Below, one piece after another: positions 1 to 64,000 of a DNA stretch of 64,000 nt. The stretch comes from Patescibacteria group bacterium (GTDB taxonomy: Bacteria > Patescibacteriota > Patescibacteriia > UBA1558 > GWA2-36-10). The notes under the pieces are model-generated. The model ran no database searches, was not told the origin of the DNA, and worked only from the letters and a program-made list of their open reading frames with translations. The stretch covers positions 137,911 to 201,910 of the forward strand of contig JBAYIQ010000001.1 of the NCBI GenBank assembly GCA_041665545.1, given 5' to 3'. The position numbers and the translations under genes are program-made. How positions within the stretch are numbered: the first letter of the stretch is position 1; every line of letters starts with the position of its first letter.

Positions 1-4
1 ATAC

Positions 5-1024
5 GTGTCTTGGACAAAAAAATTGGAAATTTATTCTGGAGAAACTACTTTTGCTGAAGATATTGTTTTATTTTTGGACAACCGAGAAAAAACCCATCTA
101 TCAGCCGGCAGTAATACTTGGATTATCAACAAACAACAAAACCAATATGGCTTTTTTGACTCGGAAAATAATCTAAATATCACCGACATTGAGCAGGAAA
201 AATCCCAAGTGGCCTTCAAATTCACGGAAAAATACCAATTAGTTGATTGGTCGCCGAACAACCAAGAAATTTTGCTAAGTCTCAAAAATGTTTATTATTT
301 ATTTAACTTGGACCAAAAAAATCTGCGCCAGTTAAATATCATTGCTCCGGATAAAATAATTTGGGACAACAATGATGCTGGTTTAATCTGGTACCAAAAA
401 AATAAAAAAATATATCGTCACTACACTAATCAGCCCGATGCCAAAGACCAAGCAATAAGCGTTGATTTATCTTTTGTTGACTTTGATGTTGTTGGCGATT
501 ATTTATTGACTCTAAGCACTGATGACAAAACCTTTCAATTCCAAAAAATAAAAAAAACCGATTTCTCAATAGCTGATAAAATAGAAAATCTTAACAAAGG
601 CGCGCTCAAGGCCTGGCAAGCAGATGACAAATTAAGTATATTTGCTTTGGGTGCTGGATTATACATCAAAAAAGCTGACACCAACCCCACAATCATCCCC
701 CACACCGTGGCTGATATTCATGATGACCGGATTTTATTTACCAATGGCTATGAGACCAGTGTTTATAATTTTAAAGAAGACTGGTCAACGCTTATTGATC
801 GCTCTACCAAAATTGTCACTGATGTCCTCTGGCATCCCAATGGCAGTTATTTCTTGAGCGAGAGCAATGATCAGACATTTATTACCGAGATTGATGGCCG
901 TGACAAAAGAAATACTATTTCCATCTTAGAAAATCCTCTAAAGAAATTATACCTGTTCAACAATAAAGGTGATAAATTATTTATTCTGACACCTGACGAA
1001 AATTTTTATTTGACGATACAATAA
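5..1024 (+). CDS. hypothetical protein, possibly beta-propeller-like; may continue upstream of the window
   Basis: 339-aa ORF starting at window edge; no recognisable catalytic motif; ends at hairpin terminator 1046-1078. Confidence 0.45.
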   Translation: MSWTKKLEIYSGETTFAEDIVLFLDNREKTHLSAGSNTWIINKQQNQYGFFDSENNLNITDIEQEKSQVAFKFTEKYQLVDWSPNNQEILLSLKNVYYLFNLDQKNLRQLNIIAPDKIIWDNNDAGLIWYQKNKKIYRHYTNQPDAKDQAISVDLSFVDFDVVGDYLLTLSTDDKTFQFQKIKKTDFSIADKIENLNKGALKAWQADDKLSIFALGAGLYIKKADTNPTIIPHTVADIHDDRILFTNGYETSVYNFKEDWSTLIDRSTKIVTDVLWHPNGSYFLSESNDQTFITEIDGRDKRNTISILENPLKKLYLFNNKGDKLFILTPDENFYLTIQ

Positions 1025-1045
1025 AGTAAAAAAAATAACATTAAA

Positions 1046-1078
1046 GATCCACAAGTTAAAATGTGGATTTTTTAGTTA
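1046..1078 (+). terminator. rho-independent terminator (ATCCACA-loop-TGTGGAT + T-run)
   Basis: inverted repeat atccacaagttaaaatgtggat followed by ttttt. Confidence 0.55.
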
Positions 1079-1093
1079 TACACAGGCAAAGAC

Positions 1094-1123
1094 TTGACGT
1101 TCGCTTTTTGTTCGGTATATAAT
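1094..1123 (+). promoter_or_regulatory. sigma70-like promoter (TTGACG-17-TATAAT) with tandem GTTCG repeats in the spacer; candidate LexA operator
   Basis: ttgacgttcgctttttgttcggtatataat directly upstream of lexA; CGAAC direct repeats overlap -35/-10. Confidence 0.45.
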
Positions 1124-1307
1124 ATAAGTACAAAGTAACAAGTAGAAAGTAGAAAGTTACGACGACCCCCCCCGCAAGCTTTATGGTATACACAGCTAGA
1201 TGTCATGTAATAAATCATAAGACACATACTACGCATATACTTTTAACTTTACCGCCCAAAGGGCGGTCGCCCTGTGGGCGATACTTTCTACTTTTAACTA
1301 AAAACAT

Positions 1308-1910
1308 ATGTCTCACATTACAAAAAAACAAAAATTGATGCTGGATTACATTACCGAGTTTATTCAGCTCAATGGCTATGCTCCTAGCTACCGAGAAATA
1401 GCCGAATACTTTGGCCTATCCTCTACGGCCACAGTCCATGACCATGTGCGCGCTTTAGAAGACAAGGGCTTAATCACCAGCACTCACAATGCTGCCCGCT
1501 CTCTCGAGCTAGTCAAATTCCGCTTTGGTAAGGCCATAGAATTGCCTCTAGTAGGCTTGATTGCCGCTGGTGAGCCAATTGAGGCCATTGAGCAAAACGA
1601 AACCATTACAGTGCCCCAAAGCATGGCTAGGGATGAAAACAGCTATGTCTTGAAAGTACGCGGTGATTCTATGATTGAAGATGGTATTTTGGATGGCGAC
1701 TATGTGATTGTCGAGCGTAGCTTTTACCCACAAAATGGCGATGTTGTGGTAGCCCTGCTGGATAACACCTATGCCACCCTAAAGCGTTATTACCGAGAAA
1801 AAGACCGCATCCGGCTACAGCCAGCCAATAGGACTATGCAACCCATTTATGACAAAAACCCAGCCATCCAAGGTATAGTCAGAGGCGTCTTAAGAACTTT
1901 CAACCAATAA
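1308..1910 (+). CDS. lexA: LexA repressor (SOS regulator, S24 peptidase)
   Basis: N-terminal wHTH; Ala-Gly cleavage site (LIAAGEPIEA); catalytic Ser (RGDSMIEDGI) and Lys (TLKRY) spacing typical of LexA. Confidence 0.9.
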   Translation: MSHITKKQKLMLDYITEFIQLNGYAPSYREIAEYFGLSSTATVHDHVRALEDKGLITSTHNAARSLELVKFRFGKAIELPLVGLIAAGEPIEAIEQNETITVPQSMARDENSYVLKVRGDSMIEDGILDGDYVIVERSFYPQNGDVVVALLDNTYATLKRYYREKDRIRLQPANRTMQPIYDKNPAIQGIVRGVLRTFNQ

Positions 1911-2110
1911 TATGCCAAAAAGAAAACTAAAATTTTGGTACCGCAAAATGATGTTACATCAGGAAAATGAGCTGCTTAAAAAATATTCTCGTAAGATTAT
2001 GGTCCATCGCTATCTTAATTTTCTGCCAAAAAAACAGCTTTTAAAAATCATATAGTGCCTGCGAGTCAGGCCTACTGACTAGCGTCCAATCTGGAAACTA
2101 TTTAGTGGGC

Positions 2111-2139
2111 TTGACTTTTTTATATATTTCCATTATACT
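2111..2139 (+). promoter_or_regulatory. promoter TTGACT-17-TATACT for rpmA
   Basis: cttgacttttttatatatttccattatact 35 nt upstream of rpmA start. Confidence 0.5.
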
Positions 2140-2174
2140 ATTTTTACATTTTTAACATCTAATTTAATAAAAGT

Positions 2175-2453
2175 ATGGCACATAAGAAATCCCAAGGATC
2201 TACAACTCTCGGCCGTGATTCCCAAGCCCAGCGTCTAGGAGTCAAGTTATTTGCTGGCCAAGTAGCCAAAGCTGGCTCTATTTTGGTACGCCAAAGAGGC
2301 ACCAAGTTTAAACCGGGCTTGAATGTAAAACGCGGTAAAGATGACACTTTGTTTGCTACAGTTGCTGGCGCAATTAAATTCCGCACAGTCAAAAAACCTC
2401 GTTTTGACAGTAGTCTAAAAAATATGCGCTATATTGATGTAGTCGCCAAATAA
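2175..2453 (+). CDS. rpmA: 50S ribosomal protein L27
   Basis: [39 protein letters not shown] matches L27 signature. Confidence 0.9.
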
Positions 2454-2465
2454 TTTTTTATACTT

Positions 2466-2506
2466 AAAAACAGCCCCGCACCGTATGGTGTGGGGCTGTT
2501 TTTTTA
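2466..2506. terminator. bidirectional GC hairpin terminator (repeat copy 1 of 2; see 8427-8466)
   Basis: aaaaacagccccgcaccgtatggtgtggggctgttttttt; near-identical to element at 8427-8466. Confidence 0.6.
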
Positions 2507-2516
2507 AATAACTATT

Positions 2517-3437
2517 TTATTGAGATTTCAAATATTTTCTGACCGCAAAAATTGTACTTATGCTGTTTAAGAAAGCTAGAGCCAAAAACTGGCCACCAAA
2601 AATAACCCAGAACTTACTATGAAAATAATTGGTTAAATTAATAACCTCACTGCCCTGATAATAGACATTGAGTGAGGGCTGTAAAAAGTTAGCGGCTGTA
2701 AAGACAACCAAAACAACCAAGATCAGGGCTAACAAGGCATAAAGCAAACTCTCAATGATAAACGGTATTTGCACAAACCAATTGCTAGCGCCAACTAATT
2801 TAATTATTATAATCTCATCTTTCCGGGTATAAATACTCATGCGGATAGTGTTGAAAATCACAATAGCGGAAATAAGTATAAATATGCCAATGATATACCA
2901 GCTATAACGATTGACTGAATCGGAAATTTTATTGATCTGAGAAATAAATTGTTCATAATTATGAAAGGCACTACTCTCTACTATGGTTTTATACTTATCC
3001 TGCTGTATAAAAGTCAATATTGTTTGGTACTGATTCAAATCATAAGCGTTGACTGCTAGATTATAGGAAAAGGGGTTTTCATTCTCACCAAAAATATCCA
3101 AGGCCTTAAGTACCGAACTGTCGGCATTACGCTCTTGAAAAAGTTTTTTATTGTCCTCTGGTGTGATGATAGTAACTTTTTTTACCTCGGGCAAATACTT
3201 CAGATCATCGTATAGGGCATCAAGATTTTCCTTACTGACATTGGGCTTTAGTGACACCAAAATATCTACCTTCTGCTCGACGCCCTGTAAAGTAGCTTGC
3301 TTCAAATAATCAATGCCCAAAAGAAAAGTGACCGAAAATAAAGACAAAAACATCATGGTCACGGTGACTAGGGTCAGCCAAAAATTTCGAAAAAATCCCT
3401 GCAAAGCAAACTTGATGATTCTAAAAAAACTATACAT
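2517..3437 (-). CDS. ftsX: cell division permease FtsX
   Basis: 4-TM FtsX-like permease with large periplasmic loop; directly downstream of ftsE; C-terminal LVGASNWFVQIPFIIE motif region. Confidence 0.8.
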   Translation of the reverse strand: MYSFFRIIKFALQGFFRNFWLTLVTVTMMFLSLFSVTFLLGIDYLKQATLQGVEQKVDILVSLKPNVSKENLDALYDDLKYLPEVKKVTIITPEDNKKLFQERNADSSVLKALDIFGENENPFSYNLAVNAYDLNQYQTILTFIQQDKYKTIVESSAFHNYEQFISQINKISDSVNRYSWYIIGIFILISAIVIFNTIRMSIYTRKDEIIIIKLVGASNWFVQIPFIIESLLYALLALILVVLVVFTAANFLQPSLNVYYQGSEVINLTNYFHSKFWVIFGGQFLALAFLNSISTIFAVRKYLKSQ

Positions 3438-3442
3438 ATTTT

Positions 3443-4123
3443 TTATAATAAATAACGACCGTGCGTTTGATCACTGATCACATAACCATGATCTAAGGTT
3501 ATGACGCGACTCTTTAAATTATTAACCACATCCCGATTGTGAGTCACCAGCAAAACAGTAGTGCCCATACTATTTATTTTTTTCAACAAGTCAATAATAT
3601 CTCGCGTATTGATAGAATCCAAATTTCCAGTCGGTTCATCGGCCACTAGTAGTTTTGGCTTGTGCACCAAGCTACGACCAATAGCTACTCTCTGCTGTTC
3701 ACCGCCAGATAATTGATGGGGATAGCGATCGCCCTTGTCTTTGAGGCCAACCAGGGAAAGCATCTGTTGGGCTGTTTTGATAATTTCTTTTGGCTTATAG
3801 CCACAAACCTCCAAAGCAAAGGCAATATTTTCATAGGCCGTTTTTTTCGGCAACAACTTATAATCTTGAAAAATTATTCCCAATTGCCTACGCAAGGTTG
3901 GTATCTCATAATCCTTAATATTAGTAATGTCCCAGCCCCCTATTATTATTTTGCCAGAAGTGACTTTTTCTTCAGCAATAATTAACTTAATCAGGGTGGA
4001 TTTTCCACTACCGCTTTGACCAACTACAGAAATAAACTCACCTGGCAATACTTTCAAACTAACATCCTTTAGGGCCTGAATATTTTTTTTGTAAATTTTC
4101 GATAAATTAGTTATTTCAATCAT
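3443..4123 (-). CDS. ftsE: cell division ABC ATPase FtsE
   Basis: Walker A GQSGSGKST, signature LSGGEQQRVAIGR, Walker B LLVADEPTGNLD, about 226 aa. Confidence 0.9.
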   Translation of the reverse strand: MIEITNLSKIYKKNIQALKDVSLKVLPGEFISVVGQSGSGKSTLIKLIIAEEKVTSGKIIIGGWDITNIKDYEIPTLRRQLGIIFQDYKLLPKKTAYENIAFALEVCGYKPKEIIKTAQQMLSLVGLKDKGDRYPHQLSGGEQQRVAIGRSLVHKPKLLVADEPTGNLDSINTRDIIDLLKKINSMGTTVLLVTHNRDVVNNLKSRVITLDHGYVISDQTHGRYLL

Positions 4124-5070
4124 ATTGGTTCAACTTTTACATATATTAAGCCTGCCCCCAAAGAAGCAATTTGTTTAAAAGCTGTTTTGTCCATATCAAT
4201 CAAACGATTGGTCTTGGACTCTGGCCCATAATCATTGACAGTGACAATAACTGATTTGCCACTCAACAAACGCGTAACTTTCAACTTAGTTCCTTTTGGA
4301 TATTGGCGCGAAGCAGCATAAAGACCATTTTTATACCCAAAGCTACGATACCTAGACTGGTCATAAAAACTAGCCACACCATCATTGGCTGTTTCATCTT
4401 CAAAAACCGCCAAATAAATCGGCCCTGTTAATTTACTGAATGTCTGTTTCAAAAATTTTTCTTCCACATTGTTGTAGGCCCCTAACTTTAACCAAGTTTG
4501 CAATGACGGATCATATTGAAAAATTTGTTTATGCCAATTACTAGTACTTTGATAATAAAATTTTATGGCCAAATCATTTTTTTGAGAATCTAACTGATAA
4601 ACTCTTGATATCAGTTTAATATTTTCTGGCAGTTGGTAATCAGAGTATTCTGCAATATTAACCAGCTCTTTATCTTTGTCAACTACAATTTCTACTGGTA
4701 AAGAAGAACTGTCGGTGTTCTTTTTTAAATAAATTTTGTTATTCTTTATAGTGCTATTATCCAAAACCTGCCAATTATTTTGATCCGGGCTATATAACCA
4801 GGATTCAGCTGAGCTCAAAGAAAAAGCTGGCGTGGAATTTGATGGATAAAGCCCTAACTCAAATACGTTATTTGACACTGGATGCCAATCCACCACCCAC
4901 TGTTTTATTTCCTTATCCCAATCAACTAAAGTCAAATTTATACTGCCGACCGATATTTTATGAAAAAAATCCGTGTTAATAACATCAACATCCGCCTGAG
5001 CTGATGAAGCCAAAATACCAAAAAAACTAAATAGTATTAAATATTTTAATTTGTGTTTTATTTGTACCAT
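4120..5070 (-). CDS. secreted RlpA-like double-psi beta-barrel (DPBB) protein, putative cell-wall lytic/binding factor
   Basis: signal peptide; C-terminal GVASFYD..AASRQYPKGTKLKVTRLLSGKSVIVTVNDYGP..RLIDMDKTAFKQIA aligns with RlpA DPBB (ASWYG..VRVTNL.NGRSVVVRVNDRGP..RIIDLS). Confidence 0.7.
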   Translation of the reverse strand: MVQIKHKLKYLILFSFFGILASSAQADVDVINTDFFHKISVGSINLTLVDWDKEIKQWVVDWHPVSNNVFELGLYPSNSTPAFSLSSAESWLYSPDQNNWQVLDNSTIKNNKIYLKKNTDSSSLPVEIVVDKDKELVNIAEYSDYQLPENIKLISRVYQLDSQKNDLAIKFYYQSTSNWHKQIFQYDPSLQTWLKLGAYNNVEEKFLKQTFSKLTGPIYLAVFEDETANDGVASFYDQSRYRSFGYKNGLYAASRQYPKGTKLKVTRLLSGKSVIVTVNDYGPESKTNRLIDMDKTAFKQIASLGAGLIYVKVEPI

Positions 5071-5978
5071 TGATTTATTTGGGAGTTATTTTTCCAATCG
5101 GAAAAAAATTCATCCATACTCTTGGCCTTGATAGCGATGCCTCTTAATTCTTTAACCTCTTGCTTGGTTTCTGGATCAATACTATTACCTTGCAAACGCC
5201 ATATTATGTAATAACTAGGATTGCCGGGTAAAGTCATAATTTTGGTATATTCTCCGGGTTGCAAATTTTTTATTGGTTCACCAAACTCTCCCAGTTGATC
5301 AGTATTGACAAACATACTATCTTCAACATAAGTCATATCATCAGAAAACTCTTTGGCCACTTCTCCAAAATCTTTTTTATTATCAACTAGAGCTTGGTAG
5401 GCATTTTGAGCTTTTTGCATACCAGCCAAATCATTAAAATTATCCAATAAATACTTGTAAACCCTGGCTTCCCTAATCGCTGGTCTAACTACAAAATTTT
5501 CATAATCAGAGACATTAATCTTGGCTTTTTGCAGGCCTTGTTGCAAATTATCCTTACCACCCATGCTTTCATAAAAATCAGCTATATCTTGATCATTGAT
5601 GGTGATTTTATTATTTTTGGCAATACTTGCAACCCAAGTCTGGCGCAGAATCTTGTCCCAAGCAATTTCTTTAACCTGTTGGTCACTGGTTGTAAATTCT
5701 TCGCCTTGAGCAGTTGCTTGTTTTTTTAAATAATCAAAAGCAAAATTTTCATCACTAATATAATCCGCTAAAGCAATATTTATATTACCACTAGAATTAA
5801 TAACATTTCCGGCTGATAAATGATAAATTCTAGCAAATAGCGTGGCCACATCGCCAGTAAATTTTTTGGCGTAAATCATCCGAATCGTCCACCACTGGCT
5901 AGCCACAATCAAAATAAGCGCTGCTACAAGCAAGATTACGGTCTTTTTTTTAAAACTTACAATATTAAACTTTTTCAT
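5058..5978 (-). CDS. membrane-anchored periplasmic protein, possibly SurA-N-terminal-like chaperone domain
   Basis: N-terminal TM anchor; no parvulin motif seen; in operon between ftsB and RlpA-like gene. Confidence 0.4.
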   Translation of the reverse strand: MKKFNIVSFKKKTVILLVAALILIVASQWWTIRMIYAKKFTGDVATLFARIYHLSAGNVINSSGNINIALADYISDENFAFDYLKKQATAQGEEFTTSDQQVKEIAWDKILRQTWVASIAKNNKITINDQDIADFYESMGGKDNLQQGLQKAKINVSDYENFVVRPAIREARVYKYLLDNFNDLAGMQKAQNAYQALVDNKKDFGEVAKEFSDDMTYVEDSMFVNTDQLGEFGEPIKNLQPGEYTKIMTLPGNPSYYIIWRLQGNSIDPETKQEVKELRGIAIKAKSMDEFFSDWKNNSQINQWYK

Positions 5979-6367
5979 TTAAAAAAATAATTAAACCATT
6001 TAACATAATTTGGCGATGATTTGGCTAACTCTGTTTGAACTGAACCTGCAGTGCTAGAGACAAAATTTATCTGCTTTTCTCCGGGCTTTACTAAATTGAG
6101 CTTAGTCCTAGCTTCTTTTTCTATATACTGGTCAGTCTTAAGATAAGCTATCATATTTCCAATTTTATCGGACTTGCTTTCCAAATCATTGAGTTGATTT
6201 TCTAGGGTCCTGATTTCTTTATTGATTTCGTAGCGCACCATTGCTTCACGAAAAACTTTGACAACAGACAAAACTAATAATACAACTAAAATCAAATTAA
6301 CAAATCGGGACTCAAAAAAAGCCCTGACGGAATCTTTTTTTTTGCTTTGACCTATCATCTTCTGCAA
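5975..6367 (-). CDS. ftsB: septum formation initiator FtsB/DivIC family
   Basis: single TM + coiled coil + YIEKEARTKLNLVKPGE motif typical of DivIC/FtsB. Confidence 0.7.
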   Translation of the reverse strand: MQKMIGQSKKKDSVRAFFESRFVNLILVVLLVLSVVKVFREAMVRYEINKEIRTLENQLNDLESKSDKIGNMIAYLKTDQYIEKEARTKLNLVKPGEKQINFVSSTAGSVQTELAKSSPNYVKWFNYFFK

Positions 6368-6463
6368 AAAGCATTTATATAATTATAACACAAAAGGACT
6401 TTTTTTCAAAAGTTTCTTTGCTAGCACGAAAAAAAGTGCTATAATATAAACAAATAAAAATAA

Positions 6464-7384
6464 ATGCAAATTAACCAAATCAAAACAAAAAAAATGACTT
6501 GGCTGCATATCAGCAAGCCAACGCCAGCTGATATAGAATATCTGCGCACTGAATACCAGTTTCACCCACTTGACCTTGAGGATTGCATTGGTCGTATTCA
6601 ACGGCCACAAATCAGCGAATACCCTCACTATCTTTTCTTTATTTTAACTTTTCCTTTTTACGATCGAAAAAATAGAGTAATCGAATCCAGCGAAATGGAT
6701 TTTTTTATTGGACCAAAATATTTGATCACTATCAGTGACAGCCTGACCCAAGTGGTGGACAACTTTTTTCACGACATGCAAAAAAATGACTATAGTCAGG
6801 ATCAATACATGCAAGATCATCCTGTTTTTCTACTTTATGAAATACTGCACCGCCTGCAAAATTATACTATGCCCATGCTAGATCACGTCAATCATGATAT
6901 TGAAGAAATGGAACACAATATTTTTGCTGGCAAAGAAAAAATAGTGGCCAAAGAAATTCTCAACATCAAAAGAAACATTGTGAACTTACGCAAAATAATG
7001 CAGGCCCACAAAAATATAATAAAAAAACTGATGGCCAGCAACACCAAAGTTTTTATGCCTGACAACACTCAGATATATTTTTCTAACATTTTGGACCGCA
7101 CTAAGGATATTTGGGATATCTTAGAAACACAAAAAGAAAACATTTCCGCCTTTCAGGAAGCCAATGAATCACTGATGTCTTACAAGTTGAATGAAATAAT
7201 CCGCGTGCTAACTATAATCTCAGTGGTCTTGATGCCGGCCAATTTATTGGCTGTTATCTTTGGCATGAAGAGTGAGGCCACACCGATTGTCGGCGCACGC
7301 TTTGATTTTTATATTATTGTCTCTATAATGCTGGTAATAATGGTGGGACTACTCAGCTACTTCAAAAAAAAGGATTGGCTATGA
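6464..7384 (+). CDS. corA: CorA-family Mg2+/Co2+ transporter
   Basis: about 300 aa, two C-terminal TMs with GMK (GMN-like) motif IFGMKSE after first TM. Confidence 0.75.
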   Translation: MQINQIKTKKMTWLHISKPTPADIEYLRTEYQFHPLDLEDCIGRIQRPQISEYPHYLFFILTFPFYDRKNRVIESSEMDFFIGPKYLITISDSLTQVVDNFFHDMQKNDYSQDQYMQDHPVFLLYEILHRLQNYTMPMLDHVNHDIEEMEHNIFAGKEKIVAKEILNIKRNIVNLRKIMQAHKNIIKKLMASNTKVFMPDNTQIYFSNILDRTKDIWDILETQKENISAFQEANESLMSYKLNEIIRVLTIISVVLMPANLLAVIFGMKSEATPIVGARFDFYIIVSIMLVIMVGLLSYFKKKDWL

Positions 7385-7453
7385 TTCTTGCCAATACAGC
7401 TTTTATCTGCTATAAATAATCCCAACTTTCCAATTGGGATTTTTGAATAATTT

Positions 7454-8425
7454 ATGGATAATTTTTGGGAAAAACTTAAACCACCCATTCTGACCACCAC
7501 GCCAATGGCGGGAATTACTGACTCGGCCTGGCGCCAACTCTGCAAAAAATGGGGTGCTGATGTGGTTTATACTGAATTCGTGTCGGTCGATGCTCTGTTT
7601 TATGATAGCAAAAAAACCTTGCAAATGCTGGAGTACAAAGCTAGTGAACAGCCAATTGTTGCCCAAATCTTTGGCAAAAGAAGCGATTTGTACCCCAAGG
7701 CCGCTAAACTAATTGAAAAACTCGGTTTTACTGGCGTGGACATAAATTTCGGCTGTCCAGCCAAAAAAGTAGCTGGCCATGGCGGTGGTATATGCCTACT
7801 CCGCGATATGGATACTGTCAAAAAAATAGTAGCCAATACTATTGAAGCAGTGACAATTCCAGTTTCCATAAAAACTAGAATTAGCTTGAATGCTGTGTCT
7901 GGATCTCCAGAAAAGGGAAAAATTACGGCCGTAGATTTATTAGATGCCTTGCAGGATTGTCCCCTAGCCGCGATTATTGTCCATGGACGCACCTATGAAA
8001 CTCCTTTTGCTGGCCCTGTTGACTTAGAAATGTTAAAAAATTTGCGTGAAAAATTCACTAAAGGAATATTTTTAATCAATGGCTCTTTTCAAAGTGTAGA
8101 ATCAGTAGTCAGTGATTTACAATACACCCAAGCTGATGGCATTGCCTTGGCTAGATCGCTCTATGGTAGGCCATGGATATTCAAACAAATCAAAGATTAT
8201 TTATTGACTGGGCAGTATCAAGAAATTACTTGGCCGGAAATAAAAGCTACTGCTATTGAGCATGCTCACCTGCTCTACGAAAATAAAGGGCCAAAAGGTT
8301 TTCAAGAAATGCGTAAACATTTATTATTTTATGCCAAAGGCCATCCTCAGGCCAGCTCACTCCGATACAGTTTGGTAAGAGTAAACACTCCACAAGAAGT
8401 AGAAAAAATATTCTCGGAAATATAA
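7454..8425 (+). CDS. dus: tRNA-dihydrouridine synthase
   Basis: TTPMAGITDSAWRQL, FGCPAKKV, TIM-barrel Dus motifs. Confidence 0.85.
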   Translation: MDNFWEKLKPPILTTTPMAGITDSAWRQLCKKWGADVVYTEFVSVDALFYDSKKTLQMLEYKASEQPIVAQIFGKRSDLYPKAAKLIEKLGFTGVDINFGCPAKKVAGHGGGICLLRDMDTVKKIVANTIEAVTIPVSIKTRISLNAVSGSPEKGKITAVDLLDALQDCPLAAIIVHGRTYETPFAGPVDLEMLKNLREKFTKGIFLINGSFQSVESVVSDLQYTQADGIALARSLYGRPWIFKQIKDYLLTGQYQEITWPEIKATAIEHAHLLYENKGPKGFQEMRKHLLFYAKGHPQASSLRYSLVRVNTPQEVEKIFSEI

Positions 8426-8426
8426 A

Positions 8427-8466
8427 AAACAGCCCTGCACCGTACGGTGCAGGGCTGTTTTTATTT
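8427..8466. terminator. bidirectional GC hairpin terminator (repeat copy 2 of 2)
   Basis: aaaaaacagccctgcaccgtacggtgcagggctgtttttattt. Confidence 0.6.
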
Positions 8467-8469
8467 ATA

Positions 8470-11400
8470 TTACATTGGCGATGGATGACTGCCAGGTGGA
8501 AACTTGTTAATAACACCCCTAACCGTGCTTTTAATAGACTCTGCTCCTTTTTTCAAAAAAGCTTGTCGCATAGCATTATCATCCAGCTTCAAAGCATCAA
8601 CCTTATGATCACCATCAGTATCAATCAAATAATGATCCGACCTTAAAGGCCAAACACCGGTATGATATTTCTGAACCAGAGCATACTCATCACCCATTTT
8701 CACTGGTACCCAATGACCAGATGGTATATCTTTGACTTTATCAAAACTATCAAGGGCCGAAGCTTCAAAGCCATGCATGTTTTCGGCAATAATTTGCGGA
8801 TTGCTTAAATCAAAATGTCCCGAACTTAAATCTATTTTATCACCACGCTTCAAAGCATTAATAAATAAATTAGTTTTCTCTTCAGACCAGCCGTGATCTC
8901 TAACATAATCATGTACTAATCCCGACAACTGTTCTTGATTACCACTGGCCACTACCTTAGCCACCAATTCATCTAGATGACCGGAGTTATTTGCCGCCTC
9001 ATATAGACCATGATTATAATCCCCGCCCTGTGTTAAAAATGTTTCCATTTGTTGTTGAGCAGCTGCTTGGGTAGCGGCCTCGGCAGCTTGAGCTGTGGCT
9101 GCTTCGGCGGCTGTTTTAGCTGCTATTTCAGTATCTACCAAATGCTGAGCACTTTCTTTAGCGTGATTTAATACATTGGCCAATTGATCTGAACTTATTG
9201 CTTGATGCGAATCAGCCAAGGTAAATGAACCATCAGCCAGTCTATCTACAGCCTGGCCATTGAATGTCCACTCATGCACAGAGCCATTAGGACTCAAAAA
9301 ATCTGTGCCAAAACTTCTAACCTCATGAGACACGACATCAACATTTTCTGTAGTTAAACGGACGCCAGCTTTGGCGGCTGCTTCTAAAGCGTCATTGTTG
9401 GCTAGTATGTTTGCCTCTCCACCGGCAGCAGCCATAGCATCAGCTCCGGCTTGTAAATGATCAATGGAATCCGAATGGCCAAGTACGCTGCTCAAATCGA
9501 TATTCTCACCAGGTATCAATTGATCAATATCGTGATGCAAACCAAATGCTTCTGGATGCGCGGCTGCGCTGTCTTTGACAGCGTCTATCATGTGAGTTTG
9601 TTTGGCCTCACCCAAGGCGCTCCATTTTTCATCACCCATTTGCTCGTGTACCTTGGCCTCAATAATTTTCCATAACGAATCACCTTTTTTTACTTTTACC
9701 ACAAAATCAATGTTTTTCGTATTCTGCTCAACTGCCTGTTCTGCTGCTACTTGAGTAGAATTAGTTGCGGCTTCATTAGCAGCATGAGCGGCTTGTTCAG
9801 CAGCATCAGCAACAGACTTAGCCATCATTTTTGCCGCCATTATATTAGAATAAATGCCAGCACCAACACCCAGACCAATAGATACGCCTTGCCTAATCAT
9901 TGACTTGGTACGATATTTATCAACCTCTGGTATCAGCTGTTCAGCACGTTCATCTTCAGTCTTTCCTTTGAGCACGTTCAACAAACGATTTGCGGTTTCT
10001 TGTTTTTTTTGTTCAGCTGAATCTTCTGTCCCCGCGACCTCTTCTTTCCCCTTTTCTTTTTGCCCGGCCTTTTCTTTGGTCTTATCTAAAACTGACTCTT
10101 TTAATTTTTCATAATAAATCTTTTCAAGAGTCTTTACTACTTCAGACTGAGCTGCTCCAAAGCGACCAGCTTCGGCCACTCCTACACCTTTTTCCAAGCC
10201 CATCCCCCTGAGGCGAGCCAACTCTACACCCAAATCTGATAATGATTTTTCCTTGAGGCTAGCTTCAAAAACATGTAACAATCTATCATGATTATTTTTA
10301 TCTTTCTCTTTATAAAAATTATACCCATGAACCTCGTCAATCAAACCTTTTTGTCCTAATCTCTTGGTTTTGGTATCCATCAATCCTTCGGCCGTCATAT
10401 AAGTACCACCACCAGAGGTAATGGTTCTACCAGCCACAAACGCTGAACTAGCAAAAACATTGGAAGCAACGGCATTTGTTAGACTACCCAATATACCACC
10501 GCTAGCAAAAGTAGCACCGGCACCAACGGCCATTAAGCCAATACCAGCTACCAGTCTGGCTTTACTATGTCTCTTCCACCATTCTTTAAACTTGTTCATG
10601 GTGTTTTTGTCGCCTGACTCTGCTAGAGCATCAACATTGGACTCCTCTTTTTGCAAATATTTAATATAAGCCTCGGCCAATACTTTTGGATCTAGTTCTC
10701 CACCAGCTTTCATGGCCTCAATTATCTCAATAATCTCGCCATGCTTTAATGATTCATATTTATCATGAGCTGAATCCAATTCATCTTGCGCCTCTTCTTT
10801 GTATCCACCAATCAAAAAATTACGATTCTTGCTAAATATTCTTTTTCTCTTTTTAACCAAATCAAAATATTTTGCTCGAGCATCATCAAAAGTAGCAATT
10901 TGCTCTGCTGTTCTTTCTGGTAAAATCACTGTTTTTTCCGGCTTTTGTCCAGACTCAGTCTTGGGACCTGGAACTGGTTCAGAAACAACTTCAGGGGGTG
11001 TTTCTGGACTCGTAGCTGCTGGTTTTATCGTTTCTGGCTCGGGATTAACAATCGGCTTTTTCTCAGCACCATTTTTTAATTTATTTATTTCGTCTTCAAT
11101 TTTTCTTATTCTGGCCTCAGCCAATAAGACTGCCTGCTCCAAAGCATCGGGTACTAATAAATCTTGTTCTTCTTTTGATTTCTGCAAAATAGCTGTGGCT
11201 AAGTCTGGCTTACCTAATAATTGAGCGGCTTCTTGCAAAGCACTTAATTTAGTTTCCCTAGTTTTGGCTGAATTAATTTCGGTAATCAAATCTTTCAATG
11301 GAGCTATCAATCTCTCCATTTGGGCTGTTTTTATTTCAACTTCCAAGTCTCTGATTTTATTTTCAACTGACAACTGGGCTTGCTCCAAGGTAGAGCTAAG

Positions 11401-12162
11401 TTCTGTGGATTGATCAGCAAATCTAGGATCATTAAGTAAAACAGCGGCTTGCTCAAGAGATCTTTGTTTCAATGTACGGTCACTTTTTTGTATGGCAATA
11501 TTTATTTCGTCAAGTAAGGCCTTCAGACGACTTATGCTGCCCTTAATCCTAGCATCCCTAATATCGTGCTTTGCTTCAAAAATTACTGGCTCATTCTCCA
11601 TTGTATCGGTCACAATTGCCTCGGACGATTTGATGTTATCTTGAACAGGAATTTCTAAGTTAATAACTGGCTCGCTGGGTTTTTCATTAATCAGTAAATC
11701 TCTATTATGTAATTTTAAAACCGCTTCCTTGAGATGTGATTCTAGGGTACCGGGTATTTCTTTTTCGTTTATCTTACCCCGACGAAAAGCATTTATCCTA
11801 TCCGTCACCATGTCCGCATCAATCTCCTTCATATGCTGACCAATCTGCGAGTACAATTCCAACCAATCATTGGCCCCTGAATAATCAAAATTTTCAAACT
11901 CTGGAATTTTAGGTGCTTCTGGTTTTCCATCTAAAACGAGTTTCACTTCTTTTTTACTAACATTTGCTAATACATCAACTTCCGCTGTCAAATCAGGCTC
12001 ATCAGAACCTTCTTCTGCTCGAAAATTGGTTGCCACACCATCAATCTTCTCTATAAATTGGTTACCCTCGGCTACCACCTCTTGGTTGGAGGGTTCTGGG
12101 GCCTGCTCCTGACCAGCGGTTTCGAACACAGGAGTAACTTCTGGAGATTTTTTATCTGTCAT
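8470..12162 (-). CDS. giant membrane protein (1230 aa): coiled-coil N-terminus, Gly-rich TM segments, LysM-like motif
   Basis: long heptad-like Q/E/K-rich region; two hydrophobic Gly-zipper segments (VAGIGLMAVGAGATFASGGILG; GVSIGLGVGAGIY); VKVKKGDSLWKIIEAKV resembles LysM. Confidence 0.55.
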   Translation of the reverse strand: MTDKKSPEVTPVFETAGQEQAPEPSNQEVVAEGNQFIEKIDGVATNFRAEEGSDEPDLTAEVDVLANVSKKEVKLVLDGKPEAPKIPEFENFDYSGANDWLELYSQIGQHMKEIDADMVTDRINAFRRGKINEKEIPGTLESHLKEAVLKLHNRDLLINEKPSEPVINLEIPVQDNIKSSEAIVTDTMENEPVIFEAKHDIRDARIKGSISRLKALLDEINIAIQKSDRTLKQRSLEQAAVLLNDPRFADQSTELSSTLEQAQLSVENKIRDLEVEIKTAQMERLIAPLKDLITEINSAKTRETKLSALQEAAQLLGKPDLATAILQKSKEEQDLLVPDALEQAVLLAEARIRKIEDEINKLKNGAEKKPIVNPEPETIKPAATSPETPPEVVSEPVPGPKTESGQKPEKTVILPERTAEQIATFDDARAKYFDLVKKRKRIFSKNRNFLIGGYKEEAQDELDSAHDKYESLKHGEIIEIIEAMKAGGELDPKVLAEAYIKYLQKEESNVDALAESGDKNTMNKFKEWWKRHSKARLVAGIGLMAVGAGATFASGGILGSLTNAVASNVFASSAFVAGRTITSGGGTYMTAEGLMDTKTKRLGQKGLIDEVHGYNFYKEKDKNNHDRLLHVFEASLKEKSLSDLGVELARLRGMGLEKGVGVAEAGRFGAAQSEVVKTLEKIYYEKLKESVLDKTKEKAGQKEKGKEEVAGTEDSAEQKKQETANRLLNVLKGKTEDERAEQLIPEVDKYRTKSMIRQGVSIGLGVGAGIYSNIMAAKMMAKSVADAAEQAAHAANEAATNSTQVAAEQAVEQNTKNIDFVVKVKKGDSLWKIIEAKVHEQMGDEKWSALGEAKQTHMIDAVKDSAAAHPEAFGLHHDIDQLIPGENIDLSSVLGHSDSIDHLQAGADAMAAAGGEANILANNDALEAAAKAGVRLTTENVDVVSHEVRSFGTDFLSPNGSVHEWTFNGQAVDRLADGSFTLADSHQAISSDQLANVLNHAKESAQHLVDTEIAAKTAAEAATAQAAEAATQAAAQQQMETFLTQGGDYNHGLYEAANNSGHLDELVAKVVASGNQEQLSGLVHDYVRDHGWSEEKTNLFINALKRGDKIDLSSGHFDLSNPQIIAENMHGFEASALDSFDKVKDIPSGHWVPVKMGDEYALVQKYHTGVWPLRSDHYLIDTDGDHKVDALKLDDNAMRQAFLKKGAESIKSTVRGVINKFPPGSHPSPM

Positions 12163-12166
12163 ATAC

Positions 12167-12333
12167 TAAAAATTACTATTAATTTTATTTAATATGTCAT
12201 CAATTTCCGCTTTATTACTGGCCTCACTTTTCTTTTGACGTCGACTAATGGCTTCTTGTTTCAATTTATTTACAGCCAACAAAAAATTGTTATAAATCTC
12301 TTTAATTTTAGAAATCTTTTGGTTGTTATCCAT
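12167..12333 (-). CDS. possible small ORF (55 aa, coiled-coil) not in ORF track
   Basis: ATG at 12333 to TAG at 12167; MDNNQKISKIKEIYNNFLLAVNKLKQEAISRRQKK...; no RBS evidence. Confidence 0.2.
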
Positions 12334-12337
12334 AAAA

Positions 12338-12640
12338 TTAAACAATGGCCGTCTTGACTTTGCCCATTTCCACTTTCAAATCATCAATAATACTTTGATA
12401 AATTTCTTTATAATCCGACACTTTGGTAGCAATAAATTGATCGGCTTTTTCGGGATCATTGTCTCCTAATAATTTATCCAGGGCTTGTTTATCACCTTCT
12501 GACAAGCGAGTTAAAACCACACGGTTGAAACGAGTGGTTACTAATTCCATAATTTGCTCTTGAATTTCCTGCTTTTTTTCTTCAGGCAAGTCTTCTAGAC
12601 CAAATTCTTTAAAAAAATCTAATTGATTTGTGGAGTCCAT
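12338..12640 (-). CDS. hypothetical small acidic protein
   Basis: 100-aa ORF in AT-rich context, good codon usage consistency. Confidence 0.45.
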   Translation of the reverse strand: MDSTNQLDFFKEFGLEDLPEEKKQEIQEQIMELVTTRFNRVVLTRLSEGDKQALDKLLGDNDPEKADQFIATKVSDYKEIYQSIIDDLKVEMGKVKTAIV

Positions 12641-12696
12641 AAAAATAAGTATTAGCTTAATAATAATACGACTTAATTATAAAATCTTTCGGCAAA

Positions 12697-12746
12697 AAAA
12701 ACAAGCCCCAACCTCTGCACGCGTTGTGCAAAAAAGGTTGGGGCCC
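12697..12746 (-). terminator. GC hairpin terminator of GC-rich cassette A
   Basis: gccccaacctctgcacgcgttgtgcaaaaaaggttggggc immediately after stop of 12763..14079. Confidence 0.5.
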
Positions 12747-12762
12747 GTACGAATCTTGGAAA

Positions 12763-14079
12763 CTAGGCGGCTTCCGCACCCTCGGCAATGTAGGGTGCGA
12801 TCGACCCGAGCTGTCTGTCCACCAGGACACGCAACTCGCTGCGACCAGCGAAATCGGTCTTAGCCACAGCATCGACGGCCAGTTTGACGGCCGAGCCGAT
12901 ATCGGGATTATTGAGAGCGGTGACCAGAGGCATCAGCTCAGCCAGACGAGCATCGCCCTTGCCCTCGGCAGTGATCACTGCGATCCTCTTGTCGAGGGCG
13001 GTCTTGACGACATCGATACGCTTGGCCGCCAGCTCGTTCAGTCGAGCCTGAACCTCTGGGCTGGGTGTCGGGTCCTCAATCAGAACACTCTTTACCTTAT
13101 AGCCCGAAACGCTTTCCAGCCGGGCAATGGCCTCATCCCAGTTCGCGTCTTCAAAGACGCCGCCGACTTGGATCTTCTCCAGAGTTTGACCCTTAAGGAG
13201 AACCCGAAAGTCAGCACCGAAGATTTCACTCGCATACTTGACCAAGCCGGCATCAGTCCGCACCTCGGGCGGAGCAGACCAATAGGCATTCAGATTCTCC
13301 GGCCCATCAAGAATGGGGATGAACTTAACATTTACATCTCCCCCGACCTCGATATCGGGTTCACCATCAAGACCTGGGATCTTGCCACCAAGAGTAGGTA
13401 TTTTCTCAGTGACACAAGAGAGTTGTAAACCACGTCTTTCCAGGACGACATTGAATTCGAGACCTGGGGCATTCCTAGGAATCTTCGTCCGGTGGAAACC
13501 GTTGTAGAAGACATACTTGTCGAACATCCACCAGGCGTGAAAGCAACGGCGTCCGAACAGTTTCGGCGTCCATAGTTCCTGCTCCGGAACCTGAATGTTC
13601 ATGATGGCCATCGTAGATCCCGTGGCCAACGACCAAAAAATCACGGTCACCATGTGACCAAATGTCAGGATACCCAAGGTCAGGCACACGCCAGTCACAA
13701 TTGTCGAATAGAATGCCCAGGTGTCTCGCTTGTTGCCAAGCCACGGCCGCGGTTTGTAGGTGTAGTAGGCCTGTAGCGCCGTAATAGCCGCAACGAGCAG
13801 TGCCAACACCACACGAAACCACGGGAAATTGTGGGAGACCTCCTTACCAGCTGTCTTTCCAACTGTCACAGCTGTCTTTACGTCCTCAACTACAGCCGAC
13901 GGCGCAAAAAACAGCCAGTGATGGTTCCAGGAAGCGGCCAGCACTCCCACAGCCAGCAAGGCCGTGGTAATGATCGCTCTCCACCCCACCTTCAGCTTTG
14001 TGCTGTTATTGACCAGCGCGGCAACAACGGACACGATGATCGCAATCACCGCATCAAGGACGAACTTGTTCTGAAACAT
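12763..14079 (-). CDS. SPFH/band-7 domain membrane protein (HflK/C-flotillin-like), GC-rich horizontally acquired gene
   Basis: multi-TM N-terminus; C-terminal KAVDAVAKT..RIAVITAEGKGDARLAE SPFH-like region; GC content far above flanks; own consensus promoter and AAAGGAGGGG SD. Confidence 0.6.
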   Translation of the reverse strand: MFQNKFVLDAVIAIIVSVVAALVNNSTKLKVGWRAIITTALLAVGVLAASWNHHWLFFAPSAVVEDVKTAVTVGKTAGKEVSHNFPWFRVVLALLVAAITALQAYYTYKPRPWLGNKRDTWAFYSTIVTGVCLTLGILTFGHMVTVIFWSLATGSTMAIMNIQVPEQELWTPKLFGRRCFHAWWMFDKYVFYNGFHRTKIPRNAPGLEFNVVLERRGLQLSCVTEKIPTLGGKIPGLDGEPDIEVGGDVNVKFIPILDGPENLNAYWSAPPEVRTDAGLVKYASEIFGADFRVLLKGQTLEKIQVGGVFEDANWDEAIARLESVSGYKVKSVLIEDPTPSPEVQARLNELAAKRIDVVKTALDKRIAVITAEGKGDARLAELMPLVTALNNPDIGSAVKLAVDAVAKTDFAGRSELRVLVDRQLGSIAPYIAEGAEAA

Positions 14080-14189
14080 GACCCCTCCTTTGGGGTAATA
14101 GGTTAACGATTGACTATCTATACATTTCCAAGACTTGTCAACGAACTTGCCAAAAACCTATGTTTTGTGACAATATATTATTATATCAC

Positions 14190-14218
14190 TTTTTTCTATT
14201 TTAGTCAAGAAATAGCTG
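14190..14218 (-). promoter_or_regulatory. consensus promoter TTGACT-17-TATAAT for GC-rich SPFH cassette
   Basis: minus-strand ttgactaaaatagaaaaaagtgatataat; region 14090-14390 also carries multiple TTGACA/TTGTCAA copies. Confidence 0.5.
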
Positions 14219-14388
14219 CTCCCCAATATTTGACACCAGGGCTTGTCAATTTAATACTAAAGTTTGATGTAACTACGTCTCGCACGCCAAAGCAAACTTT
14301 AATTAATAAATTAAATTTTTTTATAGGCCACTATCCCTCCTTAAGTGTCAAGCATTGGATTTTAACGCGACGGCGTGTCAATATTTTT

Positions 14389-15249
14389 CTACTTCTGACA
14401 AATTGGACAAAAATGTGTGCCTCTACCAGCTATTTTGTGTTTTTTTATTTCGGTTTTTTTACACTTTAGGCAGAGTTGTTTAGCGCGACCATAAACTTTC
14501 AAATATTTTACATAGGCCCCCCCGTTGCCATCTGCAGTCCGATAATCACTGAAAGTAGTGCCACCAAATTTTACTGCTTTGTTCATGATATAGTGACAAG
14601 CCTGGAAAATCTTTTTCTTATCTTGATCCCCAAGTGTGCTAACTCGCCTATCAGGCCTGACACTAGCCCGAAAACAAATTTCATCAGCATAGATATTGCC
14701 AATGCCGGAAAAAATCTGCTGATTCAATAAAACGCTTTTTAAGACACCACTTTTTTTATTTATGGCTGACAAAAAATTCGGTAACGTAAAATTTTTAGTC
14801 AATGGCTCGAGTCCATATTTTTTTCTAATTTCTTCTTTAGCCAAATGACTGACTATTTTGAAATAACCAAATTGCCGCAGATCATTGTAAAACAAAATAG
14901 ATTTATCAGAAAAATATAATATAATATGAGAATATTTATTGGGCAACTCTTGACTGATTGGCAAATTATGACCACCAGCCACAATATTTTTTTTATTTTT
15001 ATAGATCAATTGACCGGTCATTTTCAAATGCACCAGCAAATAATCATTACCTTTTTTTAATTTAAAAATTAAGAGCTTACCAACTCGATCTACCTTGGAA
15101 AAACTATTGCCTACTAATTTTTTTCTAAACTCAAAAATATCACCATGAATCTGTTTGATTTTGTGGATCTCTATTTTTACAATCTTTTTATTAACAATTT
15201 TGGCTTGCAAACCACGCCTAATTGTCTCAACTTCTGGTAGTTCTGGCAT
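14389..15249 (-). CDS. mutM: formamidopyrimidine-DNA glycosylase (Fpg/Nei family)
   Basis: N-terminal MPELPEVE, C-terminal zinc finger CLKC..CPIC. Confidence 0.85.
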   Translation of the reverse strand: MPELPEVETIRRGLQAKIVNKKIVKIEIHKIKQIHGDIFEFRKKLVGNSFSKVDRVGKLLIFKLKKGNDYLLVHLKMTGQLIYKNKKNIVAGGHNLPISQELPNKYSHIILYFSDKSILFYNDLRQFGYFKIVSHLAKEEIRKKYGLEPLTKNFTLPNFLSAINKKSGVLKSVLLNQQIFSGIGNIYADEICFRASVRPDRRVSTLGDQDKKKIFQACHYIMNKAVKFGGTTFSDYRTADGNGGAYVKYLKVYGRAKQLCLKCKKTEIKKHKIAGRGTHFCPICQK

Positions 15250-15295
15250 ATTTTTGTATTTTGCTCACCCCGTGAAATATAGCACATCAACCAAA

Positions 15296-15330
15296 AAATA
15301 AAAACGCCCCACAAGTGGGACGCTTTTATT
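15296..15330 (-). terminator. rho-independent terminator
   Basis: gcgtcccacttgtggggcg + T-run downstream of 15338 gene. Confidence 0.5.
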
Positions 15331-15337
15331 CAATTTC

Positions 15338-17557
15338 TTAATATTGGTTTAGTACTGTATCTGTCACATTATAAATCTTATTTCCAGAATATTTTTTCAA
15401 TTCTTCCAAACTGACTATATGGACTTTTTTACCATTTATGATGACATATATTTTGCCATCATTGGCTTTTAACAAAGCGCCGTCGGAATAAAGCTTTATA
15501 CCATATATTTTACTAATTTTTCCTTGAGCGGCTTTATTATCAATTTTGGTTTCAACATATTGAGCTATTACTTCATCTGTCACATTGTATATTCTTTGAG
15601 CAAAATAGTTGTCATATAGATATTGCCAATTTGGTATATGATAAATCTGGTTACCAAGTACGTGATAAACTTCTGGTCCACAACCACGCACAAGAGATCC
15701 GGTAATAAATTCCATTACGCCTTTGATGTCACCATCGATATCTGGTTTACAGACGACTTCTTTGATACCCAAAACTTGTGGGGGTAATTGACCCAAGGTG
15801 TTTGGCGTAGTGAAGGTGCGATCAATGTCATAAGATGTACTGTTACCGCTATCTTTGGCTCTTATTTGATAATGATATGTGGTACTAGGCAACAAATCAG
15901 TTAGCGCCATAGTATGAGTAGCGTGATAATTGGTGCCTTGGTATTCGGAGCCATAAGAAGTGGAAGTACCATACAGCATCCAAGTCAGAGATTGACGAGT
16001 AGTTTCCCAAGTAATGTTGGCTGAATTAGTAGTTACGCTACTTTGAACATTAAATATATTGATGGGAATAAATCCGCCACCACCGCCACCACCACCGCCA
16101 GACGGTCCTGGCTGAGGATTAGGAGGCGTTATGGCAGTACACCTAGTACTACATACATCTGATCCATTGGGACCAGCGTCGCATTCTTCAGTACCAGTCA
16201 CTTCTCCATCACCACAAAATTGATCTACTGGAGCTGGGCACTGTAGCATTGGCGGTACAAAGTGGGCATAGCAAGCAACTTGATTATTTGGGATAACTAT
16301 TTGAGCGGCTAAGCTTACATCAGTCTGGTCAATAACTTCATCGTTATTTAAATCATAAAGAATATTATAATTACTATCGCCTGCTTGAGACCCGTCTGAA
16401 TCCTTTATACCCTGCCATAATCCCTGACACCAACCAATGTTGGTATAATTTTCGCAACTAAAGTGAAACTGGTCATTGGGATCTTCAAACTGCTGGTAAC
16501 ACTGGGCATCATCACCAGTGCCATGCATCAATGTCACAAAGGCCAAATCACTTAAATTAATAACTTCGTCGTTATTAATATCAGCTACATCATTATATAC
16601 TAAATGTGTTGAAGAGTTGGGATCAAAATAAGCTTTCAAAATGCCTAAAAGTGCACTGCACCAAGGAGCATAAGGTTTTGGCTCAGGTTCTTTTATTTTA
16701 CAAAGACGAACATCGTCAAGAAAAGTGCCATAACTATCACTTGGCCCAATGTCCTTAAAAGCTATTTCTGTATTTGTGCCATCAGCAGTAAATACGTAAT
16801 CAGAAGCGACCCAATTACTTTGAGCAAGTGGCGCAATACCAGTAGCCGGACCATTGGTAGCTACCTGATTACCATTAACTTCTACTGCTAGATTATTTTG
16901 CTCAGCAGCAATATCATGGCGGGCAGCAAATGACCAAAATAATTTATATTGTGCACCTACTTCTGTGACTATATTTTGTATTACACGTGTTGACTGGTCA
17001 CCATCAAGCTCAGAATATTGTAAGCCATCAGCTGCTATATTAGCACTCCATCCTCTGTGAAGCTCTAAAGTAGTAAGTGAATTATCAGAAACCTTTTCAA
17101 TTACCCAACCAGACACGGAGCTCATTATCTGCCACAAAGAACTATCTGTCACCATTGGCTCTTCAAAACTACCGTTTACAAAGAGATTGCTTTCTCCAGA
17201 ACATTCTTCTATCTCAATGAGTGTGCAGTTGGCCGTACAGGTAGCGGACCCACTTGGACCATCATCACATTGCTCACCTGGATCCAAAACTCCATTTCCA
17301 CACACTGGAGGAGGTACGGAACATTGTCCAGCTGTATCACCATGCTCTAAATGACCAGGAACGGCCTCTGGAGCCACCTTTATTTCCACCGCGCCTTCAC
17401 TAGTAGTGTGGCAAATGGAAACCAAAGTAATGTTTTCACTAATTAATTGATCACTAGTATCAATAGGCTGTTCAGCAAAGGCCGTTGCCCCACCTGACCA
17501 AACTATTACTGACAAGACGGCAAAACTAACAAAAATATTTTTTAATAATTTTTTCAT
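15338..17557 (-). CDS. secreted multi-domain surface protein (Cys-rich CxxGxxDxGExCDDG repeats, dockerin/EF-hand-like D-x-N-x-D-x-V repeats, Fn3-like domain, poly-Gly linker, C-terminal IYNVTD repeats)
   Basis: signal peptide MKKLLKNIFVSFAVLSVIVWSGGATAFA; CGNGVLDPGEQCDDG and CGDGEVTGTEECDAG; DINNDEVINLSDLA and DLNNDEVIDQTDVS; GGGGGGGG. Confidence 0.6.
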   Translation of the reverse strand: MKKLLKNIFVSFAVLSVIVWSGGATAFAEQPIDTSDQLISENITLVSICHTTSEGAVEIKVAPEAVPGHLEHGDTAGQCSVPPPVCGNGVLDPGEQCDDGPSGSATCTANCTLIEIEECSGESNLFVNGSFEEPMVTDSSLWQIMSSVSGWVIEKVSDNSLTTLELHRGWSANIAADGLQYSELDGDQSTRVIQNIVTEVGAQYKLFWSFAARHDIAAEQNNLAVEVNGNQVATNGPATGIAPLAQSNWVASDYVFTADGTNTEIAFKDIGPSDSYGTFLDDVRLCKIKEPEPKPYAPWCSALLGILKAYFDPNSSTHLVYNDVADINNDEVINLSDLAFVTLMHGTGDDAQCYQQFEDPNDQFHFSCENYTNIGWCQGLWQGIKDSDGSQAGDSNYNILYDLNNDEVIDQTDVSLAAQIVIPNNQVACYAHFVPPMLQCPAPVDQFCGDGEVTGTEECDAGPNGSDVCSTRCTAITPPNPQPGPSGGGGGGGGGFIPINIFNVQSSVTTNSANITWETTRQSLTWMLYGTSTSYGSEYQGTNYHATHTMALTDLLPSTTYHYQIRAKDSGNSTSYDIDRTFTTPNTLGQLPPQVLGIKEVVCKPDIDGDIKGVMEFITGSLVRGCGPEVYHVLGNQIYHIPNWQYLYDNYFAQRIYNVTDEVIAQYVETKIDNKAAQGKISKIYGIKLYSDGALLKANDGKIYVIINGKKVHIVSLEELKKYSGNKIYNVTDTVLNQY

Positions 17558-17726
17558 AAGTGTAATTACTTAATTTAATTAAAATATATAAAAATAAAAA
17601 TTATTTTTTATTTTATAATAGCTATCGACTGATAAATATTATTAGAGTATTTTTATCGCTTTTAGTCAATGACAATAAAACGACCATCTACCATTTCTTC
17701 TTACCACAAATCACAGCTGGAGTCAA

Positions 17727-19379
17727 TTAAAATAAAATCAATAAAGCCAACAAGCCAATAAAACCCATGGTCGAGGCAATGGTTTTTAAGTGTTGTTTCC
17801 TGATCTCAATAAAAATATTTAACAACAAAGCAATAACTGCTACCAAAATCATAATTTTATAATACCAAGCGGAAATATCAAAAATTGGCCTTAAGCTATT
17901 CGAATCGGTGTTCTTGATAAATAAATATTGATTAAGCGCGCTTTGATTATCCAATAATATTTTTTGCCAAGCCAAGTCTTGAGTTGTTATGTTTCCTGCT
18001 AAATCTGAGACTACTATTGTCGCTGGAACAACTGGACTAAAAAATTGATCATCCACGTTTTGCACAACCCTATGACCTGTCCATAAGTTATTATTTTGAT
18101 CATCATTCTTTAGAGCAATATCAAAGCCATGGTATCTGACAAGGGCTGATTTTGTATCAGCACTCAACACTGCTTCTATTTTTACAATGGCCTGATTGTT
18201 TGTGGACTTGATGGCTGATATAAAGCTTTTCTCTTCATCTATAGTCGGCGCTTGATCGTCATACTCCACTAAATATCCCTGTGAAACACTTAATTGCTGA
18301 CCAAGAACAGCTTGAACTGTAATTTTATTCATACCCGGATCCAAAATCATCTGAACCGTAGCCTGTCCTTCAACCACTTTGCTTGTAGATTGCTTGTTAT
18401 CATTCACAAATAAAACTACTTGCTCTGCCTCTGGCGCCAAAATATTTATATCAATATTACCTTCTTTGGTAAGCAAATTATCAATAGCAGTGGTTATTTG
18501 GGGCTTGGCTAATGGCTCAATGTCCTTTGGGATCACAACGCTGACACTCTTTTCTGATAACACCGTTGGTTCTGTGGTAGTCGAAACCAATGTTTTCAAT
18601 GGTTCAACTGGTTTTACTTCTTGCATTGGTGATGTTTTTTGAAAACCAAACATCTGAGCTACTAGTTTGGTATCGAATTCCTGATACTGGCCAGCTATCA
18701 TGGCTACACCAATTTCATTGTAGTCGGGGTCTACTAAATTAGCATAATGTGTGGGGCTATTTTTCCAAGCTTCAATTACTTCAGCTGGCGCCGAGTAGCC
18801 AATAGCTAAATTCTCGCCAGCTACTTGATAATTATAGCCCTTTGAAGTAAGCCAATACCGTAAACCTTTTTTTTCAGGACTGACATGGGCAAAATATTGA
18901 TTGACCACCATATCCTCGGCTTTAGCAAAAGCGGCTGCTTGTAAAATTTCGCTCTCTCTAAGCGGTTGCAAGTCCAAAGATTGTCTTAAAGTGTTGGTCA
19001 AAGTCACAATTTCTTTACTCTCTGCTTTCAAAAAATCCGGCGTCAACCAAGCAGTCACCGGAAAAACAAAAACAAAACCAACTACCAAAATTTTTATTAA
19101 AACGGCGCTCAGAGAATAAAAAAATATGCGCCGAGTTTTTAAAATATGCGGTTTGAAATTATTATTTTTATTAGGGATAAAAAAATCTTTCATAAATAAA
19201 TAATTTATTGAATCCATATCTAATTTTGCTCTTTGGAAGTCGTTAAGTCCATCATGACTAGAGTCGGTACTCAAAGGATCAGAGTGGTAAACAAAAATTT
19301 CATCATAATCTGATAGGCCATCGCCATCACTATCGCGCCTCTTTAGGTCCTCGAAATCACCAATTTTTTTTCTAGGCAT
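17727..19379 (-). CDS. membrane protein with thrombospondin-type-3-like Ca-binding repeats and CAP/SCP/PR1-like domain
   Basis: DSDGDGLSDYDE repeats; TM; YFAHVSP..GENLAIGY..AWKNSPTHYANL CAP-domain signature; C-terminal TM. Confidence 0.6.
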   Translation of the reverse strand: MPRKKIGDFEDLKRRDSDGDGLSDYDEIFVYHSDPLSTDSSHDGLNDFQRAKLDMDSINYLFMKDFFIPNKNNNFKPHILKTRRIFFYSLSAVLIKILVVGFVFVFPVTAWLTPDFLKAESKEIVTLTNTLRQSLDLQPLRESEILQAAAFAKAEDMVVNQYFAHVSPEKKGLRYWLTSKGYNYQVAGENLAIGYSAPAEVIEAWKNSPTHYANLVDPDYNEIGVAMIAGQYQEFDTKLVAQMFGFQKTSPMQEVKPVEPLKTLVSTTTEPTVLSEKSVSVVIPKDIEPLAKPQITTAIDNLLTKEGNIDINILAPEAEQVVLFVNDNKQSTSKVVEGQATVQMILDPGMNKITVQAVLGQQLSVSQGYLVEYDDQAPTIDEEKSFISAIKSTNNQAIVKIEAVLSADTKSALVRYHGFDIALKNDDQNNNLWTGHRVVQNVDDQFFSPVVPATIVVSDLAGNITTQDLAWQKILLDNQSALNQYLFIKNTDSNSLRPIFDISAWYYKIMILVAVIALLLNIFIEIRKQHLKTIASTMGFIGLLALLILF

Positions 19380-19530
19380 ACTTATTTAATAAACATGATA
19401 GTTTAACACTTTTTAACAGATTAGTCAATATATTTTTATTATAGCATATTTAACTATTTAATTAAACAAAAAACCAGTTAAAAAACTGGAGAAAAATAAC
19501 CGACTAGAAATGCAAAAAATAACTTATTAT

Positions 19531-19663
19531 CTCGTGCCCTTCGACGCTGAATGTCCCTCGACTTCGCTCGGGACACTCGATTCTTCAGAGTCGAATGGTC
19601 GGAGGTGCTGATAAGCACCGTAGACCACGAGTGAGACTTTTGCGAAGCAAAAGGCGAATCGAG
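19531..19663 (-). repeat. tRNA-3'-adjacent structured element, copy 1 (immediately follows CCA of tRNA-Thr; followed by terminator)
   Basis: RNA sense CTCGATTCGCCTTTTGCTTCGCAAAAGTCTCACTCGTGGTCTACGGTGCTTATCAGCACC...GAATCGAGTGTCCC..GGGACA..CACGAG; three hairpins plus two crossing long-range helices. Confidence 0.7.
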
Positions 19664-19739
19664 TGGAGCCGTCTCGCGGGCTTGAACCGCGGACCTACGC
19701 CTTACCATGGCGTTGCTCTACCAACTGAGCTAAGACGGC
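19664..19739 (-). tRNA. tRNA-Thr (anticodon GGT)
   Basis: cloverleaf GCCGTCT/AGACGGC acceptor, anticodon loop ATGGTAA, T-loop GGTTCAAGCC, CCA encoded. Confidence 0.85.
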
Positions 19740-19754
19740 ATATAAATTAAATAT

Positions 19755-19879
19755 CTCGTGCCCTTCGGCTCACTCCGTTCGCTCAGGGCATTCGACTCCT
19801 TCGAGTGGTCGAAGTCCGAGGCAAAGCCGAGGGCGCAGACCATGAGCGAAGTTCCGAGCCTGCGAGGAACGGAGTCGAA
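19755..19879 (-). repeat. tRNA-3'-adjacent structured element, divergent copy 2 (between tRNA-Tyr and tRNA-Thr)
   Basis: starts CCATTCGACTCC right after ACCA and pairs with downstream GGAGTCGAATGG; shares CCATTCGACTC, GAGCGAA and terminal CGAAGGGCACGAG with copy 1. Confidence 0.55.
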
Positions 19880-19965
19880 TGGTGGGTGGAGAAGGATTCG
19901 AACCTTCGAAGGCGTATGCCAACAGATTTACAGTCTGTCCCAGTTGACCGCTTTGGTATCCACCC
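19880..19965 (-). tRNA. tRNA-Tyr (anticodon GTA), type II with long variable arm
   Basis: GGGTGGA acceptor, anticodon loop CTGTAAA, variable arm, T-loop GGTTCGAATCC, CCA encoded. Confidence 0.85.
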
Positions 19966-19979
19966 AAAATAATAAATAT

Positions 19980-20222
19980 TTATTTTTTAAGCAACTTTTG
20001 AAAAGCTTCCCCGCCTTTGTACTTTTTAATCTGTAACTCCCTACGATAAGTATCATTACGATTATTAAAATTTTCAATATGCTTTATTACCCAGGAGATG
20101 CCATTTTTCGTAGATCTGACTTTACCAGCGTTATGCAACATTAATCTATTTTCTATATTTTTTGTATGACCAATATAATATCTATCTAACTTACTACTAT
20201 ATAAAATATAAACTACAAACAT
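19980..20222 (-). CDS. small GIY-YIG nuclease superfamily protein (YhbQ/UPF0213-like)
   Basis: FVVYILYSSKLDRYYIGHTKNIENRLMLHN = GIY-(10-11)-YIG spacing with downstream R and N; 80 aa; ends 14 nt upstream of tRNA-Tyr. Confidence 0.65.
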   Translation of the reverse strand: MFVVYILYSSKLDRYYIGHTKNIENRLMLHNAGKVRSTKNGISWVIKHIENFNNRNDTYRRELQIKKYKGGEAFQKLLKK

Positions 20223-20238
20223 CGCTTTCTTGAAGATT

Positions 20239-20321
20239 TATGCCGCCTCGGGCGGCACCCCGCCCGCCGGCGGTGGCAGTCTGTCCCGGTTGACCACTTC
20301 GGTACCGACCCTCCACACTAA
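20239..20321 (-). pseudogene. fossil 5' half of a tRNA-Tyr (acceptor, D-arm, anticodon stem through CTG of anticodon loop) interrupted by a 35-nt GC-rich double hairpin
   Basis: GGGTCGGTACCGAAGTGGTCAACCGGGACAGACTG + CCACCGCCGGCGGGCGGGGTGCCGCCCGAGGCGGCA + TAAATCT, then diverges into RBS/ATG of GIY-YIG gene. Confidence 0.6.
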
Positions 20322-20373
20322 TACTTACCCAAGATAATAAATATTTATTATCTATAAAAAATTACAAAACTCA

Positions 20374-21261
20374 CTAAGACAAATTATCTATTTTTTCGTT
20401 GAACTCGATTATTTTATTATTTTCCGGATTAACGGCCTTTAATTGCTCCAAATAATCATTAGCCAGCGCTTTGTCCTGGATAATTATACAAAGATTTATC
20501 AAAAAGTCAAGAATTTTAGGATTGTTTGGAGCCAAAATATAGGCACGTTGGGCTGTTTGCAGGGCTTTTTCTTTATCATCAAGCTCCATGTAAACCTCAG
20601 CTAATGACAAAAAATATAAATAATTATCATCAGAAAGTGAAATCGAACGCAAATAATCATCTTCCGCTTGTTTTAAATTGCCACGCTCTTTGGCAATATC
20701 AGCTAAAGAAAAATAGACGCTGGAGTCAGCTTCGTGTGTCAGTCGCAATAAATATTCCAAAGTTTCTTTGGCTTCATCAAATTGCTTGCGAGCTCGGTAA
20801 AGATCAACTAATAACTTATAAGCCTCGACATTATGAGTATCAAGAGACAAGCCATCAATTAATTTGTCTTCCGCTTTTTGATATTCTTCATTATTGATCA
20901 GCTGTCTGGCTTCTACTAAAAAGCTATCCAAGGTCTGCGATTTGCCAACGGCTTCGCTTAATTGCTTTTCGCCTTTTCTTTTTAACTCGTGTTCAAATGA
21001 TCTTAATCTTTGATAATAATTTTTAAAATTCAAATTTATTTGATCCTGAATCGGCTCCAATATTTTTTTTATTCTAGCAGACAAACTTTGAGCGCCACGA
21101 TACAAACGTCCTTGTAAAATTATCTGTTTTTGTCGCTCGGCTTTTATTTCCGGTAAATTATTAATATTAATACTGGCCAAATTTGGCGACTTGCGCAATA
21201 ACATCTGGACTATAAAAAAACCAGAAGCTAGTATTAATATTATAAGTAAAATGTCTGTCAT
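20374..21261 (-). CDS. membrane-anchored tetratricopeptide (TPR) repeat protein
   Basis: N-terminal TM; repeated A/Y/L TPR-like 34-aa units. Confidence 0.6.
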   Translation of the reverse strand: MTDILLIILILASGFFIVQMLLRKSPNLASININNLPEIKAERQKQIILQGRLYRGAQSLSARIKKILEPIQDQINLNFKNYYQRLRSFEHELKRKGEKQLSEAVGKSQTLDSFLVEARQLINNEEYQKAEDKLIDGLSLDTHNVEAYKLLVDLYRARKQFDEAKETLEYLLRLTHEADSSVYFSLADIAKERGNLKQAEDDYLRSISLSDDNYLYFLSLAEVYMELDDKEKALQTAQRAYILAPNNPKILDFLINLCIIIQDKALANDYLEQLKAVNPENNKIIEFNEKIDNLS

Positions 21262-21263
21262 AA

Positions 21264-22133
21264 TTAGGCCTTATTGGCGCTACCCAAAATTTTAATTATT
21301 CTTTCTACCTCGGCTTGCACGCTGACAATGCTGGGTGTCAAAATTGCCCGAGGATCAATAATATTTCTTTCCTGGTTCATGCTTTTCCACAAAGATTTTT
21401 TAAAAACCAAGCGTAAATTAGTGTCAATATTTACCACGCTCACTCCATTGGCCACGGCCTCTTTCAAATCCTTTGGTGGCAGACCAGATGCTCCATGCAA
21501 AACTAAAGGTATTTTTACTAAAGAGTGTATCTTTTTTAATCTCACCTGGTCCACTTTTTCCAAACCCACAAAGCGACCATGAATCGTGCCAACTGATATA
21601 GCCAAAGTGTCAACTTTGGTTAATTTAACAAATTTCTTGGCCTGCTCAGGATCGGTCATTAATTCTTCCATATTGATCTCCCCTTTTTCTAAGCGCACCA
21701 AGCCCTCTTTGCCCAAAATAGAACCCAACTCTGCTTGTACAAAACAATGGCTTTTTTTGGCTAATTGTCGCACTTTTTTGCTCAAACGGACATTGGTGGC
21801 AAAATCCTTTTCCGAAGCATCAATATGTACAGAATTGTAGCCAACTTTAATACATTCTTTGATAATTGACAAGTCCTTGCCGTGATCCAAATGGATAGCC
21901 ACTGGAATCTGCCTGGCCACAGTTTCGGCTACATTCTTGATTAAATTATAAACCACCACTGTGTTGGAATACTTAATAGCTGATTCTGATGTCTGAATAA
22001 TGACCGGCGCTCTCAGCTTAGCTGCCGCTTTAGCAATCGCTAAGGTAATTTCCAAATTGGAAGTATTAAACGCTCCGATGGCATAGCCACCTTTTTGCGC
22101 TTTGGCTAACATTTCGCCTAATGGTTTGATCAT
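21264..22133 (-). CDS. fba: class II fructose-bisphosphate aldolase
   Basis: AIGAFN, IHLDHG, class II FBA (TIM barrel, Zn ligand His) motifs. Confidence 0.85.
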   Translation of the reverse strand: MIKPLGEMLAKAQKGGYAIGAFNTSNLEITLAIAKAAAKLRAPVIIQTSESAIKYSNTVVVYNLIKNVAETVARQIPVAIHLDHGKDLSIIKECIKVGYNSVHIDASEKDFATNVRLSKKVRQLAKKSHCFVQAELGSILGKEGLVRLEKGEINMEELMTDPEQAKKFVKLTKVDTLAISVGTIHGRFVGLEKVDQVRLKKIHSLVKIPLVLHGASGLPPKDLKEAVANGVSVVNIDTNLRLVFKKSLWKSMNQERNIIDPRAILTPSIVSVQAEVERIIKILGSANKA

Positions 22134-22137
22134 TTTT

Positions 22138-22899
22138 TTATTTTATTTTTTTTATTATAGAAAAAAATTCTTGCGCATCTAAGCTGGCATTGCCAACCAA
22201 AGCTCCACAAATATTCGGCAGATCAACAAAATCCTTTATATTGTGAGGGTTGACACTACCGCCATAAATTACGCCACAGTATTTTTCTTCATGGCCAGGC
22301 AAACTATCAAGCAAGCTTTGCTGGATCAATGAGGCCGCATAAAAAGCATCAGCCGAACCGATAGCTTGGCCAGTACCTATCACCCAAACCGGCTCATAGG
22401 CAACAATTATTTTTTGGCGATGATCTACTGTAATATTTTTCAGAGCTTCATAAACTTGATGCATGATAACCAAATCTTTTTGGCCTTCTTTGCGCTCTTC
22501 AAATGTTTCGCCCACACAAATAATCGGCAACAATTTATTCTTCAGAGCGGCTTTGACTTTTTTATTTACCATTTCATCAGTTTCCCCCAAACGACGCCTT
22601 TCGGAGTGACCCAGTATTACATACTTGCAACCAATTTCTTTGATCTGTTTCATGGAAACCTGACCAGTGAAAGCTCCAACTTTTTCATAAAAACCATCTT
22701 GCGCTCCCAAAGCAATCTTTGAGCCCTTGATCACCTCGGCCACCGAGCTCAAGGCAACAAAATCTGGACACAAAACCACGTTGAGATCTTGGTTTATTTT
22801 TTCTTTGCTAAGAAAATTTTTCAAAGCCAAGGCCTGTTTAACTGCTTGTTTTTCATCAAGCTGCATTTTCCAATTGGCAATCAAGTATTTTTGGATCAT
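22138..22899 (-). CDS. tpiA: triosephosphate isomerase
   Basis: ILGHSERR, AYEPVWVIGTG, GGSV motifs. Confidence 0.9.
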   Translation of the reverse strand: MIQKYLIANWKMQLDEKQAVKQALALKNFLSKEKINQDLNVVLCPDFVALSSVAEVIKGSKIALGAQDGFYEKVGAFTGQVSMKQIKEIGCKYVILGHSERRRLGETDEMVNKKVKAALKNKLLPIICVGETFEERKEGQKDLVIMHQVYEALKNITVDHRQKIIVAYEPVWVIGTGQAIGSADAFYAASLIQQSLLDSLPGHEEKYCGVIYGGSVNPHNIKDFVDLPNICGALVGNASLDAQEFFSIIKKIK

Positions 22900-22962
22900 A
22901 TTTTTGGGGTCACGCTTATAATATATATAATAACATTTTTTCCCAGATAATAAAATTTTTCG

Positions 22963-23886
22963 CTAAAGCCACTGGTAATTTTTAAAAACCCAGCCACTCA
23001 ATATTTTGGCGTCTTGAAAACGATTTTCATGCGCCGATGAGCCCAAAACTACTGTCAAAATTTCATTACTATTATCATTGGCTACCTCTACTACCAGACA
23101 ATAGCCGGCGGCTTCGATGTAGCCAGTTTTTCCAGCTTTGACATTGAGATAGCTCTTGAGCAAATTATTGGTACTCAATACTTTTTGATTGCGCCCTTCC
23201 TGAGTAAGCAAGCTGTATGATTTTTGCACCACGGCTTTTTGGATTTCCTGCTTAGCAAAAGCCACCTTGGCCATTTTTAACACATCAAGTGCTGTGGCTT
23301 GATTCCTAGCATCCAAGCCAGTCGGTTCTACAAAATTGCTCTGATTCATTTTTAGCTCTAGGGCTTTGGTGTTCATGGCTTTGACAAAATCCTCGGCGCT
23401 TAAACCGGTACTTCTAGCCAAAGCGCGAGCGGCATTATTATCCGAAGCTACCAAAGCAATGTTAAACAAATCACGAACTGTCACATTTTCTCCCCGCAAA
23501 ATATTTGGTTTCAGTTCTGATGTTTCATCAGCTTGCTCCATGGTCACAATTTTGTCCCAACCAGGATTGTGATCTAGAAAAACTAATACCGTCATTAATT
23601 TGGTAATGCTAGCCAATGACCTGACTTGATCGGCATTTTTTTGCCACAAAACTAAGCCAGTATTTTTATCCATGACCGCGGCTGACTGGGCGCTAATTTT
23701 TACTCCCCAAGAATTGTTATCTATTTTACGGGGGATCAATTTCCCCTCTTCTAAACGCTGATCACCTAAAGTTACTTTGGTTTGCGTGTCATTTTCTTGC
23801 AACTGAATTTGTGGCAAATGATAAAAGCCCTGAACTGTCAAATTCCAGGAAAGTAAAACTGCTGCTAATGTCGCCCAAACATTCAT
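22963..23886 (-). CDS. D-alanyl-D-alanine carboxypeptidase (peptidase S11, PBP5-like)
   Basis: signal peptide; SITK (SxxK), SDN (SxN), KTG motifs in order. Confidence 0.8.
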   Translation of the reverse strand: MNVWATLAAVLLSWNLTVQGFYHLPQIQLQENDTQTKVTLGDQRLEEGKLIPRKIDNNSWGVKISAQSAAVMDKNTGLVLWQKNADQVRSLASITKLMTVLVFLDHNPGWDKIVTMEQADETSELKPNILRGENVTVRDLFNIALVASDNNAARALARSTGLSAEDFVKAMNTKALELKMNQSNFVEPTGLDARNQATALDVLKMAKVAFAKQEIQKAVVQKSYSLLTQEGRNQKVLSTNNLLKSYLNVKAGKTGYIEAAGYCLVVEVANDNSNEILTVVLGSSAHENRFQDAKILSGWVFKNYQWL

Positions 23887-24017
23887 CTGGTTAGAAATTT
23901 AGATAATTAAATCTTTGGCTACCAAAGTAAAATTTTAACAAATAACCTATACTATATATCATAAATATTATTTTTGTGAATTTCTAACCGGATTCATCCG
24001 CTTAGAAATTTAGATAA

Positions 24018-24713
24018 TTAAATAATATCATCCCTATTTATTTTTTTATATTGACCAAGTGGCAAATCGCCTAAAGTTAATTTTCCTTCTTGCACTCGCA
24101 CCAAATTAATTACTCGATAACCAATAGCACTCAACATGCGTCTGATTTGTCTTTTCCAACCTTGATGCAAGGTAATTTCAATATTATTATCACTGATTAT
24201 TTTTATTTGATCGACTCTGGCCAATCCTTCTTCCAACTCAATTCCTGACTCCAGCAACTTGGCATCTTGGGTTACAAATTTTCTATTGACTGTTACTTGA
24301 TATTTTTTTGACTTAGCGTAACGAGGGTGTGTCATCAGATTGGTCAATTCGCCATCATTGGTCAAGATAAGCAAACCACTCGAATCCTTATCCAGTCGTC
24401 CGACTGGCCATATTTTTTCTCCAGCTGGCAACAAATCCGTCACTTTATCTTTATTATGAGCATCCTCCAAAGAGCAGACATAGCCAACTGGCTTATGTAA
24501 AACATAATAAACCTTATTTTCAGTCTGCAATTTATGGCCATCAAATTTAATCTCATCAATGTCGGGATCAATATTGGTAGCCACATTTTTTTCTACTTGG
24601 CCATTGACCGAAACTCGCCCCGCCAATATCAAAAGCTCAGCTTTGCGCCGAGCAGCAATACCAGCTTGCGCCAAATATTTGGCTAATCTTTGTTTAGCTG
24701 GGGTTTTCGTCAT
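24018..24713 (-). CDS. rluB: pseudouridine synthase, RsuA/RluB family
   Basis: S4 domain N-terminus; GRLDKDSSGLLILTNDG catalytic Asp motif. Confidence 0.8.
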   Translation of the reverse strand: MTKTPAKQRLAKYLAQAGIAARRKAELLILAGRVSVNGQVEKNVATNIDPDIDEIKFDGHKLQTENKVYYVLHKPVGYVCSLEDAHNKDKVTDLLPAGEKIWPVGRLDKDSSGLLILTNDGELTNLMTHPRYAKSKKYQVTVNRKFVTQDAKLLESGIELEEGLARVDQIKIISDNNIEITLHQGWKRQIRRMLSAIGYRVINLVRVQEGKLTLGDLPLGQYKKINRDDII

Positions 24714-25257
24714 TATTGGTATTTTGAATTAACTTTTGCAAGTTCTCATCAGAATTGAGCTTGGCAAAATCCGGTAGCTCTTCCACACTATTAATGCCTA
24801 AATGACGTAAAAAATCCATAGTCACATTGTAGACCGGAGCCAAATTTTCTTTGTTTTCCTCTACTTCAATCAAACCGCGAATCAATAAATTCCTAATAAT
24901 CAAACTGCAATTTACTCCTCTGATCTGTTCCAATTCCTCTTTGCTGATTGGTTGTCGATAAGCAATGATGGTTAGGGTTTCCAAGGCCGGCCTAGTCAAT
25001 TCACTGCTTAATTCTTCTTGAAAATAACTATACAAATAATCAGCATTTTTCGGATTGCTTATGAATTGAATTTTTTTGTTATTGACGGCTAGATGCAGAC
25101 CACTGTCTTCACGGTTGTATTTTTCTTCCAAAGTAACAATGGCTTGTTTAATATCTTCTACTTCCACTTCCAAAAATTTTGCTAGCTCGTCAATGGCTAG
25201 TGGCTTGCCACTGGCTAGAATTAAACTTTCGATAATTGATGAAATATTATTTTTCAT
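24694..25257 (-). CDS. scpB: segregation and condensation protein B
   Basis: about 187 aa, tandem winged-helix ScpB pattern, adjacent to scpA. Confidence 0.75.
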   Translation of the reverse strand: MKNNISSIIESLILASGKPLAIDELAKFLEVEVEDIKQAIVTLEEKYNREDSGLHLAVNNKKIQFISNPKNADYLYSYFQEELSSELTRPALETLTIIAYRQPISKEELEQIRGVNCSLIIRNLLIRGLIEVEENKENLAPVYNVTMDFLRHLGINSVEELPDFAKLNSDENLQKLIQNTNNDENPS

Positions 25258-25259
25258 AG

Positions 25260-25970
25260 TTATTTTTCTGATTTTACGACAATATTTATTTCGCCAAACA
25301 TATTATCTTGTTCAGCCATTATTTCTCTTTGCTTGATCAGCTCCAGCATAGCCAAAAAACTGACAATCGTTTCCATTTTATTATTACTATCCGTCACCAA
25401 ATGAGAAAACTTCACTTCTAGCTTATCCTTGATAAACTCTTTGAGATGTAAAATTTTCTCCCCAATAGAAATAGCTTTTTGCATTACTACTTTCGGAATG
25501 TTCACAAAACGCTCAATTCTTCCCAAAACATCCACAAAAATACTATTTAAAATATTTATATTTGTACTAAGCGGTGCAACAAATTCTTGCTTGACGGGTA
25601 ATTTCATGGCTTGCTGACGAGACCAAGAATGACGATGTTTGTTGTTATAAAGTTTATTTATGGCTTTACTAGCTTCAAAATACTGCCGATAAATCTTTAA
25701 CTGCTTTTCCAAAGAAGCGGTATCGTCATCTGTCTCCAAGGCCAAATCAGGCAATAGATATTTTGACTTAATATAAATAAGTCGAGAGGCAATCAACAAA
25801 AAATCAGCCACTTCTTCTGAAACTAGATTATCAGCTCCCTCTATAAGGGTCAGATATTGATCAGTAATTTTGGCTAAAGATATTTCCGTAATTTGCAACT
25901 TATTTTTTTCGATCAGTTGCAAAAGTAAGTCCAGTGGACCTTCAAATTGTTCCAAGGTAATTTTGTGCAT
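25260..25970 (-). CDS. scpA: segregation and condensation protein A (start revised to MHKITLEQFEGPLDLL)
   Basis: ScpA N-terminal motif LEQFEGPLDLLL; ORF-track N-terminal 80 aa derive from GC-rich noncoding element; AAGGA RBS before internal ATG. Confidence 0.75.
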   Translation of the reverse strand: MHKITLEQFEGPLDLLLQLIEKNKLQITEISLAKITDQYLTLIEGADNLVSEEVADFLLIASRLIYIKSKYLLPDLALETDDDTASLEKQLKIYRQYFEASKAINKLYNNKHRHSWSRQQAMKLPVKQEFVAPLSTNINILNSIFVDVLGRIERFVNIPKVVMQKAISIGEKILHLKEFIKDKLEVKFSHLVTDSNNKMETIVSFLAMLELIKQREIMAEQDNMFGEINIVVKSEK

Positions 25971-25989
25971 TTTTTCCTTAAATTCTGCC

Positions 25990-26340
25990 AATATTATATC
26001 ATTTATCAAGTTTTTTTCCAAATGAAAAGAGGGCCCTGTGCAACGTGGTGCGCGGCAACAGGACCCCCCGCGAGGCCGTTGACATGGAGTCTTCGGCCGC
26101 AAATTTTGTTTCGGGGAGCCTCCGCAAGCGACTGACAGAGGCTCCCCAGTAACAAGTGTCGGTGACACCTTGAACCAGTTGTGACGCGCAGGGTGTGTGC
26201 CCCGCGTCAAGCAGCATGGCTAAAGCGCCGCACTTGTAACTACCCCTCGGCAATCTTAGAACCCGCATACCATGCAACTGCGGGCGAGCGTTGGTTGCCG
26301 ATGGGCCTATTGCTTATATCACATTTATAGTTTTATGTCA
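25990..26340. ncRNA. GC-rich highly structured intergenic element (candidate ncRNA of unknown class)
   Basis: about 350 nt at roughly 60% GC in AT-rich genome; 10-bp stem GGGGAGCCTC/GAGGCTCCCC, GACGCG/CGCGTC, GGTGTC/GACACC hairpins; no ORF in correct context. Confidence 0.3.
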
Positions 26341-26342
26341 AT

Positions 26343-26373
26343 ACCAAAAACGACCCGCCGGGTCGTTTTTTAA
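26343..26373 (-). terminator. rho-independent terminator after aspS
   Basis: aaaaacgacccgccgggtcgtttttt. Confidence 0.6.
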
Positions 26374-26377
26374 AATA

Positions 26378-27772
26378 CTACGCTTTTTTTAATTTCAATT
26401 CGTCAAGTTGTTCCTTGCTAACTTCCGATGGCGAATCCATAAGCGGATCCCTATTATCCGTAGTTTTCGGGAAAGCAATGACTTCTTTGATACTCTGTTC
26501 GCCAGCCAAAATCATCAGCAATCTATCCAAACCAAAGGCAATACCGCCATGCGGAGGCACGCCATACTTAAAGGCCTCCATCAAATGTCCAAATTGATTT
26601 TGAATTTCTTTATCGCTATGTCCCAGAGCTTTGAATACTTTTTTCAAAACTTCAGGATCATGAGTACGGATGCTACCGCCAGCCACCTCCGAGCCATTGA
26701 GTACCAAGTCATACTGAAAAGCTTTAATGTCTTTCAAATCACCTTTTTCCACAACCGCTATTTTGTTTGGATCAAAAGCGGTAAAGGGATGATGCACTGC
26801 CCCCCAACGCTTATCACCTTCTTTGTATTCAAACATTGGAAAATCCACAACCCAAGCAAAGGCCAATTCATTATTATCATTTTTGTCTTTACGCAAATCT
26901 GGTTTATCGGAATTATATTTAGATATTGCTTCTTGAAAACTAATACGCGGAAAAGGCGTTTGCTGAATTTTTTTATTTGGTAAAATTTCTTTAACCAAAT
27001 CAATCATTAATTTTTCTGTCAAAACCAAAATGTCTTCTTGTTCCACAAAACTTTGCTCGATATCCAGTTGAGTAAACTCCGCTTGCCTATCTCCTCGCTG
27101 ATCTTCATCGCGGAAACAGCGCACAATCTGGCAATATTTGTCAAAACCAGCCACCATCAACATTTGTTTGTATTGTTGTGGTGATTGAGGTAAAGCATAA
27201 AATTTACCAGGATAATTACGGGATGGCACCAAAAAGTCGCGAGCACCTTCGGGCGTGCTTTTGGAAATGTATGGTGTTTCAATCTCAAGAAAATCCTGTT
27301 TATAAAGTTCATTTCTCAAAAAATTTATTACCTTGTGTCGTAATATAATATTATTTTGCAAACGCTCATGACGCAAATCTAAATAACGATATTTTAAACG
27401 CAATTCTTCATTGGCTTGACGTTCTTCATTGTCAATCTCAAAAGGCGGAGTTTCAGCCGAAGACAAAATTTCTATTTTTTTGGCCAACAACTCTACCCCA
27501 CCAGTAGGCATGTCCTTATTTATCTGTTTAACGCCTCTGGCCTGAACAATACCAGTAATCGCCAAAACAAACTCGGTCCTAACACCAGCCAAAATTGCTT
27601 GGGAAGCTTCATCTAACTCGGCGGGCACAGCTACAACCTGAACAATGCCCCAGCGATCTCGCAGGTCCAAAAAGGCAATTTTGCCCATATTGCGACGAAC
27701 ATTGACCCAACCCTTGAGTAATACTTCTTGGCCAACTAAATTGCTTGTTTCTATTGTTTTTGTTCTTGTCAT
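26378..27772 (-). CDS. aspS: aspartyl-tRNA synthetase (short, non-GAD-insert type)
   Basis: class II motifs; CFRDEDQRGDRQAEFTQLDIE matches AspRS motif 2 region; 464 aa. Confidence 0.85.
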   Translation of the reverse strand: MTRTKTIETSNLVGQEVLLKGWVNVRRNMGKIAFLDLRDRWGIVQVVAVPAELDEASQAILAGVRTEFVLAITGIVQARGVKQINKDMPTGGVELLAKKIEILSSAETPPFEIDNEERQANEELRLKYRYLDLRHERLQNNIILRHKVINFLRNELYKQDFLEIETPYISKSTPEGARDFLVPSRNYPGKFYALPQSPQQYKQMLMVAGFDKYCQIVRCFRDEDQRGDRQAEFTQLDIEQSFVEQEDILVLTEKLMIDLVKEILPNKKIQQTPFPRISFQEAISKYNSDKPDLRKDKNDNNELAFAWVVDFPMFEYKEGDKRWGAVHHPFTAFDPNKIAVVEKGDLKDIKAFQYDLVLNGSEVAGGSIRTHDPEVLKKVFKALGHSDKEIQNQFGHLMEAFKYGVPPHGGIAFGLDRLLMILAGEQSIKEVIAFPKTTDNRDPLMDSPSEVSKEQLDELKLKKA

Positions 27773-27780
27773 AAAATATA

Positions 27781-28083
27781 TTATTTACTATCAGTTTTTA
27801 ACAAAGACCAAATATCACTATTTATGTTTGAAAATAAAGCATGAGCTTCCATTTGATCCTTATCTGCCCTATAAGCATCTACCAACCCATGGCTGGTAAA
27901 ATAAATAGCATCTTGAATGGACTTATAGTGGCTAGACCAATTTTTAAATTTTTCCAAAAGCTCTTTAAAGGCAACTTTTGTTTTATCTTCCACCGCTGAT
28001 TCGTCAATCAAAGAACACCAAAGTAAAAATTTTTCTTCGATATGGCTGTCTGGGGCTTTAAAAATTTTATTTTCTGATAACAT
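27781..28083 (-). CDS. hypothetical protein
   Basis: 100-aa ORF, no recognised motif. Confidence 0.4.
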   Translation of the reverse strand: MLSENKIFKAPDSHIEEKFLLWCSLIDESAVEDKTKVAFKELLEKFKNWSSHYKSIQDAIYFTSHGLVDAYRADKDQMEAHALFSNINSDIWSLLKTDSK

Positions 28084-28094
28084 ATTAATTTTAA

Positions 28095-28170
28095 TGGAGC
28101 CACCCGTCGGAATTGAACCGACAACCTATGGTTTACGATACCATTGCTCTGCCAGTTGAGCTAGGGTGGC
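28095..28170 (-). tRNA. tRNA-Thr (anticodon CGT)
   Basis: GCCACCC acceptor, anticodon loop ATCGTAA, T-loop GGTTCAATTCC, CCA encoded. Confidence 0.85.
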
Positions 28171-28196
28171 AAATTTATAACTTTAATTATAAGGTT

Positions 28197-28270
28197 TATC
28201 GCCCAGAGGGCGACCCCGTCCCGCAACGCGAGATGGCGACACCACTGCTCTACCAATTGAGCCCGCCCGG
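28197..28270 (-). pseudogene. fossil 5' half of tRNA-Thr(CGT)-like gene fused to GC-rich hairpins
   Basis: GCCGGGCGGGCTCAATTGGTAGAGCAGTGGTGTCGCCA resembles 5' half of adjacent tRNA-Thr, then GC hairpins GCCCAGAGGGC etc. Confidence 0.5.
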
Positions 28271-28322
28271 CACGCCGATGGCGTAGCCATGGCGGAAGGG
28301 CTATCTCGGCCCAAGGCCGTCT

Positions 28323-29618
28323 TTATGGCCTTAATCTATAAATCGTCCTAGGAAACGGTATGGTCTCCCGGACATGTTCCAAGCCGCAAACCCAAGCCAC
28401 AATACGCTCTAAGCCAAAGCCAAAACCACCGTGTGGGACCGAACCATATTTTCGCAAATCCAAATACCACTCAAATTCTTTGAAGGGCAATTTATGCTCT
28501 TTGATGCTTTTTAGTATTGTGTCATAGTCATCTTCTCTTTGTGAACCACCGATTATTTCACCATAACCCTCAGGTGCCAACAAATCACTGCAGGCCGCCT
28601 TGTCTTTATCTTTCTGATCACGCTTCATGTAAAAAGCTTTTATCCGGCTTGGATAGTTATTTATAAAAATTGGATTGTCGTATTCTTTGGTCAGCATGGT
28701 TTCATCATCAGCCCCAAAATCATCACCATCTTTGATATCTGAGCCAAGCTTTTGTAATTTTTTTATGGCTTCAGAATAAGTCAAATGATAAAATGGCTTA
28801 TCAATATTTTGCAAAATCTTAACATCACGTTCTAATATTTCAAGTTCTGTTTTATTTTTTTCCAAAACTCGTTTGACCATGTGTCTGATCAATGCCTCTT
28901 GAGTGCCCATATTCTGTGTTAAGTCTACAAAAGCCATTTCAGCGTCCATCATCCAAAATTCTGTTAAGTGGCGTCTGGTCTTGGACTTTTCTGCTCTGAA
29001 AGTCGGACCAAAATCAAAAACGCGTCCATGAGCATAAATAGCTGCCTCTAAATAAAGCTGGCCACTCTGTGACAAATAAGCAGTTTCATCAAAATATTTT
29101 ACCGAAAATAAATCAGTTGTCCCTTCACAAGCACTAGGCGTCAAAATTGGTGAATCAATTTTAATAAAATTATTTTGCGCCATGAATTCATAAGTGGCCT
29201 GAATCAAAGTATTGCGTACGCGCTGGATAGCCCACTGCTTTTTGGAGCGCAACCACAAATGACGATTGTCCAGCAAAAAATCAATGCCATGATCTTTTTT
29301 GCTAATCGGATATTCTTCGGCAATCTGAAAAAAATCAAAATCTTTTACCAAAATTTCATATTCCTCTTTTTTGGGATGCTTGTTAACTAGGCCAATTATT
29401 TTCACCGAAGATTCTAGAGATGCTTTTTGGGCTAGCTCCCATTTGTCTTTTGGCAAATCATCGGCATTGACAATAGCTTGAGAAAAATCCGAGCCATCCC
29501 TAAGTTGCCAAAACATAATTTTGCCAGAAGAACGAAAATTATAAATCCAACAGCGAATCTCTACTTCTTGGCCGACAAATTGAGCTAAATCTTTTAATAA
29601 TATTGCTTGCATAATCAT
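28323..29618 (-). CDS. asnS: asparaginyl-tRNA synthetase (start revised to MIMQAILLKDL)
   Basis: GPTFRAEKSKTRRHLTEFWMMDAEMAF matches AsnRS motif 2/3; class II; N-terminal 28 aa of track ORF likely spurious. Confidence 0.8.
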   Translation of the reverse strand: MIMQAILLKDLAQFVGQEVEIRCWIYNFRSSGKIMFWQLRDGSDFSQAIVNADDLPKDKWELAQKASLESSVKIIGLVNKHPKKEEYEILVKDFDFFQIAEEYPISKKDHGIDFLLDNRHLWLRSKKQWAIQRVRNTLIQATYEFMAQNNFIKIDSPILTPSACEGTTDLFSVKYFDETAYLSQSGQLYLEAAIYAHGRVFDFGPTFRAEKSKTRRHLTEFWMMDAEMAFVDLTQNMGTQEALIRHMVKRVLEKNKTELEILERDVKILQNIDKPFYHLTYSEAIKKLQKLGSDIKDGDDFGADDETMLTKEYDNPIFINNYPSRIKAFYMKRDQKDKDKAACSDLLAPEGYGEIIGGSQREDDYDTILKSIKEHKLPFKEFEWYLDLRKYGSVPHGGFGFGLERIVAWVCGLEHVRETIPFPRTIYRLRP

Positions 29619-29712
29619 TATTTTTATATGTAAATAATACCTAAAAATACGCTTTATTACAAGTAAGATAACTAAATAAAAAATGCTCAAAAATACCAAC
29701 AAAACATACCCC

Positions 29713-29741
29713 TTGACAGGTTTTTAATTATATGCTATCAT
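29713..29741 (+). promoter_or_regulatory. promoter TTGACA-17-TATCAT upstream of candidate RNase P RNA
   Basis: ccttgacaggtttttaattatatgctatcat. Confidence 0.45.
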
Positions 29742-29761
29742 ATTTTATTGATCTTCGAAAT

Positions 29762-30110
29762 AACGAGTTGGGGGGTGTTGGGACGCTCGAGAAGTCCTGG
29801 GGACACCTGCTAGTTGTGGTCAGGGCCCGAACTGTTTGGGCTCGCTGTAATCCCGCAAAGGTTAGCGGGTGCAGTTTATCAGACCACGGATGGCAATCCT
29901 GATCCTTGTCTGTTGGGACAATGGGGATGGACCCGTCTTATCGTCGTCCCGAGGCCTCGGGCGACCAGCTGGCAGTGCCGATTTTTGAAAAACGTTCCCC
30001 ACAGACGGTGACGTGAAGCGCTCACGTTTCCTAGCGGGGATATCCTTGGCCAGGAGAGAATACAGGCCTCGGCTTACCTTCAGGACTTGTCCTGGCACCC
30101 CCCGTGTTCC
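29762..30110 (+). ncRNA. rnpB: candidate RNase P RNA (bacterial type A-like)
   Basis: P1 pairing GGGGGGTG (29769-29776) with CACCCCCC (30096-30103); CR-I-like GAGAAGTCCTGGGG; CR-IV-like ACAGGCCTCGGCTTA (30062-30076); GC-rich about 340 nt with own promoter and terminator. Confidence 0.55.
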
Positions 30111-30116
30111 TACCGA

Positions 30117-30165
30117 TGAGGAGTCTTTGTCTACACCATGGCAAGACTCCTTTTCTTTTTGTTTA
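30117..30165 (+). terminator. rho-independent terminator after RNase P RNA
   Basis: ggagtctttgtctacaccatggcaagactcc + ttttcttttt. Confidence 0.55.
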
Positions 30166-30220
30166 AAATAAAGAAATACCGCCGTCGAACCAGTGGGTTC
30201 GATGGCGGTACGAAATGTCC

Positions 30221-30412
30221 CTACACCTTCATGCAGGGAGCGTGAGGTGTGTCGCGATGCAAGCGCAGCTTCTCGGGAGTGATGTTGTTCCCGCACTCCG
30301 CCATACTGCACTTGACGCAATGCTCGCTCTTGAGGTGCCGAAGCCCCCTTTCCGAACGCGGAAGCGTTCTCCTGTTCGCATTGTTCCCCTTGGTGACCTG
30401 CTTCTTGCCCAT
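30221..30412 (-). CDS. small GC-rich Cys-containing protein (64 aa), moron-like cassette B
   Basis: start MGKKQVTKGNN preceded by AAGGAGGG SD; Cys cluster HCVKCSMAECGNN; promoter TTGACA-17-CATAAT at 30461-30489 (minus); 14-bp GC hairpin terminator 30178-30212. Confidence 0.45.
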   Translation of the reverse strand: MGKKQVTKGNNANRRTLPRSERGLRHLKSEHCVKCSMAECGNNITPEKLRLHRDTPHAPCMKV

Positions 30413-30547
30413 GGGTCCCTCCTTGAGATACATGATCACCAACGAAAGAGCAGTCTATATATTATGTATAGAAATTATTCTTTTGTCAAACAAACAACCC
30501 GCCCGCCACCGCATTGCGGGGCGAAACGGGTTGAAATTAAAAATAAT

Positions 30548-31720
30548 TTATACTGTAACGGTTGCTCTTTGTTTGCGCCGACCAAAAAATACTACAAAAA
30601 AAGCAATTAAACAAAATAAAGCACTAACAAAAAATGGCAGATGTAAATGAGTCTGAAATAAAAAGCCAGCAATCAGTGGCCCAAAAATTGAAGCCATATC
30701 AGATAAGGCGGTTAAAGTACCCAAAACTTCACCGCGTCTTTGTGGATCGGCACTACCGACAGTAATGCTATTCATTATGGCGCGCAAAACACCTTGAGAA
30801 AAAGTGGTTATGAATACGCCCAAGAAAAAAATAATTGGAAACCATGATCCCATAAAAATAAAACCAACTACACACAACAATAACAACCAGAGCTCTAATT
30901 GAAGCACCTTAAATCTTTTTAACCAAAAATGCTTTAGGGCTAGGCCTTGGTTAATGACTAAAACAACACCCATTATAGTGATGACCATACCACTCAAAAA
31001 GGAACTAAAGTGCAAAACATCTTTGAAATAGATGGCCAAAATTGATTGCATGCCAAAAGCCGCCATTCCAAAGAAAAACCAAGAAGCAAATGATGGCCAC
31101 AGCGGTTTATTTAGCACGGCCCGCTTGAGTGGCACAAAAGGATTGATACTGATCTTACCTGATGTGCGATGATTGATATTTGATTCGGGCAAATATTTCC
31201 AAGAAATAATGGCATTAACTAAAGCCAAAAAACCCACAAATAGAAAAGGAAAATTTGGTGAAATGGCGCTTAGCACACCACCAATGAAGGGGCCGATCAC
31301 AAAACCTAAACCAAAAAGAGCGCCAATATAACCAAGATTGGTGGTTCTTTCTTTTTCATCTTTAGCCAAATCAACTAAATAGCCCTGGGCTGTAGATATA
31401 TTACCAGCGGCCAGACCATCGATCACTCTACCCAAAAATAATTGGAACACATTGTGAGCAGAGGCAAAGACAAACCAGCCAATGGAAGTGCTCAACAGTG
31501 ACAAAAATAAAACCGGCTTGCGACCATAGCGATCAGAAATTGCGCCTAAAACTGGATTGCTAAAAAACGAACAAAAAGCGTATACCGCAATCAAAGAAGT
31601 GATGGTCAAGGGCGAAATTCCAAAAGAACTAACAAAAAAAGGCAGGACTGGTATGATGATACCCAGTCCAACAACATCTATTAAGACCGTGAATAATATT
31701 AACGATTTCGCTCTTGGCAT
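30548..31720 (-). CDS. MFS transporter
   Basis: 12 TM; GAISDRYGRKPVL MFS motif A. Confidence 0.8.
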   Translation of the reverse strand: MPRAKSLILFTVLIDVVGLGIIIPVLPFFVSSFGISPLTITSLIAVYAFCSFFSNPVLGAISDRYGRKPVLFLSLLSTSIGWFVFASAHNVFQLFLGRVIDGLAAGNISTAQGYLVDLAKDEKERTTNLGYIGALFGLGFVIGPFIGGVLSAISPNFPFLFVGFLALVNAIISWKYLPESNINHRTSGKISINPFVPLKRAVLNKPLWPSFASWFFFGMAAFGMQSILAIYFKDVLHFSSFLSGMVITIMGVVLVINQGLALKHFWLKRFKVLQLELWLLLLCVVGFIFMGSWFPIIFFLGVFITTFSQGVLRAIMNSITVGSADPQRRGEVLGTLTALSDMASIFGPLIAGFLFQTHLHLPFFVSALFCLIAFFVVFFGRRKQRATVTV

Positions 31721-31721
31721 A

Positions 31722-32237
31722 TCAGATACGCTTGATTGATTTCAAAAAAATCCAAGCAATGATGCCACCCAAAAGGGCATTGAGTAATTGCTGATAGCTC
31801 ATCATACTACTAACCAGATTGGCTAGAGAGGTAGTTTTGATTATTTTAGAAACAAGTATACTAGCCAGAGAATAAATAAAAATATATTTAGCAAAACTAG
31901 CCACAGCCACAGCCAGCCAAAAATTTTTTTCTTTGAAATAATTAAAAAATAAGACTAATAAAATATTGCCAATAATAATCACTGGAATCAAGGGCAACAT
32001 GATGGCTGGCAAGAGTCCAGTACTAAAAGCAATCACGCTGGGTAAAAAACAAATTAACAAAGCATTGTTTGCTCCCAACATTATTACCGCAATATACAAC
32101 AAGGCGTTGACCAAAGGGCCAGTGATTTGCTGTAAAGGAAAAAGTGGCAACAAAGCAGCCAAACTCATCATGGCCAAAAGTTGTGTGACTACAACTATTT
32201 TTTTATCACTAATTGCTTCTGCTTTTGCTTCAGCCAT
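31722..32237 (-). CDS. small integral membrane protein (possibly ECF-transporter S-component-like)
   Basis: 5-6 TM, 171 aa; no diagnostic motif. Confidence 0.35.
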   Translation of the reverse strand: MAEAKAEAISDKKIVVVTQLLAMMSLAALLPLFPLQQITGPLVNALLYIAVIMLGANNALLICFLPSVIAFSTGLLPAIMLPLIPVIIIGNILLVLFFNYFKEKNFWLAVAVASFAKYIFIYSLASILVSKIIKTTSLANLVSSMMSYQQLLNALLGGIIAWIFLKSIKRI

Positions 32238-32239
32238 AT

Positions 32240-33958
32240 TTATATTTTGACCTGCCTGCTAGTTTTATTAAAATGCGTATGACAAATTTTGTGAATTATT
32301 TTTTTGTCAGTAAAATACTCGGCGTAAAGTTTTTTCATTTCCGGACTATCTTGAGCAGCTTTTAATTTAGAAGCAATGTCAATATTAAATAAACTCTTGG
32401 CTCTTTTGGCTCTAATTTTTTGATTAGTAGGCACTGGTTGTCCGCCACCGCCAATACAACCACCCGGACAAGCCATGACTTCCACATAATCATACTTAAC
32501 TTGTTTTTTCTTTAATTTTTTTAATAATTTTTCAGCTGAACCAGAACCACTGACAAAAGCCACTTTATATTCTTGGCCTTTTATTTTCAAAGTCGCTTCC
32601 CGCAAACCTGCTATGTCACTAGAATTTTGCCAGCAAATATTTGGTAATTTCTGGCCAGTCAGTTGAAAATATACTGTCCGCAAAGCTGACTCCATCACAC
32701 CACCTACGGCACCGTAAATAACTCCCGAGCCAGTCGGCCGACCCAGCGGGTCGTCTAGAGCTTTGGGCTTCAAATTTGGCAAATCAATTTTGTGTTTTTT
32801 AAATAAATAAGCTAATTCGCGTGTTGTCAGAACATAGTCAACTGGCTTTAGGCCATTTATTTTCAACTCCGATCTATTCATTTCCCATTTTTTGGCCACA
32901 CAAGGCATGACTGAAACCACAACTATATTTTTGGGATCTATTTTTTTGCTCTGAGCCCAATAAGTTTTTATTAATCCACCCAAATTTATCTGCGGAGAGC
33001 GAACCGTGGTCAGATTGGGAATAAACTCTGGATAAAAAAATTCAATGTATTTTACCCAAGATGGGCAACAAGAGGTGAACATTGGCAATGTACCTTTGGC
33101 TTCAACGCGCTCAATGAATTCCTTGGCTTCCTCAATAGTAGTCACATCAGAACCAACTGCTACATCAAAAACATAGTCAGCACCCAGCATCTTCAAGCCA
33201 GCTGAGAGCTTTTCGGTCACAATAGCGCCTGGTTCCAAGCCAAACTCCTCACCAATACTGACCCTGACACTAGGCGCAAATTGGAAAACCACTACTTTAT
33301 TTTTGTCTAACAAGGGCTTTTCTACACCTTCAAACTCGCCAGCGCCCTCAAAAGCACCCACCGGACAATGCACTAAACACTGACCGCAATAGATGCAGTC
33401 AATATTTTTATCTTTAGTGGGTACCACATTGAAAAAAGTATTGTCTTGCTCGTAAGTCAAAAAATCAACTCCCTGCTTATGACAAATCTCCACACAGTTA
33501 CCGCAATCAATGCACTTGGAACTGTCGTATTGCAAAGCCGTACTAAAAGGATAAGTGGGAAATTTATTTTTTCTATCTGGAAAACGAGTAATAGTAGAAT
33601 TAAATTTTTTGGCCAAATCTTTGATCTGGCACTTATACATATAGACACAGTCGTTGCACTCTTCACGGTGCTGAGCAAAAATCAATTCCATATTTACTTG
33701 CCGCGCCTTGGCAATCTCTTCTGACTCAGTGAAGACTTCCATACCCGGTGAAACATAAGTACTGCAAGAAGTAGGCAAACCTTTTTGGCCTTTAATCTCC
33801 ACCACACAAATACGACAATTTGGTTTGATTTCTAAATCCGGATGCCAACAAAGAGTTGGTATGTAAATACCATTGGCTTCAGCCGCTTGCAAGACGGCCT
33901 GGCCTTCTTCGGCGATTATTTTTTTATTATTTATTTTTATTTCAATTTTTTTGGCCAT
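32240..33958 (-). CDS. hydA: [FeFe]-hydrogenase catalytic subunit HydA
   Basis: 2Fe-2S N-term (CRICVVEI); two 4Fe-4S ferredoxin motifs (CIDCGNCVEIC, CIYCGQCLVHCP); H-cluster motifs TSCCPSW, MPCVAKKWE, ACPGGCIGGGGQP. Confidence 0.9.
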   Translation of the reverse strand: MAKKIEIKINNKKIIAEEGQAVLQAAEANGIYIPTLCWHPDLEIKPNCRICVVEIKGQKGLPTSCSTYVSPGMEVFTESEEIAKARQVNMELIFAQHREECNDCVYMYKCQIKDLAKKFNSTITRFPDRKNKFPTYPFSTALQYDSSKCIDCGNCVEICHKQGVDFLTYEQDNTFFNVVPTKDKNIDCIYCGQCLVHCPVGAFEGAGEFEGVEKPLLDKNKVVVFQFAPSVRVSIGEEFGLEPGAIVTEKLSAGLKMLGADYVFDVAVGSDVTTIEEAKEFIERVEAKGTLPMFTSCCPSWVKYIEFFYPEFIPNLTTVRSPQINLGGLIKTYWAQSKKIDPKNIVVVSVMPCVAKKWEMNRSELKINGLKPVDYVLTTRELAYLFKKHKIDLPNLKPKALDDPLGRPTGSGVIYGAVGGVMESALRTVYFQLTGQKLPNICWQNSSDIAGLREATLKIKGQEYKVAFVSGSGSAEKLLKKLKKKQVKYDYVEVMACPGGCIGGGGQPVPTNQKIRAKRAKSLFNIDIASKLKAAQDSPEMKKLYAEYFTDKKIIHKICHTHFNKTSRQVKI

Positions 33959-34946
33959 TTTTTTCAGGTGTAATAATTTTATAAATCAAACTACGAAATG
34001 GTCCGGGCACGCTCTTACCCAAGGCGCAAAAGCTAGTATTTTCCATAACCAAAAATAAATCATTCAAAATCGCTTGGTCAATCATGCGTTTGTGCACCAT
34101 TTCAGCCAGACGATAAACTCCCTCGCGACAAGGCGTGCATTTATCACAATTGGCTTCCATAAAAAACTTGGCCCAGCGATAAAGTAATAAATAGGGGTCA
34201 GTTTTTTGCTTGTCATAGACTACAATGGCGCCAGATCCGCCCACTGGGCGATCAAGCTCACTGCTTAAAAAAATCTCCCTGCTAGCGCCCCCACCAGCTT
34301 GCACAAAAAAATCTTTTTTGGGCCAAGAGCCAGTTTTTTCCAAAACATCTTTGATGGTCAAGTCCAAAGCCATTTCATGAACGCCTGATTTTTTGACATC
34401 ACCAGAAATCGTATAAAATCTGGTCTGCTGATAATCATCGTGCGCTATTTTGGAAACACAATAAAAAGTTTCAATATTATTTATCAGTGTAGGGTAGCCG
34501 TAAATACCTTTTTGACCGGGAAAAGGCGGTCTGATTCTTGGGCGCGCTAATTTATTTTCTATTTCCTCACAGACAACAGTTTCTTCGCCAGACAAATATC
34601 CACCCTTTTCTTCAAAGACCGTAATTGGCGCTTTGCCAATTATTTTTTCCAAGGGTTTTTTGAAACGGCGATAATATTTTTTGTTTAAATAAATTATACC
34701 CACACTTCCAGGGATACAAGCCAGAGCTTGCTTAACTCCATCAACTAAAATATTAGCGTGATGTTGTAAAATAAAAAAATCTTTGTGGACATTGGGTTCA
34801 CCTTCTGAACCATTAGCCACAATATATTTTTTGCTCCCACTGGCATCAAGCACCATTTGCCACTTCAAATAAGTAGGATAGGCGGCTCCGCCACGCCCTA
34901 GTAAATTACTTTGTTTTAATTTTTGTATTAAATCTTTTTTAGCCAT
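33942..34946 (-). CDS. NuoF/HydB-like NADH-binding FMN flavoprotein subunit (short form)
   Basis: GRGGAAYPTYLKW (NuoF GRGGAGFPTGLKW), 4Fe-4S CDKCTPCREG. Confidence 0.8.
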   Translation of the reverse strand: MAKKDLIQKLKQSNLLGRGGAAYPTYLKWQMVLDASGSKKYIVANGSEGEPNVHKDFFILQHHANILVDGVKQALACIPGSVGIIYLNKKYYRRFKKPLEKIIGKAPITVFEEKGGYLSGEETVVCEEIENKLARPRIRPPFPGQKGIYGYPTLINNIETFYCVSKIAHDDYQQTRFYTISGDVKKSGVHEMALDLTIKDVLEKTGSWPKKDFFVQAGGGASREIFLSSELDRPVGGSGAIVVYDKQKTDPYLLLYRWAKFFMEANCDKCTPCREGVYRLAEMVHKRMIDQAILNDLFLVMENTSFCALGKSVPGPFRSLIYKIITPEKNGQKN

Positions 34947-35014
34947 AATTAAATATTATTTTACCATATTTTGGCCTTAAAGAAAAATTTGACAAAAAGA
35001 AAACAGGGAGGACT

Positions 35015-35368
35015 TTGCCTGATGGCGCGATCCTCCCTGTGCGTGGTACAAGCGGCCATTCGGCCGCGCGGCGTTCGGGCTTGGCCAAACATCCAGACTG
35101 CACCTGTCCAGACCCACTTGTAGACAACGGCGAATTCCGCTGTAGACGAATGGTCGTTGACCTTAGGGCTCCTAGCCGCAATACCCGATATCGGTGGGCT
35201 CCGCTGGCTCGGTATCAGCCAGAACAACGACTATGGCGTTGTTATGAGAAATATGTGGAGGCCCAAGCGCTTGGTATTTGGCCAGCTGACCAGCCGAACC
35301 CGCCAAGGGAAGAGCCGAACAGCGGTCTAGCCGTGGCTTTGGGCCCCCTTGAAAAAAGAGCGTACTAA
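35015..35368 (+). CDS. GC-rich hypothetical ORF (cassette C); could alternatively be noncoding
   Basis: GGGAGGA SD before ATG; GC far above flanks; terminator ctgccaaaattagcag+T at 35421-35450. Confidence 0.3.
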   Translation: MPDGAILPVRGTSGHSAARRSGLAKHPDCTCPDPLVDNGEFRCRRMVVDLRAPSRNTRYRWAPLARYQPEQRLWRCYEKYVEAQALGIWPADQPNPPREEPNSGLAVALGPLEKRAY

Positions 35369-35457
35369 GGGGAAATAGTAGCATAATATCTAATTTGTGT
35401 CAATAACAACAAAAAACTGCCAAAATTAGCAGTTTTTTAGATGACAACCAATATTTA

Positions 35458-36114
35458 CTATTTTTTATCAAGATTTTTACTAGCTTCTTGATAAATTAAA
35501 CTTAATCGATCATACCAAGTATTAAAAAACATTTCAAACTCTGCCCTAACTTTTACCAAATCCTCCTTATGTTCATAAGTATTGACCTCTTGCTGAAACT
35601 CGTTATAATCCATATCCCACTGATGAATTTGGCTGATAATTATTTTTTTTACTTCGCCGGCAATTTTAGGAACTATATTCAGTACTAATTCTCGCCGCAA
35701 ATCAACTATTTTCTTTGATTTTTCTCTTATATATTTAGCGGCCTCACTAATTTGCTCACCGGCATCAGGGGTTTTTTGTTCTGTTTCCGGGCTATCAACT
35801 TCTCTAAGGGCGTGCTCAACTAATTTATCAGTGTCATCAGCGGATGATGGGGCCGCAATACTTTCTGTTTCACCACCATCATTAAAGGGAGATGCTAAAA
35901 TGCTTTCTAGTTCTCTAAACTTTTGAGCGGCTCCTGGAGCGGTCAATTCAGTCAAACGCTGACTCAGTATCAAAATTCTTTTATCATCATCTGCTACTCC
36001 TTGGGCGATCAATTTTTGACGCTCGTCATATAATTTATTTATTTCCTCCTGCCTCGCATCTTCAACTCTATGTCGTGGTGTATCCTCAACAAAGCCTGAT
36101 AATTTTTCAGTCAT
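35458..36114 (-). CDS. hypothetical coiled-coil protein
   Basis: 218 aa, charged heptad-rich. Confidence 0.4.
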   Translation of the reverse strand: MTEKLSGFVEDTPRHRVEDARQEEINKLYDERQKLIAQGVADDDKRILILSQRLTELTAPGAAQKFRELESILASPFNDGGETESIAAPSSADDTDKLVEHALREVDSPETEQKTPDAGEQISEAAKYIREKSKKIVDLRRELVLNIVPKIAGEVKKIIISQIHQWDMDYNEFQQEVNTYEHKEDLVKVRAEFEMFFNTWYDRLSLIYQEASKNLDKK

Positions 36115-36165
36115 ATTTTTTTAATTAAATTTTAAATAAAATAGATGTTTATAATAACAAAAAAA

Positions 36166-36906
36166 CTATTGGGCTGTCCAACCGCCATCCACATGCAAAA
36201 TCTGCCCCGTCACATAACTAGAAGCATCGCTAGCCAGATACAAAGCCGCATCAGCAATATTTTCTGGCTGTCCGACATGCCCCAGGGGCGTCATATTGGC
36301 GACCAGTTGCTGAAATCCAGAATCAGCTAAATATGACTTAGTCATATTGGTGTCAATGACTCCTGGAGCAATACCATTGACTCTAATCTTAGCTTTAGCC
36401 AAATCTACAGCGGCCGCTCTAGTCAATTGAGTAATGCCACCTTTAGAAGCACAATAAGCCAGAGAACCAGCAAAACCAACTGTGCCAGCAATTGAGGTCA
36501 TGTTAATAATAACTCCAGGGCTTTTTTGAGCCAACATAATTTTGGCTGCCGCTCGCAAGCCATAAAAAACTCCCGACAGATTGACTTCAATAGTTTTGTG
36601 CCAAATTTCATCACTGGTGTCCTGTGCTGTACCACTAGTAGCAATGCCAGCATTATTTACCATGATATCCAAACGACCAAATTTTTTCACTGTCTGTTCC
36701 ACCAAAGCATCAACTTCCGTTGATTTAGAAACGTCACACTTTATAAACATAGCTTGCTCGCCATATTTATTAGCGATTTCTTGCCCTGATTCATTAATAT
36801 CTGATAGCACTACTTTAGCGCCTGCGCTCAAAAACTTTTCGACTATGGCCAAGCCAATGCCAGAAGAGGCACCGGTCACAATGGCTATTTTATTTGCTAA
36901 TTGCAT
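36166..36906 (-). CDS. SDR-family oxidoreductase (3-oxoacyl-ACP reductase FabG-like)
   Basis: TGASSGIGLAI Rossmann motif, NNAG, YxxxK (YCASK). Confidence 0.8.
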   Translation of the reverse strand: MQLANKIAIVTGASSGIGLAIVEKFLSAGAKVVLSDINESGQEIANKYGEQAMFIKCDVSKSTEVDALVEQTVKKFGRLDIMVNNAGIATSGTAQDTSDEIWHKTIEVNLSGVFYGLRAAAKIMLAQKSPGVIINMTSIAGTVGFAGSLAYCASKGGITQLTRAAAVDLAKAKIRVNGIAPGVIDTNMTKSYLADSGFQQLVANMTPLGHVGQPENIADAALYLASDASSYVTGQILHVDGGWTAQ

Positions 36907-36939
36907 ATATTTTTATATTAATTATTAAATATTTTAAAA

Positions 36940-37266
36940 TTATTCACTGCTTATTTGGCAAACCGTATCCACGCATTTTATCTGATCCTTATTTATTTGT
37001 GGACAAGGACCACAGACACTGCTTGGGGGATTTTTAAACGGACAATAGGGTTGCCAACGAACATTAGCCACAACACCGCAGGCACAAAGAGTACAATCCG
37101 ACGCCACTAGATGACACTCAGTATCAGCGGTACAAGTTACTCTTGGCTTATTATTTATTAGATTATTAAGATACTGATTATAAGTATGAAAACTGCCCTG
37201 ATTATTCAAATAAATAAAGCCATAAATCAGACCAGCCAATACTAAAATAAATAATATTAATTTCAT
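36940..37266 (-). CDS. small secreted Cys-rich protein
   Basis: signal peptide + 10 Cys in 85 aa. Confidence 0.45.
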   Translation of the reverse strand: MKLILFILVLAGLIYGFIYLNNQGSFHTYNQYLNNLINNKPRVTCTADTECHLVASDCTLCACGVVANVRWQPYCPFKNPPSSVCGPCPQINKDQIKCVDTVCQISSE

Positions 37267-37311
37267 GGATTAATATTACCATTTTATTGAATTTTTTGGT
37301 ATGGCTACAAA

Positions 37312-37479
37312 AAAACTGACCCTAGTCTGTCATTCCCGCGCCCCTCGGTCTTGAGCTCGGGGTCGAGAGAAAGGCGGGAATCTACCATGGTTATGCCTTA
37401 GGGCAAATCAATGGTAGATCCCGGATCACCTGTCCGCCTCTGGCGGAAGTCCGGGATGACAGTGTGAGGTCAGTTTTTT
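37312..37479. repeat. 168-nt GC-rich imperfect palindrome / long hairpin (bidirectional terminator or structured ncRNA)
   Basis: aaaaaactgacc...ggtcagtttttt outer stem; TGTCATTCCCG/CGGGATGACA; GGGAATCTACCAT/ATGGTAGATCCC inner stems. Confidence 0.5.
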
Positions 37480-37500
37480 ATAATTACTTTTAAAAAAATA

Positions 37501-38118
37501 TTATTTTTTCTTGGCTGTTTTCTTTTTGACAACTTTGGCCTTAGCTTTTTCTTTAACAGCTACTTTAGCTGCGACTTTGCTTTCAATTTTTGGTTTGACT
37601 GCTTTTTCTACAACAGCGTTAGGAGTCAATATTTTGATCAATTGATCCATCTTGGTGTTTAACAGCTTAATCTGTTGCATGACTTCTCCTGAATCTTTCG
37701 TATCATTCCCACCTTTACCAAAACAATTATCGCAAAAAATTGGCTTACCAGCAGTCGGCCTAAATGGCACCTGACAATCTTTGCCGCATTTAGCGCAAAC
37801 AGCGTTATGCATTTGTTTATCTTCAAAGTTAAAACGATCACGTCTGTCGCCACCAAAATTACTTGGTCCTTGCTTGGAAGAACCACCATTTTTCTTTTCA
37901 AAACATTTACTGCAAAAAATTGGTCTGTCGCCACTTGGTCTAAAAGGAATTTCGCAAGCTTGACCACATTCACTGCAAGTTGCTTGATGCATGGCTGGTC
38001 TGGCGCCATCTCGGCCACCTGACCTGCGATTTCCACCAAATGATTTATTGCGGTCAAATCCACGACTAAAACTGCCACTGGAGGGCCTTCTATTATTGTC
38101 TCTATCAAAATTTCCCAT
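37501..38118 (-). CDS. tandem zinc-ribbon (CxxC...C...C) protein with RGG/Arg-rich N-terminus and Lys-rich (KAKAK) C-terminal tail; candidate nucleic-acid-binding protein
   Basis: two copies of C..CG..C..PFRP...PIFC..CF; C-terminal AAKVAVKEKAKAKVVKKKTAKKK. Confidence 0.55.
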   Translation of the reverse strand: MGNFDRDNNRRPSSGSFSRGFDRNKSFGGNRRSGGRDGARPAMHQATCSECGQACEIPFRPSGDRPIFCSKCFEKKNGGSSKQGPSNFGGDRRDRFNFEDKQMHNAVCAKCGKDCQVPFRPTAGKPIFCDNCFGKGGNDTKDSGEVMQQIKLLNTKMDQLIKILTPNAVVEKAVKPKIESKVAAKVAVKEKAKAKVVKKKTAKKK

Positions 38119-38199
38119 TATTTATGCTTAATTACTTAATAATAAGCGACTATAACACATTTTTAGATAAAAATCAATGGGCAGAGGAAACACCACTAA

Positions 38200-39303
38200 T
38201 TACAAACTTATTCTTCCTTCTACAATTTCTGATTTTTTTTCAAGGGGCACAGTAGACCAAGAATAAAATTGCTCCAAAAATTTCTTTTTATCATTATCCA
38301 AAATTAAACTAACTTGAGAGCCCTGACTTTGCAAGGGAAATAAATAAATAGACCCTTTTTTTGTTTGAACATCTATATTCAATCCCAAGCCCAAGCCAGT
38401 TTGGGTATCAGCGGAAAAATATTGATCAAAGATAAAATTGCCTAAAGAGTAAAAAATTGGCTTATTATTATAAATTTCTAAACCCTGAACCACGTGCGGA
38501 TGATGACCAATGATGATGTCAGCGCCGCTATCTGACAGAGCGTGGGCGCTTATACTTTGTGTCGTATTATATTCATGCTCGTACTCTGTGCCCCAGTGAA
38601 TATTCACAACTACTAAATCTGCTTGCTTTTTATACTCCCCAATTATTTTTTTTGCTTCCTCTAGATCAAAGCTGTGATAAACCATACTAAAACCAAGCAT
38701 GGCAACTTTTACACCATTAATCTCTACTACTTTACCGGTGCACTCCCCTACTTCGGCATCTGCACAGCCAGAAAAATTAATACCCAGATTTTTTAAATTT
38801 ACTCTAGTCTCCTGTACACCACTAACACCTTGATCAGTCAGGTGATTATTGGCAATATTAAAAAAATTAAAATTATATTTTTTAAATTCACTGACTACTT
38901 CTGGACTAAAAGCAAAATCATTGCTAGCCACTGGCGGATAATGCTGACCATTGTCAGTCACTGCTCCTTCCAAATTGGCCGAAATTATATCACTGCCCAT
39001 AAAAAATCTTTTTTCTTCACCAGCCAATTGGTCAAGCAATGGTGCTACTCCATTTTTAGCAATCTTGACACCGACATTTCTATCTAGCATGATGTCACCA
39101 AAAAACAAAAAAACCACCGACTTTTCAATCGGTGCTTGGTTTATTTTTTCATCGTCTAACAATTCTTTGTACTGCTGATTGACCATAATCGCTGGTTTGA
39201 TAGTAGAGACTACCGCATCTAGACTTTTATTATAATAATCTACTACCAAAAAATGTCCGGCAATGGCCAAGGCAATGATAATAATGGCAAGTTTTTGATT
39301 CAT
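38200..39303 (-). CDS. capA: CapA/PgsA-family metallophosphatase (poly-gamma-glutamate capsule synthesis protein-like)
   Basis: NNHLTDQG, NIHWGTEYEHE, GHHPHVVQG, SLGNFIFDQ motifs. Confidence 0.75.
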   Translation of the reverse strand: MNQKLAIIIIALAIAGHFLVVDYYNKSLDAVVSTIKPAIMVNQQYKELLDDEKINQAPIEKSVVFLFFGDIMLDRNVGVKIAKNGVAPLLDQLAGEEKRFFMGSDIISANLEGAVTDNGQHYPPVASNDFAFSPEVVSEFKKYNFNFFNIANNHLTDQGVSGVQETRVNLKNLGINFSGCADAEVGECTGKVVEINGVKVAMLGFSMVYHSFDLEEAKKIIGEYKKQADLVVVNIHWGTEYEHEYNTTQSISAHALSDSGADIIIGHHPHVVQGLEIYNNKPIFYSLGNFIFDQYFSADTQTGLGLGLNIDVQTKKGSIYLFPLQSQGSQVSLILDNDKKKFLEQFYSWSTVPLEKKSEIVEGRISL

Positions 39304-39355
39304 TAGTTGTTTTCTATATTATTATAATACTGGTGACACTGGCTTTTGTAAATAG

Positions 39356-41092
39356 CTAACCCATTTGTTCGCGCCACAAAGCAGCGTAAAGACCAGATTT
39401 TTCTAAGAGCTGCTGATGAGTACCACTTTCTACTAAACTGCCTTTTTCTAAGACAAATATTTTATCAGCATGCAAGATAGTTGATAAACGATGAGCAATA
39501 ACAACTGTAATCAAGTCTGGTCTTATTTTTTCGATATTCTTTATAGTCTCGGTAATTTCTTTTTCAGTCAGTGAGTCTAGACTACTAGTGGCTTCATCAA
39601 AAATAATAATATCAGGATTACGCAACAAAGCCCTAGCAATAGCTAATCTTTGTCTCTCGCCACCAGATAATTTCAAACCACCTTCGCCTATTTTGGTGTC
39701 TAAACCCTTTTCCGCGCGACTCAAAATATTATCAGCCGCCGCTTGGTGTAAAACTTCTAGACACTCAGCATCAGAGGCACTAGATCTTACAAACAATAAA
39801 TTTTCCCTGATAGAACCTGCGAAAAGCTGAGTCTCTTGGGCCACCAAACCAATGCGCTGACGAAACTTATCAAAATCAATTTGGGTACTGAGATGATTAT
39901 TGAATCTCAATTCGCCACTGGCTGGTTGGTACAAACCGACAATGAGTTTTATTAAAGTAGTCTTACCAGAGCCAGAAGGTCCTACAAAAGCCACATTTTC
40001 CCCAGATTTTATAACAGCATTTAAATTTTTTATAGTCTCAAATTCAGCGCTGTTATATTTGAAACCAACGTTAACAAAACTAATTTCTTTAAGATCATCC
40101 AAAATGATAGCGTGCTCTGGCTTCTTGGCTGGTTCTTGCTTCAATATCTCATCGAGGCGACTCATGCTAGCGGATGTCTCTTGATACTTGGCCACCACCT
40201 GTCCAAACTGAGCTAGGGGTGTAAAAATAAAAAATGAATAAATAAACAAAGTAAAAAATTGACCCAAAGAAATATTTTGTGTAAAGATCAAATACATCAT
40301 CACGCCAATCAAAATAGTGCGCATAGTATTTAATAATGTCCCTTGCCAGAAACTAAAAGTCCTTACTATCCGTACTTTTTTTAATTCCAAAACCAAAATA
40401 TCGTCATTTACTTTATTTAATCTATTAATTTCCTGTTGGTCCAAGCCGAGTGATTTTACTAATTGCACATTACGCAAAGTTTCGGTAGTGGATCCAGCTA
40501 ACTCAGCTTGTTGGGTGATAATTAATTTTTGCGCCTCTCTAATTTTTTTACTCAAAAAATAAGTACCAAAACCCAAAATTGGTAAAAGTAAAAAATAAAT
40601 CAAACCAATCAACCAGTGTACTATAAAAGCATAAACCAAAACAAAAATAATACCGATCAATGATACAAATACCATGTTTATCAATTGACCGATTAATTCT
40701 TGAGCGTCATTTCTGGCCTTTTGTAATTTCTGCAACAATTCACCGGACTGTTGGTCTTCAAAATTTATATAAGGCAAGGAAAATGAATGTTTAACGCTGT
40801 TAGAATACAGGGTAGTACCTACTCGCTGCGTAATAACATTGACATAATAATCCTGAAAATTCTTGGCAATCCTAGAAATTAGTGCTACGCCCATGAAAGC
40901 CAACAAGAGCCAGCCAATGCCCATAAAAAATTGGCCTTGAGTCAAAGTGTCAAACTTAGAAGCATAATTATCAATCATTAACCTAAACACTTGGGGATCA
41001 AGTAAAGAAAAAAGCTGGTTGATACTAGCCAAAATCAAGGCATAAACTAAATGTTTTCTATACCCCAATAAATAATTCCATAATAATTTCAT
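39356..41092 (-). CDS. ABC exporter, fused permease/ATPase (MsbA-like)
   Basis: 6 TM + Walker [18 protein letters not shown], Walker [10 protein letters not shown]. Confidence 0.85.
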
Positions 41093-41096
41093 ATGT

Positions 41097-41300
41097 TTAC
41101 ATTACTTCGTGACCTTGGGCTTTGATTATTTTTTTTATTTCGGCCAAGCTTATTTTATGCTCATCAAACTTAAGTTTTGTTTCCTGCTTAGCAAAATTTG
41201 TTCTAGCTTCTTTGACACCAGCATCTTCCAAGGCACCATCAATATTCATGGCGCAAGAGCTGCAGTGCATACCATTTATTTTTAATATAGTCTCTGTCAT
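41097..41300 (-). CDS. copZ: copper chaperone, HMA domain
   Basis: [11 protein letters not shown] MxCxxC motif. Confidence 0.85.
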
Positions 41301-41301
41301 A

Positions 41302-41490
41302 TTATTTTATTACATTAATTACTCCCCGATACATACCCATACTACAAGTAAAGGCAATTTTTCCAGATTCAGACGGAGCCGTAAACTGTATTATTTCTTC
41401 TGTGCCAGGACTCACTACTTTTTCTATATTTAATTTTGGTATAGTAAAGGCCTGAGCGCAACTATAGGCATTGTTATTTTTTAAAGTCAA
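41302..41490 (-). CDS. C-terminal part of a cupredoxin-like (PF13473-type) domain; probably frameshifted from upstream ORF
   Basis: AYSCAQAFTIPKLNIEKVVSPGTEEIIQFTAPSESGKIAFTCSMGMYRGVINV matches cupredoxin_1 C-half; TTG start; A6 homopolymer at junction. Confidence 0.4.
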   Translation of the reverse strand: MTLKNNNAYSCAQAFTIPKLNIEKVVSPGTEEIIQFTAPSESGKIAFTCSMGMYRGVINVIK

Positions 41491-41495
41491 GGTTA

Positions 41496-42308
41496 CTAAG
41501 TCGCCGGCTTAACATTGATACTTTTTGGCTCATAGCCATTGTTGCTTATGTTGATAGTGATTTTATCTTCTGTGACGACTTGGTCATCAATATTTTGGTT
41601 AGAAATATTCTTGGTCAAATTGGAAAAATTCCAAGTGCTACCAGACAAGGCAATAGCGCTGTTTATTGAAAATAATGACAAGCCAATAATTAAAACAGCG
41701 GCCACTCGATAAAAATTCTTCTGCCATTTGGCACTCAAACTGTTGGCCGTATAACCCAAGATAAAAAATAAAGGAATGGTGCCTAATATAAAAGAAAACA
41801 TAATTAGCGTGCCGGCTAAGCTTGAACCCGTAGAAATGGCCAAGGCCATCATAGCTTGTGTAGTGCCACAGGGTATAAATATGGTCATAAGTCCAAGCAG
41901 AGCTGGCGTAAAAATATCCGCGCTCTTGGCTTTGTTACGCACCATCTTGGTCAAAAAGCGTGGCGGCTGGATCACAAAATATCGAAATATTGGATGGACA
42001 TTCAACAAGCTCAAGGCCGTCCCAATCATAAACAAAGCAATCAAAATCTGTAAAATAACCCGCACTGTAAATGACAGTGTAAAAAATGAACCTAGCCAAC
42101 CTAGAATAAAACCTAAAATAGTATAGGCAATAAGTTTGGCCACCAAGAAAGCCACGATTGGCAAAGCTTTGTTTGGCTTAGATTCTTGTTCTCCCTCATG
42201 ACGCTGAGCAATGGCTGTGGCTAGTAATCCACCTTGGACTGCTAGACAAGTGAGCCCACCCGTCAATAAACCAGTCAAAAATATGGTTAACAAATTTGTT
42301 TCTGACAT
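41496..42308 (-). CDS. multi-TM permease with conserved TM cysteines (CcdA/DsbD-TM-like or TauE-like) ending in N-terminal part of cupredoxin-like domain
   Basis: GLTCLAVQGG and FIPCGTTQAMM; C-terminal EDKITINISNNGYEPKSINVKPAT resembles start of cupredoxin_1 domain. Confidence 0.45.
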   Translation of the reverse strand: MSETNLLTIFLTGLLTGGLTCLAVQGGLLATAIAQRHEGEQESKPNKALPIVAFLVAKLIAYTILGFILGWLGSFFTLSFTVRVILQILIALFMIGTALSLLNVHPIFRYFVIQPPRFLTKMVRNKAKSADIFTPALLGLMTIFIPCGTTQAMMALAISTGSSLAGTLIMFSFILGTIPLFFILGYTANSLSAKWQKNFYRVAAVLIIGLSLFSINSAIALSGSTWNFSNLTKNISNQNIDDQVVTEDKITINISNNGYEPKSINVKPAT

Positions 42309-42314
42309 AAAAAA

Positions 42315-44534
42315 TTAATTAATTTTTACTTTTTTTAAACGCAAGGAATTCAAAACTACCGAAACTGAACTCAAGGCCATGGCCGCTGACGCCAAGATAG
42401 GATTCAACAAAACACCAAACCAAGGATAAAGTGCGCCCATAGCTACCGGAATCAAAATAATATTATAAGCAAAAGCCCAAAATAAATTCATTCTGATGGT
42501 GCTGATAGTTTTTTTGGAAAGATTCAAGGCCAGGGCTACAGAGTGCAAATCTTTGTTCACCAAGGTAATGCTAGCCGACTCCATGGCTACATCAGTACCC
42601 GATGACATAGCAATACCGACATCAGCTACAGCTAAAGCTGGTGCATCATTGACACCATCGCCAACCATAGCCACTACTTTGTGCTTGGCTTGCCAGCTTT
42701 TTACAACTTTAGCTTTATCATCGGGCAACACTTCGGCCACTACTTCATCAATGCCCAGGGTTTTAGCAATGGAACTGGCTGCCAATTTATTATCACCAGT
42801 CAACATGACAGTGGTAATACCCTGCGCCTGTAAAGCAGCGATCGCACTTTTGGCACTATCTTTGACTACATCGGCTACAGCCAAATATGCTAAGACTTGT
42901 TTATCCCTAGCCAGTAGCATGACGGTCTTGCCCTGACTTTCTAAATTAGCAATTTTATCTTCTGGATAAGACAAAGAATTTTCTTGCATCAAAGCGCGAT
43001 TACCAAAAAATAATTTACTGTTTTTTATTTCTCCTTTGATACCCTTACCAGGTATCGCTTGCCAATTATCTATATTTAAAAATTCTAATTTCTGATCTAA
43101 AGCGGCCTGCACTATACAAGTAGCCAAGGCATGCTCAGAATTATTTTCCAAACTAGCAGCCATTTGCAAAATATCTTTATCCGACATATCCACCAAAGGA
43201 ACAATGTCGGTAATTTGTGGCCTTCCTTGAGTCAAAGTGCCAGTTTTATCAAAAATCACTACCTGCACTTTGTGAGCTAATTCTAAACTCGCGGCATCTT
43301 TAATCAAAATACCATTTTGCGCGGCTCGGCCAGTGGCTACCATGATAGCCGTCGGTGTCGCCAGACCCATGGCGCAAGGACAAGCAATAATCAAAACTGC
43401 CACCATATTGAGCAATGCTCTAGTCAAAGCTGGCTCTGGTCCAAAAATAAACCAAATCACAAAAGTCGCCGCCGCCAACACCAAAACAATTGGCACAAAA
43501 TAAGCGGCAATCAAATCAGCCAATCTCTGAATGGGAGCTTTTGATCCTTGGGCTTGGGCTACCAGCTTAATAATCTGCGCCAACATAGTATCAGCGCCAA
43601 CCTTGCTGGTCTGAAAATTGAAACTACCAGTTTTATTGATAGTAGCACCAATCACTCGATCGCCAACTTTTTTATCCAAAGGCAAACTCTCACCAGTAAT
43701 CATTGACTCGTCAACCGCTGACTGACCACTGACAATCACGCCGTCAACGGGAATTTTTTCACCCGGCCTGACTCTAATGATATCTCCGACTTTGACCTGC
43801 TCAATCGGCAAATCAATTTCTTTATCGTTTTTTACTACGCGAGCCGTCTTGGCTTGCAAGCCAATTAATTTTTTGATAGCGGTAGAAGTGTTGAGTTTGG
43901 CTTTGGCCTCTAAATAGCGACCTAATAAAATCAAAGCAATGATCAAGACCGAAGCATCAAAATAAGGCATGACTTCAATGCCTAGAGACATGACGAGGTC
44001 AGGCAATAAAGTAACTACTACTGAATATACAAAAGCTACGGTTGTGCCAATAACTACTAATGTATCCATGTTGGCTCGCCTTTTTTTCAAAGCCTGCCAA
44101 GCCGAGTGATACAAAGCAGCGGCTGCCCAAAGTTGTATTGGTATAGCCAAAATCAGTTGGACATAAAAATTTTTAAGCAAAGTGGGAGCAAACATATCTA
44201 GCCCCGGAAAAGTACCCCACAGCAACAAGGCGCCAAAAAACAAAGAAACAATTACTTTGGTCTGTAATTTTTTTAAAGCAATATTTTTATCCAACTGCTG
44301 TTGATCCCAAGTATAGTTTTCGGTAACAATTGCCTGATAGCCAACAGCGGCTACGGCGGCTGACAAATCAGCTGGCGATATTTCTTTTTCTAAGGTTATA
44401 GTCGCTGACTCGGTAGCCAGATTAACATTGGCCTCCAAAACTCCGGGTAATTTTTTTAAAGCGCGCTCCACAACACGCACGCATGAAGCACAATGCATAC
44501 CAACTATTGGTATGTCTTTTGTATATTTGGCCAT
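42315..44534 (-). CDS. copA: copper-translocating P1B-type ATPase
   Basis: N-terminal HMA GMHCASC; CPC motif [13 protein letters not shown]; DKTGTLT; [10 protein letters not shown]. Confidence 0.9.
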
Positions 44535-44559
44535 AATAAATTATTAATTTTTTTGAAAA

Positions 44560-44829
44560 TTAAGACCAACGCTTGATGATGGCCATCACTTCGGCGACAG
44601 CTGTATTGGCCTTACCTTTTTTGATATCACGGGCCGTACAGGTCTTCAAATGATTTTCTAAAATCAGATGATCAGTCTGTTTCAAAGCGCGTTGAACGGC
44701 TTGGGACTGATGGATAACGTCTAAACAATAAGCGCCTTTGGAGACCATGTCTTCTACTTTTTGTAGTTGACCAATAGAAATACGCAAGCGATGTAAAATT
44801 TTCTCGTGAGTGTTTTTTGGTTTATACAT
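44560..44829 (-). CDS. csoR: copper-sensing repressor, CsoR/RcnR family
   Basis: 89 aa; conserved Cys-His-Cys positions (YCLDVIHQ...KTC). Confidence 0.75.
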   Translation of the reverse strand: MYKPKNTHEKILHRLRISIGQLQKVEDMVSKGAYCLDVIHQSQAVQRALKQTDHLILENHLKTCTARDIKKGKANTAVAEVMAIIKRWS

Positions 44830-44900
44830 ATGGTTATAATATTAAATCCATATCCCCCCCCTAGGGATATAGTAACACATAGAATAAAATAGCACAATGT

Positions 44901-47585
44901 TTATTTAGAGTGATGACGATTATGATAATGAATAAAGACCATTTTGATAAGCTCTAACAGAACAAACAATGCTACAGTCATCAAAATAATCGCCTGCCAA
45001 TGCCACCAATTCAATGGCACGGTCTTAATAAAATGATTTAAGAAAGGCACATAGACAGCCGCTATTTGTAATAGCACTCCTATCACTACGGCTAAGTTTA
45101 ATAAATGATTCTTAAAAGGATTGGATTTGAATATATTTTTTTCCAAATTTTTTATACTATAAATATACAGCAGAGTACTAATACCTAAAGAAGCAAAGGC
45201 AATGGTCCTAGCCAAAGCTAAATCACCTGTGCTTTTCCAAAAATAATAATACAAGCCCAAAGAGCCCAAAGTAGTCAGTACGCTAATTATAAATATTAAA
45301 AACTTGCCTTCAAAGTCGAGCAGCGAATTACCAGGACGCTCCCGATGCTCCATGATGTCTTTGTCTTCTGGCTCTTGAGTCAAAGCCAAACTAGGCAAAC
45401 CATCGGTAATCAAATTGATCCATAAAATATGCGTAGTCAAAATAGGCAAAGGATAACCCAGCAACATAGCCACGGCAATAATAGTTATTTCTGAAAAACT
45501 ATCGGACAAGAGATATAAAATTACTTTTTTCAAGTTAGCAAATATCAATCTCCCCTCTTTGATAGCCATGACAATGGTCCGAAAATTATTGTCCAACAAA
45601 ATCAAATCAGCCACTTCTTTGGCAATGTCTGATCCCGTGCTGACTGTCACTCCCACATCAGCGGCTTTGAGCGCTGGTGCATCATTGACACCATCGCCAG
45701 TCATGGCTACTACTTCTCCTCGCGCTTTCCAAGCTTGAATAATCCTTAATTTGTCTGATGGCGTAACTCGCGCATAAACTTTTATCTGTTCTACTCTGTC
45801 GTTGAGTTGTTTGTCGGACATTTTTATCAACTCATCACCAGTCACTACTTGATCGTTGTCTGTCGCCAGCTTTAAGCTTTGTGCAATATGAAAGGCCGTG
45901 AACTTACTATCGCCAGTAATCATAACAGTTTTGATGCCAGCTTTTTTGGTCTGTTCTAGGGTTTCCAACATTTCTGGTCGAAGAGGATCTGACAAACCCC
46001 ACAAGCCAACCATTACTAAATCTGTTAATTCTTTTTTAACACTAATATCTAAGGGATAATTTTTTGGCACTAGACGATAGGCGCCAGCCAAAACACGCAG
46101 CCCCCTCTTGGAAAGATGCTCTAATTCTTCGTGCCAAATTTTCTTACTACGTTCATCTTGTAATAAAACTTGGCCGTTATCGGTGTACTTAATACTATTA
46201 GGAATAATTATTTCTGGCGCTCCTTTGATATAGATAATATCTTTTTCAGCATCATGGGAATAACGTGTAACCATAAACTTATAACTAGAGTCAAAAGGTA
46301 TTTCTTCCAAACGAGCTTTTTTTTGTTGTAAATTATAATCGCCATAAGTCATGGCAAAAAACAACAGAGCTTTTTCAGTTGGCGTGCCAAAAATTTCCCA
46401 GCGCTTATCTGGATCATCGGGATTTTGGACAACAGCGTCATTACACAAAATAGCAATATCAATAAGCTGTGACATATCTTTGTCCCATTTTATTTCTCGT
46501 ATGGCTTGGGACTGAAAATCAATATGACGTTTGATAGTCAAAAGCTCGGTCACTCGCATCTCGCCTTCGGTCAAAGTACCGGTCTTGTCAGCACAAATTA
46601 CAGTCGTAGCTCCCAAAGTCTCGGCTGACACCAGCTGACGCACTAAGCCCTGTTTTTTCAAAATGCGTTGCATACCCACAGTCAGAATCACCGTCAAACT
46701 AATCAGCAAACCCTCGGGTATAGCAGATACGGCCAAAGCCACAGCTACGGTAAATATTTGCGCCCAATGATAGCCCTGCACCAGACCCAAAATCATGACT
46801 ACAAAAGCCACGCTGACAATAATAGTAGAAATTGTTTTGGCAAATTTGTCCAGCTTTATCTGTAGAGGTGTAAAATCGTTTTCCACTTCATTTAGCAATT
46901 TAGCAATTTTGCCCAACTCTGTTTGCAAACCAATGGCCATGACCACTCCTTCGCCTCGCCCCTCGGCTACCACTGTACCCATATAAGCCATATTCTGGCG
47001 CTCAGCCAAAACAGTGCCAATGGGCAAGGAGGTAACTATTTTTTTTATAGGCCAAGACTCACCAGTCAGAGCCGACTCGCTAATAGTTAAATTATTAACT
47101 TGTAATAATCTAAGGTCAGCTGGCACTTTATCACCAGCGCGTAAAATAACTATGTCACCCGGCACCAAAAACTTGGCGTCAATCATTTGTTGGTGATTAT
47201 CCCGCCGGACTATGGCTTGTTGCTTGATGACTTGGCTCAATTTGGCCAAAGAATTATTGGCCTTGTACTCTTGCAAAAATCCAATGACCACATTCAAAAC
47301 AACCGCCAAAATTATCACATAAGCATCAACTACTTCTTTGAATAAAAAACTAATCACCGCGCCAACTAACAAAACATAAACCAAAGCACTTTTGAATTGG
47401 GAAACAAATATTTTCCAAGCTGGCAAACTTTTCTTTTGAAGCAAAATATTATATCCGTAATTTTTGCTTCTTTTTTTTATTTCTTGGGCATCTAAGCCCC
47501 GAATATCTGAACTAAGCTCTTTTATAGCTTGATGCTCTTTAAGATGATGCCATTCAATTTGTTTTTTTGCCATTTTATTTATCAA
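44901..47585 (-). CDS. P2-type cation-transporting ATPase (Ca2+/Mg2+-type)
   Basis: 894 aa; [25 protein letters not shown], 10 TM. Confidence 0.85.
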   Translation of the reverse strand: MINKMAKKQIEWHHLKEHQAIKELSSDIRGLDAQEIKKRSKNYGYNILLQKKSLPAWKIFVSQFKSALVYVLLVGAVISFLFKEVVDAYVIILAVVLNVVIGFLQEYKANNSLAKLSQVIKQQAIVRRDNHQQMIDAKFLVPGDIVILRAGDKVPADLRLLQVNNLTISESALTGESWPIKKIVTSLPIGTVLAERQNMAYMGTVVAEGRGEGVVMAIGLQTELGKIAKLLNEVENDFTPLQIKLDKFAKTISTIIVSVAFVVMILGLVQGYHWAQIFTVAVALAVSAIPEGLLISLTVILTVGMQRILKKQGLVRQLVSAETLGATTVICADKTGTLTEGEMRVTELLTIKRHIDFQSQAIREIKWDKDMSQLIDIAILCNDAVVQNPDDPDKRWEIFGTPTEKALLFFAMTYGDYNLQQKKARLEEIPFDSSYKFMVTRYSHDAEKDIIYIKGAPEIIIPNSIKYTDNGQVLLQDERSKKIWHEELEHLSKRGLRVLAGAYRLVPKNYPLDISVKKELTDLVMVGLWGLSDPLRPEMLETLEQTKKAGIKTVMITGDSKFTAFHIAQSLKLATDNDQVVTGDELIKMSDKQLNDRVEQIKVYARVTPSDKLRIIQAWKARGEVVAMTGDGVNDAPALKAADVGVTVSTGSDIAKEVADLILLDNNFRTIVMAIKEGRLIFANLKKVILYLLSDSFSEITIIAVAMLLGYPLPILTTHILWINLITDGLPSLALTQEPEDKDIMEHRERPGNSLLDFEGKFLIFIISVLTTLGSLGLYYYFWKSTGDLALARTIAFASLGISTLLYIYSIKNLEKNIFKSNPFKNHLLNLAVVIGVLLQIAAVYVPFLNHFIKTVPLNWWHWQAIILMTVALFVLLELIKMVFIHYHNRHHSK

Positions 47586-47710
47586 AAATTTTCTAAAGTC
47601 CAGTATTTTACTGTTGTCTAGCTATTTATTATACCAAAAAAACCTGTTTTGAGCGAAAATTTTGCTCTCCTCTTGAAACTTGCCGGCTTTTTCAGTATTA
47701 TTAACTCACT

Positions 47711-49525
47711 ATGGATATACAAAAACAGCTAATTGACCAGCTGGCTAAGACCATTGGCACTATATTGGAGCAAGCTGTCACCAGCGACGATCTTAAATTA
47801 TCAACTCCGCCACAAGAAAATTTAGGCGACTATGCTTTGGCTTGTTTTGTCTTGGCCAAAAAGAATAATATTTCTGCTCCTGAGCTAGCTAAAAAACTAG
47901 CTATAGCTTGGCCAAAGAATAATTTGTTTGCCACAGCGCAAGCTATGGGGCCCTATCTTAATATCAAAATGGACGCCAACAATTTTAGCAAGTTGGCCCT
48001 TGACGAAATTTTGAGCAATAAAAAATTTGGGCAAAACAACTCTGGTAAAAATAAAAAAGTTCTAATAGAATTTTCTAGCCCCAACACCAATAAGCCCCAA
48101 CACATTGGTCATATACGCAATAATCTTTTGGGGCAAAGTTTAGTAAATATTTATAGGACTTGTGGTTATAAAGTGACTAGTATGGTCAACATGAATGACC
48201 GTGGTATTCATATTGTCAAAAGCATGTTGGCTTGGCAGGAATTCGGGCAAAACGAGACACCACAAAGTACTGGTATCAAGGGCGACCACTTGGTCGGCAA
48301 ATATTATGTAAAATTTAGCCAACTACTAAAAGAAGAGGAAAAAGTATACCTGCTCAAAAATAATATTGATTTATCAAAGATCAATGATTTGGCCAAAAGA
48401 AAAATCAATGATGATTTTTTAAAACAATCTATTTGGATGCAGAAAGCTCATAAAATGCTTATCCTATGGGAAAAAAATGACCCCCAAATAAAAAAACTTT
48501 GGCAGACCATGAACTCTTGGGTTTATGAGGGCTATAAAAAAACCTATGATGATTTAGGTGTAAAATTTGACCACACTGATTATGAAAGCGAAAATTATCT
48601 ATTAGGTAAAGATATTGTTGACTTTGGTTTAAAAAATAAAGTTTTTTATAAAAAAGAAGATGGCTCTGTCTGGATTGATCTGACTAAAGAGGGCTTAGAT
48701 GAAAAGATAGTCTTGCGTAGTGATGGCACCTCTGTTTATATGACTCAAGACATGGGCACAGCTAAACGACGCTATGATAAGTTCAAATTTGACCAAGCAA
48801 TTTATGTAGTAGCTTCCGAGCAAGACTACCATTTTAAAGTATTATTTTTGATCTTAGCCAAACTTGGTTTTGCTTGGGCCAAAAACTTATATCATTTATC
48901 TTATGGCATGATTTCTACGCCTGACGGTAAAATAAAATCTCGCGAAGGCAAAACTGCTGATGCTGACGCTATTATTGAGGAGACAATCGCCCGTTCCAAA
49001 ACCATGATGGCTCAAGCCGAAAAAAAGAACCTAAAACAAAATGATCAGGAAGCTATTGCCAAAGACGTAGCTATGGCGGCTATCAAATTCTGCATGCTTG
49101 GTACCAATCCGCAAAAAAATATTGTTTATGATGCCCAAAGCTCTATCACGCTTGATGGCTACACTGGACCATTTGTCCAATATACTCATGCTCGTATTTC
49201 TAGCATCCTAAACAAAGCTGAAAAAGTAAAAAAAATTAACTGGTCTACCTTACAAATAAACGCCGAGGAAATAAAATTAATCAAACAATTGGTACTTTAT
49301 CCGGAAATCATCAAACAAGCCGCTCTAGAATATAATCCAGCCGTACTGACTCACTATCTTTTTGACTTGGCTAAAATATTTAATAATTTTTATCAGCAAC
49401 ACTCAGTATTATCAGCTGACAATGAAGCTCAGAAAAATTTTAGATTAAATATTTGCCTGAGTTGCCGACAAATCATAGCCGCTGGTTTGGAAATTTGCGG
49501 TATCAAGGCCCCAAAAATAATGTAG
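47711..49525 (+). CDS. argS: arginyl-tRNA synthetase
   Basis: class I HIGH motif (PQHIGHIRNNLLG), C-terminal DALR-like anticodon-binding region, about 600 aa. Confidence 0.8.
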   Translation: MDIQKQLIDQLAKTIGTILEQAVTSDDLKLSTPPQENLGDYALACFVLAKKNNISAPELAKKLAIAWPKNNLFATAQAMGPYLNIKMDANNFSKLALDEILSNKKFGQNNSGKNKKVLIEFSSPNTNKPQHIGHIRNNLLGQSLVNIYRTCGYKVTSMVNMNDRGIHIVKSMLAWQEFGQNETPQSTGIKGDHLVGKYYVKFSQLLKEEEKVYLLKNNIDLSKINDLAKRKINDDFLKQSIWMQKAHKMLILWEKNDPQIKKLWQTMNSWVYEGYKKTYDDLGVKFDHTDYESENYLLGKDIVDFGLKNKVFYKKEDGSVWIDLTKEGLDEKIVLRSDGTSVYMTQDMGTAKRRYDKFKFDQAIYVVASEQDYHFKVLFLILAKLGFAWAKNLYHLSYGMISTPDGKIKSREGKTADADAIIEETIARSKTMMAQAEKKNLKQNDQEAIAKDVAMAAIKFCMLGTNPQKNIVYDAQSSITLDGYTGPFVQYTHARISSILNKAEKVKKINWSTLQINAEEIKLIKQLVLYPEIIKQAALEYNPAVLTHYLFDLAKIFNNFYQQHSVLSADNEAQKNFRLNICLSCRQIIAAGLEICGIKAPKIM

Positions 49526-49562
49526 TTAATTATTAATTTTTAAAAAGAAAGTTTTACAAAAA

Positions 49563-50735
49563 ATGGACAAAAAATTATACAAGTATTGGAGCGAGGAAGA
49601 ATTTAAAAAAGCCAAGGACTTTGCCGCCAACAAGCAAACTCCTTTTTTATTAATTGATCCTAAGCGCGTTGCTAAAAAATACAAAAGTTTAAAGGCCAAC
49701 CTACCCTTGGCCAAAATATACTACGCCATGAAGGCCAACCCGCACGATGAAATCATCAGGACTTTGGCTGACTTGGGCTCAAATTTTGATGTGGCTTCTA
49801 TTTTTGAAATACAAAACTTGATGGACTTGGGTATTGCTGGCGACCGCATGAGCTTTGGCAATCCAGCCAAAAAAGAATCAGATATTATATTTGCCTACCA
49901 ACATGGCATCAGGATATTTGTCACTGATTCCATGGATGATGTGCACAAATTAGCCAAAAATGCTCCTGGCGCCAAAGTTTTTTTCCGCTTACTATTTGAA
50001 GGCAATGGCGCTGTCTGGCCATTATCCAAAAAATTTGGTGCTCATCCTGATATGTTGTACAAACTTATCTTGGAAGCCAAAAATCTAGGTCTAGAGCCCT
50101 GTGGCATTTCCTTTCATGTTGGCTCCCAACAAAAAGATATTGGTCAATGGGATCACGCTCTTTCTTTGTGCAAATACATGTTTGACACTATGAAATCCGA
50201 GGGCTTGGAGCTCAAAGCTATCAACTTGGGTGGTGGCCTACCAACCAAATATGTCGGACCAATACCCAGTCTAAAAAAATACACTGACGTTATCAACCGT
50301 TTGCTTAGTGAAAATTTTGGCGACAATATGCCAGAAATAATGATTGAACCCGGCAGATATATTGCTGGCGACTGCGGTATGATCATCAGTGAAATAATTT
50401 TGATTTCCAAAAAATCCGAGACCTCTGAACATCGCTGGGTTTATATTGATGTCGGAAACTTTACTGGCTTGTGTGAAACCGAAGAAGTGATTTTTCCGAT
50501 CTACGCTGACCCAGAAATTTATCTTCCAGGACAAACCTCGGAAAGCGAAGTAATATTGGCTGGACCAACTTGCGATTCCTCGGATATTATTTACCAAAAC
50601 TACAAGCATAAATTGCCCGATGATCTCAAAGAGGGTGATCGACTGTATGTCATGAGCACTGGCGCTTACACCTATGCTTACAGCGCTGTTTGTTTCAATG
50701 GCTTTCCAGTTTTGAAAACTTATATCCTAAGATAA
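49563..50735 (+). CDS. fold-III PLP decarboxylase (ornithine/lysine/arginine decarboxylase family)
   Basis: YAMKANPHDEIIRTLADLGSNFDVAS (YAxKAN PLP-Lys motif), GGG loop, CDSSD. Confidence 0.8.
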   Translation: MDKKLYKYWSEEEFKKAKDFAANKQTPFLLIDPKRVAKKYKSLKANLPLAKIYYAMKANPHDEIIRTLADLGSNFDVASIFEIQNLMDLGIAGDRMSFGNPAKKESDIIFAYQHGIRIFVTDSMDDVHKLAKNAPGAKVFFRLLFEGNGAVWPLSKKFGAHPDMLYKLILEAKNLGLEPCGISFHVGSQQKDIGQWDHALSLCKYMFDTMKSEGLELKAINLGGGLPTKYVGPIPSLKKYTDVINRLLSENFGDNMPEIMIEPGRYIAGDCGMIISEIILISKKSETSEHRWVYIDVGNFTGLCETEEVIFPIYADPEIYLPGQTSESEVILAGPTCDSSDIIYQNYKHKLPDDLKEGDRLYVMSTGAYTYAYSAVCFNGFPVLKTYILR

Positions 50736-50836
50736 ACAAAAAAACGCCCTGCAATTTCTGTGGGGTGTTTTTTATTTTAAACAAAATTAAGAACGCGTCC
50801 CCGAAGAAACGCGTTCTGGAAAGAACAGGCCTACTT

Positions 50837-51253
50837 TCACTTGCTCACACTGGGAAAATGCGGGTCACGGTACTCGTCATTGTCGTCTTTGACAACGAAA
50901 GGAGAAACATCCTCCAAGCGCAACTCGGTGGTGCAGATGAAGGGTGACGACTCGACGACACGCGGTGGTTGAAACAGATTGGCCTCAGGAGTCAGCTTAG
51001 AGGCCAAAAAGTCCCGAATCCTCCTATGCCAGAGCAAGCCCAATGGCTTCTTGTTCTTCCTTTGCCAGACCAACTCCAAGCGCCAAGGCCTTTCCTCAGC
51101 CGTGATCGACACCTCCAAGCCACGATGGCTGATGTACTTCATAATCTCCGGCAACAGTAGCCCAAGCTGCTGACCCAGATGCCTCCTGACAGCCAAGGTG
51201 TTGACATGACGACCGTTAGCGAACTTAATGTCAGCTCTTTTCTTACCGACCAT
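50837..51253 (-). CDS. GC-rich hypothetical protein (cassette D), 138 aa
   Basis: AAGGAGGAA SD before ATG; promoter TTGACA-17-TATGTT at 51303-51331 (minus); GC-rich. Confidence 0.5.
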   Translation of the reverse strand: MVGKKRADIKFANGRHVNTLAVRRHLGQQLGLLLPEIMKYISHRGLEVSITAEERPWRLELVWQRKNKKPLGLLWHRRIRDFLASKLTPEANLFQPPRVVESSPFICTTELRLEDVSPFVVKDDNDEYRDPHFPSVSK

Positions 51254-51339
51254 GAGCTATTCCTCCTTGAAGGTTCAAGTGCCCCAAAAAATGGGAATAT
51301 GATAACATATAATATTTATCCCCTCTTGTCAATGGCAAA

Positions 51340-51372
51340 ACAAAAAAACAACCCAGTGGGTTGATTATTAAT
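51340..51372 (-). terminator. terminator of tRNA-Lys/structured-element transcript
   Basis: caacccactgggttg + T7 on minus strand. Confidence 0.55.
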
Positions 51373-51382
51373 AATGCATGCT

Positions 51383-51507
51383 CTCGTGTCCCTCGACTCA
51401 CTCCGTTCGCTCGGGACACTCGATTCGCAGGAATGAGAATGGTCGGAGGTGCGATAAAGCACCGTAGACCACGAGTGAGTCTTTTGCAAAGCAAAAGGCG
51501 AATCGAG
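51383..51507 (-). repeat. tRNA-3'-adjacent structured element, copy 3 (immediately follows CCA of tRNA-Lys)
   Basis: about 88% identical to copy 1 over first 70 nt; compensatory changes in hairpins (GGTGC-TTTATC-GCACC vs GGTGCT-TATC-AGCACC). Confidence 0.7.
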
Positions 51508-51584
51508 TGGTGCGCCCAGTAGGATTCGAACCTACGACCGTTTGCTTAAAAGGCAACTGCTCTACCAGGCTGAGCTATAGGCGC
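51508..51584 (-). tRNA. tRNA-Lys (anticodon TTT)
   Basis: GCGCCTA acceptor, anticodon loop CTTTTAA, T-loop GGTTCGAATCC, CCA encoded. Confidence 0.85.
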
Positions 51585-51666
51585 ATAAATATAAAAATAC
51601 GCAAATTATTATAGATTAATTATTGGGTATTGTCAATTTTGCTTTAATACACCTTTAGCGCTGTTA

Positions 51667-51695
51667 TTGACAAAAATAAATAAATATGATATAGT
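51667..51695 (+). promoter_or_regulatory. promoter TTGACA-17-TATAGT for DHH phosphoesterase cassette
   Basis: ttgacaaaaataaataaatatgatatagt. Confidence 0.5.
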
Positions 51696-51718
51696 AACGA
51701 ACTTGTTCTTTATAAACT

Positions 51719-51771
51719 CCTAATCAGAATTTTGTCCAGCAAATTGCCTGATAAAGCTCTGATTAGGAAAC
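51719..51771 (+). promoter_or_regulatory. 5'-UTR stem-loop (11-bp stem TCCTAATCAGA/TCTGATTAGGA with 29-nt loop)
   Basis: perfect inverted repeat between promoter and SD of DHH gene. Confidence 0.4.
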
Positions 51772-51800
51772 TATCACTTCTCTGAACTGGAGGACTTACC

Positions 51801-52700
51801 ATGGATTACCCGCGGAACTCGGTCTGCATCTATCACAGTGCGGACAATGACGGCGCTTGCAGTGCGGCCATCGCCAAGTTGGCGGCTCGTGTCAGACTGA
51901 TCCCCTGGAATTATGGACACCCCATACCCTGGGAGAGAATACCCGTCGGCGCTACGATCTTTGTGGTCGATCTGCTGCTCACCAGCCAGAACGACAACAG
52001 TGGTTTCCAGGACATGGAGCGCCTGCGCAAGATCGGTAAGCTCGTCTGGATTGACCATCACGACAAGGCCATCAACGACGCCAAAGTGTTGGGTTTGGCC
52101 TATGATGGCATCCAGCGAGTTGGTCAGGGCGCTTGCGCTTTGACCTGGGAATATTTCTTCCCCAACAAGCCCATGCCCGAAGCAGTCCGGCTGATCAGTA
52201 ACTTCGATGTCTTTGACCATAGGGAGGTAAAGACAGTCCATTTCCAGTACGGCTTGCGTGCTTGCAATGCCAAGCCCTGGATGGACATTTGGAAAGATCT
52301 TCTTAAGCCACCCTTCCAAAGCGATGCTCTGGTCAACCAGCTGGTCAGTGATGGTATCCCCATCACCAAGTACCTGACCTTGGAATTCGCCCGCTACATG
52401 CGAGTCTGTGGCTTCGAGACTATTCTCGACGGGCACCGTGCCATTGCGGTGAATCGTGCTCTGGTCAACAGCCAGATCTTCGAATCTGTACACAACCTCG
52501 AAGACTATCCGTTGCAGATGTACTTTTACTGGAGCTCTGACGGCTCATGGAAGGTGAGCATGCGTTCGCCCGACGGTCGCGTGAACTGTGCAGAACTCGC
52601 AGCCAAGTACGGTGGTGGCGGACACAGCCGAGCAGCCAGTTTCGTGTGCCAGGAACTGCGCTTTGAACTCAAAGGGCGACCTGACGCCGATCCTGACTGA
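51801..52700 (+). CDS. DHH/DHHA1 phosphoesterase (NrnA/DhhP-like nanoRNase or cyclic-dinucleotide phosphodiesterase), GC-rich cassette E
   Basis: motif I HSADNDGA, motif III WIDHHDKA, DHHA1 GGGGHSRAAS; GC-rich; TGGAGGA SD. Confidence 0.7.
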   Translation: MDYPRNSVCIYHSADNDGACSAAIAKLAARVRLIPWNYGHPIPWERIPVGATIFVVDLLLTSQNDNSGFQDMERLRKIGKLVWIDHHDKAINDAKVLGLAYDGIQRVGQGACALTWEYFFPNKPMPEAVRLISNFDVFDHREVKTVHFQYGLRACNAKPWMDIWKDLLKPPFQSDALVNQLVSDGIPITKYLTLEFARYMRVCGFETILDGHRAIAVNRALVNSQIFESVHNLEDYPLQMYFYWSSDGSWKVSMRSPDGRVNCAELAAKYGGGGHSRAASFVCQELRFELKGRPDADPD

Positions 52701-52711
52701 GTAACGAGAAG

Positions 52712-52745
52712 TTGATCCTGACCCCGGCTAGTGGCAACACTGGTC
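52712..52745 (+). terminator. GC hairpin terminator (GACCCCGG...CCGGGGTC)
   Basis: inverted repeat after DHH gene stop. Confidence 0.45.
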
Positions 52746-52855
52746 GGGGTCTTAAATTTGTTTATAATTTATAAATATTGGGTATAAATTGTATATAAAC
52801 CCGGCTTGAAAAAAGCCGGGAAATGGGTTAAGCTAATCCTACATTAAGCAAACCC

Positions 52856-54301
52856 ATGCTAAAAATACCTCCGCAAAACATAGAGGCTGAAGCCAGTATT
52901 TTAGGCGCTTTATTGATAGACAAAGAAGCCATCATCAAAGTAGCCGATGTTTTACGTTCTGATGATTTTTATAAAGACAGCCATGGCTTGATTTACCAAG
53001 CCATTCTTGATTTGTTTGAAAAGCATGAGCCAATTGATATTTTATCAATGGCCAATCGCTTGAGCGAAAAAAAACAACTGGAAGCAATTGGTGGCAAATC
53101 ATACTTAGCCGAACTGACAGCGTCTGTACCCAATGCTTCACATGTGGCCAACTATGCCAGCATTATCCGTAAAAAAGCCACCTTGCGCAAACTAGAACAA
53201 GCGGCCTCAGAAATCAGCGAATTTAGTTTTTCGGAAGATCAGGATGTGGAAAAATTATTGGATCGTGCTGAACAAAAACTTTTTGCTATTTCCCAGTCTT
53301 CGCTGAAAAGAAACTTTATACCCATCAAAAATGTTTTAAATGATGCCTTTGCTCGTATTGATGAATTACACAAAACTGGTGGCCAAGGCACCAGAGGCAT
53401 ACCTACTGGCTATACTGGTCTAGACAAAATCCTATCCGGTTTACAAAAATCCGATCTCATCATTTTGGCCGCTCGCCCATCTTTGGGCAAAACCACTTTG
53501 GCTTTGGACTTAGTGCGTCATGTGGCTATTCGTGCCAAAGTACCGGTCGGCATCTTTTCTTTGGAAATGTCCAAAGAACAATTGGTTGACAAACTGCTAG
53601 CGGCCGAGGCGCAAGTAGATCTGTGGCGCATGCGCACTGGCAAATTATCCGATCGTGAGGAAGATGATGATTTTCCCCGCATTGGCAAAGCCATGGGTGT
53701 GCTATCTGAAGCACCAATTTTTATTGACGACTCTCCTAACATCAGCATCATGGAAATCCGCACCAAAGCTCGTCGCCTCAAAATGGAACATAATTTGGGC
53801 TTTTTGGTAGTTGACTATTTACAACTCATGGACTCTGGTGGTCGCCAAGAAAACCGCGTCCAAGAAATATCAGAAATATCTAGAGCTTTAAAACAAATTG
53901 CCAGAGAGCTTGATATACCGGTCATGGCGCTATCTCAATTATCCAGAGCCGTGGAAAGCCGCTCGCCAGCCATACCAAAATTGGCTGACTTGAGAGAATC
54001 TGGCTCCATTGAACAAGATGCTGATATTGTTATGTTTATTTATCGCCGAGCCAAAGACAAAAGTCGCGGTGAGTGCCCTGAAGAAGAAAAATTTGTAGCC
54101 GAAATTCACATTGATAAACACCGCAATGGCCCGACTGGCTTGACCCGCTTATTCTTTGACGAAAACAAAGTAACCTTCAAAAACTTGGACACTGACAAAT
54201 CAGAAATACAAGATCAGACCGGCTCCGGCCAAGGCAATATCCAAGAGCCAATATCCAGCGAAGAATTCCCCGTGGCTGGCGGCTGGCAAAATATACCCTA
54301 A
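52856..54301 (+). CDS. dnaB: replicative DNA helicase DnaB
   Basis: N-terminal PPQNIEAEASILGALL; Walker A ARPSLGKTT; RecA-like C-terminal domain. Confidence 0.9.
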   Translation: MLKIPPQNIEAEASILGALLIDKEAIIKVADVLRSDDFYKDSHGLIYQAILDLFEKHEPIDILSMANRLSEKKQLEAIGGKSYLAELTASVPNASHVANYASIIRKKATLRKLEQAASEISEFSFSEDQDVEKLLDRAEQKLFAISQSSLKRNFIPIKNVLNDAFARIDELHKTGGQGTRGIPTGYTGLDKILSGLQKSDLIILAARPSLGKTTLALDLVRHVAIRAKVPVGIFSLEMSKEQLVDKLLAAEAQVDLWRMRTGKLSDREEDDDFPRIGKAMGVLSEAPIFIDDSPNISIMEIRTKARRLKMEHNLGFLVVDYLQLMDSGGRQENRVQEISEISRALKQIARELDIPVMALSQLSRAVESRSPAIPKLADLRESGSIEQDADIVMFIYRRAKDKSRGECPEEEKFVAEIHIDKHRNGPTGLTRLFFDENKVTFKNLDTDKSEIQDQTGSGQGNIQEPISSEEFPVAGGWQNIP

Positions 54302-54459
54302 TTAGTAAAAAGTATCGCCCACAGGGCGATAAAGTTTCAAGGTTAGAAAGTAAAAACATCCCTTAAATAAAAACTGATCCTTGAAACTTCAAACAAACAC
54401 ATATATAATACGGCTGTAACTTTTAAACTTTCGACTTTAATAACTTTTAACTAAATTTT

Positions 54460-54753
54460 ATGTTTAATAAACTAAAACAATTCAACGATTTGAGAAAACA
54501 AGCTGGCGTTCTAAAAAATGCCTTGGCTGGAGAAATTGTTGAAGTAGAAAATAAAGCTGTTAAAATAACTATGGATGGCAACCAAGAAATAAAAAGCTTG
54601 GAAATAAAACCAGAATTCATGCACACTGAAAAGAAAACTGAGCTAGAACAAGAGCTTAAAAATGCTTTTGCAGAAAGCATCAAAAAAGTCCAACGCAAAA
54701 TGGCCATGAAAATGCAATCTATGGGTGGTTTTGACATGCCGGGATTAAAATAA
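54460..54753 (+). CDS. ybaB: nucleoid-associated protein YbaB/EbfC
   Basis: 97 aa; typical YbaB length and MxxxxxQAQ..ELE pattern; precedes recR as in many bacteria. Confidence 0.75.
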   Translation: MFNKLKQFNDLRKQAGVLKNALAGEIVEVENKAVKITMDGNQEIKSLEIKPEFMHTEKKTELEQELKNAFAESIKKVQRKMAMKMQSMGGFDMPGLK

Positions 54754-54834
54754 TGCGCCCCGTTAAAAATTCACGAAAAAAACTATTTTTTATTTACGAA
54801 ATCTGCACTAGCTAAATACATAAATTTTTAACGA

Positions 54835-55426
54835 GGTGAAACATCTACCAGATTTTATCCAAAAATTAATCAATGAATTTGATAAACTGCCGGGCATTGG
54901 GCCAAAAACATCCACTCGGTTGGTTTTTGATTTACTGCATCGTCGCGAGGACATCCAGGAATTTGCCAAAAGTTTGAACGAGGCCTATGAAAAAGTTCAT
55001 TTCTGTCCCCAGTGCTTCAATCTGACAGATACGGGACTCTGCAATATCTGTCGTGATCCCCAGCGGGACCAAAGTATTATTTGCGTTATTGCTCACAACC
55101 AAGATATTGAAGCTATTGAAAGAACCAATGAATTCACTGGCACCTACCATTTGCTTAATGGACTCTTGGGACCACTAGAAGGCATCACGCCTGATAAACT
55201 AAAAATTAAAGAACTGCTCGAGAGAGTCAAAAAAAATAACATCAAAGAAATTATTCTGGCGCTTGACCAAAGTATGGAAGGCGGAGCCACCACTATGTAT
55301 CTTTTGAAAATTCTGGCTGACAAAAATGTTGTGGTCAGTCAGCTAGCCCGTGGCATACCCATGGGCGCCAATATAGAATACACGGACGAAGTCACACTGT
55401 CTTCGGCCTTAAAAAATAGAAAATAA
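54835..55426 (+). CDS. recR: recombination protein RecR (GTG start)
   Basis: HhH LPGIGPKTS, C4 zinc finger CPQC..CNIC, Toprim domain. Confidence 0.85.
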
Positions 55427-55428
55427 AA

Positions 55429-55452
55429 TACCCCGCAGCTAGCGGGGATTTT
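55429..55452. terminator. bidirectional terminator CCCCGCagctaGCGGGG
   Basis: between converging recR and rplU. Confidence 0.55.
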
Positions 55453-55453
55453 T

Positions 55454-55774
55454 TTATTTAGTAACAATCTTTTCGATGTTTACTTCTTCTTTGATTTGTC
55501 TGTGACCGTATCTTTTTCGATAACGAGTTTTGTTGTGGTATTTGAAAACATCAATTTTCTTCTCTTTGAATTCTTTGACCAAGGTAGCTTCAACTTTAGC
55601 ACCTTTGACCAAAGGAGCACCAACCGTAATATTTTCTTTATCATCGATTATAGCCAACACTTCTTCAAAAACAACAGTTTGACCTGCTGTAGTGCCTTTT
55701 ATTCTTTCGACGCTTAATTTTTGCCCAGTGGCAATCAAATATTGTTTACCACCAGTTCTGATTATTGCTTTCAT
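55454..55774 (-). CDS. rplU: 50S ribosomal protein L21
   Basis: MKAIIRTGGKQY...KYHNKTRYRKRYGHRQ L21 signature. Confidence 0.9.
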   Translation of the reverse strand: MKAIIRTGGKQYLIATGQKLSVERIKGTTAGQTVVFEEVLAIIDDKENITVGAPLVKGAKVEATLVKEFKEKKIDVFKYHNKTRYRKRYGHRQIKEEVNIEKIVTK

Positions 55775-55853
55775 AAAATCTATAGCTATTTTTAATACGG
55801 GTTAAATATTAACAAAGATTAGCAATTGTGTCAATAATACTGAATACACGCCA

Positions 55854-55882
55854 TTGACAAGATATGAAATGTGTGATATAAT
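55854..55882 (+). promoter_or_regulatory. perfect consensus promoter TTGACA-17-TATAAT (cassette F, gene 1)
   Basis: ttgacaagatatgaaatgtgtgatataat. Confidence 0.6.
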
Positions 55883-55958
55883 ATAAAATCGTGGTTAATT
55901 TCTACCACGTGCACCTTAGCAAGACACAAGGTAAATATGGCCAATGGAGGTCCTTGAA

Positions 55959-56693
55959 ATGGAAAAGACCGAAAAGACCGCCTTTGCTGTTCTGCACATG
56001 AGCCGTCACGAATCCAGCTCGCCCCAAGCCAACTATGGCCTGGGAACACTGGGTCCCATGGACTACCGCGGAATCCCGGTTCGCTACCACCCCAATTCCT
56101 TCATGCGTGACTCCGGTTACCGCATGCTGGAAATCCAGCTCCCGAAGAACCAGAACGAAGCGGGAGTCGCGATGGCTGTCATGCACGCAGGTCAGATTCG
56201 GGGAGCCATCAGTTCCCTGCAGGATCAGCTCAACAGTCTGACACCGGAAAAGATCTCCCACTACAACCTGATGATCAACGAACTGCTTCGCAAGGGCTAC
56301 CTGATGCACAGCCAAGTCCTCTACTTCAAACCCTGGCAATCCGGTCTCGTGGCCAAGTACGGCTGGGGCATCAATGGCTCTGGTGGCATGGTCATGTTCG
56401 GACAGAACAACTTCGGACAGAGCTTCGGAGTACAGGCCGGACACCAGCTGGTGCAGGTGGTCTTCCGACCCACTCCGTACGCCGACGGACTGATCTGTCG
56501 CTACGGCTGGGGCATCACCGTATGCCAGCCGGAAAGCATCAAACGTGTGCTGAGTGGTCTGCGCAAGCAGCTCGACAACGCCGTGTTCTTCCAGGAGCAC
56601 GGCTGTCTACTCGAAGACTTCGATCGGCCGAGTCTGGCATGCCGACTGATCGCCCGTCAGGCGACCCACGCGTGCCAGCAAACCACCGCATAG
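55959..56693 (+). CDS. GC-rich hypothetical protein with duplicated YGWGI motif (alt start 55944)
   Basis: GGAGG SD 7 nt before ATG at 55959; repeats AKYGWGINGSGG / CRYGWGITVCQ; GC-rich. Confidence 0.5.
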   Translation: MEKTEKTAFAVLHMSRHESSSPQANYGLGTLGPMDYRGIPVRYHPNSFMRDSGYRMLEIQLPKNQNEAGVAMAVMHAGQIRGAISSLQDQLNSLTPEKISHYNLMINELLRKGYLMHSQVLYFKPWQSGLVAKYGWGINGSGGMVMFGQNNFGQSFGVQAGHQLVQVVFRPTPYADGLICRYGWGITVCQPESIKRVLSGLRKQLDNAVFFQEHGCLLEDFDRPSLACRLIARQATHACQQTTA

Positions 56694-56772
56694 CGAGCAA
56701 CTGCTTGCTACGGTGACAACGACAGGACATTTTCTGACGCCAAGCGTCTGAAGGTGTCCTGTTTTCTTATAT

Positions 56773-56800
56773 TGACAATAGCTATATTATATGCTATAAT
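56773..56800 (+). promoter_or_regulatory. consensus promoter TTGACA-16-TATAAT (cassette F, gene 2)
   Basis: ttgacaatagctatattatatgctataat. Confidence 0.55.
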
Positions 56801-56858
56801 ATTAAATGTACCCCAGGATTCTAGTCTCGGGTTGTTCATTTCCAAGGAGGGATTTCTC

Positions 56859-57257
56859 ATGAGTCCGAAACAGCTTGCTGCCATCCCGTTCTGCATTTTG
56901 ACCGTAGTTGCCATGTTCTTATGGGTTGCCGGTCGTCCCACTGGCAAGCCCGACACAACGCGACTCTTCTCAATTGGGACTGATGCCCATCAGGTTCCGT
57001 GTGGTGACATCGGCTACGATGCCACCTTCCGCTACTATGCCGGAAACGACACGGCGGGCGTGACGGTAGCCAATCTCAATCCCGGGCTCGTAACGATCCA
57101 TCTCATGGATCGCCTGAGCAGGGATATCTACGGACGCAAACCCGTGCGGATCAACGGTGATCAGGCCAACCTGGAGATCATCAACAACGCCACCAATGAG
57201 GTGATTTGCCGCTGGCAGATCACCATCGATCGTCAGGTCGGTGTTGCCACCCGCTGA
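56859..57257 (+). CDS. GC-rich small secreted/membrane-anchored hypothetical protein (start revised to MSPKQLAAIPF)
   Basis: AAGGAGGGA SD precedes ATG at 56859; N-terminal hydrophobic segment; track ORF start 56754 lacks SD. Confidence 0.5.
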   Translation: MSPKQLAAIPFCILTVVAMFLWVAGRPTGKPDTTRLFSIGTDAHQVPCGDIGYDATFRYYAGNDTAGVTVANLNPGLVTIHLMDRLSRDIYGRKPVRINGDQANLEIINNATNEVICRWQITIDRQVGVATR

Positions 57258-57295
57258 GTACGCCCTCCTCCGGTCAGGCCACAAATGCCCGACCA

Positions 57296-57346
57296 AAACT
57301 CGTCGTCCATATCTTTTGGATCAAGCGACGAGTTTTCTTTTTACAA
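57296..57346 (+). terminator. long-stem terminator
   Basis: aaaactcgtcg...cgacgagtttt + ctttttac. Confidence 0.5.
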
Positions 57347-57399
57347 AAAAACCACTAAATAAATTAGTGGCTCTATAAACAAATTATTTCTAGATTTAG

Positions 57400-57876
57400 C
57401 TAAGATTTAACTATTATACAACGACCAGTAAAACCGGCCTTAAATTTTTCTAGTTCTATAAATTTATATTGCCAATTATAGTCAGGGATTATAGAAGTAT
57501 GATTAACATAAAACCCTTTTATATTTTCTATATTACCCTCAAATCCTACAATAAGAGCTAAATGGCCTCCAAATCTTTTCCAGAAAAAAATTCTTTCCCT
57601 GAGTGGTTTATAATCTTCGAAAGCCCATTTGATTGAAATAATTGGTAGACAATTTTGCTTTAATGCCTCGCCTAGTTGAACAGAATCTACATTGCACTGG
57701 GTCGTTGCCTGAAAACCATACTCTTGAGCCAAACGAACTAACCCGCCATGACTCCACCCGGAAGAATCTTTATAGGCACCAAACTCAATACCTTTTTTAA
57801 TATATTCTATTATTGATGGTGAAAGGGGTTTAGCTTGCATTGCGAGAAATCCATCTATTGCCATTTTAAGGCACAA
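57400..57876 (-). CDS. C39-like (papain-fold) peptidase domain protein
   Basis: 158 aa; TQCNVDS (Cys), GWSHGG, GGHLALIVGF (His) arrangement resembling Peptidase_C39_2/BtrH-like. Confidence 0.4.
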   Translation of the reverse strand: MCLKMAIDGFLAMQAKPLSPSIIEYIKKGIEFGAYKDSSGWSHGGLVRLAQEYGFQATTQCNVDSVQLGEALKQNCLPIISIKWAFEDYKPLRERIFFWKRFGGHLALIVGFEGNIENIKGFYVNHTSIIPDYNWQYKFIELEKFKAGFTGRCIIVKS

Positions 57877-58086
57877 AATACCACACGAAGATTTTTCCTA
57901 ATATTCAGCGTCCTTAGAACTCTTAAAACCGAGCTCCTGCCATTTAGACAAATCCCACTTTTGTGAATAAAATGGCACTTCTATTTTCACGGAATTTATT
58001 TCTTTTCTTATTATATAAAAACTGGCCGTCGCACCTGCCTGTCTGCCGATAGGCGGGCACTTGACCCAATAGCATATATTTACTAT

Positions 58087-58139
58087 CGAATGGTCGTAGA
58101 CCACGAGTGAGTCTTTTGCGAAGCAAAAGGCGAATCGAG
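58087..58139 (-). repeat. truncated copy 4 of tRNA-3'-adjacent structured element
   Basis: CTCGATTCGCCTTTTGCTTCGCAAAAGACTCACTCGTGGTCTAC then deletion of hairpin and distal half. Confidence 0.55.
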
Positions 58140-58224
58140 TGGTGGGCATAAGAGGACTTCCGCCTCCGCCCCTCACTTTGTTCGGGGCTATGGCGGACAG
58201 GCGAACCTCTGATTATTTTAGAAA
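58140..58224 (-). other. acceptor-stem-like structured element ending in GCCCACCA, 3' of tRNA-Val; pairs with sequence 5' of tRNA-Val (around 58340-58375)
   Basis: TATGCCC/GGGCATA, GGCGGAAG/CTTCCGCC, CCTGTCCGCC/GGCGGACAGG long-range complementarities flanking tRNA-Val. Confidence 0.4.
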
Positions 58225-58301
58225 TGGTGGTCGCACCTGGACTCGAACCAGGGACCTTCGCAATGTGAATGCGACGCTCTAACCAACTGAGCCATGCGAC
58301 C
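58225..58301 (-). tRNA. tRNA-Val (anticodon CAC)
   Basis: GGTCGCA acceptor, anticodon loop TTCACAT, T-loop GGTTCGAGTCC, CCA encoded. Confidence 0.85.
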
Positions 58302-58531
58302 ATATTAATAACCAACTGCTTGTCCGCCAAAGCTCCAAGGGAGCGACGGCGGAAGCTATATGCCCTTAAATAATAAACTACCGAAAATGGCTTAGCCATC
58401 CGTAGCTCCAAATAAAAATAACTATACTTTATACGTTTTGTCATCCTACTCCGCCAGCTGGCGGATATGGATGACATCCTTCGCACCGCGAAGGATGGTA
58501 AAAACCCTTAGCATTCAAAGCTATTTTCTTT

Positions 58532-58606
58532 TGGTGACCTCTAGGGGAATCGAACCCCTGTTGCCAGGATGAGAACCTAGTGTCCTAACCACTAGACGAA
58601 GAGGCC
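58532..58606 (-). tRNA. tRNA-Glu (anticodon CTC)
   Basis: GGCCTCT acceptor, D-loop AGTGGTTAGG, anticodon loop TTCTCAT, T-loop GGTTCGATTCC, CCA encoded. Confidence 0.85.
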
Positions 58607-58647
58607 AGAACCAAAAGAAAATAGCTTTTAGAATAAAGGTTGCCTGC

Positions 58648-58757
58648 CCGCCGAAGCTTTGAGCGTAGCGAGGAGCGAAGGCGGGAGAACCTGATGTCCT
58701 AACCGCTCGCCTCGCTTCGCGAGCGAAGCGGGTTAGACGATGGGGCCAAAACACTGG
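58648..58757 (-). pseudogene. fossil 5' half of tRNA-Glu with GC-hairpin insertion in D-loop and GC-rich tail
   Basis: GGCCCCATCGTCTAAC[CCGCTTCGCTCGCGAAGCGAGGCGAGCG]GTTAGGACATCAGGTTCTC vs tRNA-Glu GGCCTCTTCGTCTAGTGGTTAGGACACTAGGTTCTC. Confidence 0.5.
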
Positions 58758-58795
58758 ATATTAAATCAAAAATTTAGCTAAAAGTCAAAGTTATA

Positions 58796-60076
58796 CTATT
58801 TTTTCACAGACCCCACCAAATATTCCCCTGCCTCCCAAGGTCGAGCCATAAGTTCATAAACTATCTGCTCCATTTTCATGCCCCGTGAACCTTTGACCAA
58901 AATAACATCACCAATCTTTATCCTCTCTTGCAAAAAAATACCAGCTTCAAGGGTTTTGGGAAAATGAAAAATTTTATCTTCACTCAGGCCGGCCTGTATA
59001 GCGCCTCTAGCAATGTCCCTGGATCGCTCACCAACGACAAACAAATAATCTATTTTCAAATCATAAACCATTTTGCCAACCCTTCGGTGATCATTTTCAC
59101 TCTCAGCGCCTAGCTCCAGCATATCGCCAAAAACAGCAATTTTTCTACCCTGACTGGGTAACTCGCTTAAGATTTGCAAAGCCACCTTGGAAGACTGCGG
59201 AGAAGAATTGTAGCTATCATCAATCAACCAGCTATTTTTCACACCAGGCAAAAGCTTGGTGCGCCCTGACGCTGACTGATAATTTTGAATATTTTCCGCT
59301 GTCTCTACTAGGTTGAGACCCATAACCAGAGCCACTGTACAGGCAGAAGCTGCGGCTAGAGCATGCTGACTGCCTAAAACATTTGGCAAAAACACTGGCA
59401 ATTCTGCGCCTTGATAATGTATCTTGAAATTGGTGCCATATGTTTCATCATGGAAAGTAAGATGTATATTAGAAATTTTGACATCACAAGTATCGCTCAA
59501 ACCAAATGTTTTGACTGGTGCTGGGCTATTTTTTTTCAAACTTTGTAAAAATGGATCGTCGCCATTGAAGATTATCCAATCATGACTGCCCAGACGCTTA
59601 GTAATACTAATTTTTTCTTTGGCAATATTTTCTATTGAACCAAAATATTCCAAGTGACTTTGGCCGATAGCAGTAATGACGGCAATGTTTGGCTTAGCCA
59701 AACTAGTCAAATATTGTATATCTTGCGGCCGGTCAGCGCCCATTTCCAAAATCAATACTTGTGGATATTTTTTATTCTTAAACAAAAGCAAACGCCAGGC
59801 CTTAAAAATTATACTAAGCCAAGAAAAAATATTCTTGCCACCGCTCTTAGCCGAACCCAAAATAGCCAAGGGCAAACCCAATTCATTGTTAAAATTTTTA
59901 GCGCTACGCCCCACTTTATATTTATTTTTTAAAACCGCAAAAACTGCCTCTTTAGCTGAGGTTTTGCCCACAGAGCCGGTAATACCAATAATACGCGGCT
60001 GGTATTTTTTAATTACTGCCTTGATTAATGGCTTCAAAAGCCAAGAAATAAACTTACGATACTGTCTTTTGTTCAT
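58796..60076 (-). CDS. murF: UDP-MurNAc-tripeptide--D-Ala-D-Ala ligase
   Basis: Mur ligase GITGSVGKTS; dcw cluster position upstream of ftsI. Confidence 0.8.
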   Translation of the reverse strand: MNKRQYRKFISWLLKPLIKAVIKKYQPRIIGITGSVGKTSAKEAVFAVLKNKYKVGRSAKNFNNELGLPLAILGSAKSGGKNIFSWLSIIFKAWRLLLFKNKKYPQVLILEMGADRPQDIQYLTSLAKPNIAVITAIGQSHLEYFGSIENIAKEKISITKRLGSHDWIIFNGDDPFLQSLKKNSPAPVKTFGLSDTCDVKISNIHLTFHDETYGTNFKIHYQGAELPVFLPNVLGSQHALAAASACTVALVMGLNLVETAENIQNYQSASGRTKLLPGVKNSWLIDDSYNSSPQSSKVALQILSELPSQGRKIAVFGDMLELGAESENDHRRVGKMVYDLKIDYLFVVGERSRDIARGAIQAGLSEDKIFHFPKTLEAGIFLQERIKIGDVILVKGSRGMKMEQIVYELMARPWEAGEYLVGSVKK

Positions 60077-60077
60077 A

Positions 60078-61886
60078 TTAGCGTTCTGGTGCTATCTTAT
60101 AATATTGTATTAAAAATTGGGCAATTTCACCAAACAAAGGAATGGCCGTGCCTTCAGAGTATTGTGCTGTCTTCGGATTGTCAAGTTTGGTCAGTAGCGT
60201 GAACTTTGGCTTACTAGCCGGAGCAAAACCAATGAAGCTATGGATAGTCACGGTACTATCATATTTTTTGGCGCCAATATTGGCGACCTGCGCTGTGCCT
60301 GATTTACCAGCTACATAATAACCCGACACACGAGCACCTACGGCATGTTCACTATCAACCACATTGACCAGCATAGCGGAAATTTGCGAAGCCGTACTGG
60401 CACTGATCACATTTTGTCTAATTATTTTTGGCTGATAACTTTCTATCACCTGATCATTATACCTCAATTCCTTAATAACGTAGGGTTGCATTAGATTACC
60501 ACGATTAGCCAAGACATTAAAGGCGTTAATCATCTGCAATGGCGTGACCGTAATGCCCTGACCATAAGAAGCCGTGGCTTTGTAAATATCGCCTTTTTTT
60601 TCTAAAGAGCTAATATCACCCTCTGATTCCTGACTCAATAAAATATTACTTGTTTTACCAAAGCCAAAATTACTCATGTAATCATGAAAAATTTTATTAG
60701 GCACATCTTGAGTAGCAAAAATAATACCAGTATTGATAGAATAGGCCAATACTTTTTTCATATCTGACCAGCCATACTCTTTTTTGCCAGCATTGCGAAT
60801 CACTTGGCCAAAAGCAAACTTTACTTCGCCAGTATCCTCATAGCTAGTCTCGGGTGTCACCTTTCCTTCATTGATAGCAATGGCCATACTAATGGCCTTC
60901 ATCACTGATCCGGGCTCATAATTTTGAAATACGGCCAAATTATTATAAACCTCTGGACTATCTACCTTCCCATAGTCATTGGGATCAAAACTAGGATAAT
61001 CGCACATGGCCCGAATAGCCCCAGTAGCTGTTTCCATAACAATTACTGTGCCACTATCAGCCATGTTTTTTTCAACGGCTTTTTGCAAAGCTTGGCAAGC
61101 TTTGTATTGCACAGTGTGATCAATAGTCAAGACCACATCCACTCCTGGCCTGGCTTGTTCGCCTTGGCTATCGGCAAGCAGTACTCCTTTTTGATCTTGC
61201 TCACCAACAATCTTTCCGGACAGACCGGATAATTCATTATTCAAATATCCTTCCAATCCATATTTACCCTCTCGACTTATACCGTCTTCATTAAAACCCA
61301 AAAAACCTAAAATGTGAGCCCCCACTTCTTTGTCAGGATAAAAACGTAAAACTGATTTTTTAAGACTAATACCCAAGTCTTGGATAGCGATTAATTTTTT
61401 TGACCCAGACAGCCCCTTATTTACATCATCCAACAAAATATTTAGTTCGTCTTTGATACGGTCAACTTTATCTTCACTGACGTTTTTGGCTATCACTTCA
61501 TAACGCTTGTCAGTGAGATTGGCTTTTTCTTTAATTACATTAACATCTATTTCTAAATTCTTAGCCAAAATATCCGCAATATTTTGAGGCCGGGTGATCA
61601 TTTTGGGGTCAAGGGCTACTTCATAAAAAACTTTGTTTACAGCCAATGGATATAGCTCGCCATCTTCACTTTGACTAGCCAAGGCAAAAATCCGACCCCT
61701 TTCAGGAATCACTTCTTCATCAACTGTTCGCTGGTTTAAGCCCAACTGCACATAGTAATCATGCTTGATAATTTGCAAATAAAACAAACGACCAATAATT
61801 ATCAAGACAAACAAAAAAATAATCCCTTGTAAAACATTGATCCTTGAAGCAATGGTCTGTTCTTGATTATTACGGCCGATATTCAT
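60078..61886 (-). CDS. ftsI: penicillin-binding protein 2 / FtsI transpeptidase
   Basis: N-terminal TM; SVMK (SxxK), SIN (SxN), KSGT (KTG) motifs. Confidence 0.85.
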   Translation of the reverse strand: MNIGRNNQEQTIASRINVLQGIIFLFVLIIIGRLFYLQIIKHDYYVQLGLNQRTVDEEVIPERGRIFALASQSEDGELYPLAVNKVFYEVALDPKMITRPQNIADILAKNLEIDVNVIKEKANLTDKRYEVIAKNVSEDKVDRIKDELNILLDDVNKGLSGSKKLIAIQDLGISLKKSVLRFYPDKEVGAHILGFLGFNEDGISREGKYGLEGYLNNELSGLSGKIVGEQDQKGVLLADSQGEQARPGVDVVLTIDHTVQYKACQALQKAVEKNMADSGTVIVMETATGAIRAMCDYPSFDPNDYGKVDSPEVYNNLAVFQNYEPGSVMKAISMAIAINEGKVTPETSYEDTGEVKFAFGQVIRNAGKKEYGWSDMKKVLAYSINTGIIFATQDVPNKIFHDYMSNFGFGKTSNILLSQESEGDISSLEKKGDIYKATASYGQGITVTPLQMINAFNVLANRGNLMQPYVIKELRYNDQVIESYQPKIIRQNVISASTASQISAMLVNVVDSEHAVGARVSGYYVAGKSGTAQVANIGAKKYDSTVTIHSFIGFAPASKPKFTLLTKLDNPKTAQYSEGTAIPLFGEIAQFLIQYYKIAPER

Positions 61887-61908
61887 AATCTATGCGGCAC
61901 TTTTGGGA

Positions 61909-62229
61909 TTATTTTAAAGCCACTTTGTCTATGGCTGTACTCAAATAAATTATATTAGCATTATCAACTTTTACCAAATTTAATCTCTGACTTTCCTGCT
62001 CAACCCGCTCAATTGACTGCAAAGTACCAATCTCTGCATTCAACAAACGCAGTTTGTCTTCGGTCTGCCGAATATTATCGCTCAGCTCACTGCGCTGCAA
62101 ATTTTGAGCATTGCTGTAATTGGTCAAAAACAGGCCAGCCATCCAAAAAACTATGGTCAAGATTAGAAATAAATGACTAAACTTCTTCATGTTTTCCCAA
62201 AGTGATAACTTGTTAATTTTGTAAGACAT
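61909..62229 (-). CDS. ftsL: cell division protein FtsL-like
   Basis: 106 aa, single TM + coiled coil, between rsmH and ftsI. Confidence 0.6.
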   Translation of the reverse strand: MSYKINKLSLWENMKKFSHLFLILTIVFWMAGLFLTNYSNAQNLQRSELSDNIRQTEDKLRLLNAEIGTLQSIERVEQESQRLNLVKVDNANIIYLSTAIDKVALK

Positions 62230-62250
62230 ATTTTTATTTTTGTTTTTTGC

Positions 62251-63222
62251 TTAAAAGGCGATTTTTTGAGCGACGCGGAGTTGTGCGCTACGACAACGCG
62301 GATTAGCTTTTATTTCCTGTTCGCTTGGCTTGATCGGCTTCTTGGTCAAAACTTTCAAGCTAGCCTGGCTGTCACAGGTGCAGATAGGTGAGTCGGGCGG
62401 GCACTGGCAGAGCCCAGTTTGCTCCTTAAAAAAATTCTTTACTATTCTGTCTTCTAGCGAATGGAAACTGACCACTGCCAGGTGCCCGCCCGGGGCCAAG
62501 ATATCAACTGCCTGTGGCAAAGCTAATTGTAAATTTGCTAATTCCTGATTTACCTCTAGGCGCAAAGCTTGAAATACTAAGGTCGCTGGATGGCGTCTAA
62601 ATTTTGGCAAATCTGTTTCTTTTATATTCAATATTCGGAGTATGACGGAGACAAGCATGGAAGTTTTTACAAATTTTTGTTTTTGTTTATTGAGTTGTCG
62701 CCAGGCAACTAGCCCAGTGGCAATCTTTTTGGACTTCACTTCTTCGCCATACTCCCGCAATATTTTTTCAATTTGTTTTTCTGGATAGTTCAAAACAACG
62801 TCCGAAGCAGTCAATTTTTGGTTTTGAGTATCAAAACGCATGTCTAGATCCGCGCTGTCTTTGAAAGAAAATCCTCGTCCAGCTTGATCCAGCTGATCAG
62901 AAGACAGCCCTAAGTCAAATACTATCCCAGAAATTTTATCTAATTTATCGCGGTTTTTTTCAACCGCTGACTTTAAATGTACAAAATTATCATGAACTAT
63001 TATTAAACGATTTTTATACTTTTTTAACTTTTGCACGCTGTGCAGTATGGCTCGCTCATCAAGCTCTAGAGCCAAAACCTTGCCGTGCGGACCATTTTTT
63101 TGCAATATTGCTTCACTGTATCCTCCGCCTCCCAAAGTACAATCAATGTAATTCTGATTCTTCTGTGGCGCCAATTGCTGAATCACCTCTTGGAGCAAAA
63201 CACTGCGGTGCTGATAATCCAT
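62251..63222 (-). CDS. rsmH: 16S rRNA m4C1402 methyltransferase
   Basis: HRSVLLQE, YIDCTLGGGGYS SAM-binding motif. Confidence 0.85.
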   Translation of the reverse strand: MDYQHRSVLLQEVIQQLAPQKNQNYIDCTLGGGGYSEAILQKNGPHGKVLALELDERAILHSVQKLKKYKNRLIIVHDNFVHLKSAVEKNRDKLDKISGIVFDLGLSSDQLDQAGRGFSFKDSADLDMRFDTQNQKLTASDVVLNYPEKQIEKILREYGEEVKSKKIATGLVAWRQLNKQKQKFVKTSMLVSVILRILNIKETDLPKFRRHPATLVFQALRLEVNQELANLQLALPQAVDILAPGGHLAVVSFHSLEDRIVKNFFKEQTGLCQCPPDSPICTCDSQASLKVLTKKPIKPSEQEIKANPRCRSAQLRVAQKIAF

Positions 63223-63223
63223 A

Positions 63224-63664
63224 CTAAATGCCTAGGTCAACAAGCCCTTCGGAAATCTGATTGCTATCTTTTTCAGAAACACGTTGATATTTGGACCAAG
63301 CTTTTTCATCCCAAACTTCCAGTCTGTTGTATAAGCCAGCCAAAACGACCTGCTTGTTGAGATCGGCAAATTGCTTCAAATAATCGGGCAAAATAATACG
63401 GCCTTGTTTGTCCAAGACCACATCCATGGCTCCAGCCAACATCATTCTAGAAAAAGCTCTAGACTTGGCTTGAGAAATTGGCAAATTACTTAGCTTGTCC
63501 ACTAATTTTTGCCATTCTTTAGCAGTATAGATGAAAAGACAATTGTCCAAGCCCTTGGTAATGACAGCGCCATCCGGAAAAAGATTCCTAAATTTGCTAG
63601 GAATTGCCAAGCGGTTTTTGTCATCTAAATTATATTTGTACTCGCCAATAAACATAGAGCCCAA
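63224..63664 (-). CDS. mraZ: transcriptional regulator MraZ
   Basis: MFIGEYKYNLDDKNRLAIPSKFR; tandem SpoVT/AbrB-like domains. Confidence 0.85.
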   Translation of the reverse strand: MGSMFIGEYKYNLDDKNRLAIPSKFRNLFPDGAVITKGLDNCLFIYTAKEWQKLVDKLSNLPISQAKSRAFSRMMLAGAMDVVLDKQGRIILPDYLKQFADLNKQVVLAGLYNRLEVWDEKAWSKYQRVSEKDSNQISEGLVDLGI

Positions 63665-63666
63665 TG

Positions 63667-63835
63667 TTATCCACAGCTTTAATAATTAATCCCCCACTTT
63701 TCACCACTTTTTTCTATATTATTTACATTATACCCCACCGAAGCATTTTAAGCAATAAAAAAAGACCTTATTTATCCACAGATCAAGGTCTTATTACAAC
63801 ATAAATTATTAAAATGCGTATAGAACTTATCCACA
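63667..63835 (+). promoter_or_regulatory. cluster of three perfect DnaA boxes (TTATCCACA) upstream of mraZ
   Basis: TTATCCACA at 63667-63675, 63772-63780, 63827-63835, all same orientation; box 2 flanked by 8-bp inverted repeat AAGACCTT/AAGGTCTT. Confidence 0.5.
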
Positions 63836-64000
63836 CCCACACAGTTCGCCATACTTCTTGGGTAATAAATTGTTGCGTAAAATCGAATTTTCTAGAGATT
63901 TTTTTTAGAAAAAAAAGACCCTATTCTAACCCGGGTCTTGTGAGGGGTTTTACTGGCCTTAAGCCAGCAGCACAGGAAGGAGAATGATCACAAACTCCGT

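Follow-up and report, generated by a model that had tools for sequence, protein, structure and literature searches.

Proteins of the SPFH/Band-7 family (PF01145), which include QmcA, HflK/HflC, YqiK and the P. horikoshii stomatin PH1511, are anchored in the membrane by the N-terminus, which is followed by an SPFH domain of the alpha/beta type, a long helix and, at the C-terminus, a short hydrophobic segment. Canonical members have a single TM segment or a hairpin, and in SPFH-NfeD operons of the stomatin/QmcA type an NfeD gene is adjacent. Two kinds of locus are also relevant here. Phage morons and recent islets are single genes lying between their own promoter and terminator, with a composition unlike that of the surroundings. 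At allelic-replacement loci, such as the central domains of flagellin, pilin and capsule loci, and hsdS, conserved 5' and 3' anchors enclose a divergent core, and the variable part is a surface-exposed epitope.

Gene X lies in a 64-kb stretch of Patescibacteria DNA (the whole stretch that was analysed, referred to here as the window), and can be compared with each of these. Overall, we consider it probable that X is an ancestral gene with an SPFH product, that its alleles are replaced, and that its coding sequence (CDS) is maintained in a GC-rich state.

Gene X and its transcription signals

Gene X (12763-14079, minus strand) is an ORF of 438 aa, and NCBI lists an identical protein as 'MAG: hypothetical protein WCV69_00785, Patescibacteria group bacterium'. 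In close pairs of alleles dN/dS is ~0.15-0.2, indicating that X encodes a working protein. The CDS is 54.9 % GC (GC1/2/3 of 0.595/0.417/0.636), with A at only 11 % of the four-fold sites, and GC peaks at 0.60-0.63 (150-nt windows) near the 3' end. GC is 39.7 % over the entire window and 25-41 % in the immediate neighbours of X, whose GC3 is ~0.3. This jump is sharp, and its edges match the start codon and the terminator. The earlier note had given ~60 % GC in a genome of ~33 %; the jump is real, but those figures were overstated. Further single-gene cassettes of high GC are present in the window, and at least one is nearly an orphan.

A predicted promoter of the sigma-70 type (14180-14208, minus strand) consists of a -35 box, TTGACT (14208-14203), a 17-nt spacer and an extended -10 box, TGATATAAT (14188-14180). 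As TTGACT-17-TATAAT with the TG motif it scores 11/12, and it is almost invariant across 11 related loci. The 5' leader that follows (~95 nt; 14080-14174, minus strand) is conserved in sequence across loci and includes two inverted-repeat arms, ATTGTCA (14174-14168) and TTGACAA (14141-14135), as well as a CCCC/GGGG mini-hairpin around the Shine-Dalgarno (SD) sequence. The SD, read from the sequence as AAAGGAGGGG (14082-14091, minus strand), is separated by 2-4 nt from the ATG that follows it (14079) and is kept in relatives. The leader motif occurs only once in the window. An Rfam search of the leader returned no match, and with weak RNAalifold support (-0.53 kcal/mol) and an MFE z-score of -1.28, its interpretation as a structured RNA or riboswitch is unsupported. 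The repeats may instead be operator-like DNA, and the segment may act as an operator or a leader.

At the other end of the gene, a predicted intrinsic terminator (12695-12744, minus strand) has an outer stem, GCCCCAACCT/AGGTTGGGGC, and an inner hairpin, TGCAC-aacgc-GTGCA. This two-tier hairpin (12744-12705; RNAfold -34.7 kcal/mol) is followed by T8. It was overlooked by a simple terminator scan because of its long loop. It is conserved across 14 loci, with 91.8 % of cells paired versus 22-59 % in slid controls, and compensatory changes were found at four pairs. In contrast to the GC-rich CDS, both leader and terminator remain AT-rich or conserved.

With a near-consensus promoter, a strong SD and a long hairpin terminator, X is, as far as can be read from these signals, a self-contained monocistronic transcription unit. 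The promoter, SD and GC hairpin terminator that the earlier note had described were all found, and all are conserved in relatives.

The predicted product

The N-terminal part of the protein (residues 1-162; 13594-14079, minus strand) is predicted from hydropathy, charge distribution and AF2 helices to be a membrane module. Hydropathy and the AF2 model place five TM helices at residues ~6-24, 31-49, 86-108, 122-140 and 143-160, separated in one place by a disordered, variable loop (residues 57-85). By the positive-inside rule, the C-terminal domain would be cytoplasmic. Residues ~165-390 (12910-13587, minus strand) are assigned, using AF2, Foldseek and a family profile, to an SPFH-like domain of alpha/beta structure and a subsequent long helix, which is predicted to extend over 49 residues (341-389). 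In this modelled form the protein shares with the SPFH/Band-7 proteins all of the elements listed above, including the short hydrophobic C-terminal segment. However, it has five predicted TM helices where canonical members have one or a hairpin, and its identity to the solved SPFH proteins is about 12-17 %.

A first AF2 model, built from seven sequences, had a pLDDT of 56 and gave borderline Foldseek E-values, and was replaced by a model based on an 18-sequence alignment (pLDDT 76 overall and 75-93 over residues 90-400). Using the latter, 27 matches in the PDB were found at E<=1e-3, and all are SPFH-family proteins except for two major vault protein entries. The best matches were to stomatin (9.9e-8), HflK/C and QmcA, with alignments spanning 280-310 columns. 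Target-normalised TM-scores were 0.45-0.52 for full chains and 0.56-0.62 for core domains. The 18-sequence family profile also matched QmcA (3.1e-5), P. horikoshii (PH) stomatin (1.2e-4), human stomatin (~5e-4) and HflK (3.8e-3) in the PDB. Matches to armadillo repeats, obtained when a profile of the seven close homologues was compared with PDB sequences, were judged to be spurious.

The window protein itself had no match to Pfam Band_7 (PF01145), even at E<=10, and an NCBIfam search returned nothing. However, a distant member of the family, P0020, passes the Band_7 cut-off (43 bits versus 23.6; E 6.6e-11), four other members score 15-19 bits, and hhalign links the close subfamily of the window protein to P0020 with 95.5 % probability (E 1.5e-8). 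A multi-TM protein with an SPFH-type domain, as the earlier note had proposed, is therefore supported indirectly, by remote homology and the predicted fold; the five predicted TM helices, the profile and the fold agree with that proposal, but the Pfam and NCBIfam searches were silent.

The family of five-TM SPFH proteins that X defines is uncharacterised and tiny, with seven matches in 5.8e9 proteins and ~18 clusters (18 representatives) among 1.84 billion representative proteins. It differs from SPFH/Band-7 proteins in being confined to one Patescibacteria lineage, hypervariable and compositionally aberrant. In PHROGs, the sole match was phrog_200 'lipoprotein', for distant members. No NfeD-type partner was found among the neighbours of X, in contrast to the operons of the stomatin/QmcA type, and there is no adjacent FtsH gene. 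PADLOC-DB yielded no match at E<=1 for the X protein, for four other alleles or for the three downstream proteins, and nothing relevant was found in the literature on DUF5663, on SPFH proteins in Patescibacteria or on SPFH proteins in anti-phage defence. Judging from the SPFH proteins of solved structure, the protein would most likely assemble into a ring or cage at the cytoplasmic membrane face and organise or gate a membrane partner.

Locus, alleles and base composition

The slot occupied by X is defined upstream by fpg/mutM (14389-15249, minus strand; Pfam Fapy_DNA_glyco, 1e-29, and H2TH, 1.1e-20), which precedes X in all loci whose length suffices to reveal the neighbour. Downstream (8470-12640, minus strand) are DUF5663 (12338-12640), an ORF of 55-59 aa (12166-12345) and a giant protein of 1230 aa (8470-12162) that has no Pfam match. 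This downstream order is seen in L001, L002, L004, L006, L007, L010, L038 and L039, and in L014 DUF5663 and the giant protein are kept but the 55-aa ORF was not called. In a sample limited to about 15 loci, several of them short contigs, all 15 have the arrangement fpg, X, DUF5663, 55-aa ORF and giant protein, or a fragment consistent with it. All 15 are in AT-rich Patescibacteria contigs, and in all 15 the GC3 of X (0.48-0.73) exceeds that of the neighbours (0.18-0.43). The Fpg proteins of relatives with a family member in this slot range from 93 % down to ~55 % identity.

The sharp GC step and the autonomous promoter, SD and terminator are what would be expected of a recently acquired, phage moron-like cassette that arrived together with its promoter and terminator, and this was the origin that the earlier note had favoured. 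However, the gene, promoter and terminator occupy the same place in all relatives examined, down to ~55 % Fpg identity, and those AT-rich genomes all carry a GC-rich X, a result that the earlier note had itself named as one that would refute its reading. The promoter and terminator also behave as part of the conserved backbone, diverging in step with it and not with the CDS. X is surrounded by cellular housekeeping genes (fpg, dnaB, recR, argS, L21 and tRNAs) with no prophage, and no relatives of X were found in 50 697 phage records, in IMG/VR viral contigs or in plasmids. We regard a recent cassette of this type as very improbable. A metagenome scan with the conserved promoter pattern gave 23 chance matches, on unrelated AT-rich contigs, none of them with fpg or a family member. 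By synteny, X is to all appearances an ancestral, lineage-specific gene in a fixed position in a Parcubacteria/Patescibacteria clade and not a recent import. It is a clean counter-example to the routine calling of 'foreign' DNA from composition; although a GC step of 20 points and a promoter and terminator of its own give it the look of a textbook import, its synteny extends across a whole Patescibacteria clade.

The alleles in this slot are highly divergent. The window shares 92 % Fpg identity with L003 and with L004, but the X proteins are only 56 % (L003) and ~30 % (L004, overall) identical. Likewise, L001 and L013 are 88 % identical in Fpg but only 23 % in X, and the X proteins of L001 and L003 are 53 % identical. 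The divergence covers the whole X CDS, and the X tree conflicts with the Fpg tree. The 5' 180-200 nt of the CDS (13900-14079, minus strand) is ~90 % identical to close relatives and constitutes a putative left anchor and breakpoint zone; in sliding comparisons with L003, L004 and L005, identity drops from 82-91 % to 30-60 % at about 13930-13840. It recovers at the terminator (12695-12744), the right anchor. P0007, from L004, is a chimera with an N-terminus of the local type and the remainder from another class. DUF5663 also occurs in two forms that are discordant with the Fpg tree, and both are AT-rich. Within one allele class the dS of X equals that of fpg, which argues against hypermutation in situ. 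Variation templated by a DGR or by repeats was rejected, as a second copy of any part of 12651-14400 is absent from the window.

From these comparisons, X appears to be hypervariable through allele replacement. Very old allele classes (about 20-58 % identity) would have been shuffled among lineages via homologous recombination, with the conserved promoter, leader and initial ~60-75 codons as one anchor of the exchange and the terminator as the second. The conserved anchors, the intragenic mosaic breakpoints and a gene tree at odds with the flanks are all shared with allelic-replacement loci. However, the variable part of X is the predicted cytoplasmic SPFH domain and not a surface-exposed epitope, and we know of no description of a persistent GC3 and NNG codon bias like that of X for the flagellin, pilin, capsule or hsdS loci. 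The membrane biology of episymbiotic bacteria is barely known, and the hypervariability of X by allele exchange suggests that in these organisms it takes part in conflict or in the recognition of a partner.

The high-GC, A3-poor composition is a property of the X coding sequence itself in every lineage. Among the K, E and Q codons of every X allele, G/(A+G) lies at 0.59-0.82, versus 0.18-0.39 in neighbours. The odd composition persists where synonymous sites should long be saturated, and it would be upheld by a continuing force, the likeliest being a weak fixation bias to G/C-ending codons, especially NNG. As dS is not reduced, any selection on synonymous sites of X is weak at most. Alternatively, an unsampled pool of GC-rich alleles might supply this upkeep. 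When third-position changes were polarised within one allele class, 72 S->W and 38 W->S changes were found in X versus 35 and 32 in fpg. This net loss of GC indicates that GC3 in X is above its current equilibrium, which fits episodic re-supply as well as weak selection. Recombination-driven GC enrichment (gBGC) as the sole cause is weakened by DUF5663, which is equally exchanged but AT-rich. Examination of mRNA k-mer avoidance in X revealed nothing beyond a generic depletion of TA.

In one further explanation, a recombination hotspot between fpg and DUF5663 is repeatedly refilled with alleles from a GC-rich reservoir that is unsampled, for example in a host bacterium, in a relative of high GC or in a mobile element, and each allele then decays slowly to AT. 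The GC1/2/3 of X (0.60/0.42/0.64) resembles that of an ordinary gene in a genome of ~54 % GC, the spread in allele GC3 would be expected from different residence times, and the ongoing net GC loss, the incongruence of the X tree with the flanks and the other GC-rich cassettes in the window, including the near-orphan, would also fit. However, no family member was found outside the slot, all 15 of those looked up being in AT-rich Patescibacteria contigs, and the searches of phages, IMG/VR and plasmids were likewise empty. Similarity between two alleles never exceeds that of their flanks, which leaves no sign of a recent transfer. The resident first 200 nt of the CDS, diverging at the same pace as the flanking sequence, are GC-rich as well, and the co-exchanged DUF5663 alleles are AT-rich. 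We therefore consider recurrent import unlikely.

The CDS could also be GC-rich because its DNA or RNA has a second function, as an overlapping antisense gene, a DGR-type variable region or a structured RNA embedded in it, and long antisense ORFs are indeed present in the window (234 aa; 12724-13428, plus strand) and in relatives. However, the antisense stop counts and longest antisense ORFs match those of a synonymous-codon shuffle in 12 of 12 alleles, there is no Rfam match at E<=5, no template/variable repeat pair was found in the window, and the equality of dS in X and fpg also stands against an additional function. Such a function is highly improbable.

Returning to an ancestral gene whose composition is maintained, this would, if it is true that a fixation bias on synonymous sites maintains it, be an unusually strong gene-specific case in bacteria. 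A more specific proposal, which we rate as quite unlikely, is that X is a composition-coded conflict gene, i.e. a hypervariable SPFH membrane scaffold under long-term balancing selection, with multiple ancient alleles shuffled among lineages and a CDS actively held GC-rich, A3-poor and NNG-biased within AT-rich genomes. Translation or mRNA survival might then be uncoupled from a tRNA pool adapted to AT or from nucleases that target AU, for example in phage attack or host interaction, and the same regime would extend to the other GC3-rich cassettes of the window that have their own promoters.

Insertion upstream of the promoter

The intergenic spacer between fpg and X is 309 nt here but 137-153 nt in related loci. 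The difference is a 173-nt insertion (14209-14381) between the fpg stop codon and the X promoter, which is present in this genome only and absent from all of those loci. No second copy was found elsewhere in the window or in the related loci. A remnant of the SdpI-like gene found at the same position in distant relatives was considered as its origin and rejected. The insertion has TTGAC at both edges and contains a perfect palindrome, TTGACA-N8-TGTCAA (14249-14230). The upstream region had been described as rich in TTGACA-like motifs, and this was borne out: exact TTGACA occurs five times in 14136-14381 versus 57 times in the whole 64 kb, where ~0.3 copies would be expected in the shorter segment (roughly 18-fold enrichment). 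Four of the five copies are inside the 173-nt insertion, and the fifth is one of the two inverted-repeat arms in the conserved leader.

A conserved chromosomal position

Gene X, a 438 aa ORF on the minus strand (12763-14079), is the only ORF in the interval that the earlier note had described as a recently acquired cassette resembling a phage moron. The window includes fpg, dnaB, recR, argS, the gene for ribosomal protein L21 and six tRNA genes, and the gene X product has exactly the sequence of an NCBI entry for a "Patescibacteria group bacterium" MAG (295 kb contig). The window is part of a cellular chromosome rather than of a phage.

Genomic contexts were compared for 15 family members (related loci L001-L008, L010/L011, L012-L014, L038 and L039). 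In contigs that are long enough, the gene order is fpg, X, DUF5663, an ORF of 55-59 aa and a giant protein (940-1667 aa), and Fpg is from 93 % down to about 55 % identical to that of the window. In the most distant loci (L014, L038 and L039), fpg and X are separated by a gene for an SdpI/DUF1648-type membrane protein of 215-224 aa, which neither the window nor its closer relatives have. In every locus the GC3 of gene X (0.48-0.73) exceeds that of its neighbours (0.18-0.43). Searches of 50,697 phage records, IMG/VR and PLSDB found no relative. AT-rich relatives thus carry the same GC3-rich gene in the same slot, the very outcome that the earlier note had said would refute its reading, and the proposed recent horizontal acquisition is wrong; gene X is a clade-specific gene at a fixed position, not a recent import.

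On either side of gene X lie genes for very large proteins that diverge fast. The downstream giant protein (8470-12162, minus strand; 1230 aa) has no Pfam match and is 32-41 % identical to the relatives compared. Orthologues of the upstream 739 aa protein (15338-17557, minus strand) have weak or faint Pfam matches to DUF4215, Dockerin_1 and Pur_ac_phosph_N in relatives. The entire region has the appearance of a variable cell-envelope neighbourhood.

Expression signals and allele replacement

Gene X appears from its flanking signals to be transcribed autonomously, as its own unit. A promoter scan (score 11/12) located TTGACT-17-TATAAT with a TG-extended -10 at 14208-14180 (minus strand), and AAAGGAGGGG lies directly 5' of the ATG (14091-14082, minus strand). 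Beyond the stop codon is a terminator (12744-12705, minus strand), a two-tier hairpin, GCCCCAACCT...TGCAC-aacgc-GTGCA...AGGTTGGGGC, followed by T8, that folds at -34.7 kcal/mol and was overlooked by a simple scan because of its long loop. Across 14 related loci, the terminator is 91.8 % paired vs 22-59 % with slid partners, and four pairs show compensatory changes. Relatives have a near-invariant promoter, and the same holds for the first half of the leader of about 95 nt. The leader contains the inverted arms ATTGTCA and TTGACAA and occurs only once in the window; it lacks an Rfam match, and the evidence for an RNA structure is not convincing.

There are 5 exact copies of TTGACA in 14136-14381, about 18 times the local expectation (57 in the whole 64 kb), and 4 of them are inside a 173 nt insertion (14209-14381) between fpg and the X promoter that is bounded by TTGAC on both sides. 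This segment is found only in this genome, where the fpg-to-X spacer is 309 nt vs 137-153 nt in relatives, and no other copy was found in the window or the related loci. It includes a perfect palindrome, TTGACA-N8-TGTCAA (14249-14230), a degenerate second copy (D1), a 14 nt segment nearly identical to part of the X leader, and an SD-like TAAGGAGGG with a 6-codon ORF after it. The insertion may have arisen as a scar of recombination, or it may be a small element, either mobile or serving as an operator.

The gene X product is 56-58 % identical to that of the window in L003, L006 and L007 and about 30 % in L004, whereas Fpg is 91-93 % identical in these loci. For L001 and L013, Fpg identity is 88 % and X identity only 23 %; the L001 and L003 X proteins are 53 % identical. 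In sliding comparisons with L003, L004 and L005, nucleotide identity is about 90-95 % from fpg through the promoter and leader to roughly nt 180-200 of X, falls to 30-60 % from there to the stop codon, and recovers at the terminator. The L004 protein is a visible chimera of the local N-terminus and a different allele class. Within the L003/L006/L007 allele class, dS is 0.24-0.38, equal to that of fpg, and dN/dS is about 0.15-0.2, and X is therefore under purifying selection, with no hypermutation. Gene X is thus hypervariable by allele replacement, and its diversity arises from the exchange of old alleles, anchored by the conserved promoter/leader and the terminator.

DUF5663 (12338-12640, minus strand) is likewise split into two forms that differ deeply, one of 100 aa and one of 111-121 aa, with about 22 % identity between them. 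Their distribution in L001, L002, L004, L006, L007, L010, L014, L038 and L039 conflicts with the Fpg tree; the 100 aa form in the window is 71 % identical to that of L010 and only 22 % to the other form, found in the closest relatives.

Composition of gene X

The GC content of gene X is 54.9 % (GC1/2/3, 0.595/0.417/0.636) and that of the window 39.7 %, so the earlier figures of about 60 % in a 33 % genome were overstated. The earlier observation is nevertheless largely right, and the GC step is real and sharp: in 150 nt windows the value climbs from 0.35 to 0.5-0.6 right at the start codon and drops at the terminator, and the neighbouring genes have GC of 0.25-0.41 and GC3 of about 0.3. The bias is mostly at synonymous sites, with AAG used for 84 % of Lys codons (background, 23 %), TTC at 55 % (12 %) and ATC at 56 % (17 %). 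At four-fold sites, all X alleles are low in A (0.07-0.18) and high in G (0.18-0.35), and G/(A+G) in K/E/Q codons is 0.59-0.82 in X alleles vs 0.18-0.39 in neighbours. The codon bias of highly expressed genes was rejected as the source, because dnaB and L21, at 0.10-0.11, go in the opposite direction. Recombination alone does not account for the composition, because the exchanged DUF5663 stays AT-rich in both forms. Antisense coding and repeat-templated variation were also rejected, and a search for k-mer avoidance in gene X revealed nothing specific.

Substitution rates and the depth of divergence suggest that amelioration of one ancient import would have been completed well before now. Polarised third-position changes in one allele class (type B; 72 S->W vs 38 W->S; 35 vs 32 for fpg) show that X is losing GC at present, albeit more slowly than the background pattern predicts (about 3.5:1). 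From per-site rates, the equilibrium GC3 would be about 0.45 in X vs about 0.30 in fpg, a marginal difference (z about 1.9). Gene X is persistently GC-rich, and this unusual behaviour is testable. A weak, gene-specific fixation bias favouring G/C-ending codons would keep it so, and we consider this the probable cause. Episodic re-supply from an unsampled, GC-richer allele pool is possible and the less likely explanation, because no family members were found elsewhere and because high GC also extends to the resident 5' part of the CDS.

Among the six tRNAs in the window (19664-19965, 28095-28170, 51508-51584 and 58225-58606), three have C34 anticodons (Thr-CGT, Val-CAC and Glu-CTC). These read only G-ending codons, which bears on the NNG-rich usage of GC-rich genes.

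The gene X product and other GC-rich stretches

Neither Pfam nor NCBIfam recognizes the gene X product, and its family is tiny (7 matches among 5.8e9 proteins; 18 members among 1.84e9 representatives in a profile search). However, the distant member P0020 is above the Pfam Band_7 threshold (E 6.6e-11), with four further distant members slightly under it, and hhalign links the subfamily found in the window to P0020 with 95.5 % probability. The 18-member profile matched PDB sequences of QmcA (3.1e-5), Pyrococcus horikoshii stomatin (1.2e-4), human stomatin and HflK. An AlphaFold model from the 18-member alignment (pLDDT 76) shows an N-terminal set of five helices, then an alpha/beta domain and a helix of 49 residues, and all 27 of its Foldseek matches at E<=1e-3 (best 9.9e-8) are stomatin, HflK/C, QmcA, erlin, prohibitin, flotillin or vault proteins. 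These approaches support the SPFH assignment made earlier, which holds as a prediction at the level of remote homology, and the product would be a new variant of the SPFH proteins, unusual in its anchor of five TM helices. The SPFH part is probably cytoplasmic, judging from hydropathy and the positive-inside rule.

Two short stretches elsewhere in the window (29862-30320 and 35015-35368) are 54-58 % GC, spread evenly over codon positions, and contain only spurious ORFs with no Rfam match at the gathering threshold. Four further ORFs, at 50837-51253 (minus strand), 51801-52700, 55944-56693 and 56754-57257 (all plus strand), are GC3-rich (0.61-0.74) with A-poor four-fold sites. Each of the two at 55.9-57.3 kb is served by a near-consensus promoter of its own, such as TTGACA-N14-TGATATAAT from 55854 onwards, and by a hairpin terminator. 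The 299 aa ORF has a weak DHH/DHHA1 match. The 249 aa ORF has one homologue (87 %) among 5.8e9 proteins, in the L006 MAG, which lacks the DHH gene and the adjacent tRNA-Lys. These ORFs, unlike gene X, therefore look like strain-variable additions. The L006 and L008 MAGs (GTDB genome records CAZILH01 and CAYRIU01) are titled 'uncultured Gammaproteobacteria bacterium' despite their Patescibacteria-type locus, which probably reflects mislabelled taxonomy or a fault in binning.

Follow-up and report, generated by a model that had tools for sequence, protein, structure and literature searches.

A possible analog of the genes reported here is rpsU, the lone strong-SD gene in SD-blind Bacteroidia; in Flavobacterium, ASD sequestration and autoregulation of rpsU through its SD have been described (PMC7797042, PMC13000453). 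Integron cassettes are another point of comparison, but differ in that each of the units studied here has its own promoter. We analyzed a window of 64,000 nucleotides from a Patescibacteria (CPR) contig of 295 kb and ~37% GC, whose GC-rich units resemble moron-like accessory genes of foreign descent, gained and lost or swapped among close relatives.

A first-pass annotation had proposed at least six GC-rich islands sharing one design of sigma70 promoter, strong SD and GC hairpin terminator, which our analysis confirms in part. In 400-nt windows, GC content amounts to 0.50-0.585 in the islands as compared to ~0.33-0.42 in the background. Five of the six listed intervals carry six protein-coding units, the interval 55850-57350 comprising two, and these units possess all three signals (Table 1); the remaining interval, 34990-35455, proved to be a candidate ncRNA instead. 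The six units display a coding-type GC1/GC2/GC3 pattern with GC3 values of 0.64-0.80, as opposed to 0.25-0.43 in native genes. GC1 and GC2 are elevated as well, indicating that the island proteins evolved under a GC-richer regime, beyond codon selection alone. The GC-rich stretch begins at the CDS rather than at the transcription start, i.e. the 5'UTRs are AT-rich, including that of module 5 (~99 nt). The remaining GC peaks of the window correspond to tRNAs with repeated trailers, or to candidate ncRNAs.

Table 1. Positions of the GC-rich modules and candidate structured RNAs, with their promoters, terminators, coding sequences and SD sequences.
Feature	Position	Strand	Promoter	Terminator	CDS	SD	GC3	Remark
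Module 1	12694..14208	-	TTGACT-17-TATAAT 14208-14180	12746-12694	14079-12763, 438 aa	AAAGGAGGGG within 14080-14091	0.64	~94-nt 5'UTR
Module 2	30165..30489	-	TTGACA-17-CATAAT 30489-30461	30210-30165	30412-30221, 63 aa	CAAGGAGGG 30413-30425	0.79-0.80	
Module 4	50779..51332	-	TTGACA-17-TATGTT 51332-51304	50817-50779	51253-50837, 138 aa	CAAGGAGGA 51257-51269	0.67	
Module 5 (DHH unit)	51667..52763	+	TTGACA-17-TATAGT 51667-51695	52720-52763	51801-52700, 299 aa	CTGGAGG 51787-51800		DHH/DHHA1 phosphoesterase
Module 6	55854..56768	+	TTGACA-17-TATAAT, 12/12, 55854-55882	56721-56768	55959-56693, 244 aa	AATGGAGGT 55943-55953	0.74	
Module 7	56772..57342	+	TTGACA-17-TATAAT, 12/12, 56772-56800	57299-57342	56859-57257, 132 aa	CAAGGAGGG 56843-56855	0.68	
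Further GC-rich SD-led module, 3' end	63959..64000	-						continues past window end
Further module at window end, whole CDS					L099 8803-9264, 153 aa	GGAAGGAG, dG -9.8	0.61	
Candidate structured ncRNA (island 34990-35455)	34994..35403	-	TTGACA-17-TACTAT 35403-35375	35039-34994				~370 nt
Candidate structured ncRNA adjoining module 2	29713..30160	+	TTGACA-17-TATCAT 29713-29741	30120-30160				~400 nt
Candidate structured ncRNA	26020..26341	-	TTGACA-17-TATAAG 26341-26313	hairpin + T-run near 26020-26040				~285 nt

All six units are preceded by a sigma70-type promoter-like site scoring 10-12/12 with a 17-nt spacer and terminate at a GC hairpin plus T-run, and every island gene has an (A)AGGAGG or GGAGG SD located 4-8 nt from its ATG (duplex dG -9.3 to -12.3 kcal/mol). 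Native units likewise bear promoters and terminators of this kind: the tRNA-Lys promoter scores 12/12, and at least 10/12 is reached at 12 of the 27 native unit heads, the island promoters being somewhat stronger than these (Mann-Whitney p = 7e-4). The contrast is sharpest for the SD, which is strong in 6/6 island genes versus 0/54 native genes (Fisher p = 2e-8). This dichotomy persists when the best SD across alternative starts is taken for each native gene (median dG -3.0). When both strands of the whole window were searched for GGAGG followed after 4-10 nt by a start codon and an ORF of at least 20 aa, only eight occurrences were found, six of which are the island genes, an association beyond chance. 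Within ~18 kb further on the same contig, 20 more native genes lack an SD, rplJ, rplL and rplI among them, and both of the modules with a visible start, out of three additional GC-rich ones, are SD-led. The ribosomal protein genes here are AT-rich and without SD. Strong SDs are not common among native genes, as they would have to be to refute the first-pass annotation on this point; near-consensus promoters and GC hairpin terminators are not confined to the islands. The SD is kept in all homologs of the island genes, even where the remaining UTR has diverged, which argues that it is functional. Solely from this conservation, we infer a functional anti-SD in the host, and the island units are presumably transcribed and translated.

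The interval 34990-35455 was rejected as a protein cassette: its plus-strand TTGACA has no usable -10, its GGGAGG is an arm of a terminator stem, and the composition of its 117-aa plus-strand ORF is non-coding (GC1 0.67, GC2 0.55, GC3 0.53). Folding yielded MFE z-scores of -3.6 for the minus versus -2.3 for the plus strand, and the minus strand of the interval probably encodes a structured non-coding RNA. Likewise, 29748-30160(+) (MFE -180.7 kcal/mol, z = -5.5) and 26020-26308(-) (z = -5.2) probably represent structured non-coding RNAs. Rfam gave no match for any of the three (E<=10 for the first two). By eye only, some RNase P-like sequence motifs were seen in the RNA adjoining module 2; the RNA at 26020..26341 is located upstream of the probable true start of scpA (ATG 25969).

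The module 1 protein combines ~6 TM helices with an SPFH/stomatin-like domain, and a Foldseek search of its model against pdb retrieved an SPFH fold (9oh9_A, E = 6.6e-5, probability 1.0; model pLDDT 65-88 for residues 220-350). The module 2 protein is basic and Cys/His-rich, and family searches returned no match; module 6 encodes an ORFan with a repeated YGWGI motif, and the module 7 protein has a hydrophobic N-terminal segment, which by sequence would make it a small secreted or anchored protein. The DHH protein matches PHROG 4771 (E = 5e-37). Its closest relatives are 41-44% identical, and the two whose context was read reside on phage-like contigs (L092, L093). Contigs with DHH relatives carry ERF/YqaJ, terminase, portal and Acb2/Tad1 genes, and the genes of the phage-like ones mostly have strong SDs (median dG ~ -9), which makes a phage-type source plausible for the DHH gene. 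The other island families are ORFan groups: across billions of proteins they have 2-7 members each, seen exclusively in related Patescibacteria contexts, and the module 7 family forms 4 clusters in a set of 1.84e9 representatives. No donor emerged for these five families, which are known from related Patescibacteria alone, and no relatives of the island proteins were detected in IMG/VR viral contigs. The proposal of one common donor or vehicle is not supported.

Comparison with related genomes shows the islands to be an accessory, cassette-like pool. Module 5 is a clean 1.09-kb insertion (inserted block ~51678-52764), whose empty site in L006, L095 and L096 is cleanly alignable and lies inside a native promoter; the -35 of module 5 is that of the pre-existing promoter. 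Module 6 was seen solely in the window genome and in L095, which encodes the only other known protein of this type (87% identity), and is missing in L096. It is flanked by a 35-37-nt duplicated promoter, the insertion having copied the resident one. The island promoters are thus at least partly host-derived. The genomes exhibiting these two presence/absence polymorphisms are 85-94% identical. In L007 and L008, the same intergenic slots hold other GC-rich SD-led modules, and a module in L007 is flanked by a 68-nt direct repeat. Module 4 has homologs in L095 (70% amino acid identity) and in L096 and L006 (35%) with alike UTR core, SD and terminator. The slot of module 1 (Fpg / X / DUF5663) is common to four genomes, with GC-rich syntenic homologs in L086, L087 and L088, which speaks against a uniform recency of the islands. 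The analogy to phage morons drawn by the first-pass annotation is borne out as regards moron-like accessory modules (DHH insertion, presence or absence of module 6).

In modules 1, 4 and 7, promoter, UTR, SD and terminator are kept, whereas the coding sequence is hyper-divergent. Between the window and L088, Fpg is 91% identical in nucleotides (dS 0.36) and the module 1 promoter plus UTR 89%, as compared to 61.5% for the CDS (dS 1.43). With L096, identity amounts to 90% for rplU and 91% for the 3'UTR plus terminator of module 7, but to 46% for its CDS (protein 32%; promoter plus UTR 77% in DNA). The dN/dS ratios of the island genes range from 0.19 (module 4) to 0.47 (module 6), those of native genes from 0.02 to 0.11, and accordingly the island units are real genes under purifying selection. 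At third positions of module 4, GC>AT changes outnumber AT>GC changes 40 to 15, whereas native genes are balanced (279:264); per-site rates are native-like in both directions, giving a net flux toward AT in this test of one 135-codon gene, which used parsimony at dS ~1, with a bias in favor of common-to-rare changes. Module 1 stays GC-rich (GC3 0.54-0.64) in four genomes although its synonymous sites are saturated, which requires either that a GC-rich reservoir has repeatedly supplied new alleles or that some force maintains GC. For module 6, dS is 0.16 versus 0.29-1.1 in adjoining native genes.

We consider it fairly likely that the islands represent accessory cassettes of one gene each, "chromosomal morons" that came from outside, probably out of the gene pool of phages or mobile elements, into an AT-rich and essentially SD-less host. 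Points against this reading are the five families for which no donor emerged, the lack of homologs in IMG/VR, the absence of integrase, transposase and prophage context nearby among genes with domains read, and module 1, which stays GC-rich in one slot of four genomes. Alternatively, they could constitute a native class of clade-specific genes, in which GC-rich codons and strong SDs are under selection, forming a separate translational regulon in an SD-independent background, likened to rpsU. The clade-confined families, the SDs and 5'UTRs kept across all homologs, the GC-rich, syntenic and saturated module 1 and the Flavobacterium precedent would fit such a regulon, as would the low dS of module 6, expected if synonymous sites are constrained. 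We nevertheless regard it as rather unlikely, since the DHH unit and module 6 are polymorphic between close genomes, GC1 and GC2 are raised contrary to what codon-level selection predicts, module 4 shows net GC>AT decay at native-like rates, ribosomal protein genes, on which translational selection usually acts, are AT-rich here and lack SDs, and dS of the module 1 CDS far exceeds that of its flank. This latter disparity, together with coding sequences far more diverged than their own non-coding flanks and evidently recombination-active slots, could also reflect a local mutational or repair bias acting in situ, through GC-biased gene conversion at recombination hotspots or targeted hypermutation, with no foreign origin. 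This is improbable given the native-like per-site rates and AT-directed flux of module 4, AT-rich 5'UTRs with GC-richness setting in at the CDS, and the external homologs (40-44% identity) of the DHH gene, which was hence not built locally; the ORFs and domains read included neither a DGR-like template repeat nor a reverse transcriptase.

The first-pass annotation had also considered integron-like cassettes. Units that are single-gene, variable and placed in recurrent slots, some between direct repeats, would suit site-specific cassettes with a dedicated recombinase and a shared recombination site, but module ends share no sequence, including any attC-like repeat (blastn-short, all against all, E<0.05). 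Moreover, the flanking repeats are local copies of a promoter or terminator-proximal segment that differ per slot, and the annotated neighbors include no integrase-type domain, rendering this mechanism very improbable. An assembly or binning artifact, in which GC-rich reads were chimerically joined to an AT-rich contig, conceivable for metagenome-assembled data with sharp composition steps at unit borders, is the least credible explanation: the same junctions occur in independent assemblies (JGI/NCBI; Logan of SRR6484324 and SRR18595301), other ENA, NCBI and Logan genomes carry homologous modules with the same flanks, and AT-rich promoters and UTRs are contiguous with GC-rich coding sequences at correct SD spacing.

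If the islands are indeed foreign single-gene cassettes, each would be a self-contained expression unit of promoter, leader, SD, CDS and terminator. Its host-type sigma70 promoter would be partly captured or duplicated from a resident promoter at the insertion point, and a short AT-rich leader would precede a canonical AAGGAGG SD, which the foreign gene probably brings along and which is probably needed for translation start on GC-rich structured mRNA. The intrinsic terminator following the GC-rich CDS would insulate adjoining housekeeping genes. Insertion would take place at intergenic promoter/terminator junctions (tRNA-Lys|dnaB, downstream of the rplU promoter, fpg|DUF5663), with cassettes coming and going between close relatives. 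The promoter, UTR, SD and terminator of a slot may act as a "socket" that is kept, while its CDS gives way to very different alleles, whether by replacement or by divergence, with allele exchange most likely via homologous recombination in the flanks; once resident, cassettes would drift to the AT-rich composition of the host. That the cassettes stem from a foreign reservoir, how they recombine and what biological roles they play is our inference. As to the latter, a putative membrane SPFH protein, a DHH phosphoesterase and small, probably secreted proteins would fit functions at the envelope or in phage or host interaction. Taken together, the data support a reading of the protein-coding islands as autonomous gene modules of the accessory genome that are moron-like and foreign in composition.

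The window is contained in the JGI metagenome contig 3300037810|Ga0376277_0000288 (295,640 bp) and carries the NCBI annotation of a 'Patescibacteria group bacterium' MAG. CPR bacteria (Patescibacteria) have tiny genomes and are mostly uncultured, and their accessory genes are poorly understood. For Patescibacteria in general, horizontal gene transfer (mostly among Patescibacteria), genomic islands and prophages have been documented (PMC12455944). The housekeeping genes in the window comprise dnaB, recR, ybaB, rplU, rpmA, lexA, argS, asnS/lysS-type synthetases, murE, a PBP, mraZ/rsmH, fpg and P-type ATPases as well as six tRNAs. The GC background is ~37%, and the GC content at third codon positions (GC3) amounts to 0.25-0.43 in the AT-rich resident genes, referred to here as native genes. 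No capsid, terminase or integrase genes were present in the window and the 9 kb on either side; the neighbours of the GC-rich islands are dnaB, recR, rplU, argS, fpg, murE, tRNAs and similar genes.

The first-pass annotation had marked six GC-rich intervals and assigned to them a shared grammar of promoter, Shine-Dalgarno (SD) site and terminator. Sharp GC peaks (0.50-0.585) were indeed found at all six, and five of the intervals hold six ORFs altogether, all of which exhibit a coding-type pattern of GC3 > GC1 > GC2 (GC3 0.64-0.80, GC2 ~0.38-0.46). Upstream of each ORF, a TTGAC(A/T)-17 nt-TATAAT-like site is predicted from the sequence, scoring 10-12 of 12; two of these promoters are perfect (12/12) and several possess an extended TG. 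The sequence (A)AGGAGG or GGAGG is located 4-8 nt before the ATG, with a duplex energy to the anti-SD of -9.3 to -12.3 kcal/mol, and the 3' end of each unit is formed by a GC-rich hairpin followed by a T-run, i.e. a predicted terminator. The grammar thus held for six units in five intervals, but not for 34990-35455, where the plus strand lacks a usable -10 after the TTGACA at 34990, GGGAGG is the arm of a hairpin and the 117-aa ORF has values of 0.67, 0.55 and 0.53 for GC1, GC2 and GC3, respectively.

GC-rich coding units and structured RNA candidates in the window
Feature	Location	Strand	Description
Island 1	CDS 12763-14079	-	438 aa
Island 2	CDS 30221-30412	-	63 aa
Island 4	CDS 50837-51253	-	138 aa
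Island 5 (DHH unit)	CDS 51801-52700	+	299 aa
Island 6	CDS 55959-56693	+	244 aa
Island 7	CDS 56859-57257	+	132 aa
RNA candidate	promoter TTGACA-17-TACTAT 35403-35375; terminator 35039-34994	-	~370 nt, fold z = -3.6 (plus strand -2.3)
RNA candidate	29713-30160	+	promoter-to-terminator, no ORF, MFE z = -5.5
RNA candidate	26341-26020	-	promoter-to-terminator, no ORF, MFE z = -5.2

What sets the units apart is the SD. A duplex energy of -8 kcal/mol or below was reached by none of the 54 native genes, most of which are near 0, as opposed to all six island genes (Fisher's exact p = 2e-8). This dichotomy was unchanged when the best SD among alternative starts was allowed for each native gene (median -3.0). 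A scan of both strands for GGAGG followed after 4-10 nt by a start codon and an ORF of at least 20 aa returned eight sites in the window, i.e. the six island genes, one site antisense within a native gene and one in a terminator stem. Extension along the contig by ~18 kb added 20 SD-less native genes, including rplJ, rplL and rplI, and three GC-rich units, one of which crosses the right end of the window; both units with a visible start are SD-led. Overall, ~9 GC-rich units are found in ~82 kb, corresponding to roughly a tenth of the genes. The three additional modules, located at 1-530 and 1780-2260 of L100 and at 8803-9264 of L099 (same contig, just outside the window), comprise a 65% GC gene encoding a poly-proline tract (~16 consecutive prolines) and TM segments, a 110-aa ORF with the SD AAGGGGGTGA and a 153-aa ORF with the SD GGAAGGAG. 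Promoters and terminators, which had likewise been proposed to distinguish the islands, also occur on native units: the tRNA-Lys promoter scores 12/12 and 12 of 27 native unit heads reach at least 10/12, the island promoters being moderately stronger (Mann-Whitney p = 7e-4). The SD is kept in all homologs of the units, even in leaders that have otherwise diverged, which implies that the anti-SD would be functional in this organism.

Three GC islands look like candidates for unclassified structured RNA genes rather than cassettes (table). Their GC-richness has an ordinary cause, since structured RNAs are typically GC-rich in AT-rich genomes. Rfam detected only tRNAs in the whole window at gathering score and nothing above noise in the three isolated regions at E<=10, and ARAGORN called no tmRNA in the window. 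A metagenome scan for loci syntenic to the RNA candidates, using the [FeFe]-hydrogenase neighbour, yielded distant or tiny loci only. The candidates at 29713-30160 and 26020-26341 might represent housekeeping RNAs that have diverged strongly, or novel RNAs of CPR. An RNase P identity of 29748-30160 is not claimed, as CR-I/CR-V-like motifs (GAGAAGUCC...ACAGGCCUCGGCUUACC) were recognized by eye only and Rfam gave no match. The three RNAs represent separate leads. Of note, the mechanically called 316-aa ScpA ORF (25260-26210, minus strand) begins at a TTG inside one of these candidates; the ATG at 25969, which has a TTGGAA-17-TATAAT promoter of its own, is probably the true start.

GC peaks near tRNAs receive a contribution from a common trailer on the minus strand, which is located just downstream of tRNA-Lys (51370-51507), tRNA-Thr(ggt) (19530-19663), tRNA-Tyr (19754-19879) and tRNA-Val (58095-58224). 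It is 45-130 nt long, moderately GC-rich and reads CTCGATTCGCCTTTTGCTTYGCAAAAG.CTCACTCGTGGTCTACG...GAGTGTCCCGAGCGAA..GAGGGACA. The Lys and Thr copies are 94% identical over 72 nt, and identity of Lys/Thr to Val is 98% over 45 nt. The trailer is kept in the related loci L006, L007, L095 and L096 and also occurs in L100 (~770-880); it perhaps acts as an RNA, or serves as a signal for processing or a site of recombination. A GC-rich stretch of ~150 nt (28175-28320, minus strand), located directly upstream of tRNA-Thr(cgt) (28095-28170), contains a tRNA-like D-arm (GGGCTCAATTGGTAGAGCAG). ARAGORN called no tRNA at 28175-28320; the stretch may derive from a tRNA or be a tRNA gene that has degenerated or been interrupted.

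When the island proteins were compared with Pfam, PHROGs, NCBIfam and PADLOC, the DHH protein alone gave matches, and no defence systems were detected. For module 5, Pfam reported DHHA1 with 26.6 bits (cut-off 25.9) and DHH with 23.4 bits, which is below the cut-off of 28.1, whereas residues 5-286 matched PHROG 4771 with E = 5e-37. In the translation, the motifs ...WIDHHDK... and ...YGGGGHSRAASF... can be read directly. By family, the protein is a DHH/DHHA1 phosphoesterase. It shares the DHH and GGGGH motifs with the phage-type enzymes of PHROG 4771, but is very divergent (<=44% identity to anything known). Module 1 has ~6 TM helices at the N-terminus. Its C-terminal half resembles SPFH/stomatin membrane proteins by predicted fold only: the top Foldseek matches in the pdb were all stomatin, QmcA, flotillin, HflK/C or prohibitin (E = 6.6e-5 to 1e-2, probability ~1.0), obtained with a model of moderate confidence (mean pLDDT 58; 65-88 in the SPFH core) and without a Pfam or NCBIfam match. 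SPFH proteins are membrane-anchored and consist of an alpha/beta core with a long coiled-coil helix after it. Unlike known SPFH proteins, module 1 is very divergent and fused to this unusual N-terminus. Modules 2, 4, 6 and 7 are ORFans; the AlphaFold model of island 6 is unusable (pLDDT 33) and a search for exact matches to the 63-aa protein of island 2 returned no record. The families are small, with 2 proteins in 5.8e9 for island 6, 4 clusters in 1.84e9 for island 7 and 7 proteins for island 1. Scans of IMG/VR revealed no relatives of the DHH, island 1, 4, 6 or 7 families. A single donor or vehicle, as had been suggested for all islands, could therefore not be demonstrated.

Loci from related genomes were obtained via dnaB (L006 with 90% DnaB identity, L007 and L008 with 75-77%) and via island homologs (L086-L088, L095 and L096). 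In L006, L095 and L096, the site of the DHH unit is empty, ...ATTATTGACAAATAT being directly joined to TGGGTATAAATTG...; in the window, a 1.09-kb DHH block (~51678-52764) sits directly after the TTGACA of this site. The -35 element is thus the native one and the remainder came with the gene; the DHH unit is a recent insertion. A 14-nt direct repeat around the insert was ruled out as target-site duplication, as it is already present in the empty sites. The nearest DHH proteins are 41-44% identical, and the two contexts that were read are both phage-like contigs of 43-51% GC, which carry ERF/YqaJ or terminase/portal/Acb2-Tad1 genes and a strong SD on most genes (median -9). Island 6 is found only in the genome of the window and in L095 (87% amino acid identity) and is absent from L096; its insertion is bracketed by a duplicate of the resident promoter (35-37 nt). 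A module of L007, residing in the slot between tRNA-Lys and dnaB, is bracketed by a 68-nt direct repeat (84% identity). L007 and L008 harbor different GC-rich, SD-led modules in the same slots, and direct reading revealed that some of these are mini-ORFs with nearly every codon ending in G or C. Independent assemblies contain the identical junctions and other genomes harbor homologous modules, which excludes an assembly artefact.

Mini-ORFs inside GC-rich modules range from 31 to 47 aa overall and include a 44-aa and a 31-aa ORF with almost all codons G/C-ended in L008 (300-1050) and a 47-aa TM peptide following the island-7 homolog in L096 (10400-10560); the cassette pool may thus also comprise small proteins of this kind. 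L095 also carries a 650-bp AT-rich insert (5928-6580), which holds a DUF5698-like gene as well as an ORF of 43 aa and separates the island-4 region from the tRNA-Lys trailer. The insert is absent from the window and L096, which shows that the surroundings of tRNA-Lys are a hotspot for indels in general and not for GC-rich units alone.

In four genomes, island 1 is flanked by fpg and a DUF5663 gene, and its GC3 is 0.54-0.64 in all of them compared to 0.26-0.34 in its neighbours. Between the window and L088, identity is 91% for Fpg at the nucleotide level (dS 0.36) and 89% for the island-1 promoter and 5'UTR, whereas the CDS is only 61.5% identical (56% at the amino acid level, dS 1.43). Between the window and L096, rplU is 90% identical, the island-7 3'UTR and terminator 91% and its promoter and UTR 77%, as opposed to 46% of the nucleotides and 32% of the amino acids in the CDS. 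The island-4 protein of L006 shows 35% identity versus 90% for DnaB, while the ttgaaccttcaaggagga leader core and the acgcgt terminator are kept. Synonymous divergence of the CDSs far exceeding that of the flanks goes beyond fast protein evolution and is a sign that alleles have been replaced through recombination in the flanks. The dN/dS ratios (0.19-0.47 in the units versus 0.02-0.11 in native genes) indicate genuine genes, on which the constraint is relaxed or diversifying.

Within the island-1 mRNA, a 9-nt complementarity (TCTTGGAAA / TTTCCAAGA; shuffle p = 0.01) connects the 5'UTR ~54 nt upstream of the start (near 14125-14133) with the first bases of the 3'UTR just past the stop (near 12752-12760). 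It is kept in L087 and L088; through it, the two mRNA ends may pair or the SD may be occluded. As a feature common to all units, such an inverted repeat was dismissed: it is significant for island 1 only, islands 5-7 exhibit weaker 7-nt cases (p ~0.1) and islands 2 and 4 none. The weaker cases include an anti-SD-like CCCTCCT, which directly follows the stop codon of island 7 and of the L007 module. The AT-rich native neighbours of island 1 (8470-12162, 12166-12640, 15338-17557 and 17727-19379, all on the minus strand) are fast-evolving, too. They encode a 1230-aa protein without domains, DUF5663, a Pur_ac_phosph_N/dockerin-like protein and a CAP/TSP3 protein. The 1230-aa protein and DUF5663 are 22-39% identical between genomes with Fpg at 79%, and the CAP protein is 69.5% identical in the same pair; these surroundings look like a hypervariable surface-protein neighbourhood.

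The units fit single-gene, moron-like accessory cassettes derived from a GC-richer, SD-using gene pool, which would be phage-like for the DHH unit. Cassettes would insert at promoter/terminator junctions of the SD-less, AT-rich chromosome. The SD probably arrives together with the gene and would be retained because a GC-rich, structured start region requires one. The promoter is of host type and at least sometimes captured or duplicated locally, and the terminator would insulate the neighbouring genes. Third positions of island 4, compared in the window/L095/L096 triplet, changed 40 times from GC to AT and 15 times from AT to GC at native-like per-site rates, while six native genes of the same triplet were balanced (279 versus 264). 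This direction fits amelioration of foreign sequence, as judged by parsimony at a dS of ~1 in one short gene.

Translational selection was rejected as the cause of the high GC3, because the ribosomal protein genes are AT-rich. Island 1 has kept a high GC content in four lineages despite saturation of its synonymous sites, which would require either repeated re-import from a GC-rich reservoir sharing the socket, i.e. promoter, UTR, SD and terminator around the CDS, or a force that maintains GC. Such a force is assumed by the idea of a native regulon, which is favoured by this persistence but which we consider unlikely; biased gene conversion would account for the same observation and appears highly improbable. 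Extending the cassette explanation, it is possible, if somewhat unlikely, that the clade maintains a sizeable pool of single-gene 'plug-in' cassettes, whose sockets (host promoter, leader, canonical SD and terminator) act as homology arms swapping GC-rich alleles between cells and a GC-richer reservoir, e.g. phages or plasmids. The cassettes would then constitute a separately controllable translational class, as theirs would be the only SD-dependent mRNAs in an otherwise SD-independent system.

Phage morons are said to have been described by Hendrix and colleagues as autonomous units of 'more DNA' in lambdoid and other prophages. The six units share with them the single ORF with its own predicted promoter and intrinsic terminator, a base composition unlike the surroundings (GC3 0.64-0.80 versus 0.25-0.43), insertion between genes that are adjacent in relatives (empty DHH sites, absence of island 6 from L096), presence or absence between close relatives and an accessory function. 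However, they reside outside any prophage, as single units among housekeeping genes (dnaB, rplU, fpg, argS), their GC content exceeds that of the host rather than merely differing from it, they are the sole SD-bearing genes of an SD-less genome, and several slots show allele replacement between conserved flanks. The latter is reminiscent of the 'replacement' type of flexible genomic islands, which Rodriguez-Valera and colleagues reportedly distinguish from an 'additive' type in bacterial pangenomes: islands 1, 4 and 7 are very divergent alleles between conserved flanks, while the DHH unit, adjoining tRNA-Lys, resembles additive islands with new genes beside a tRNA gene. In contrast to these multi-gene clusters, one gene is concerned here, and the conserved flank consists of expression signals. 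Integron cassettes are mostly promoterless and carry attC, an imperfect inverted repeat, at the 3' end; IntI acts with attI, and a common promoter (Pc) is used. Similar to the units, they are single-ORF mobile elements at recurrent sites, many encoding ORFans. The units are scattered rather than arrayed and each has its own promoter and terminator instead of a common Pc, no sequence is common to the module ends, whose 3' hairpins are unrelated terminators, and attC is absent, as are an integrase domain and intI among the neighbours read. The integron-like origin proposed initially is therefore not supported, whereas autonomous acquired modules of the moron type are, by their own signals, distinct composition and empty sites in relatives. 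Thus, the initial observation is largely confirmed and its interpretation partly supported; we regard the loci as flexible loci of the replacement type that resemble morons, lie in a cellular CPR chromosome and are distinguished by an SD dichotomy.

As an analogy only, SD-blind Bacteroidia also combine native genes lacking an SD with a small set bearing a canonical strong SD; there, it is a single gene, rpsU (PMC7797042, PMC13000453), and not GC-rich accessory ORFans as found here. Our searches of the open-access literature turned up no account of such GC-rich cassettes in CPR, each with a single gene, an exclusive SD and a conserved socket, or of the dichotomy in composition and SD.

The signature of a GC-rich CDS with a canonical SD in an SD-less genome and with its own promoter and terminator provides a near-perfect split between foreign and native genes in the window. 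One use would be mapping of the flexible gene pool in such lineages, with its candidates for envelope, phage-interaction and host-interaction functions; the signature could also help to trace the mobile elements or phages feeding these genomes. The conserved promoter/SD/terminator sockets represent ready-made natural expression parts for future CPR genetic tools. Finally, the signature could serve to investigate how a host that initiates translation in another mode comes to express foreign genes.

Follow-up and report, generated by a model that had tools for sequence, protein, structure and literature searches.

A multi-phylum family of folded non-coding elements directly behind the CCA of bacterial tRNA and tmRNA genes that can pair with its own tRNA junction

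Introduction

The CCA end of tRNAs is recognized by base pairing in at least two well-known systems: the UGGN of the T-box antiterminator pairs with the NCCA of tRNAs, and the GGU in L15 of RNase P RNA pairs with RCC. In E. coli operons closely spaced tRNAs are separated by RNase P. The 3′ external spacers of tRNAs can be regulatory RNAs, e.g., 3′ETS-leuZ of E. coli; such 3′ETS RNAs are species-specific sponges for small RNAs, for which neither a tie to the CCA junction nor a conserved fold of a comparable kind is known. R2 and further non-LTR retrotransposons carry HDV-like ribozymes at their 5′ end, and some of these ribozymes use upstream host sequence in a helix. On the DNA level, elements of the IS200/IS605 type are inserted on the 3′ side of a short target that is not duplicated, and a guide beside a hairpin pairs with the cleavage site. 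REP/REPIN families co-evolve with a lineage-specific transposase. The theta ribozymes are minimal HDV-like ribozymes that are located 3′ of phage tRNAs (PMC10879173). CCA is encoded in only 4.5% of their tRNAs, and none of their 12 bacterial matches is associated with a tRNA (PMC10879173).

Here, a structured element is described that directly follows the CCA of several tRNA genes in a stretch of 64,000 nucleotides from a Patescibacteria group bacterium (GenBank assembly GCA_041665545.1, contig JBAYIQ010000001.1, positions 137,911–201,910), which is called the window throughout. The family was not found in the literature that was searched, and the theta ribozyme papers were the sole analogue.

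Results

Copies of the element in the window

Six tRNAs were detected on the minus strand of the window with ARAGORN. Three full copies of the element (c1–c3, Table 1) start right behind an encoded CCA, as the first-pass annotation of this DNA had stated. It had also placed terminators behind copies 1 and 3, and tRNA-Thr directly behind copy 2 in the same unit; both statements were found to be correct, and tRNA-Thr begins 14 nt past the end of c2. The terminator-like hairpins behind c1 and c3 and a perfect TTGACA-17-TATAAT promoter-like site upstream of tRNA-Lys indicate that the element should be transcribed as a 3′ trailer of the tRNA.

A fourth copy, c4, was compared with the loci L167, L170, and L242. 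Its 5′ domain is intact and comprises the P1 5′ strand, hairpin A, J, G-UGG, and a short P3, while the P1 3′ strand and the P4 region are decayed. It had been regarded as cleanly truncated; instead, it is a decayed full-length copy (58016–58143, 36 bits). The CCA next to c4 is provided by a piece that ends with TATGCCC-A-CCA and contains a T-arm-like AGAGG-TTCG(insert)AGT-CCTCT, and this piece looks like the T-arm and the 3′ acceptor strand of a pseudo-tRNA.

Table 1. Positions of the four copies, their parts, and their neighboring features in the window.
Feature	c1	c2	c3	c4
Strand	−	−	−	−
Upstream gene or piece with adjoining CCA	tRNA-Thr(GGT), 19664–19739, CCA 19664–19666 (ARAGORN, Rfam)	tRNA-Tyr(GTA), 19880–19965 (ARAGORN)	tRNA-Lys(UUU), 51508–51584 (ARAGORN)	putative pseudo-tRNA 3′ piece, 58140–58224 (read from the sequence)
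Copy	19531–19663	19755–19879	51383–51507	58016–58139
Type	C-type	T-type, different subtype	C-type	
First base	19663, directly past CCA	19879	51507	
P1 5′ strand	19663–19656	19879–19872	51507–51500	
Hairpin A	19655–19636	19871–19851	51499–51480	
J	CUCACUC, 19635–19629	UUCGCUC, 19850–19844	51479–51473	
R-UGG	19628–19625	A-UGG, 19843–19840	G-UGG, 51472–51469	
P3	19627–19596	19842–19806	51471–51440	
Intact 5′ domain				58139 to ~58087
P1 3′ strand	19583–19576	19798–19791	51426–51419	
U	19575	19790	51418	
P4 module	19574–19553, minimal GAGCGAAGUCGA loop	19789–19760, including the P5 mini-hairpin	51417–51388	
3′ end	clade-specific extension, second GUCGAAGGGC and CACGAG, 19552–19531	tail ACGAG, 19759–19755	tail ACGAG, 51387–51383	
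Terminator-like hairpin downstream	19489–19474		51363–51349	
Promoter-like site upstream of the tRNA			51636–51608	
Covariance model score (bits)	71.6	87.3	85.1	36

Distribution of the family and position at the CCA

The copies are members of a large and widespread family of folded non-coding elements of 72–168 nt. Genomes were scanned with a pattern that starts at base +2, does not include the CCA, and leaves Y1 and the R before UGG unspecified. The first-pass annotation had reckoned with the possibility that there are no homologues; the scan retrieved at least 114 stretches, all of them from assemblies of uncultivated genomes. The matches listed belong to Patescibacteria, Acidobacteriota, Armatimonadota, Bdellovibrionota, Planctomycetota, and Verrucomicrobia. 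Among the matches listed, the CCA of a tRNA, a tmRNA, or a tRNA-like remnant precedes 113 of 120 pattern matches, and the orientation relative to the tRNA or tmRNA is sense in every case. Again among the matches listed, 78 adjoin tRNAs that were recognized by ARAGORN and represent 31 anticodons, and about 12 adjoin a tmRNA. The CCA is the true encoded 74–76 in 71 of these 78 tRNA-adjoining copies; the remaining 7 adjoin C71-C72-A73 of a tRNA that has no encoded CCA. Together with the tmRNA cases this indicates that the sequence CCA is required, and not the mature end itself. Another tRNA is present within 150 nt downstream of only 12 of 106 elements.

A looser pattern, applied to metagenomes, mostly hit high-GC DNA by chance (about 110 of 117 stretches); the genuine elements were limited to L049, L058, L069, L101, L102, and L120. 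Viral contigs yielded six chance matches with the first patterns and then none, and no family copies were found in a plasmid collection, a phage collection, and IMG/VR. In Rfam 15 only tRNA and tmRNA matched at the gathering threshold in the whole window and 18 loci, and none of its families matches the element, in agreement with the earlier statement that no such tRNA-trailer element is known. At E-values up to 10, no ribozyme model matched positions 19450–19990 or a tmRNA-adjoining element (L208, labelled Pseudomonadota); in these two element regions this includes the models for hammerhead, hatchet, pistol, twister, twister-sister, hairpin, and VS ribozymes. A weak permuted-tmRNA match (20.9 bits), which overlaps the T-arm of the tmRNA, was dismissed.

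Fold and covariation

The element begins at the CCA/Y1 junction with Y1-UCGAYUC (P1 5′ strand), which is followed by the variable hairpin A, J (UCRCUC), R-UGG, which opens P3, and a linker. Then follow GARUCGAR (P1 3′ strand), one invariant U, and a conserved hairpin module (P4) with the order G-YCCY / GAGCGA / optional P5 / (GA)GUCGA / RGGRC. The P4 module alone was also observed elsewhere in these genomes (e.g., L137 ~1156–1177, L174 ~2614–2635).

The model matches (n = 106) had scores of 53–98 bits on the tRNA-sense strand versus 22–43 bits for antisense overlaps. Within the 106 sequences 89.6% of the cells were paired versus 76.2% in shuffled alignments, and 471 double changes were counted versus 147 in shuffles, a level that was reached by none of 500 shuffles. 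Five helices, i.e., P1, hairpin A, P3 (assigned from the model-based alignment), P4, and P5, are supported by covariation in these sequences. The search patterns fixed the core positions TCGAYTC, YTCRCTC, RTCGARTG, and GAGCG, and therefore the apparent invariance at these positions is partly a collection effect.

The covariation check with the 106 homologues thus confirmed the proposal of a conserved structured element fused to the tRNA 3′ CCA, including the long-range helix P1. Two of the three hairpins that had been proposed were covarying as well, namely CTTTTG..CAAAAG (hairpin A) and GTCCC..GGGAC (P4), while GGTGCT-TATC-AGCACC turned out to be a lineage-specific insert in the loop of the conserved P3 (UGG..CCA). 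The second proposed long-range helix, CUCGUG:CACGAG, can form in the copies of the window, although c2 has a mismatch. Only 8 of 106 sequences have a tail that is complementary to CUCRUGG and matches exactly over 6 or more bases, and the helix competes with P3, so that the HDV-like nested double-pseudoknot layout, of which it would be P2, is not a feature of the family.

Several other pairings and likenesses were rejected. The apparent covariation of a pseudoknot between J and GAGYGAG of the P4 loop is that of the local mini-hairpin P5 (−14/−8, −13/−9), and 31 sequences with an A at J position 4 keep GAGCG. A pairing of J with the P1 3′ strand did not exhibit covariation. No test lent support to apparent likenesses to the core of the hammerhead (CUGANGA), the substrate loop of VS, and the boxB stem of lambda (GCCCU/AGGGC).

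Non-canonical pairs differ between the helices. On the tRNA-sense strand the ratios of G.U to A.C are 32:3 in P3, 53:0 in P4, and 12:0 in P5, in contrast to hairpin A with 11 A.C versus 1 G.U. When reverse-complemented, the 5′ domain gives GCCAY-GAGCGAR-hairpin-GAGUCGAR-UGG, which is the same pattern as that of the 3′ P4 module. This inverted repeat and the A.C excess in hairpin A hint at a DNA-level inverted-repeat logic.

Pairing across the tRNA junction

The most informative feature of the family had been overlooked in the first-pass annotation. The R-UGG inside the element is complementary to the CCA plus Y1, and therefore the element can pair over its own tRNA junction. UGG itself is invariant. 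Of the 106 sequences, 56 have U-A and 50 have C-G as the Y1-R pair, without any exception, and this pair has switched about 23 times independently on a crude tree, always in concert with the P1 partner. Y1 thus covaries twice, with the R before UGG and with its partner in P1. The columns 2–5 and 65–68 are paired to 98.6% (106 sequences). In 105 of 106 sequences the U of UGG pairs with A76; its P3 pair is formed in only 55 of 91. A longer CCA helix that includes the discriminator was rejected, because N73 and the base that follows UGG do not covary.

For transcripts that were cut in silico after UGG, the minimum-energy fold pairs CCA plus Y1 with RUGG in 98 of 105 cases, while in full-length transcripts the P1 state is favored by 9.5 kcal/mol on average. 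From these energy calculations we infer that the junction-pairing fold would come first in the nascent transcript and would sequester the CCA, and that it would be replaced by the more stable P1 fold as soon as the P1 3′ strand has been made.

Gain, loss, and exchange at orthologous tRNA loci

The family is gained, lost, and swapped between close relatives; genomes contain 3 to 5 copies. At tRNA-Lys, a different variant is found in the relative with 98% identical DnaB, no element in the relative with 89%, another variant in one relative with 81%, and no element in the other one with 81%: variant A is present in the window, variant B in L240, and another variant in L242, and L241 and L243 have none. 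This pattern indicates a dispensable element that either moves or undergoes conversion. In the relative with 98% DnaB identity the flanks are about 90–100% identical, but the interior of the element only about 50%. Hairpin A is common to the copies of one genome, and that strain has another version of it. The genes for tRNA-Lys, tRNA-Val, and tRNA-Glu occur without the element in relatives with 81–89% identical DnaB. Decayed and truncated copies exist, some of which travel with tRNA 3′ fragments. In L240 and L242, truncated copies without the P1 3′ strand and P4 are located directly behind an apparently intact tRNA-Val, and thus host enzymes can cope without the full element.

Flanking direct repeats indicative of a target-site duplication were not found at the three window junctions and the orthologous tRNA-Lys and tRNA-Val loci, and no transposase was found among 10 window proteins and the Pfam labels of neighboring genes. 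The earlier suggestion of a tRNA-targeting mobile element has nevertheless gained support from the presence/absence and variant swapping at orthologous tRNA loci.

Discussion

The reading that we prefer, with a probability of roughly 0.42, is that an accessory trailer recognizes its own CCA/Y1 junction and is predicted to be cut off exactly there, so that the element persists harmlessly. The cut would most likely be self-cleavage, or else would be made by a host nuclease that is guided by the fold of the element. The tRNA would be freed with its CCA, or it would end at the discriminator base and be ready for the addition of CCA. In this reading, recognition of CCA/Y1 by the trailer RNA itself, and its removal there, would explain why the element is maintained at tRNA ends: the removal would be exact, the tRNA would be released, and the insertion would do no harm.

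A more far-reaching version, a putative new self-processing RNA on a new selfish element that colonizes the 3′ ends of tRNA and tmRNA genes and makes an R-UGG-guided cut at CCA/Y1, precisely at the mature tRNA end, is rated as rather unlikely. Such a candidate CCA-guided ribozyme would be unrelated to HDV, hammerhead, and other known classes. The A76/Y1 step is inside or at the end of a helix in both supported folds, and its geometry does not appear obviously reactive, which argues against self-cleavage. Self-cleavage at the junction would leave a 2′,3′-cyclic phosphate on A76, which would have to be removed. The lack of matches to known ribozyme models, the truncated copies behind tRNA-Val in L240 and L242, and the two hints at a DNA-level inverted-repeat logic likewise speak against our preferred reading.

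The family could also be a non-autonomous DNA element, derived from a MITE, a REPIN, or IS200/IS605, whose hairpins would form in single-stranded DNA, where a transposase encoded elsewhere would recognize them. It would insert 3′ of the CCA at tRNA ends, R-TGG would be the guide to the cleavage site, and the RNA structure would be a by-product. We regard this as unlikely, albeit as a serious alternative. It would account for the presence/absence and cassette-like replacement at orthologous sites with a left boundary exactly behind CCA, for the single hairpin A version per genome and the other version in the strain with 98% DnaB identity, for the decayed and truncated copies with tRNA 3′ fragments, for the 5′ domain and P4 module as inverted repeats of a single motif, and for A.C rather than G.U mismatches in hairpin A on the tRNA-sense strand. 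However, a target of 3–4 nt does not explain why 113 of 120 of the matches listed are at tRNA or tmRNA ends and always in sense orientation, the core sequence is kept across phyla, unlike that of REP/REPIN, and G.U greatly exceeds A.C in P3, P4, and P5 on the transcribed strand. In addition, neither target duplications nor adjoining transposases were found at the window junctions and the fetched tRNA-Lys and tRNA-Val loci, and the plasmid and phage collections and IMG/VR are devoid of copies.

It is less probable still that the element is a beneficial cis-acting trailer of tRNA operons, which directs RNase P, RNase Z, or RNase E, masks the CCA, or acts as a terminator or stability element. Its fixed site at the tRNA or tmRNA 3′ end within the transcription unit, between tRNAs or before terminators, and its pairing with the CCA would fit to such a role, and P1 stacked on hairpin A might resemble the stack of acceptor and T-arm. 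This is countered by the dispensability of the element, as tRNA-Lys, tRNA-Val, and tRNA-Glu do without it in relatives with 81–89% DnaB identity, and by the scarcity of further tRNAs within 150 nt downstream (12/106). Mimicry of an RNase P substrate is unlikely, because the total length of P1 and hairpin A is variable and ill-suited to the length measuring of RNase P, and no NCCA follows the P1 3′ strand.

A released, stable small RNA that acts in trans, either by binding the CCA of uncharged tRNAs with its UGG in a T-box-like manner or by binding a protein with the GA-rich module, is improbable. The invariant UGG and the occurrence of the conserved P4 module on its own would be in line with it, but the R before UGG covaries with Y1, which exists only in the unprocessed junction and not in the mature tRNA, and the discriminator does not covary with the base after UGG.

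Lastly, a candidate HDV-like or theta-like self-cleaving ribozyme with a nested double pseudoknot has hardly any probability left: P1 does begin at the first base past the tRNA, the 3′ CACGAG of the window copies can pair with CUCGUG, and theta ribozymes set the example of HDV-like ribozymes 3′ of phage tRNAs (PMC10879173), but P2 is not conserved, +1 is always a Watson-Crick-paired C or U and not the usual G, which mostly closes P1 as a G.U wobble, a single invariant U lies between P1 and P4 without a P1.1, P4 of c2 and c3 continues straight into the ACGAG tail (the proposed P2 strand) and thus leaves no J4/2 segment for a catalytic C, no HDV-family Rfam model matched the two element regions at E-values up to 10, and theta ribozymes are confined to phages, with bacterial matches that have no link to tRNAs (PMC10879173).

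If the trailer removes itself at the CCA, as in our preferred reading, it would represent a new RNA fold that is catalytic or guides a nuclease, and bacteria would have a first chromosomal example of a tRNA or tmRNA whose own trailer defines its 3′ end via CCA pairing. If the element were a DNA transposon, no other non-coding element with such a strict specificity for the CCA end of tRNA and tmRNA genes would be known from bacteria. In both cases, RNA catalogues lack a family that is present in several phyla (Patescibacteria, Acidobacteriota, Planctomycetota, Bdellovibrionota, and others), and its strict base-pairing rule at the junction can be directly tested at the bench. In the window organism, with its small genome, and in its close relatives, the family marks the DNA beside tRNA genes as a turnover hot spot.

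The family shares features with several known systems. REP/REPIN, the IS200/IS605-derived PATEs, and MITEs are likewise short non-coding sequences in multiple copies that carry inverted hairpin modules, are polymorphic for presence/absence, are homogenized within a genome, and are inserted beside a short fixed sequence without visible duplication. In contrast to them, the present family occurs only at tRNA and tmRNA 3′ ends and in sense orientation (among the matches listed), shares its core across phyla, and exhibits a wobble bias of the transcribed strand in most helices. Like R2-type HDV-like ribozymes, it would be an insert in a stable-RNA gene that is co-transcribed and frees itself at the junction, so the same logic may apply; R2-type elements are eukaryotic autonomous retroelements with an HDV fold, whereas the present family has no known protein-coding partner. 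3′ETS-leuZ of E. coli exemplifies a functional RNA in the trailer of a tRNA transcript; unlike the 3′ETS RNAs, the present family is tied to the CCA junction and has a conserved fold.

Theta ribozymes, with a length of about 50–60 nt, also are structured RNAs directly 3′ of a tRNA, with a proposed cut at their own first nucleotide and a proposed role in 3′-end trimming. The present family differs from them in that it is chromosomal, has a length of 72–168 nt, is located behind the CCA, and has another fold that no HDV model matches. Like the T-box and L15 of RNase P RNA, the family reads CCA by Watson-Crick pairing through a conserved UGG. However, its pairing extends 3′ onto the first base of the trailer and not onto the discriminator, and thus it reads the unprocessed junction in cis, and not a free mature end in trans.

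The Element Directly Follows a CCA at tRNA and tmRNA Gene Ends

All six tRNA genes found in the window with ARAGORN are encoded on the minus strand, and, as the first-pass annotation had claimed, elements of about 125–133 nt begin, in tRNA sense, right after the encoded CCA of three of them (copies c1 to c3 in the table). A fourth copy had been regarded as truncated; its existence was confirmed, but the covariance model match spans 58016–58143 at 36 bits, and thus c4 is a decayed full copy (c2, c3, and c1 scored 87.3, 85.1, and 71.6 bits, respectively). Terminator-like hairpins lie downstream of both c1 and c3, a perfect TTGACA-17-TATAAT is present upstream of tRNA-Lys, and tRNA-Thr begins 14 nt beyond c2, indicating that the elements are situated within tRNA transcription units. 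The gene content is that of an ordinary bacterial chromosome (aminoacyl-tRNA synthetases, DnaB, Mur ligase), and the nearest DnaB relatives are labeled Patescibacteria or Komeilibacteria.

Positions of element copies, related modules, and neighboring features (window numbering unless a homologous locus, L, is named)
Feature	Position	Strand	Setting
c1	19663 down to 19531	minus	starts at base 3′ of encoded CCA, tRNA-Thr(GGT)
c2	19879 to 19755	minus	starts at base 3′ of encoded CCA, tRNA-Tyr
c3	51507 to 51383	minus	starts at base 3′ of encoded CCA, tRNA-Lys
c4	58139 down to 58016	minus	adjoins ACCA-ended piece 3′ of tRNA-Val
Hairpin A	19636-19655, 19851-19871, 51480-51499		within c1, c2, c3
tRNA-Thr(CGT)	28095-28170	minus	no element 3′ of its CCA
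TCAATTGGTAGAGCAGTGGTGTCGCC..	28171-28260	minus	5′ of tRNA-Thr(CGT); resembles tRNA D-arm fragment, then GC-rich hairpin
tRNA-Glu	58532-58606	minus	
Leader arm AAAGCTATTTTCTTT	58614-58628	minus	tRNA-Glu stem
Trailer arm AAAGAAAATAGCTTT	58517-58531	minus	tRNA-Glu stem
GC-rich hairpins	~58650-58690, 58320-58350, 58165-58205	minus	also in L240/L242 spacers
Pseudo-tRNA 5′ part (GGGCATATAGCT..)	~58357		
Pseudo-tRNA 3′ part (..AGAGGTTCG, insert, AGTCCTCTTATGCCCACCA)	58140-58210		
Extra insert, about 95 nt	L240 ~7730-7830		between promoter and tRNA-Lys
Lone P4-like modules	L137 ~1156-1177, L174 ~2614-2635, L148 ~3697-3718, L229 ~1371-1392		distant from full elements
Mini-variant	L151 5576-5627		after CCA

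In an initial metagenome scan the pattern was too loose and chance matches predominated; the six real matches each lay immediately 3′ of a tRNA or tmRNA CCA. Genomes were scanned with TCGAYTC..YTCRCTC..RTCGARTG....GAGCG, which begins at element base +2 and leaves out the CCA. At least 114 stretches matched, and all listed records were metagenome-assembled genomes. The labels among the matches listed include many Patescibacteria classes, Acidobacteriota, Armatimonadota, Bdellovibrionota, Planctomycetota, Verrucomicrobia, and others; they were taken from the assembly records and some may be wrong, as several assemblies labeled Gammaproteobacteria resemble Patescibacteria; in one, the gene order matches that of the window and DnaB is 81% identical. 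The IMG/VR, plasmid, and phage collections yielded no copy.

CCA and then C or T preceded 113 of the 120 matches listed, and the remaining seven were chance matches or mis-anchored from the tRNA's own T-loop (at two mis-anchored matches, L161 and L171, real elements were present after the CCA). Seventy-eight listed copies, representing 31 anticodons, adjoin a tRNA called by ARAGORN. The true 74–76 CCA is used in 71 of them; the other seven, mostly at tRNA-Ala, have no encoded CCA, and C71-C72 plus A73 take its place. About 12 listed copies adjoin the 3′ end of tmRNA, after CCACCA or CC plus the discriminator A, and the rest are preceded by tRNA-like 3′ pieces bearing insertions. Thus, a CCA sequence at a tRNA-like 3′ end is required, not the mature end as such.

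The Fold Is Supported by Covariation

A covariance model was built from 51 sequences and yielded 106 sense-strand copies at 53–98 bits; antisense overlaps reached 22–43 bits (among the matches listed). In the consensus, the CCA is followed by the 5′ strand of helix P1 (Y1-UCGAYUC, Y1 being the first element base), hairpin A of variable sequence, with N9 and the initial base of the joiner J (UCRCUC) as its closing pair, and R-UGG, which opens P3 (UGG..CC(A), with covarying inner pairs, ending in a loop of 3–4 nt or an inserted hairpin). After a variable linker follow the 3′ strand of P1 (GARUCGAR), one invariant U, and the P4 module (G-YCCY, GAGCGA, an optional P5 hairpin or GNA loop, (GA)GUCGA, RGGRC). 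The invariance of TCGAYTC, YTCRCTC, RTCGARTG, and GAGCG is partly a collection effect, because the search pattern fixed these positions, and the few matches found only with the model vary there (GAGUGA, GGCGAR, ACGG).

In the 106-sequence alignment 89.6% of the cells were paired versus 76.2% in shuffles, double-change cells numbered 471 versus 147, and sliding the partner columns lowered pairing to 29–49%. Two-sided changes were present in all five helices, including the long-range P1 that had been correctly recognized in the first-pass annotation. Its hairpin GGTGCT-TATC-AGCACC is a lineage-specific insert within P3. On the tRNA-sense strand G.U outnumbered A.C in P3 (32:3), P4 (53:0), and P5 (12:0), an excess that matches the expectation for RNA. 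The exception was hairpin A, with 11 A.C versus one G.U.

The Element Pairs Across the tRNA Junction

Covariation linked three positions, namely Y1, the final R in the 3′ strand of P1, and the R that precedes UGG (C/G/G in 57 cases, U/A/A in 54, three exceptions). In the model alignment of 106 copies, Y1 and the R of UGG formed U-A in 56 and C-G in 50 without exception, and the four pairs between CCA-Y1 and R-UGG were 98.6% paired; the search pattern had left CCA, Y1, and this R unspecified. When these columns were omitted to build a crude tree, about 23 switches of state were counted on it, all of them concerted. The base 3′ of P3's own CCA did not covary with this R. In 105 of 106 copies A76 is paired to the U in UGG, whereas the P3 pairing of this U holds in just 55 of 91. 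A second triple behaved alike (Y6, the base it pairs with in P1, and the fourth base of J: C-G 75, U-A 27, other 4).

The simplest reading is that two mutually exclusive folds are under selection, a hairpin of the CCA and the P1 5′ half with J-RUGG, and the P1 fold; alternatively, J might form a groove triplex on P1. Energy calculations predicted that in transcripts ending at UGG the CCA and Y1 pair with RUGG in 98 of 105 cases, and that at full length the P1 state is favored by 9.5 kcal/mol on average; in it the invariant U-G 3′ of P1 can also pair with C75-A76. The junction-pairing fold would therefore be expected to form first, and the P1 fold later.

The Element Is Gained, Lost, and Exchanged in Relatives

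The window was compared with the syntenic regions of relatives with DnaB proteins 98, 89, 81, and 81% identical (L240–L243). The tRNA-Lys(UUU) differs little or not at all among the five; it is followed by c3 in the window, by a c2-like variant unlike c3 in the 98% relative L240, by a further variant in L242, and by no element in L241 and L243. Promoter, tRNA, and the region from GUCGAGGGACACGAGAG on are about 90–100% identical between L240 and the window, the element interior only about 50%. One nucleotide separates tRNA-Glu and tRNA-Val in L241 and L243, and structured inserts of 130–230 nt do so in the window, L240, and L242; the L240 spacer contains a tRNA-Glu 3′ fragment and then a truncated element. 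Truncated elements also lie directly 3′ of tRNA-Val in L240 and L242. The hairpin A sequence is common to copies of one genome. Presence and absence, variant swaps, and decay at these sites show that the element is dispensable. Its turnover by gain, loss, exchange, and decay is the behavior of a mobile or gene-converting accessory element.

Further structures surround these tRNAs. The arms AAAGCTATTTTCTTT and AAAGAAAATAGCTTT are perfectly complementary and enclose tRNA-Glu in a 15-bp stem resembling an rRNA-type processing stem; they are present in L240 and L242, not in L241 and L243. Small GC-rich hairpins (CCGCC..loop..GGCGG; in L240 CCTGCC..GGCAGG) form a second family, which occupies tRNA leaders and D-loop- or T-loop-like sites of pseudo-tRNA pieces. 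Two such pieces with matching acceptor strands (GGGCATA/TATGCCC) flank the intact tRNA-Val, and the same 5′ part occurs in L240 with a different D-loop insert; the two parts represent either a tRNA that has been broken or a structure that wraps tRNA-Val. The extra insert of L240 resembles a degenerate tRNA-Lys bearing a CCGCC..GGCGG hairpin.

Discussion

Taken together, a widespread structured element that is fused to the CCA of tRNAs and tmRNA, contains a junction-pairing guide, and is accessory in populations is well supported. The family is missing from Rfam and from the searched literature, in agreement with the first-pass annotation, which knew of no such tRNA trailer. Rfam 15 yielded only tRNAs for the whole window at the gathering threshold, nothing relevant at E up to 10 for 19450–19990 and for the tmRNA-adjacent element of L208, and no family overlapping the element at 18 homologous loci; full-text searches retrieved no account of a comparable bacterial element. 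The closest published analogue found is the theta ribozyme, a minimal member of the HDV-like class located 3′ of phage tRNAs. Theta ribozymes are essentially confined to phages, only 4.5% of their tRNAs have an encoded CCA, and 0 of 12 bacterial matches were tRNA-linked (PMC10879173).

As a mechanism we favor, with a probability of about 0.4, that the trailer RNA recognizes the CCA|Y1 junction it forms with the tRNA and is cut off at this point, putatively by self-cleavage or, less likely, by a host nuclease. If so, an element inserted at an essential RNA gene would do no damage. Against it stand the location of the junction inside or at the end of a helix and the truncated copies tolerated behind intact tRNA-Val genes.

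A DNA-level explanation, namely a REPIN-type or IS200/IS605-derived single-stranded-DNA transposon, is kept alive by two features, although we regard it as rather unlikely. One is the bias of hairpin A toward A.C mismatches, the other an inverted symmetry: when reverse-complemented, the 5′ domain gives GCCAY-GAGCGAR-hairpin-GAGUCGAR-UGG, a pattern shared with the 3′ P4 module. There are also solitary P4-like modules (stem, GAGCG, 2 nt or hairpin, GUCGA, stem), and in the mini-variant a plain 7-bp hairpin replaces the entire 5′ domain, followed by one U and the module. A host signal for processing, masking, or termination is less probable still, and a trans-acting small RNA is improbable.

An HDV-like nested double pseudoknot, as first proposed, has hardly any probability left: its P2 (CUCGUG with the 3′-terminal CACGAG), present in the copies of the window and in a few relatives from the Patescibacteria, has an exact match of at least six bases in only 8 of 106 copies, contains a mismatch in c2, and shares UGG with P3, +1 is always a Watson-Crick-paired pyrimidine, c2 and c3 offer no space for J4/2, P1.1 is absent, and the model searches were negative, so that membership in this family was rejected.

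Removal of the trailer at CCA|Y1 would follow the logic of R2 retrotransposons, which carry ribozymes at their 5′ ends.
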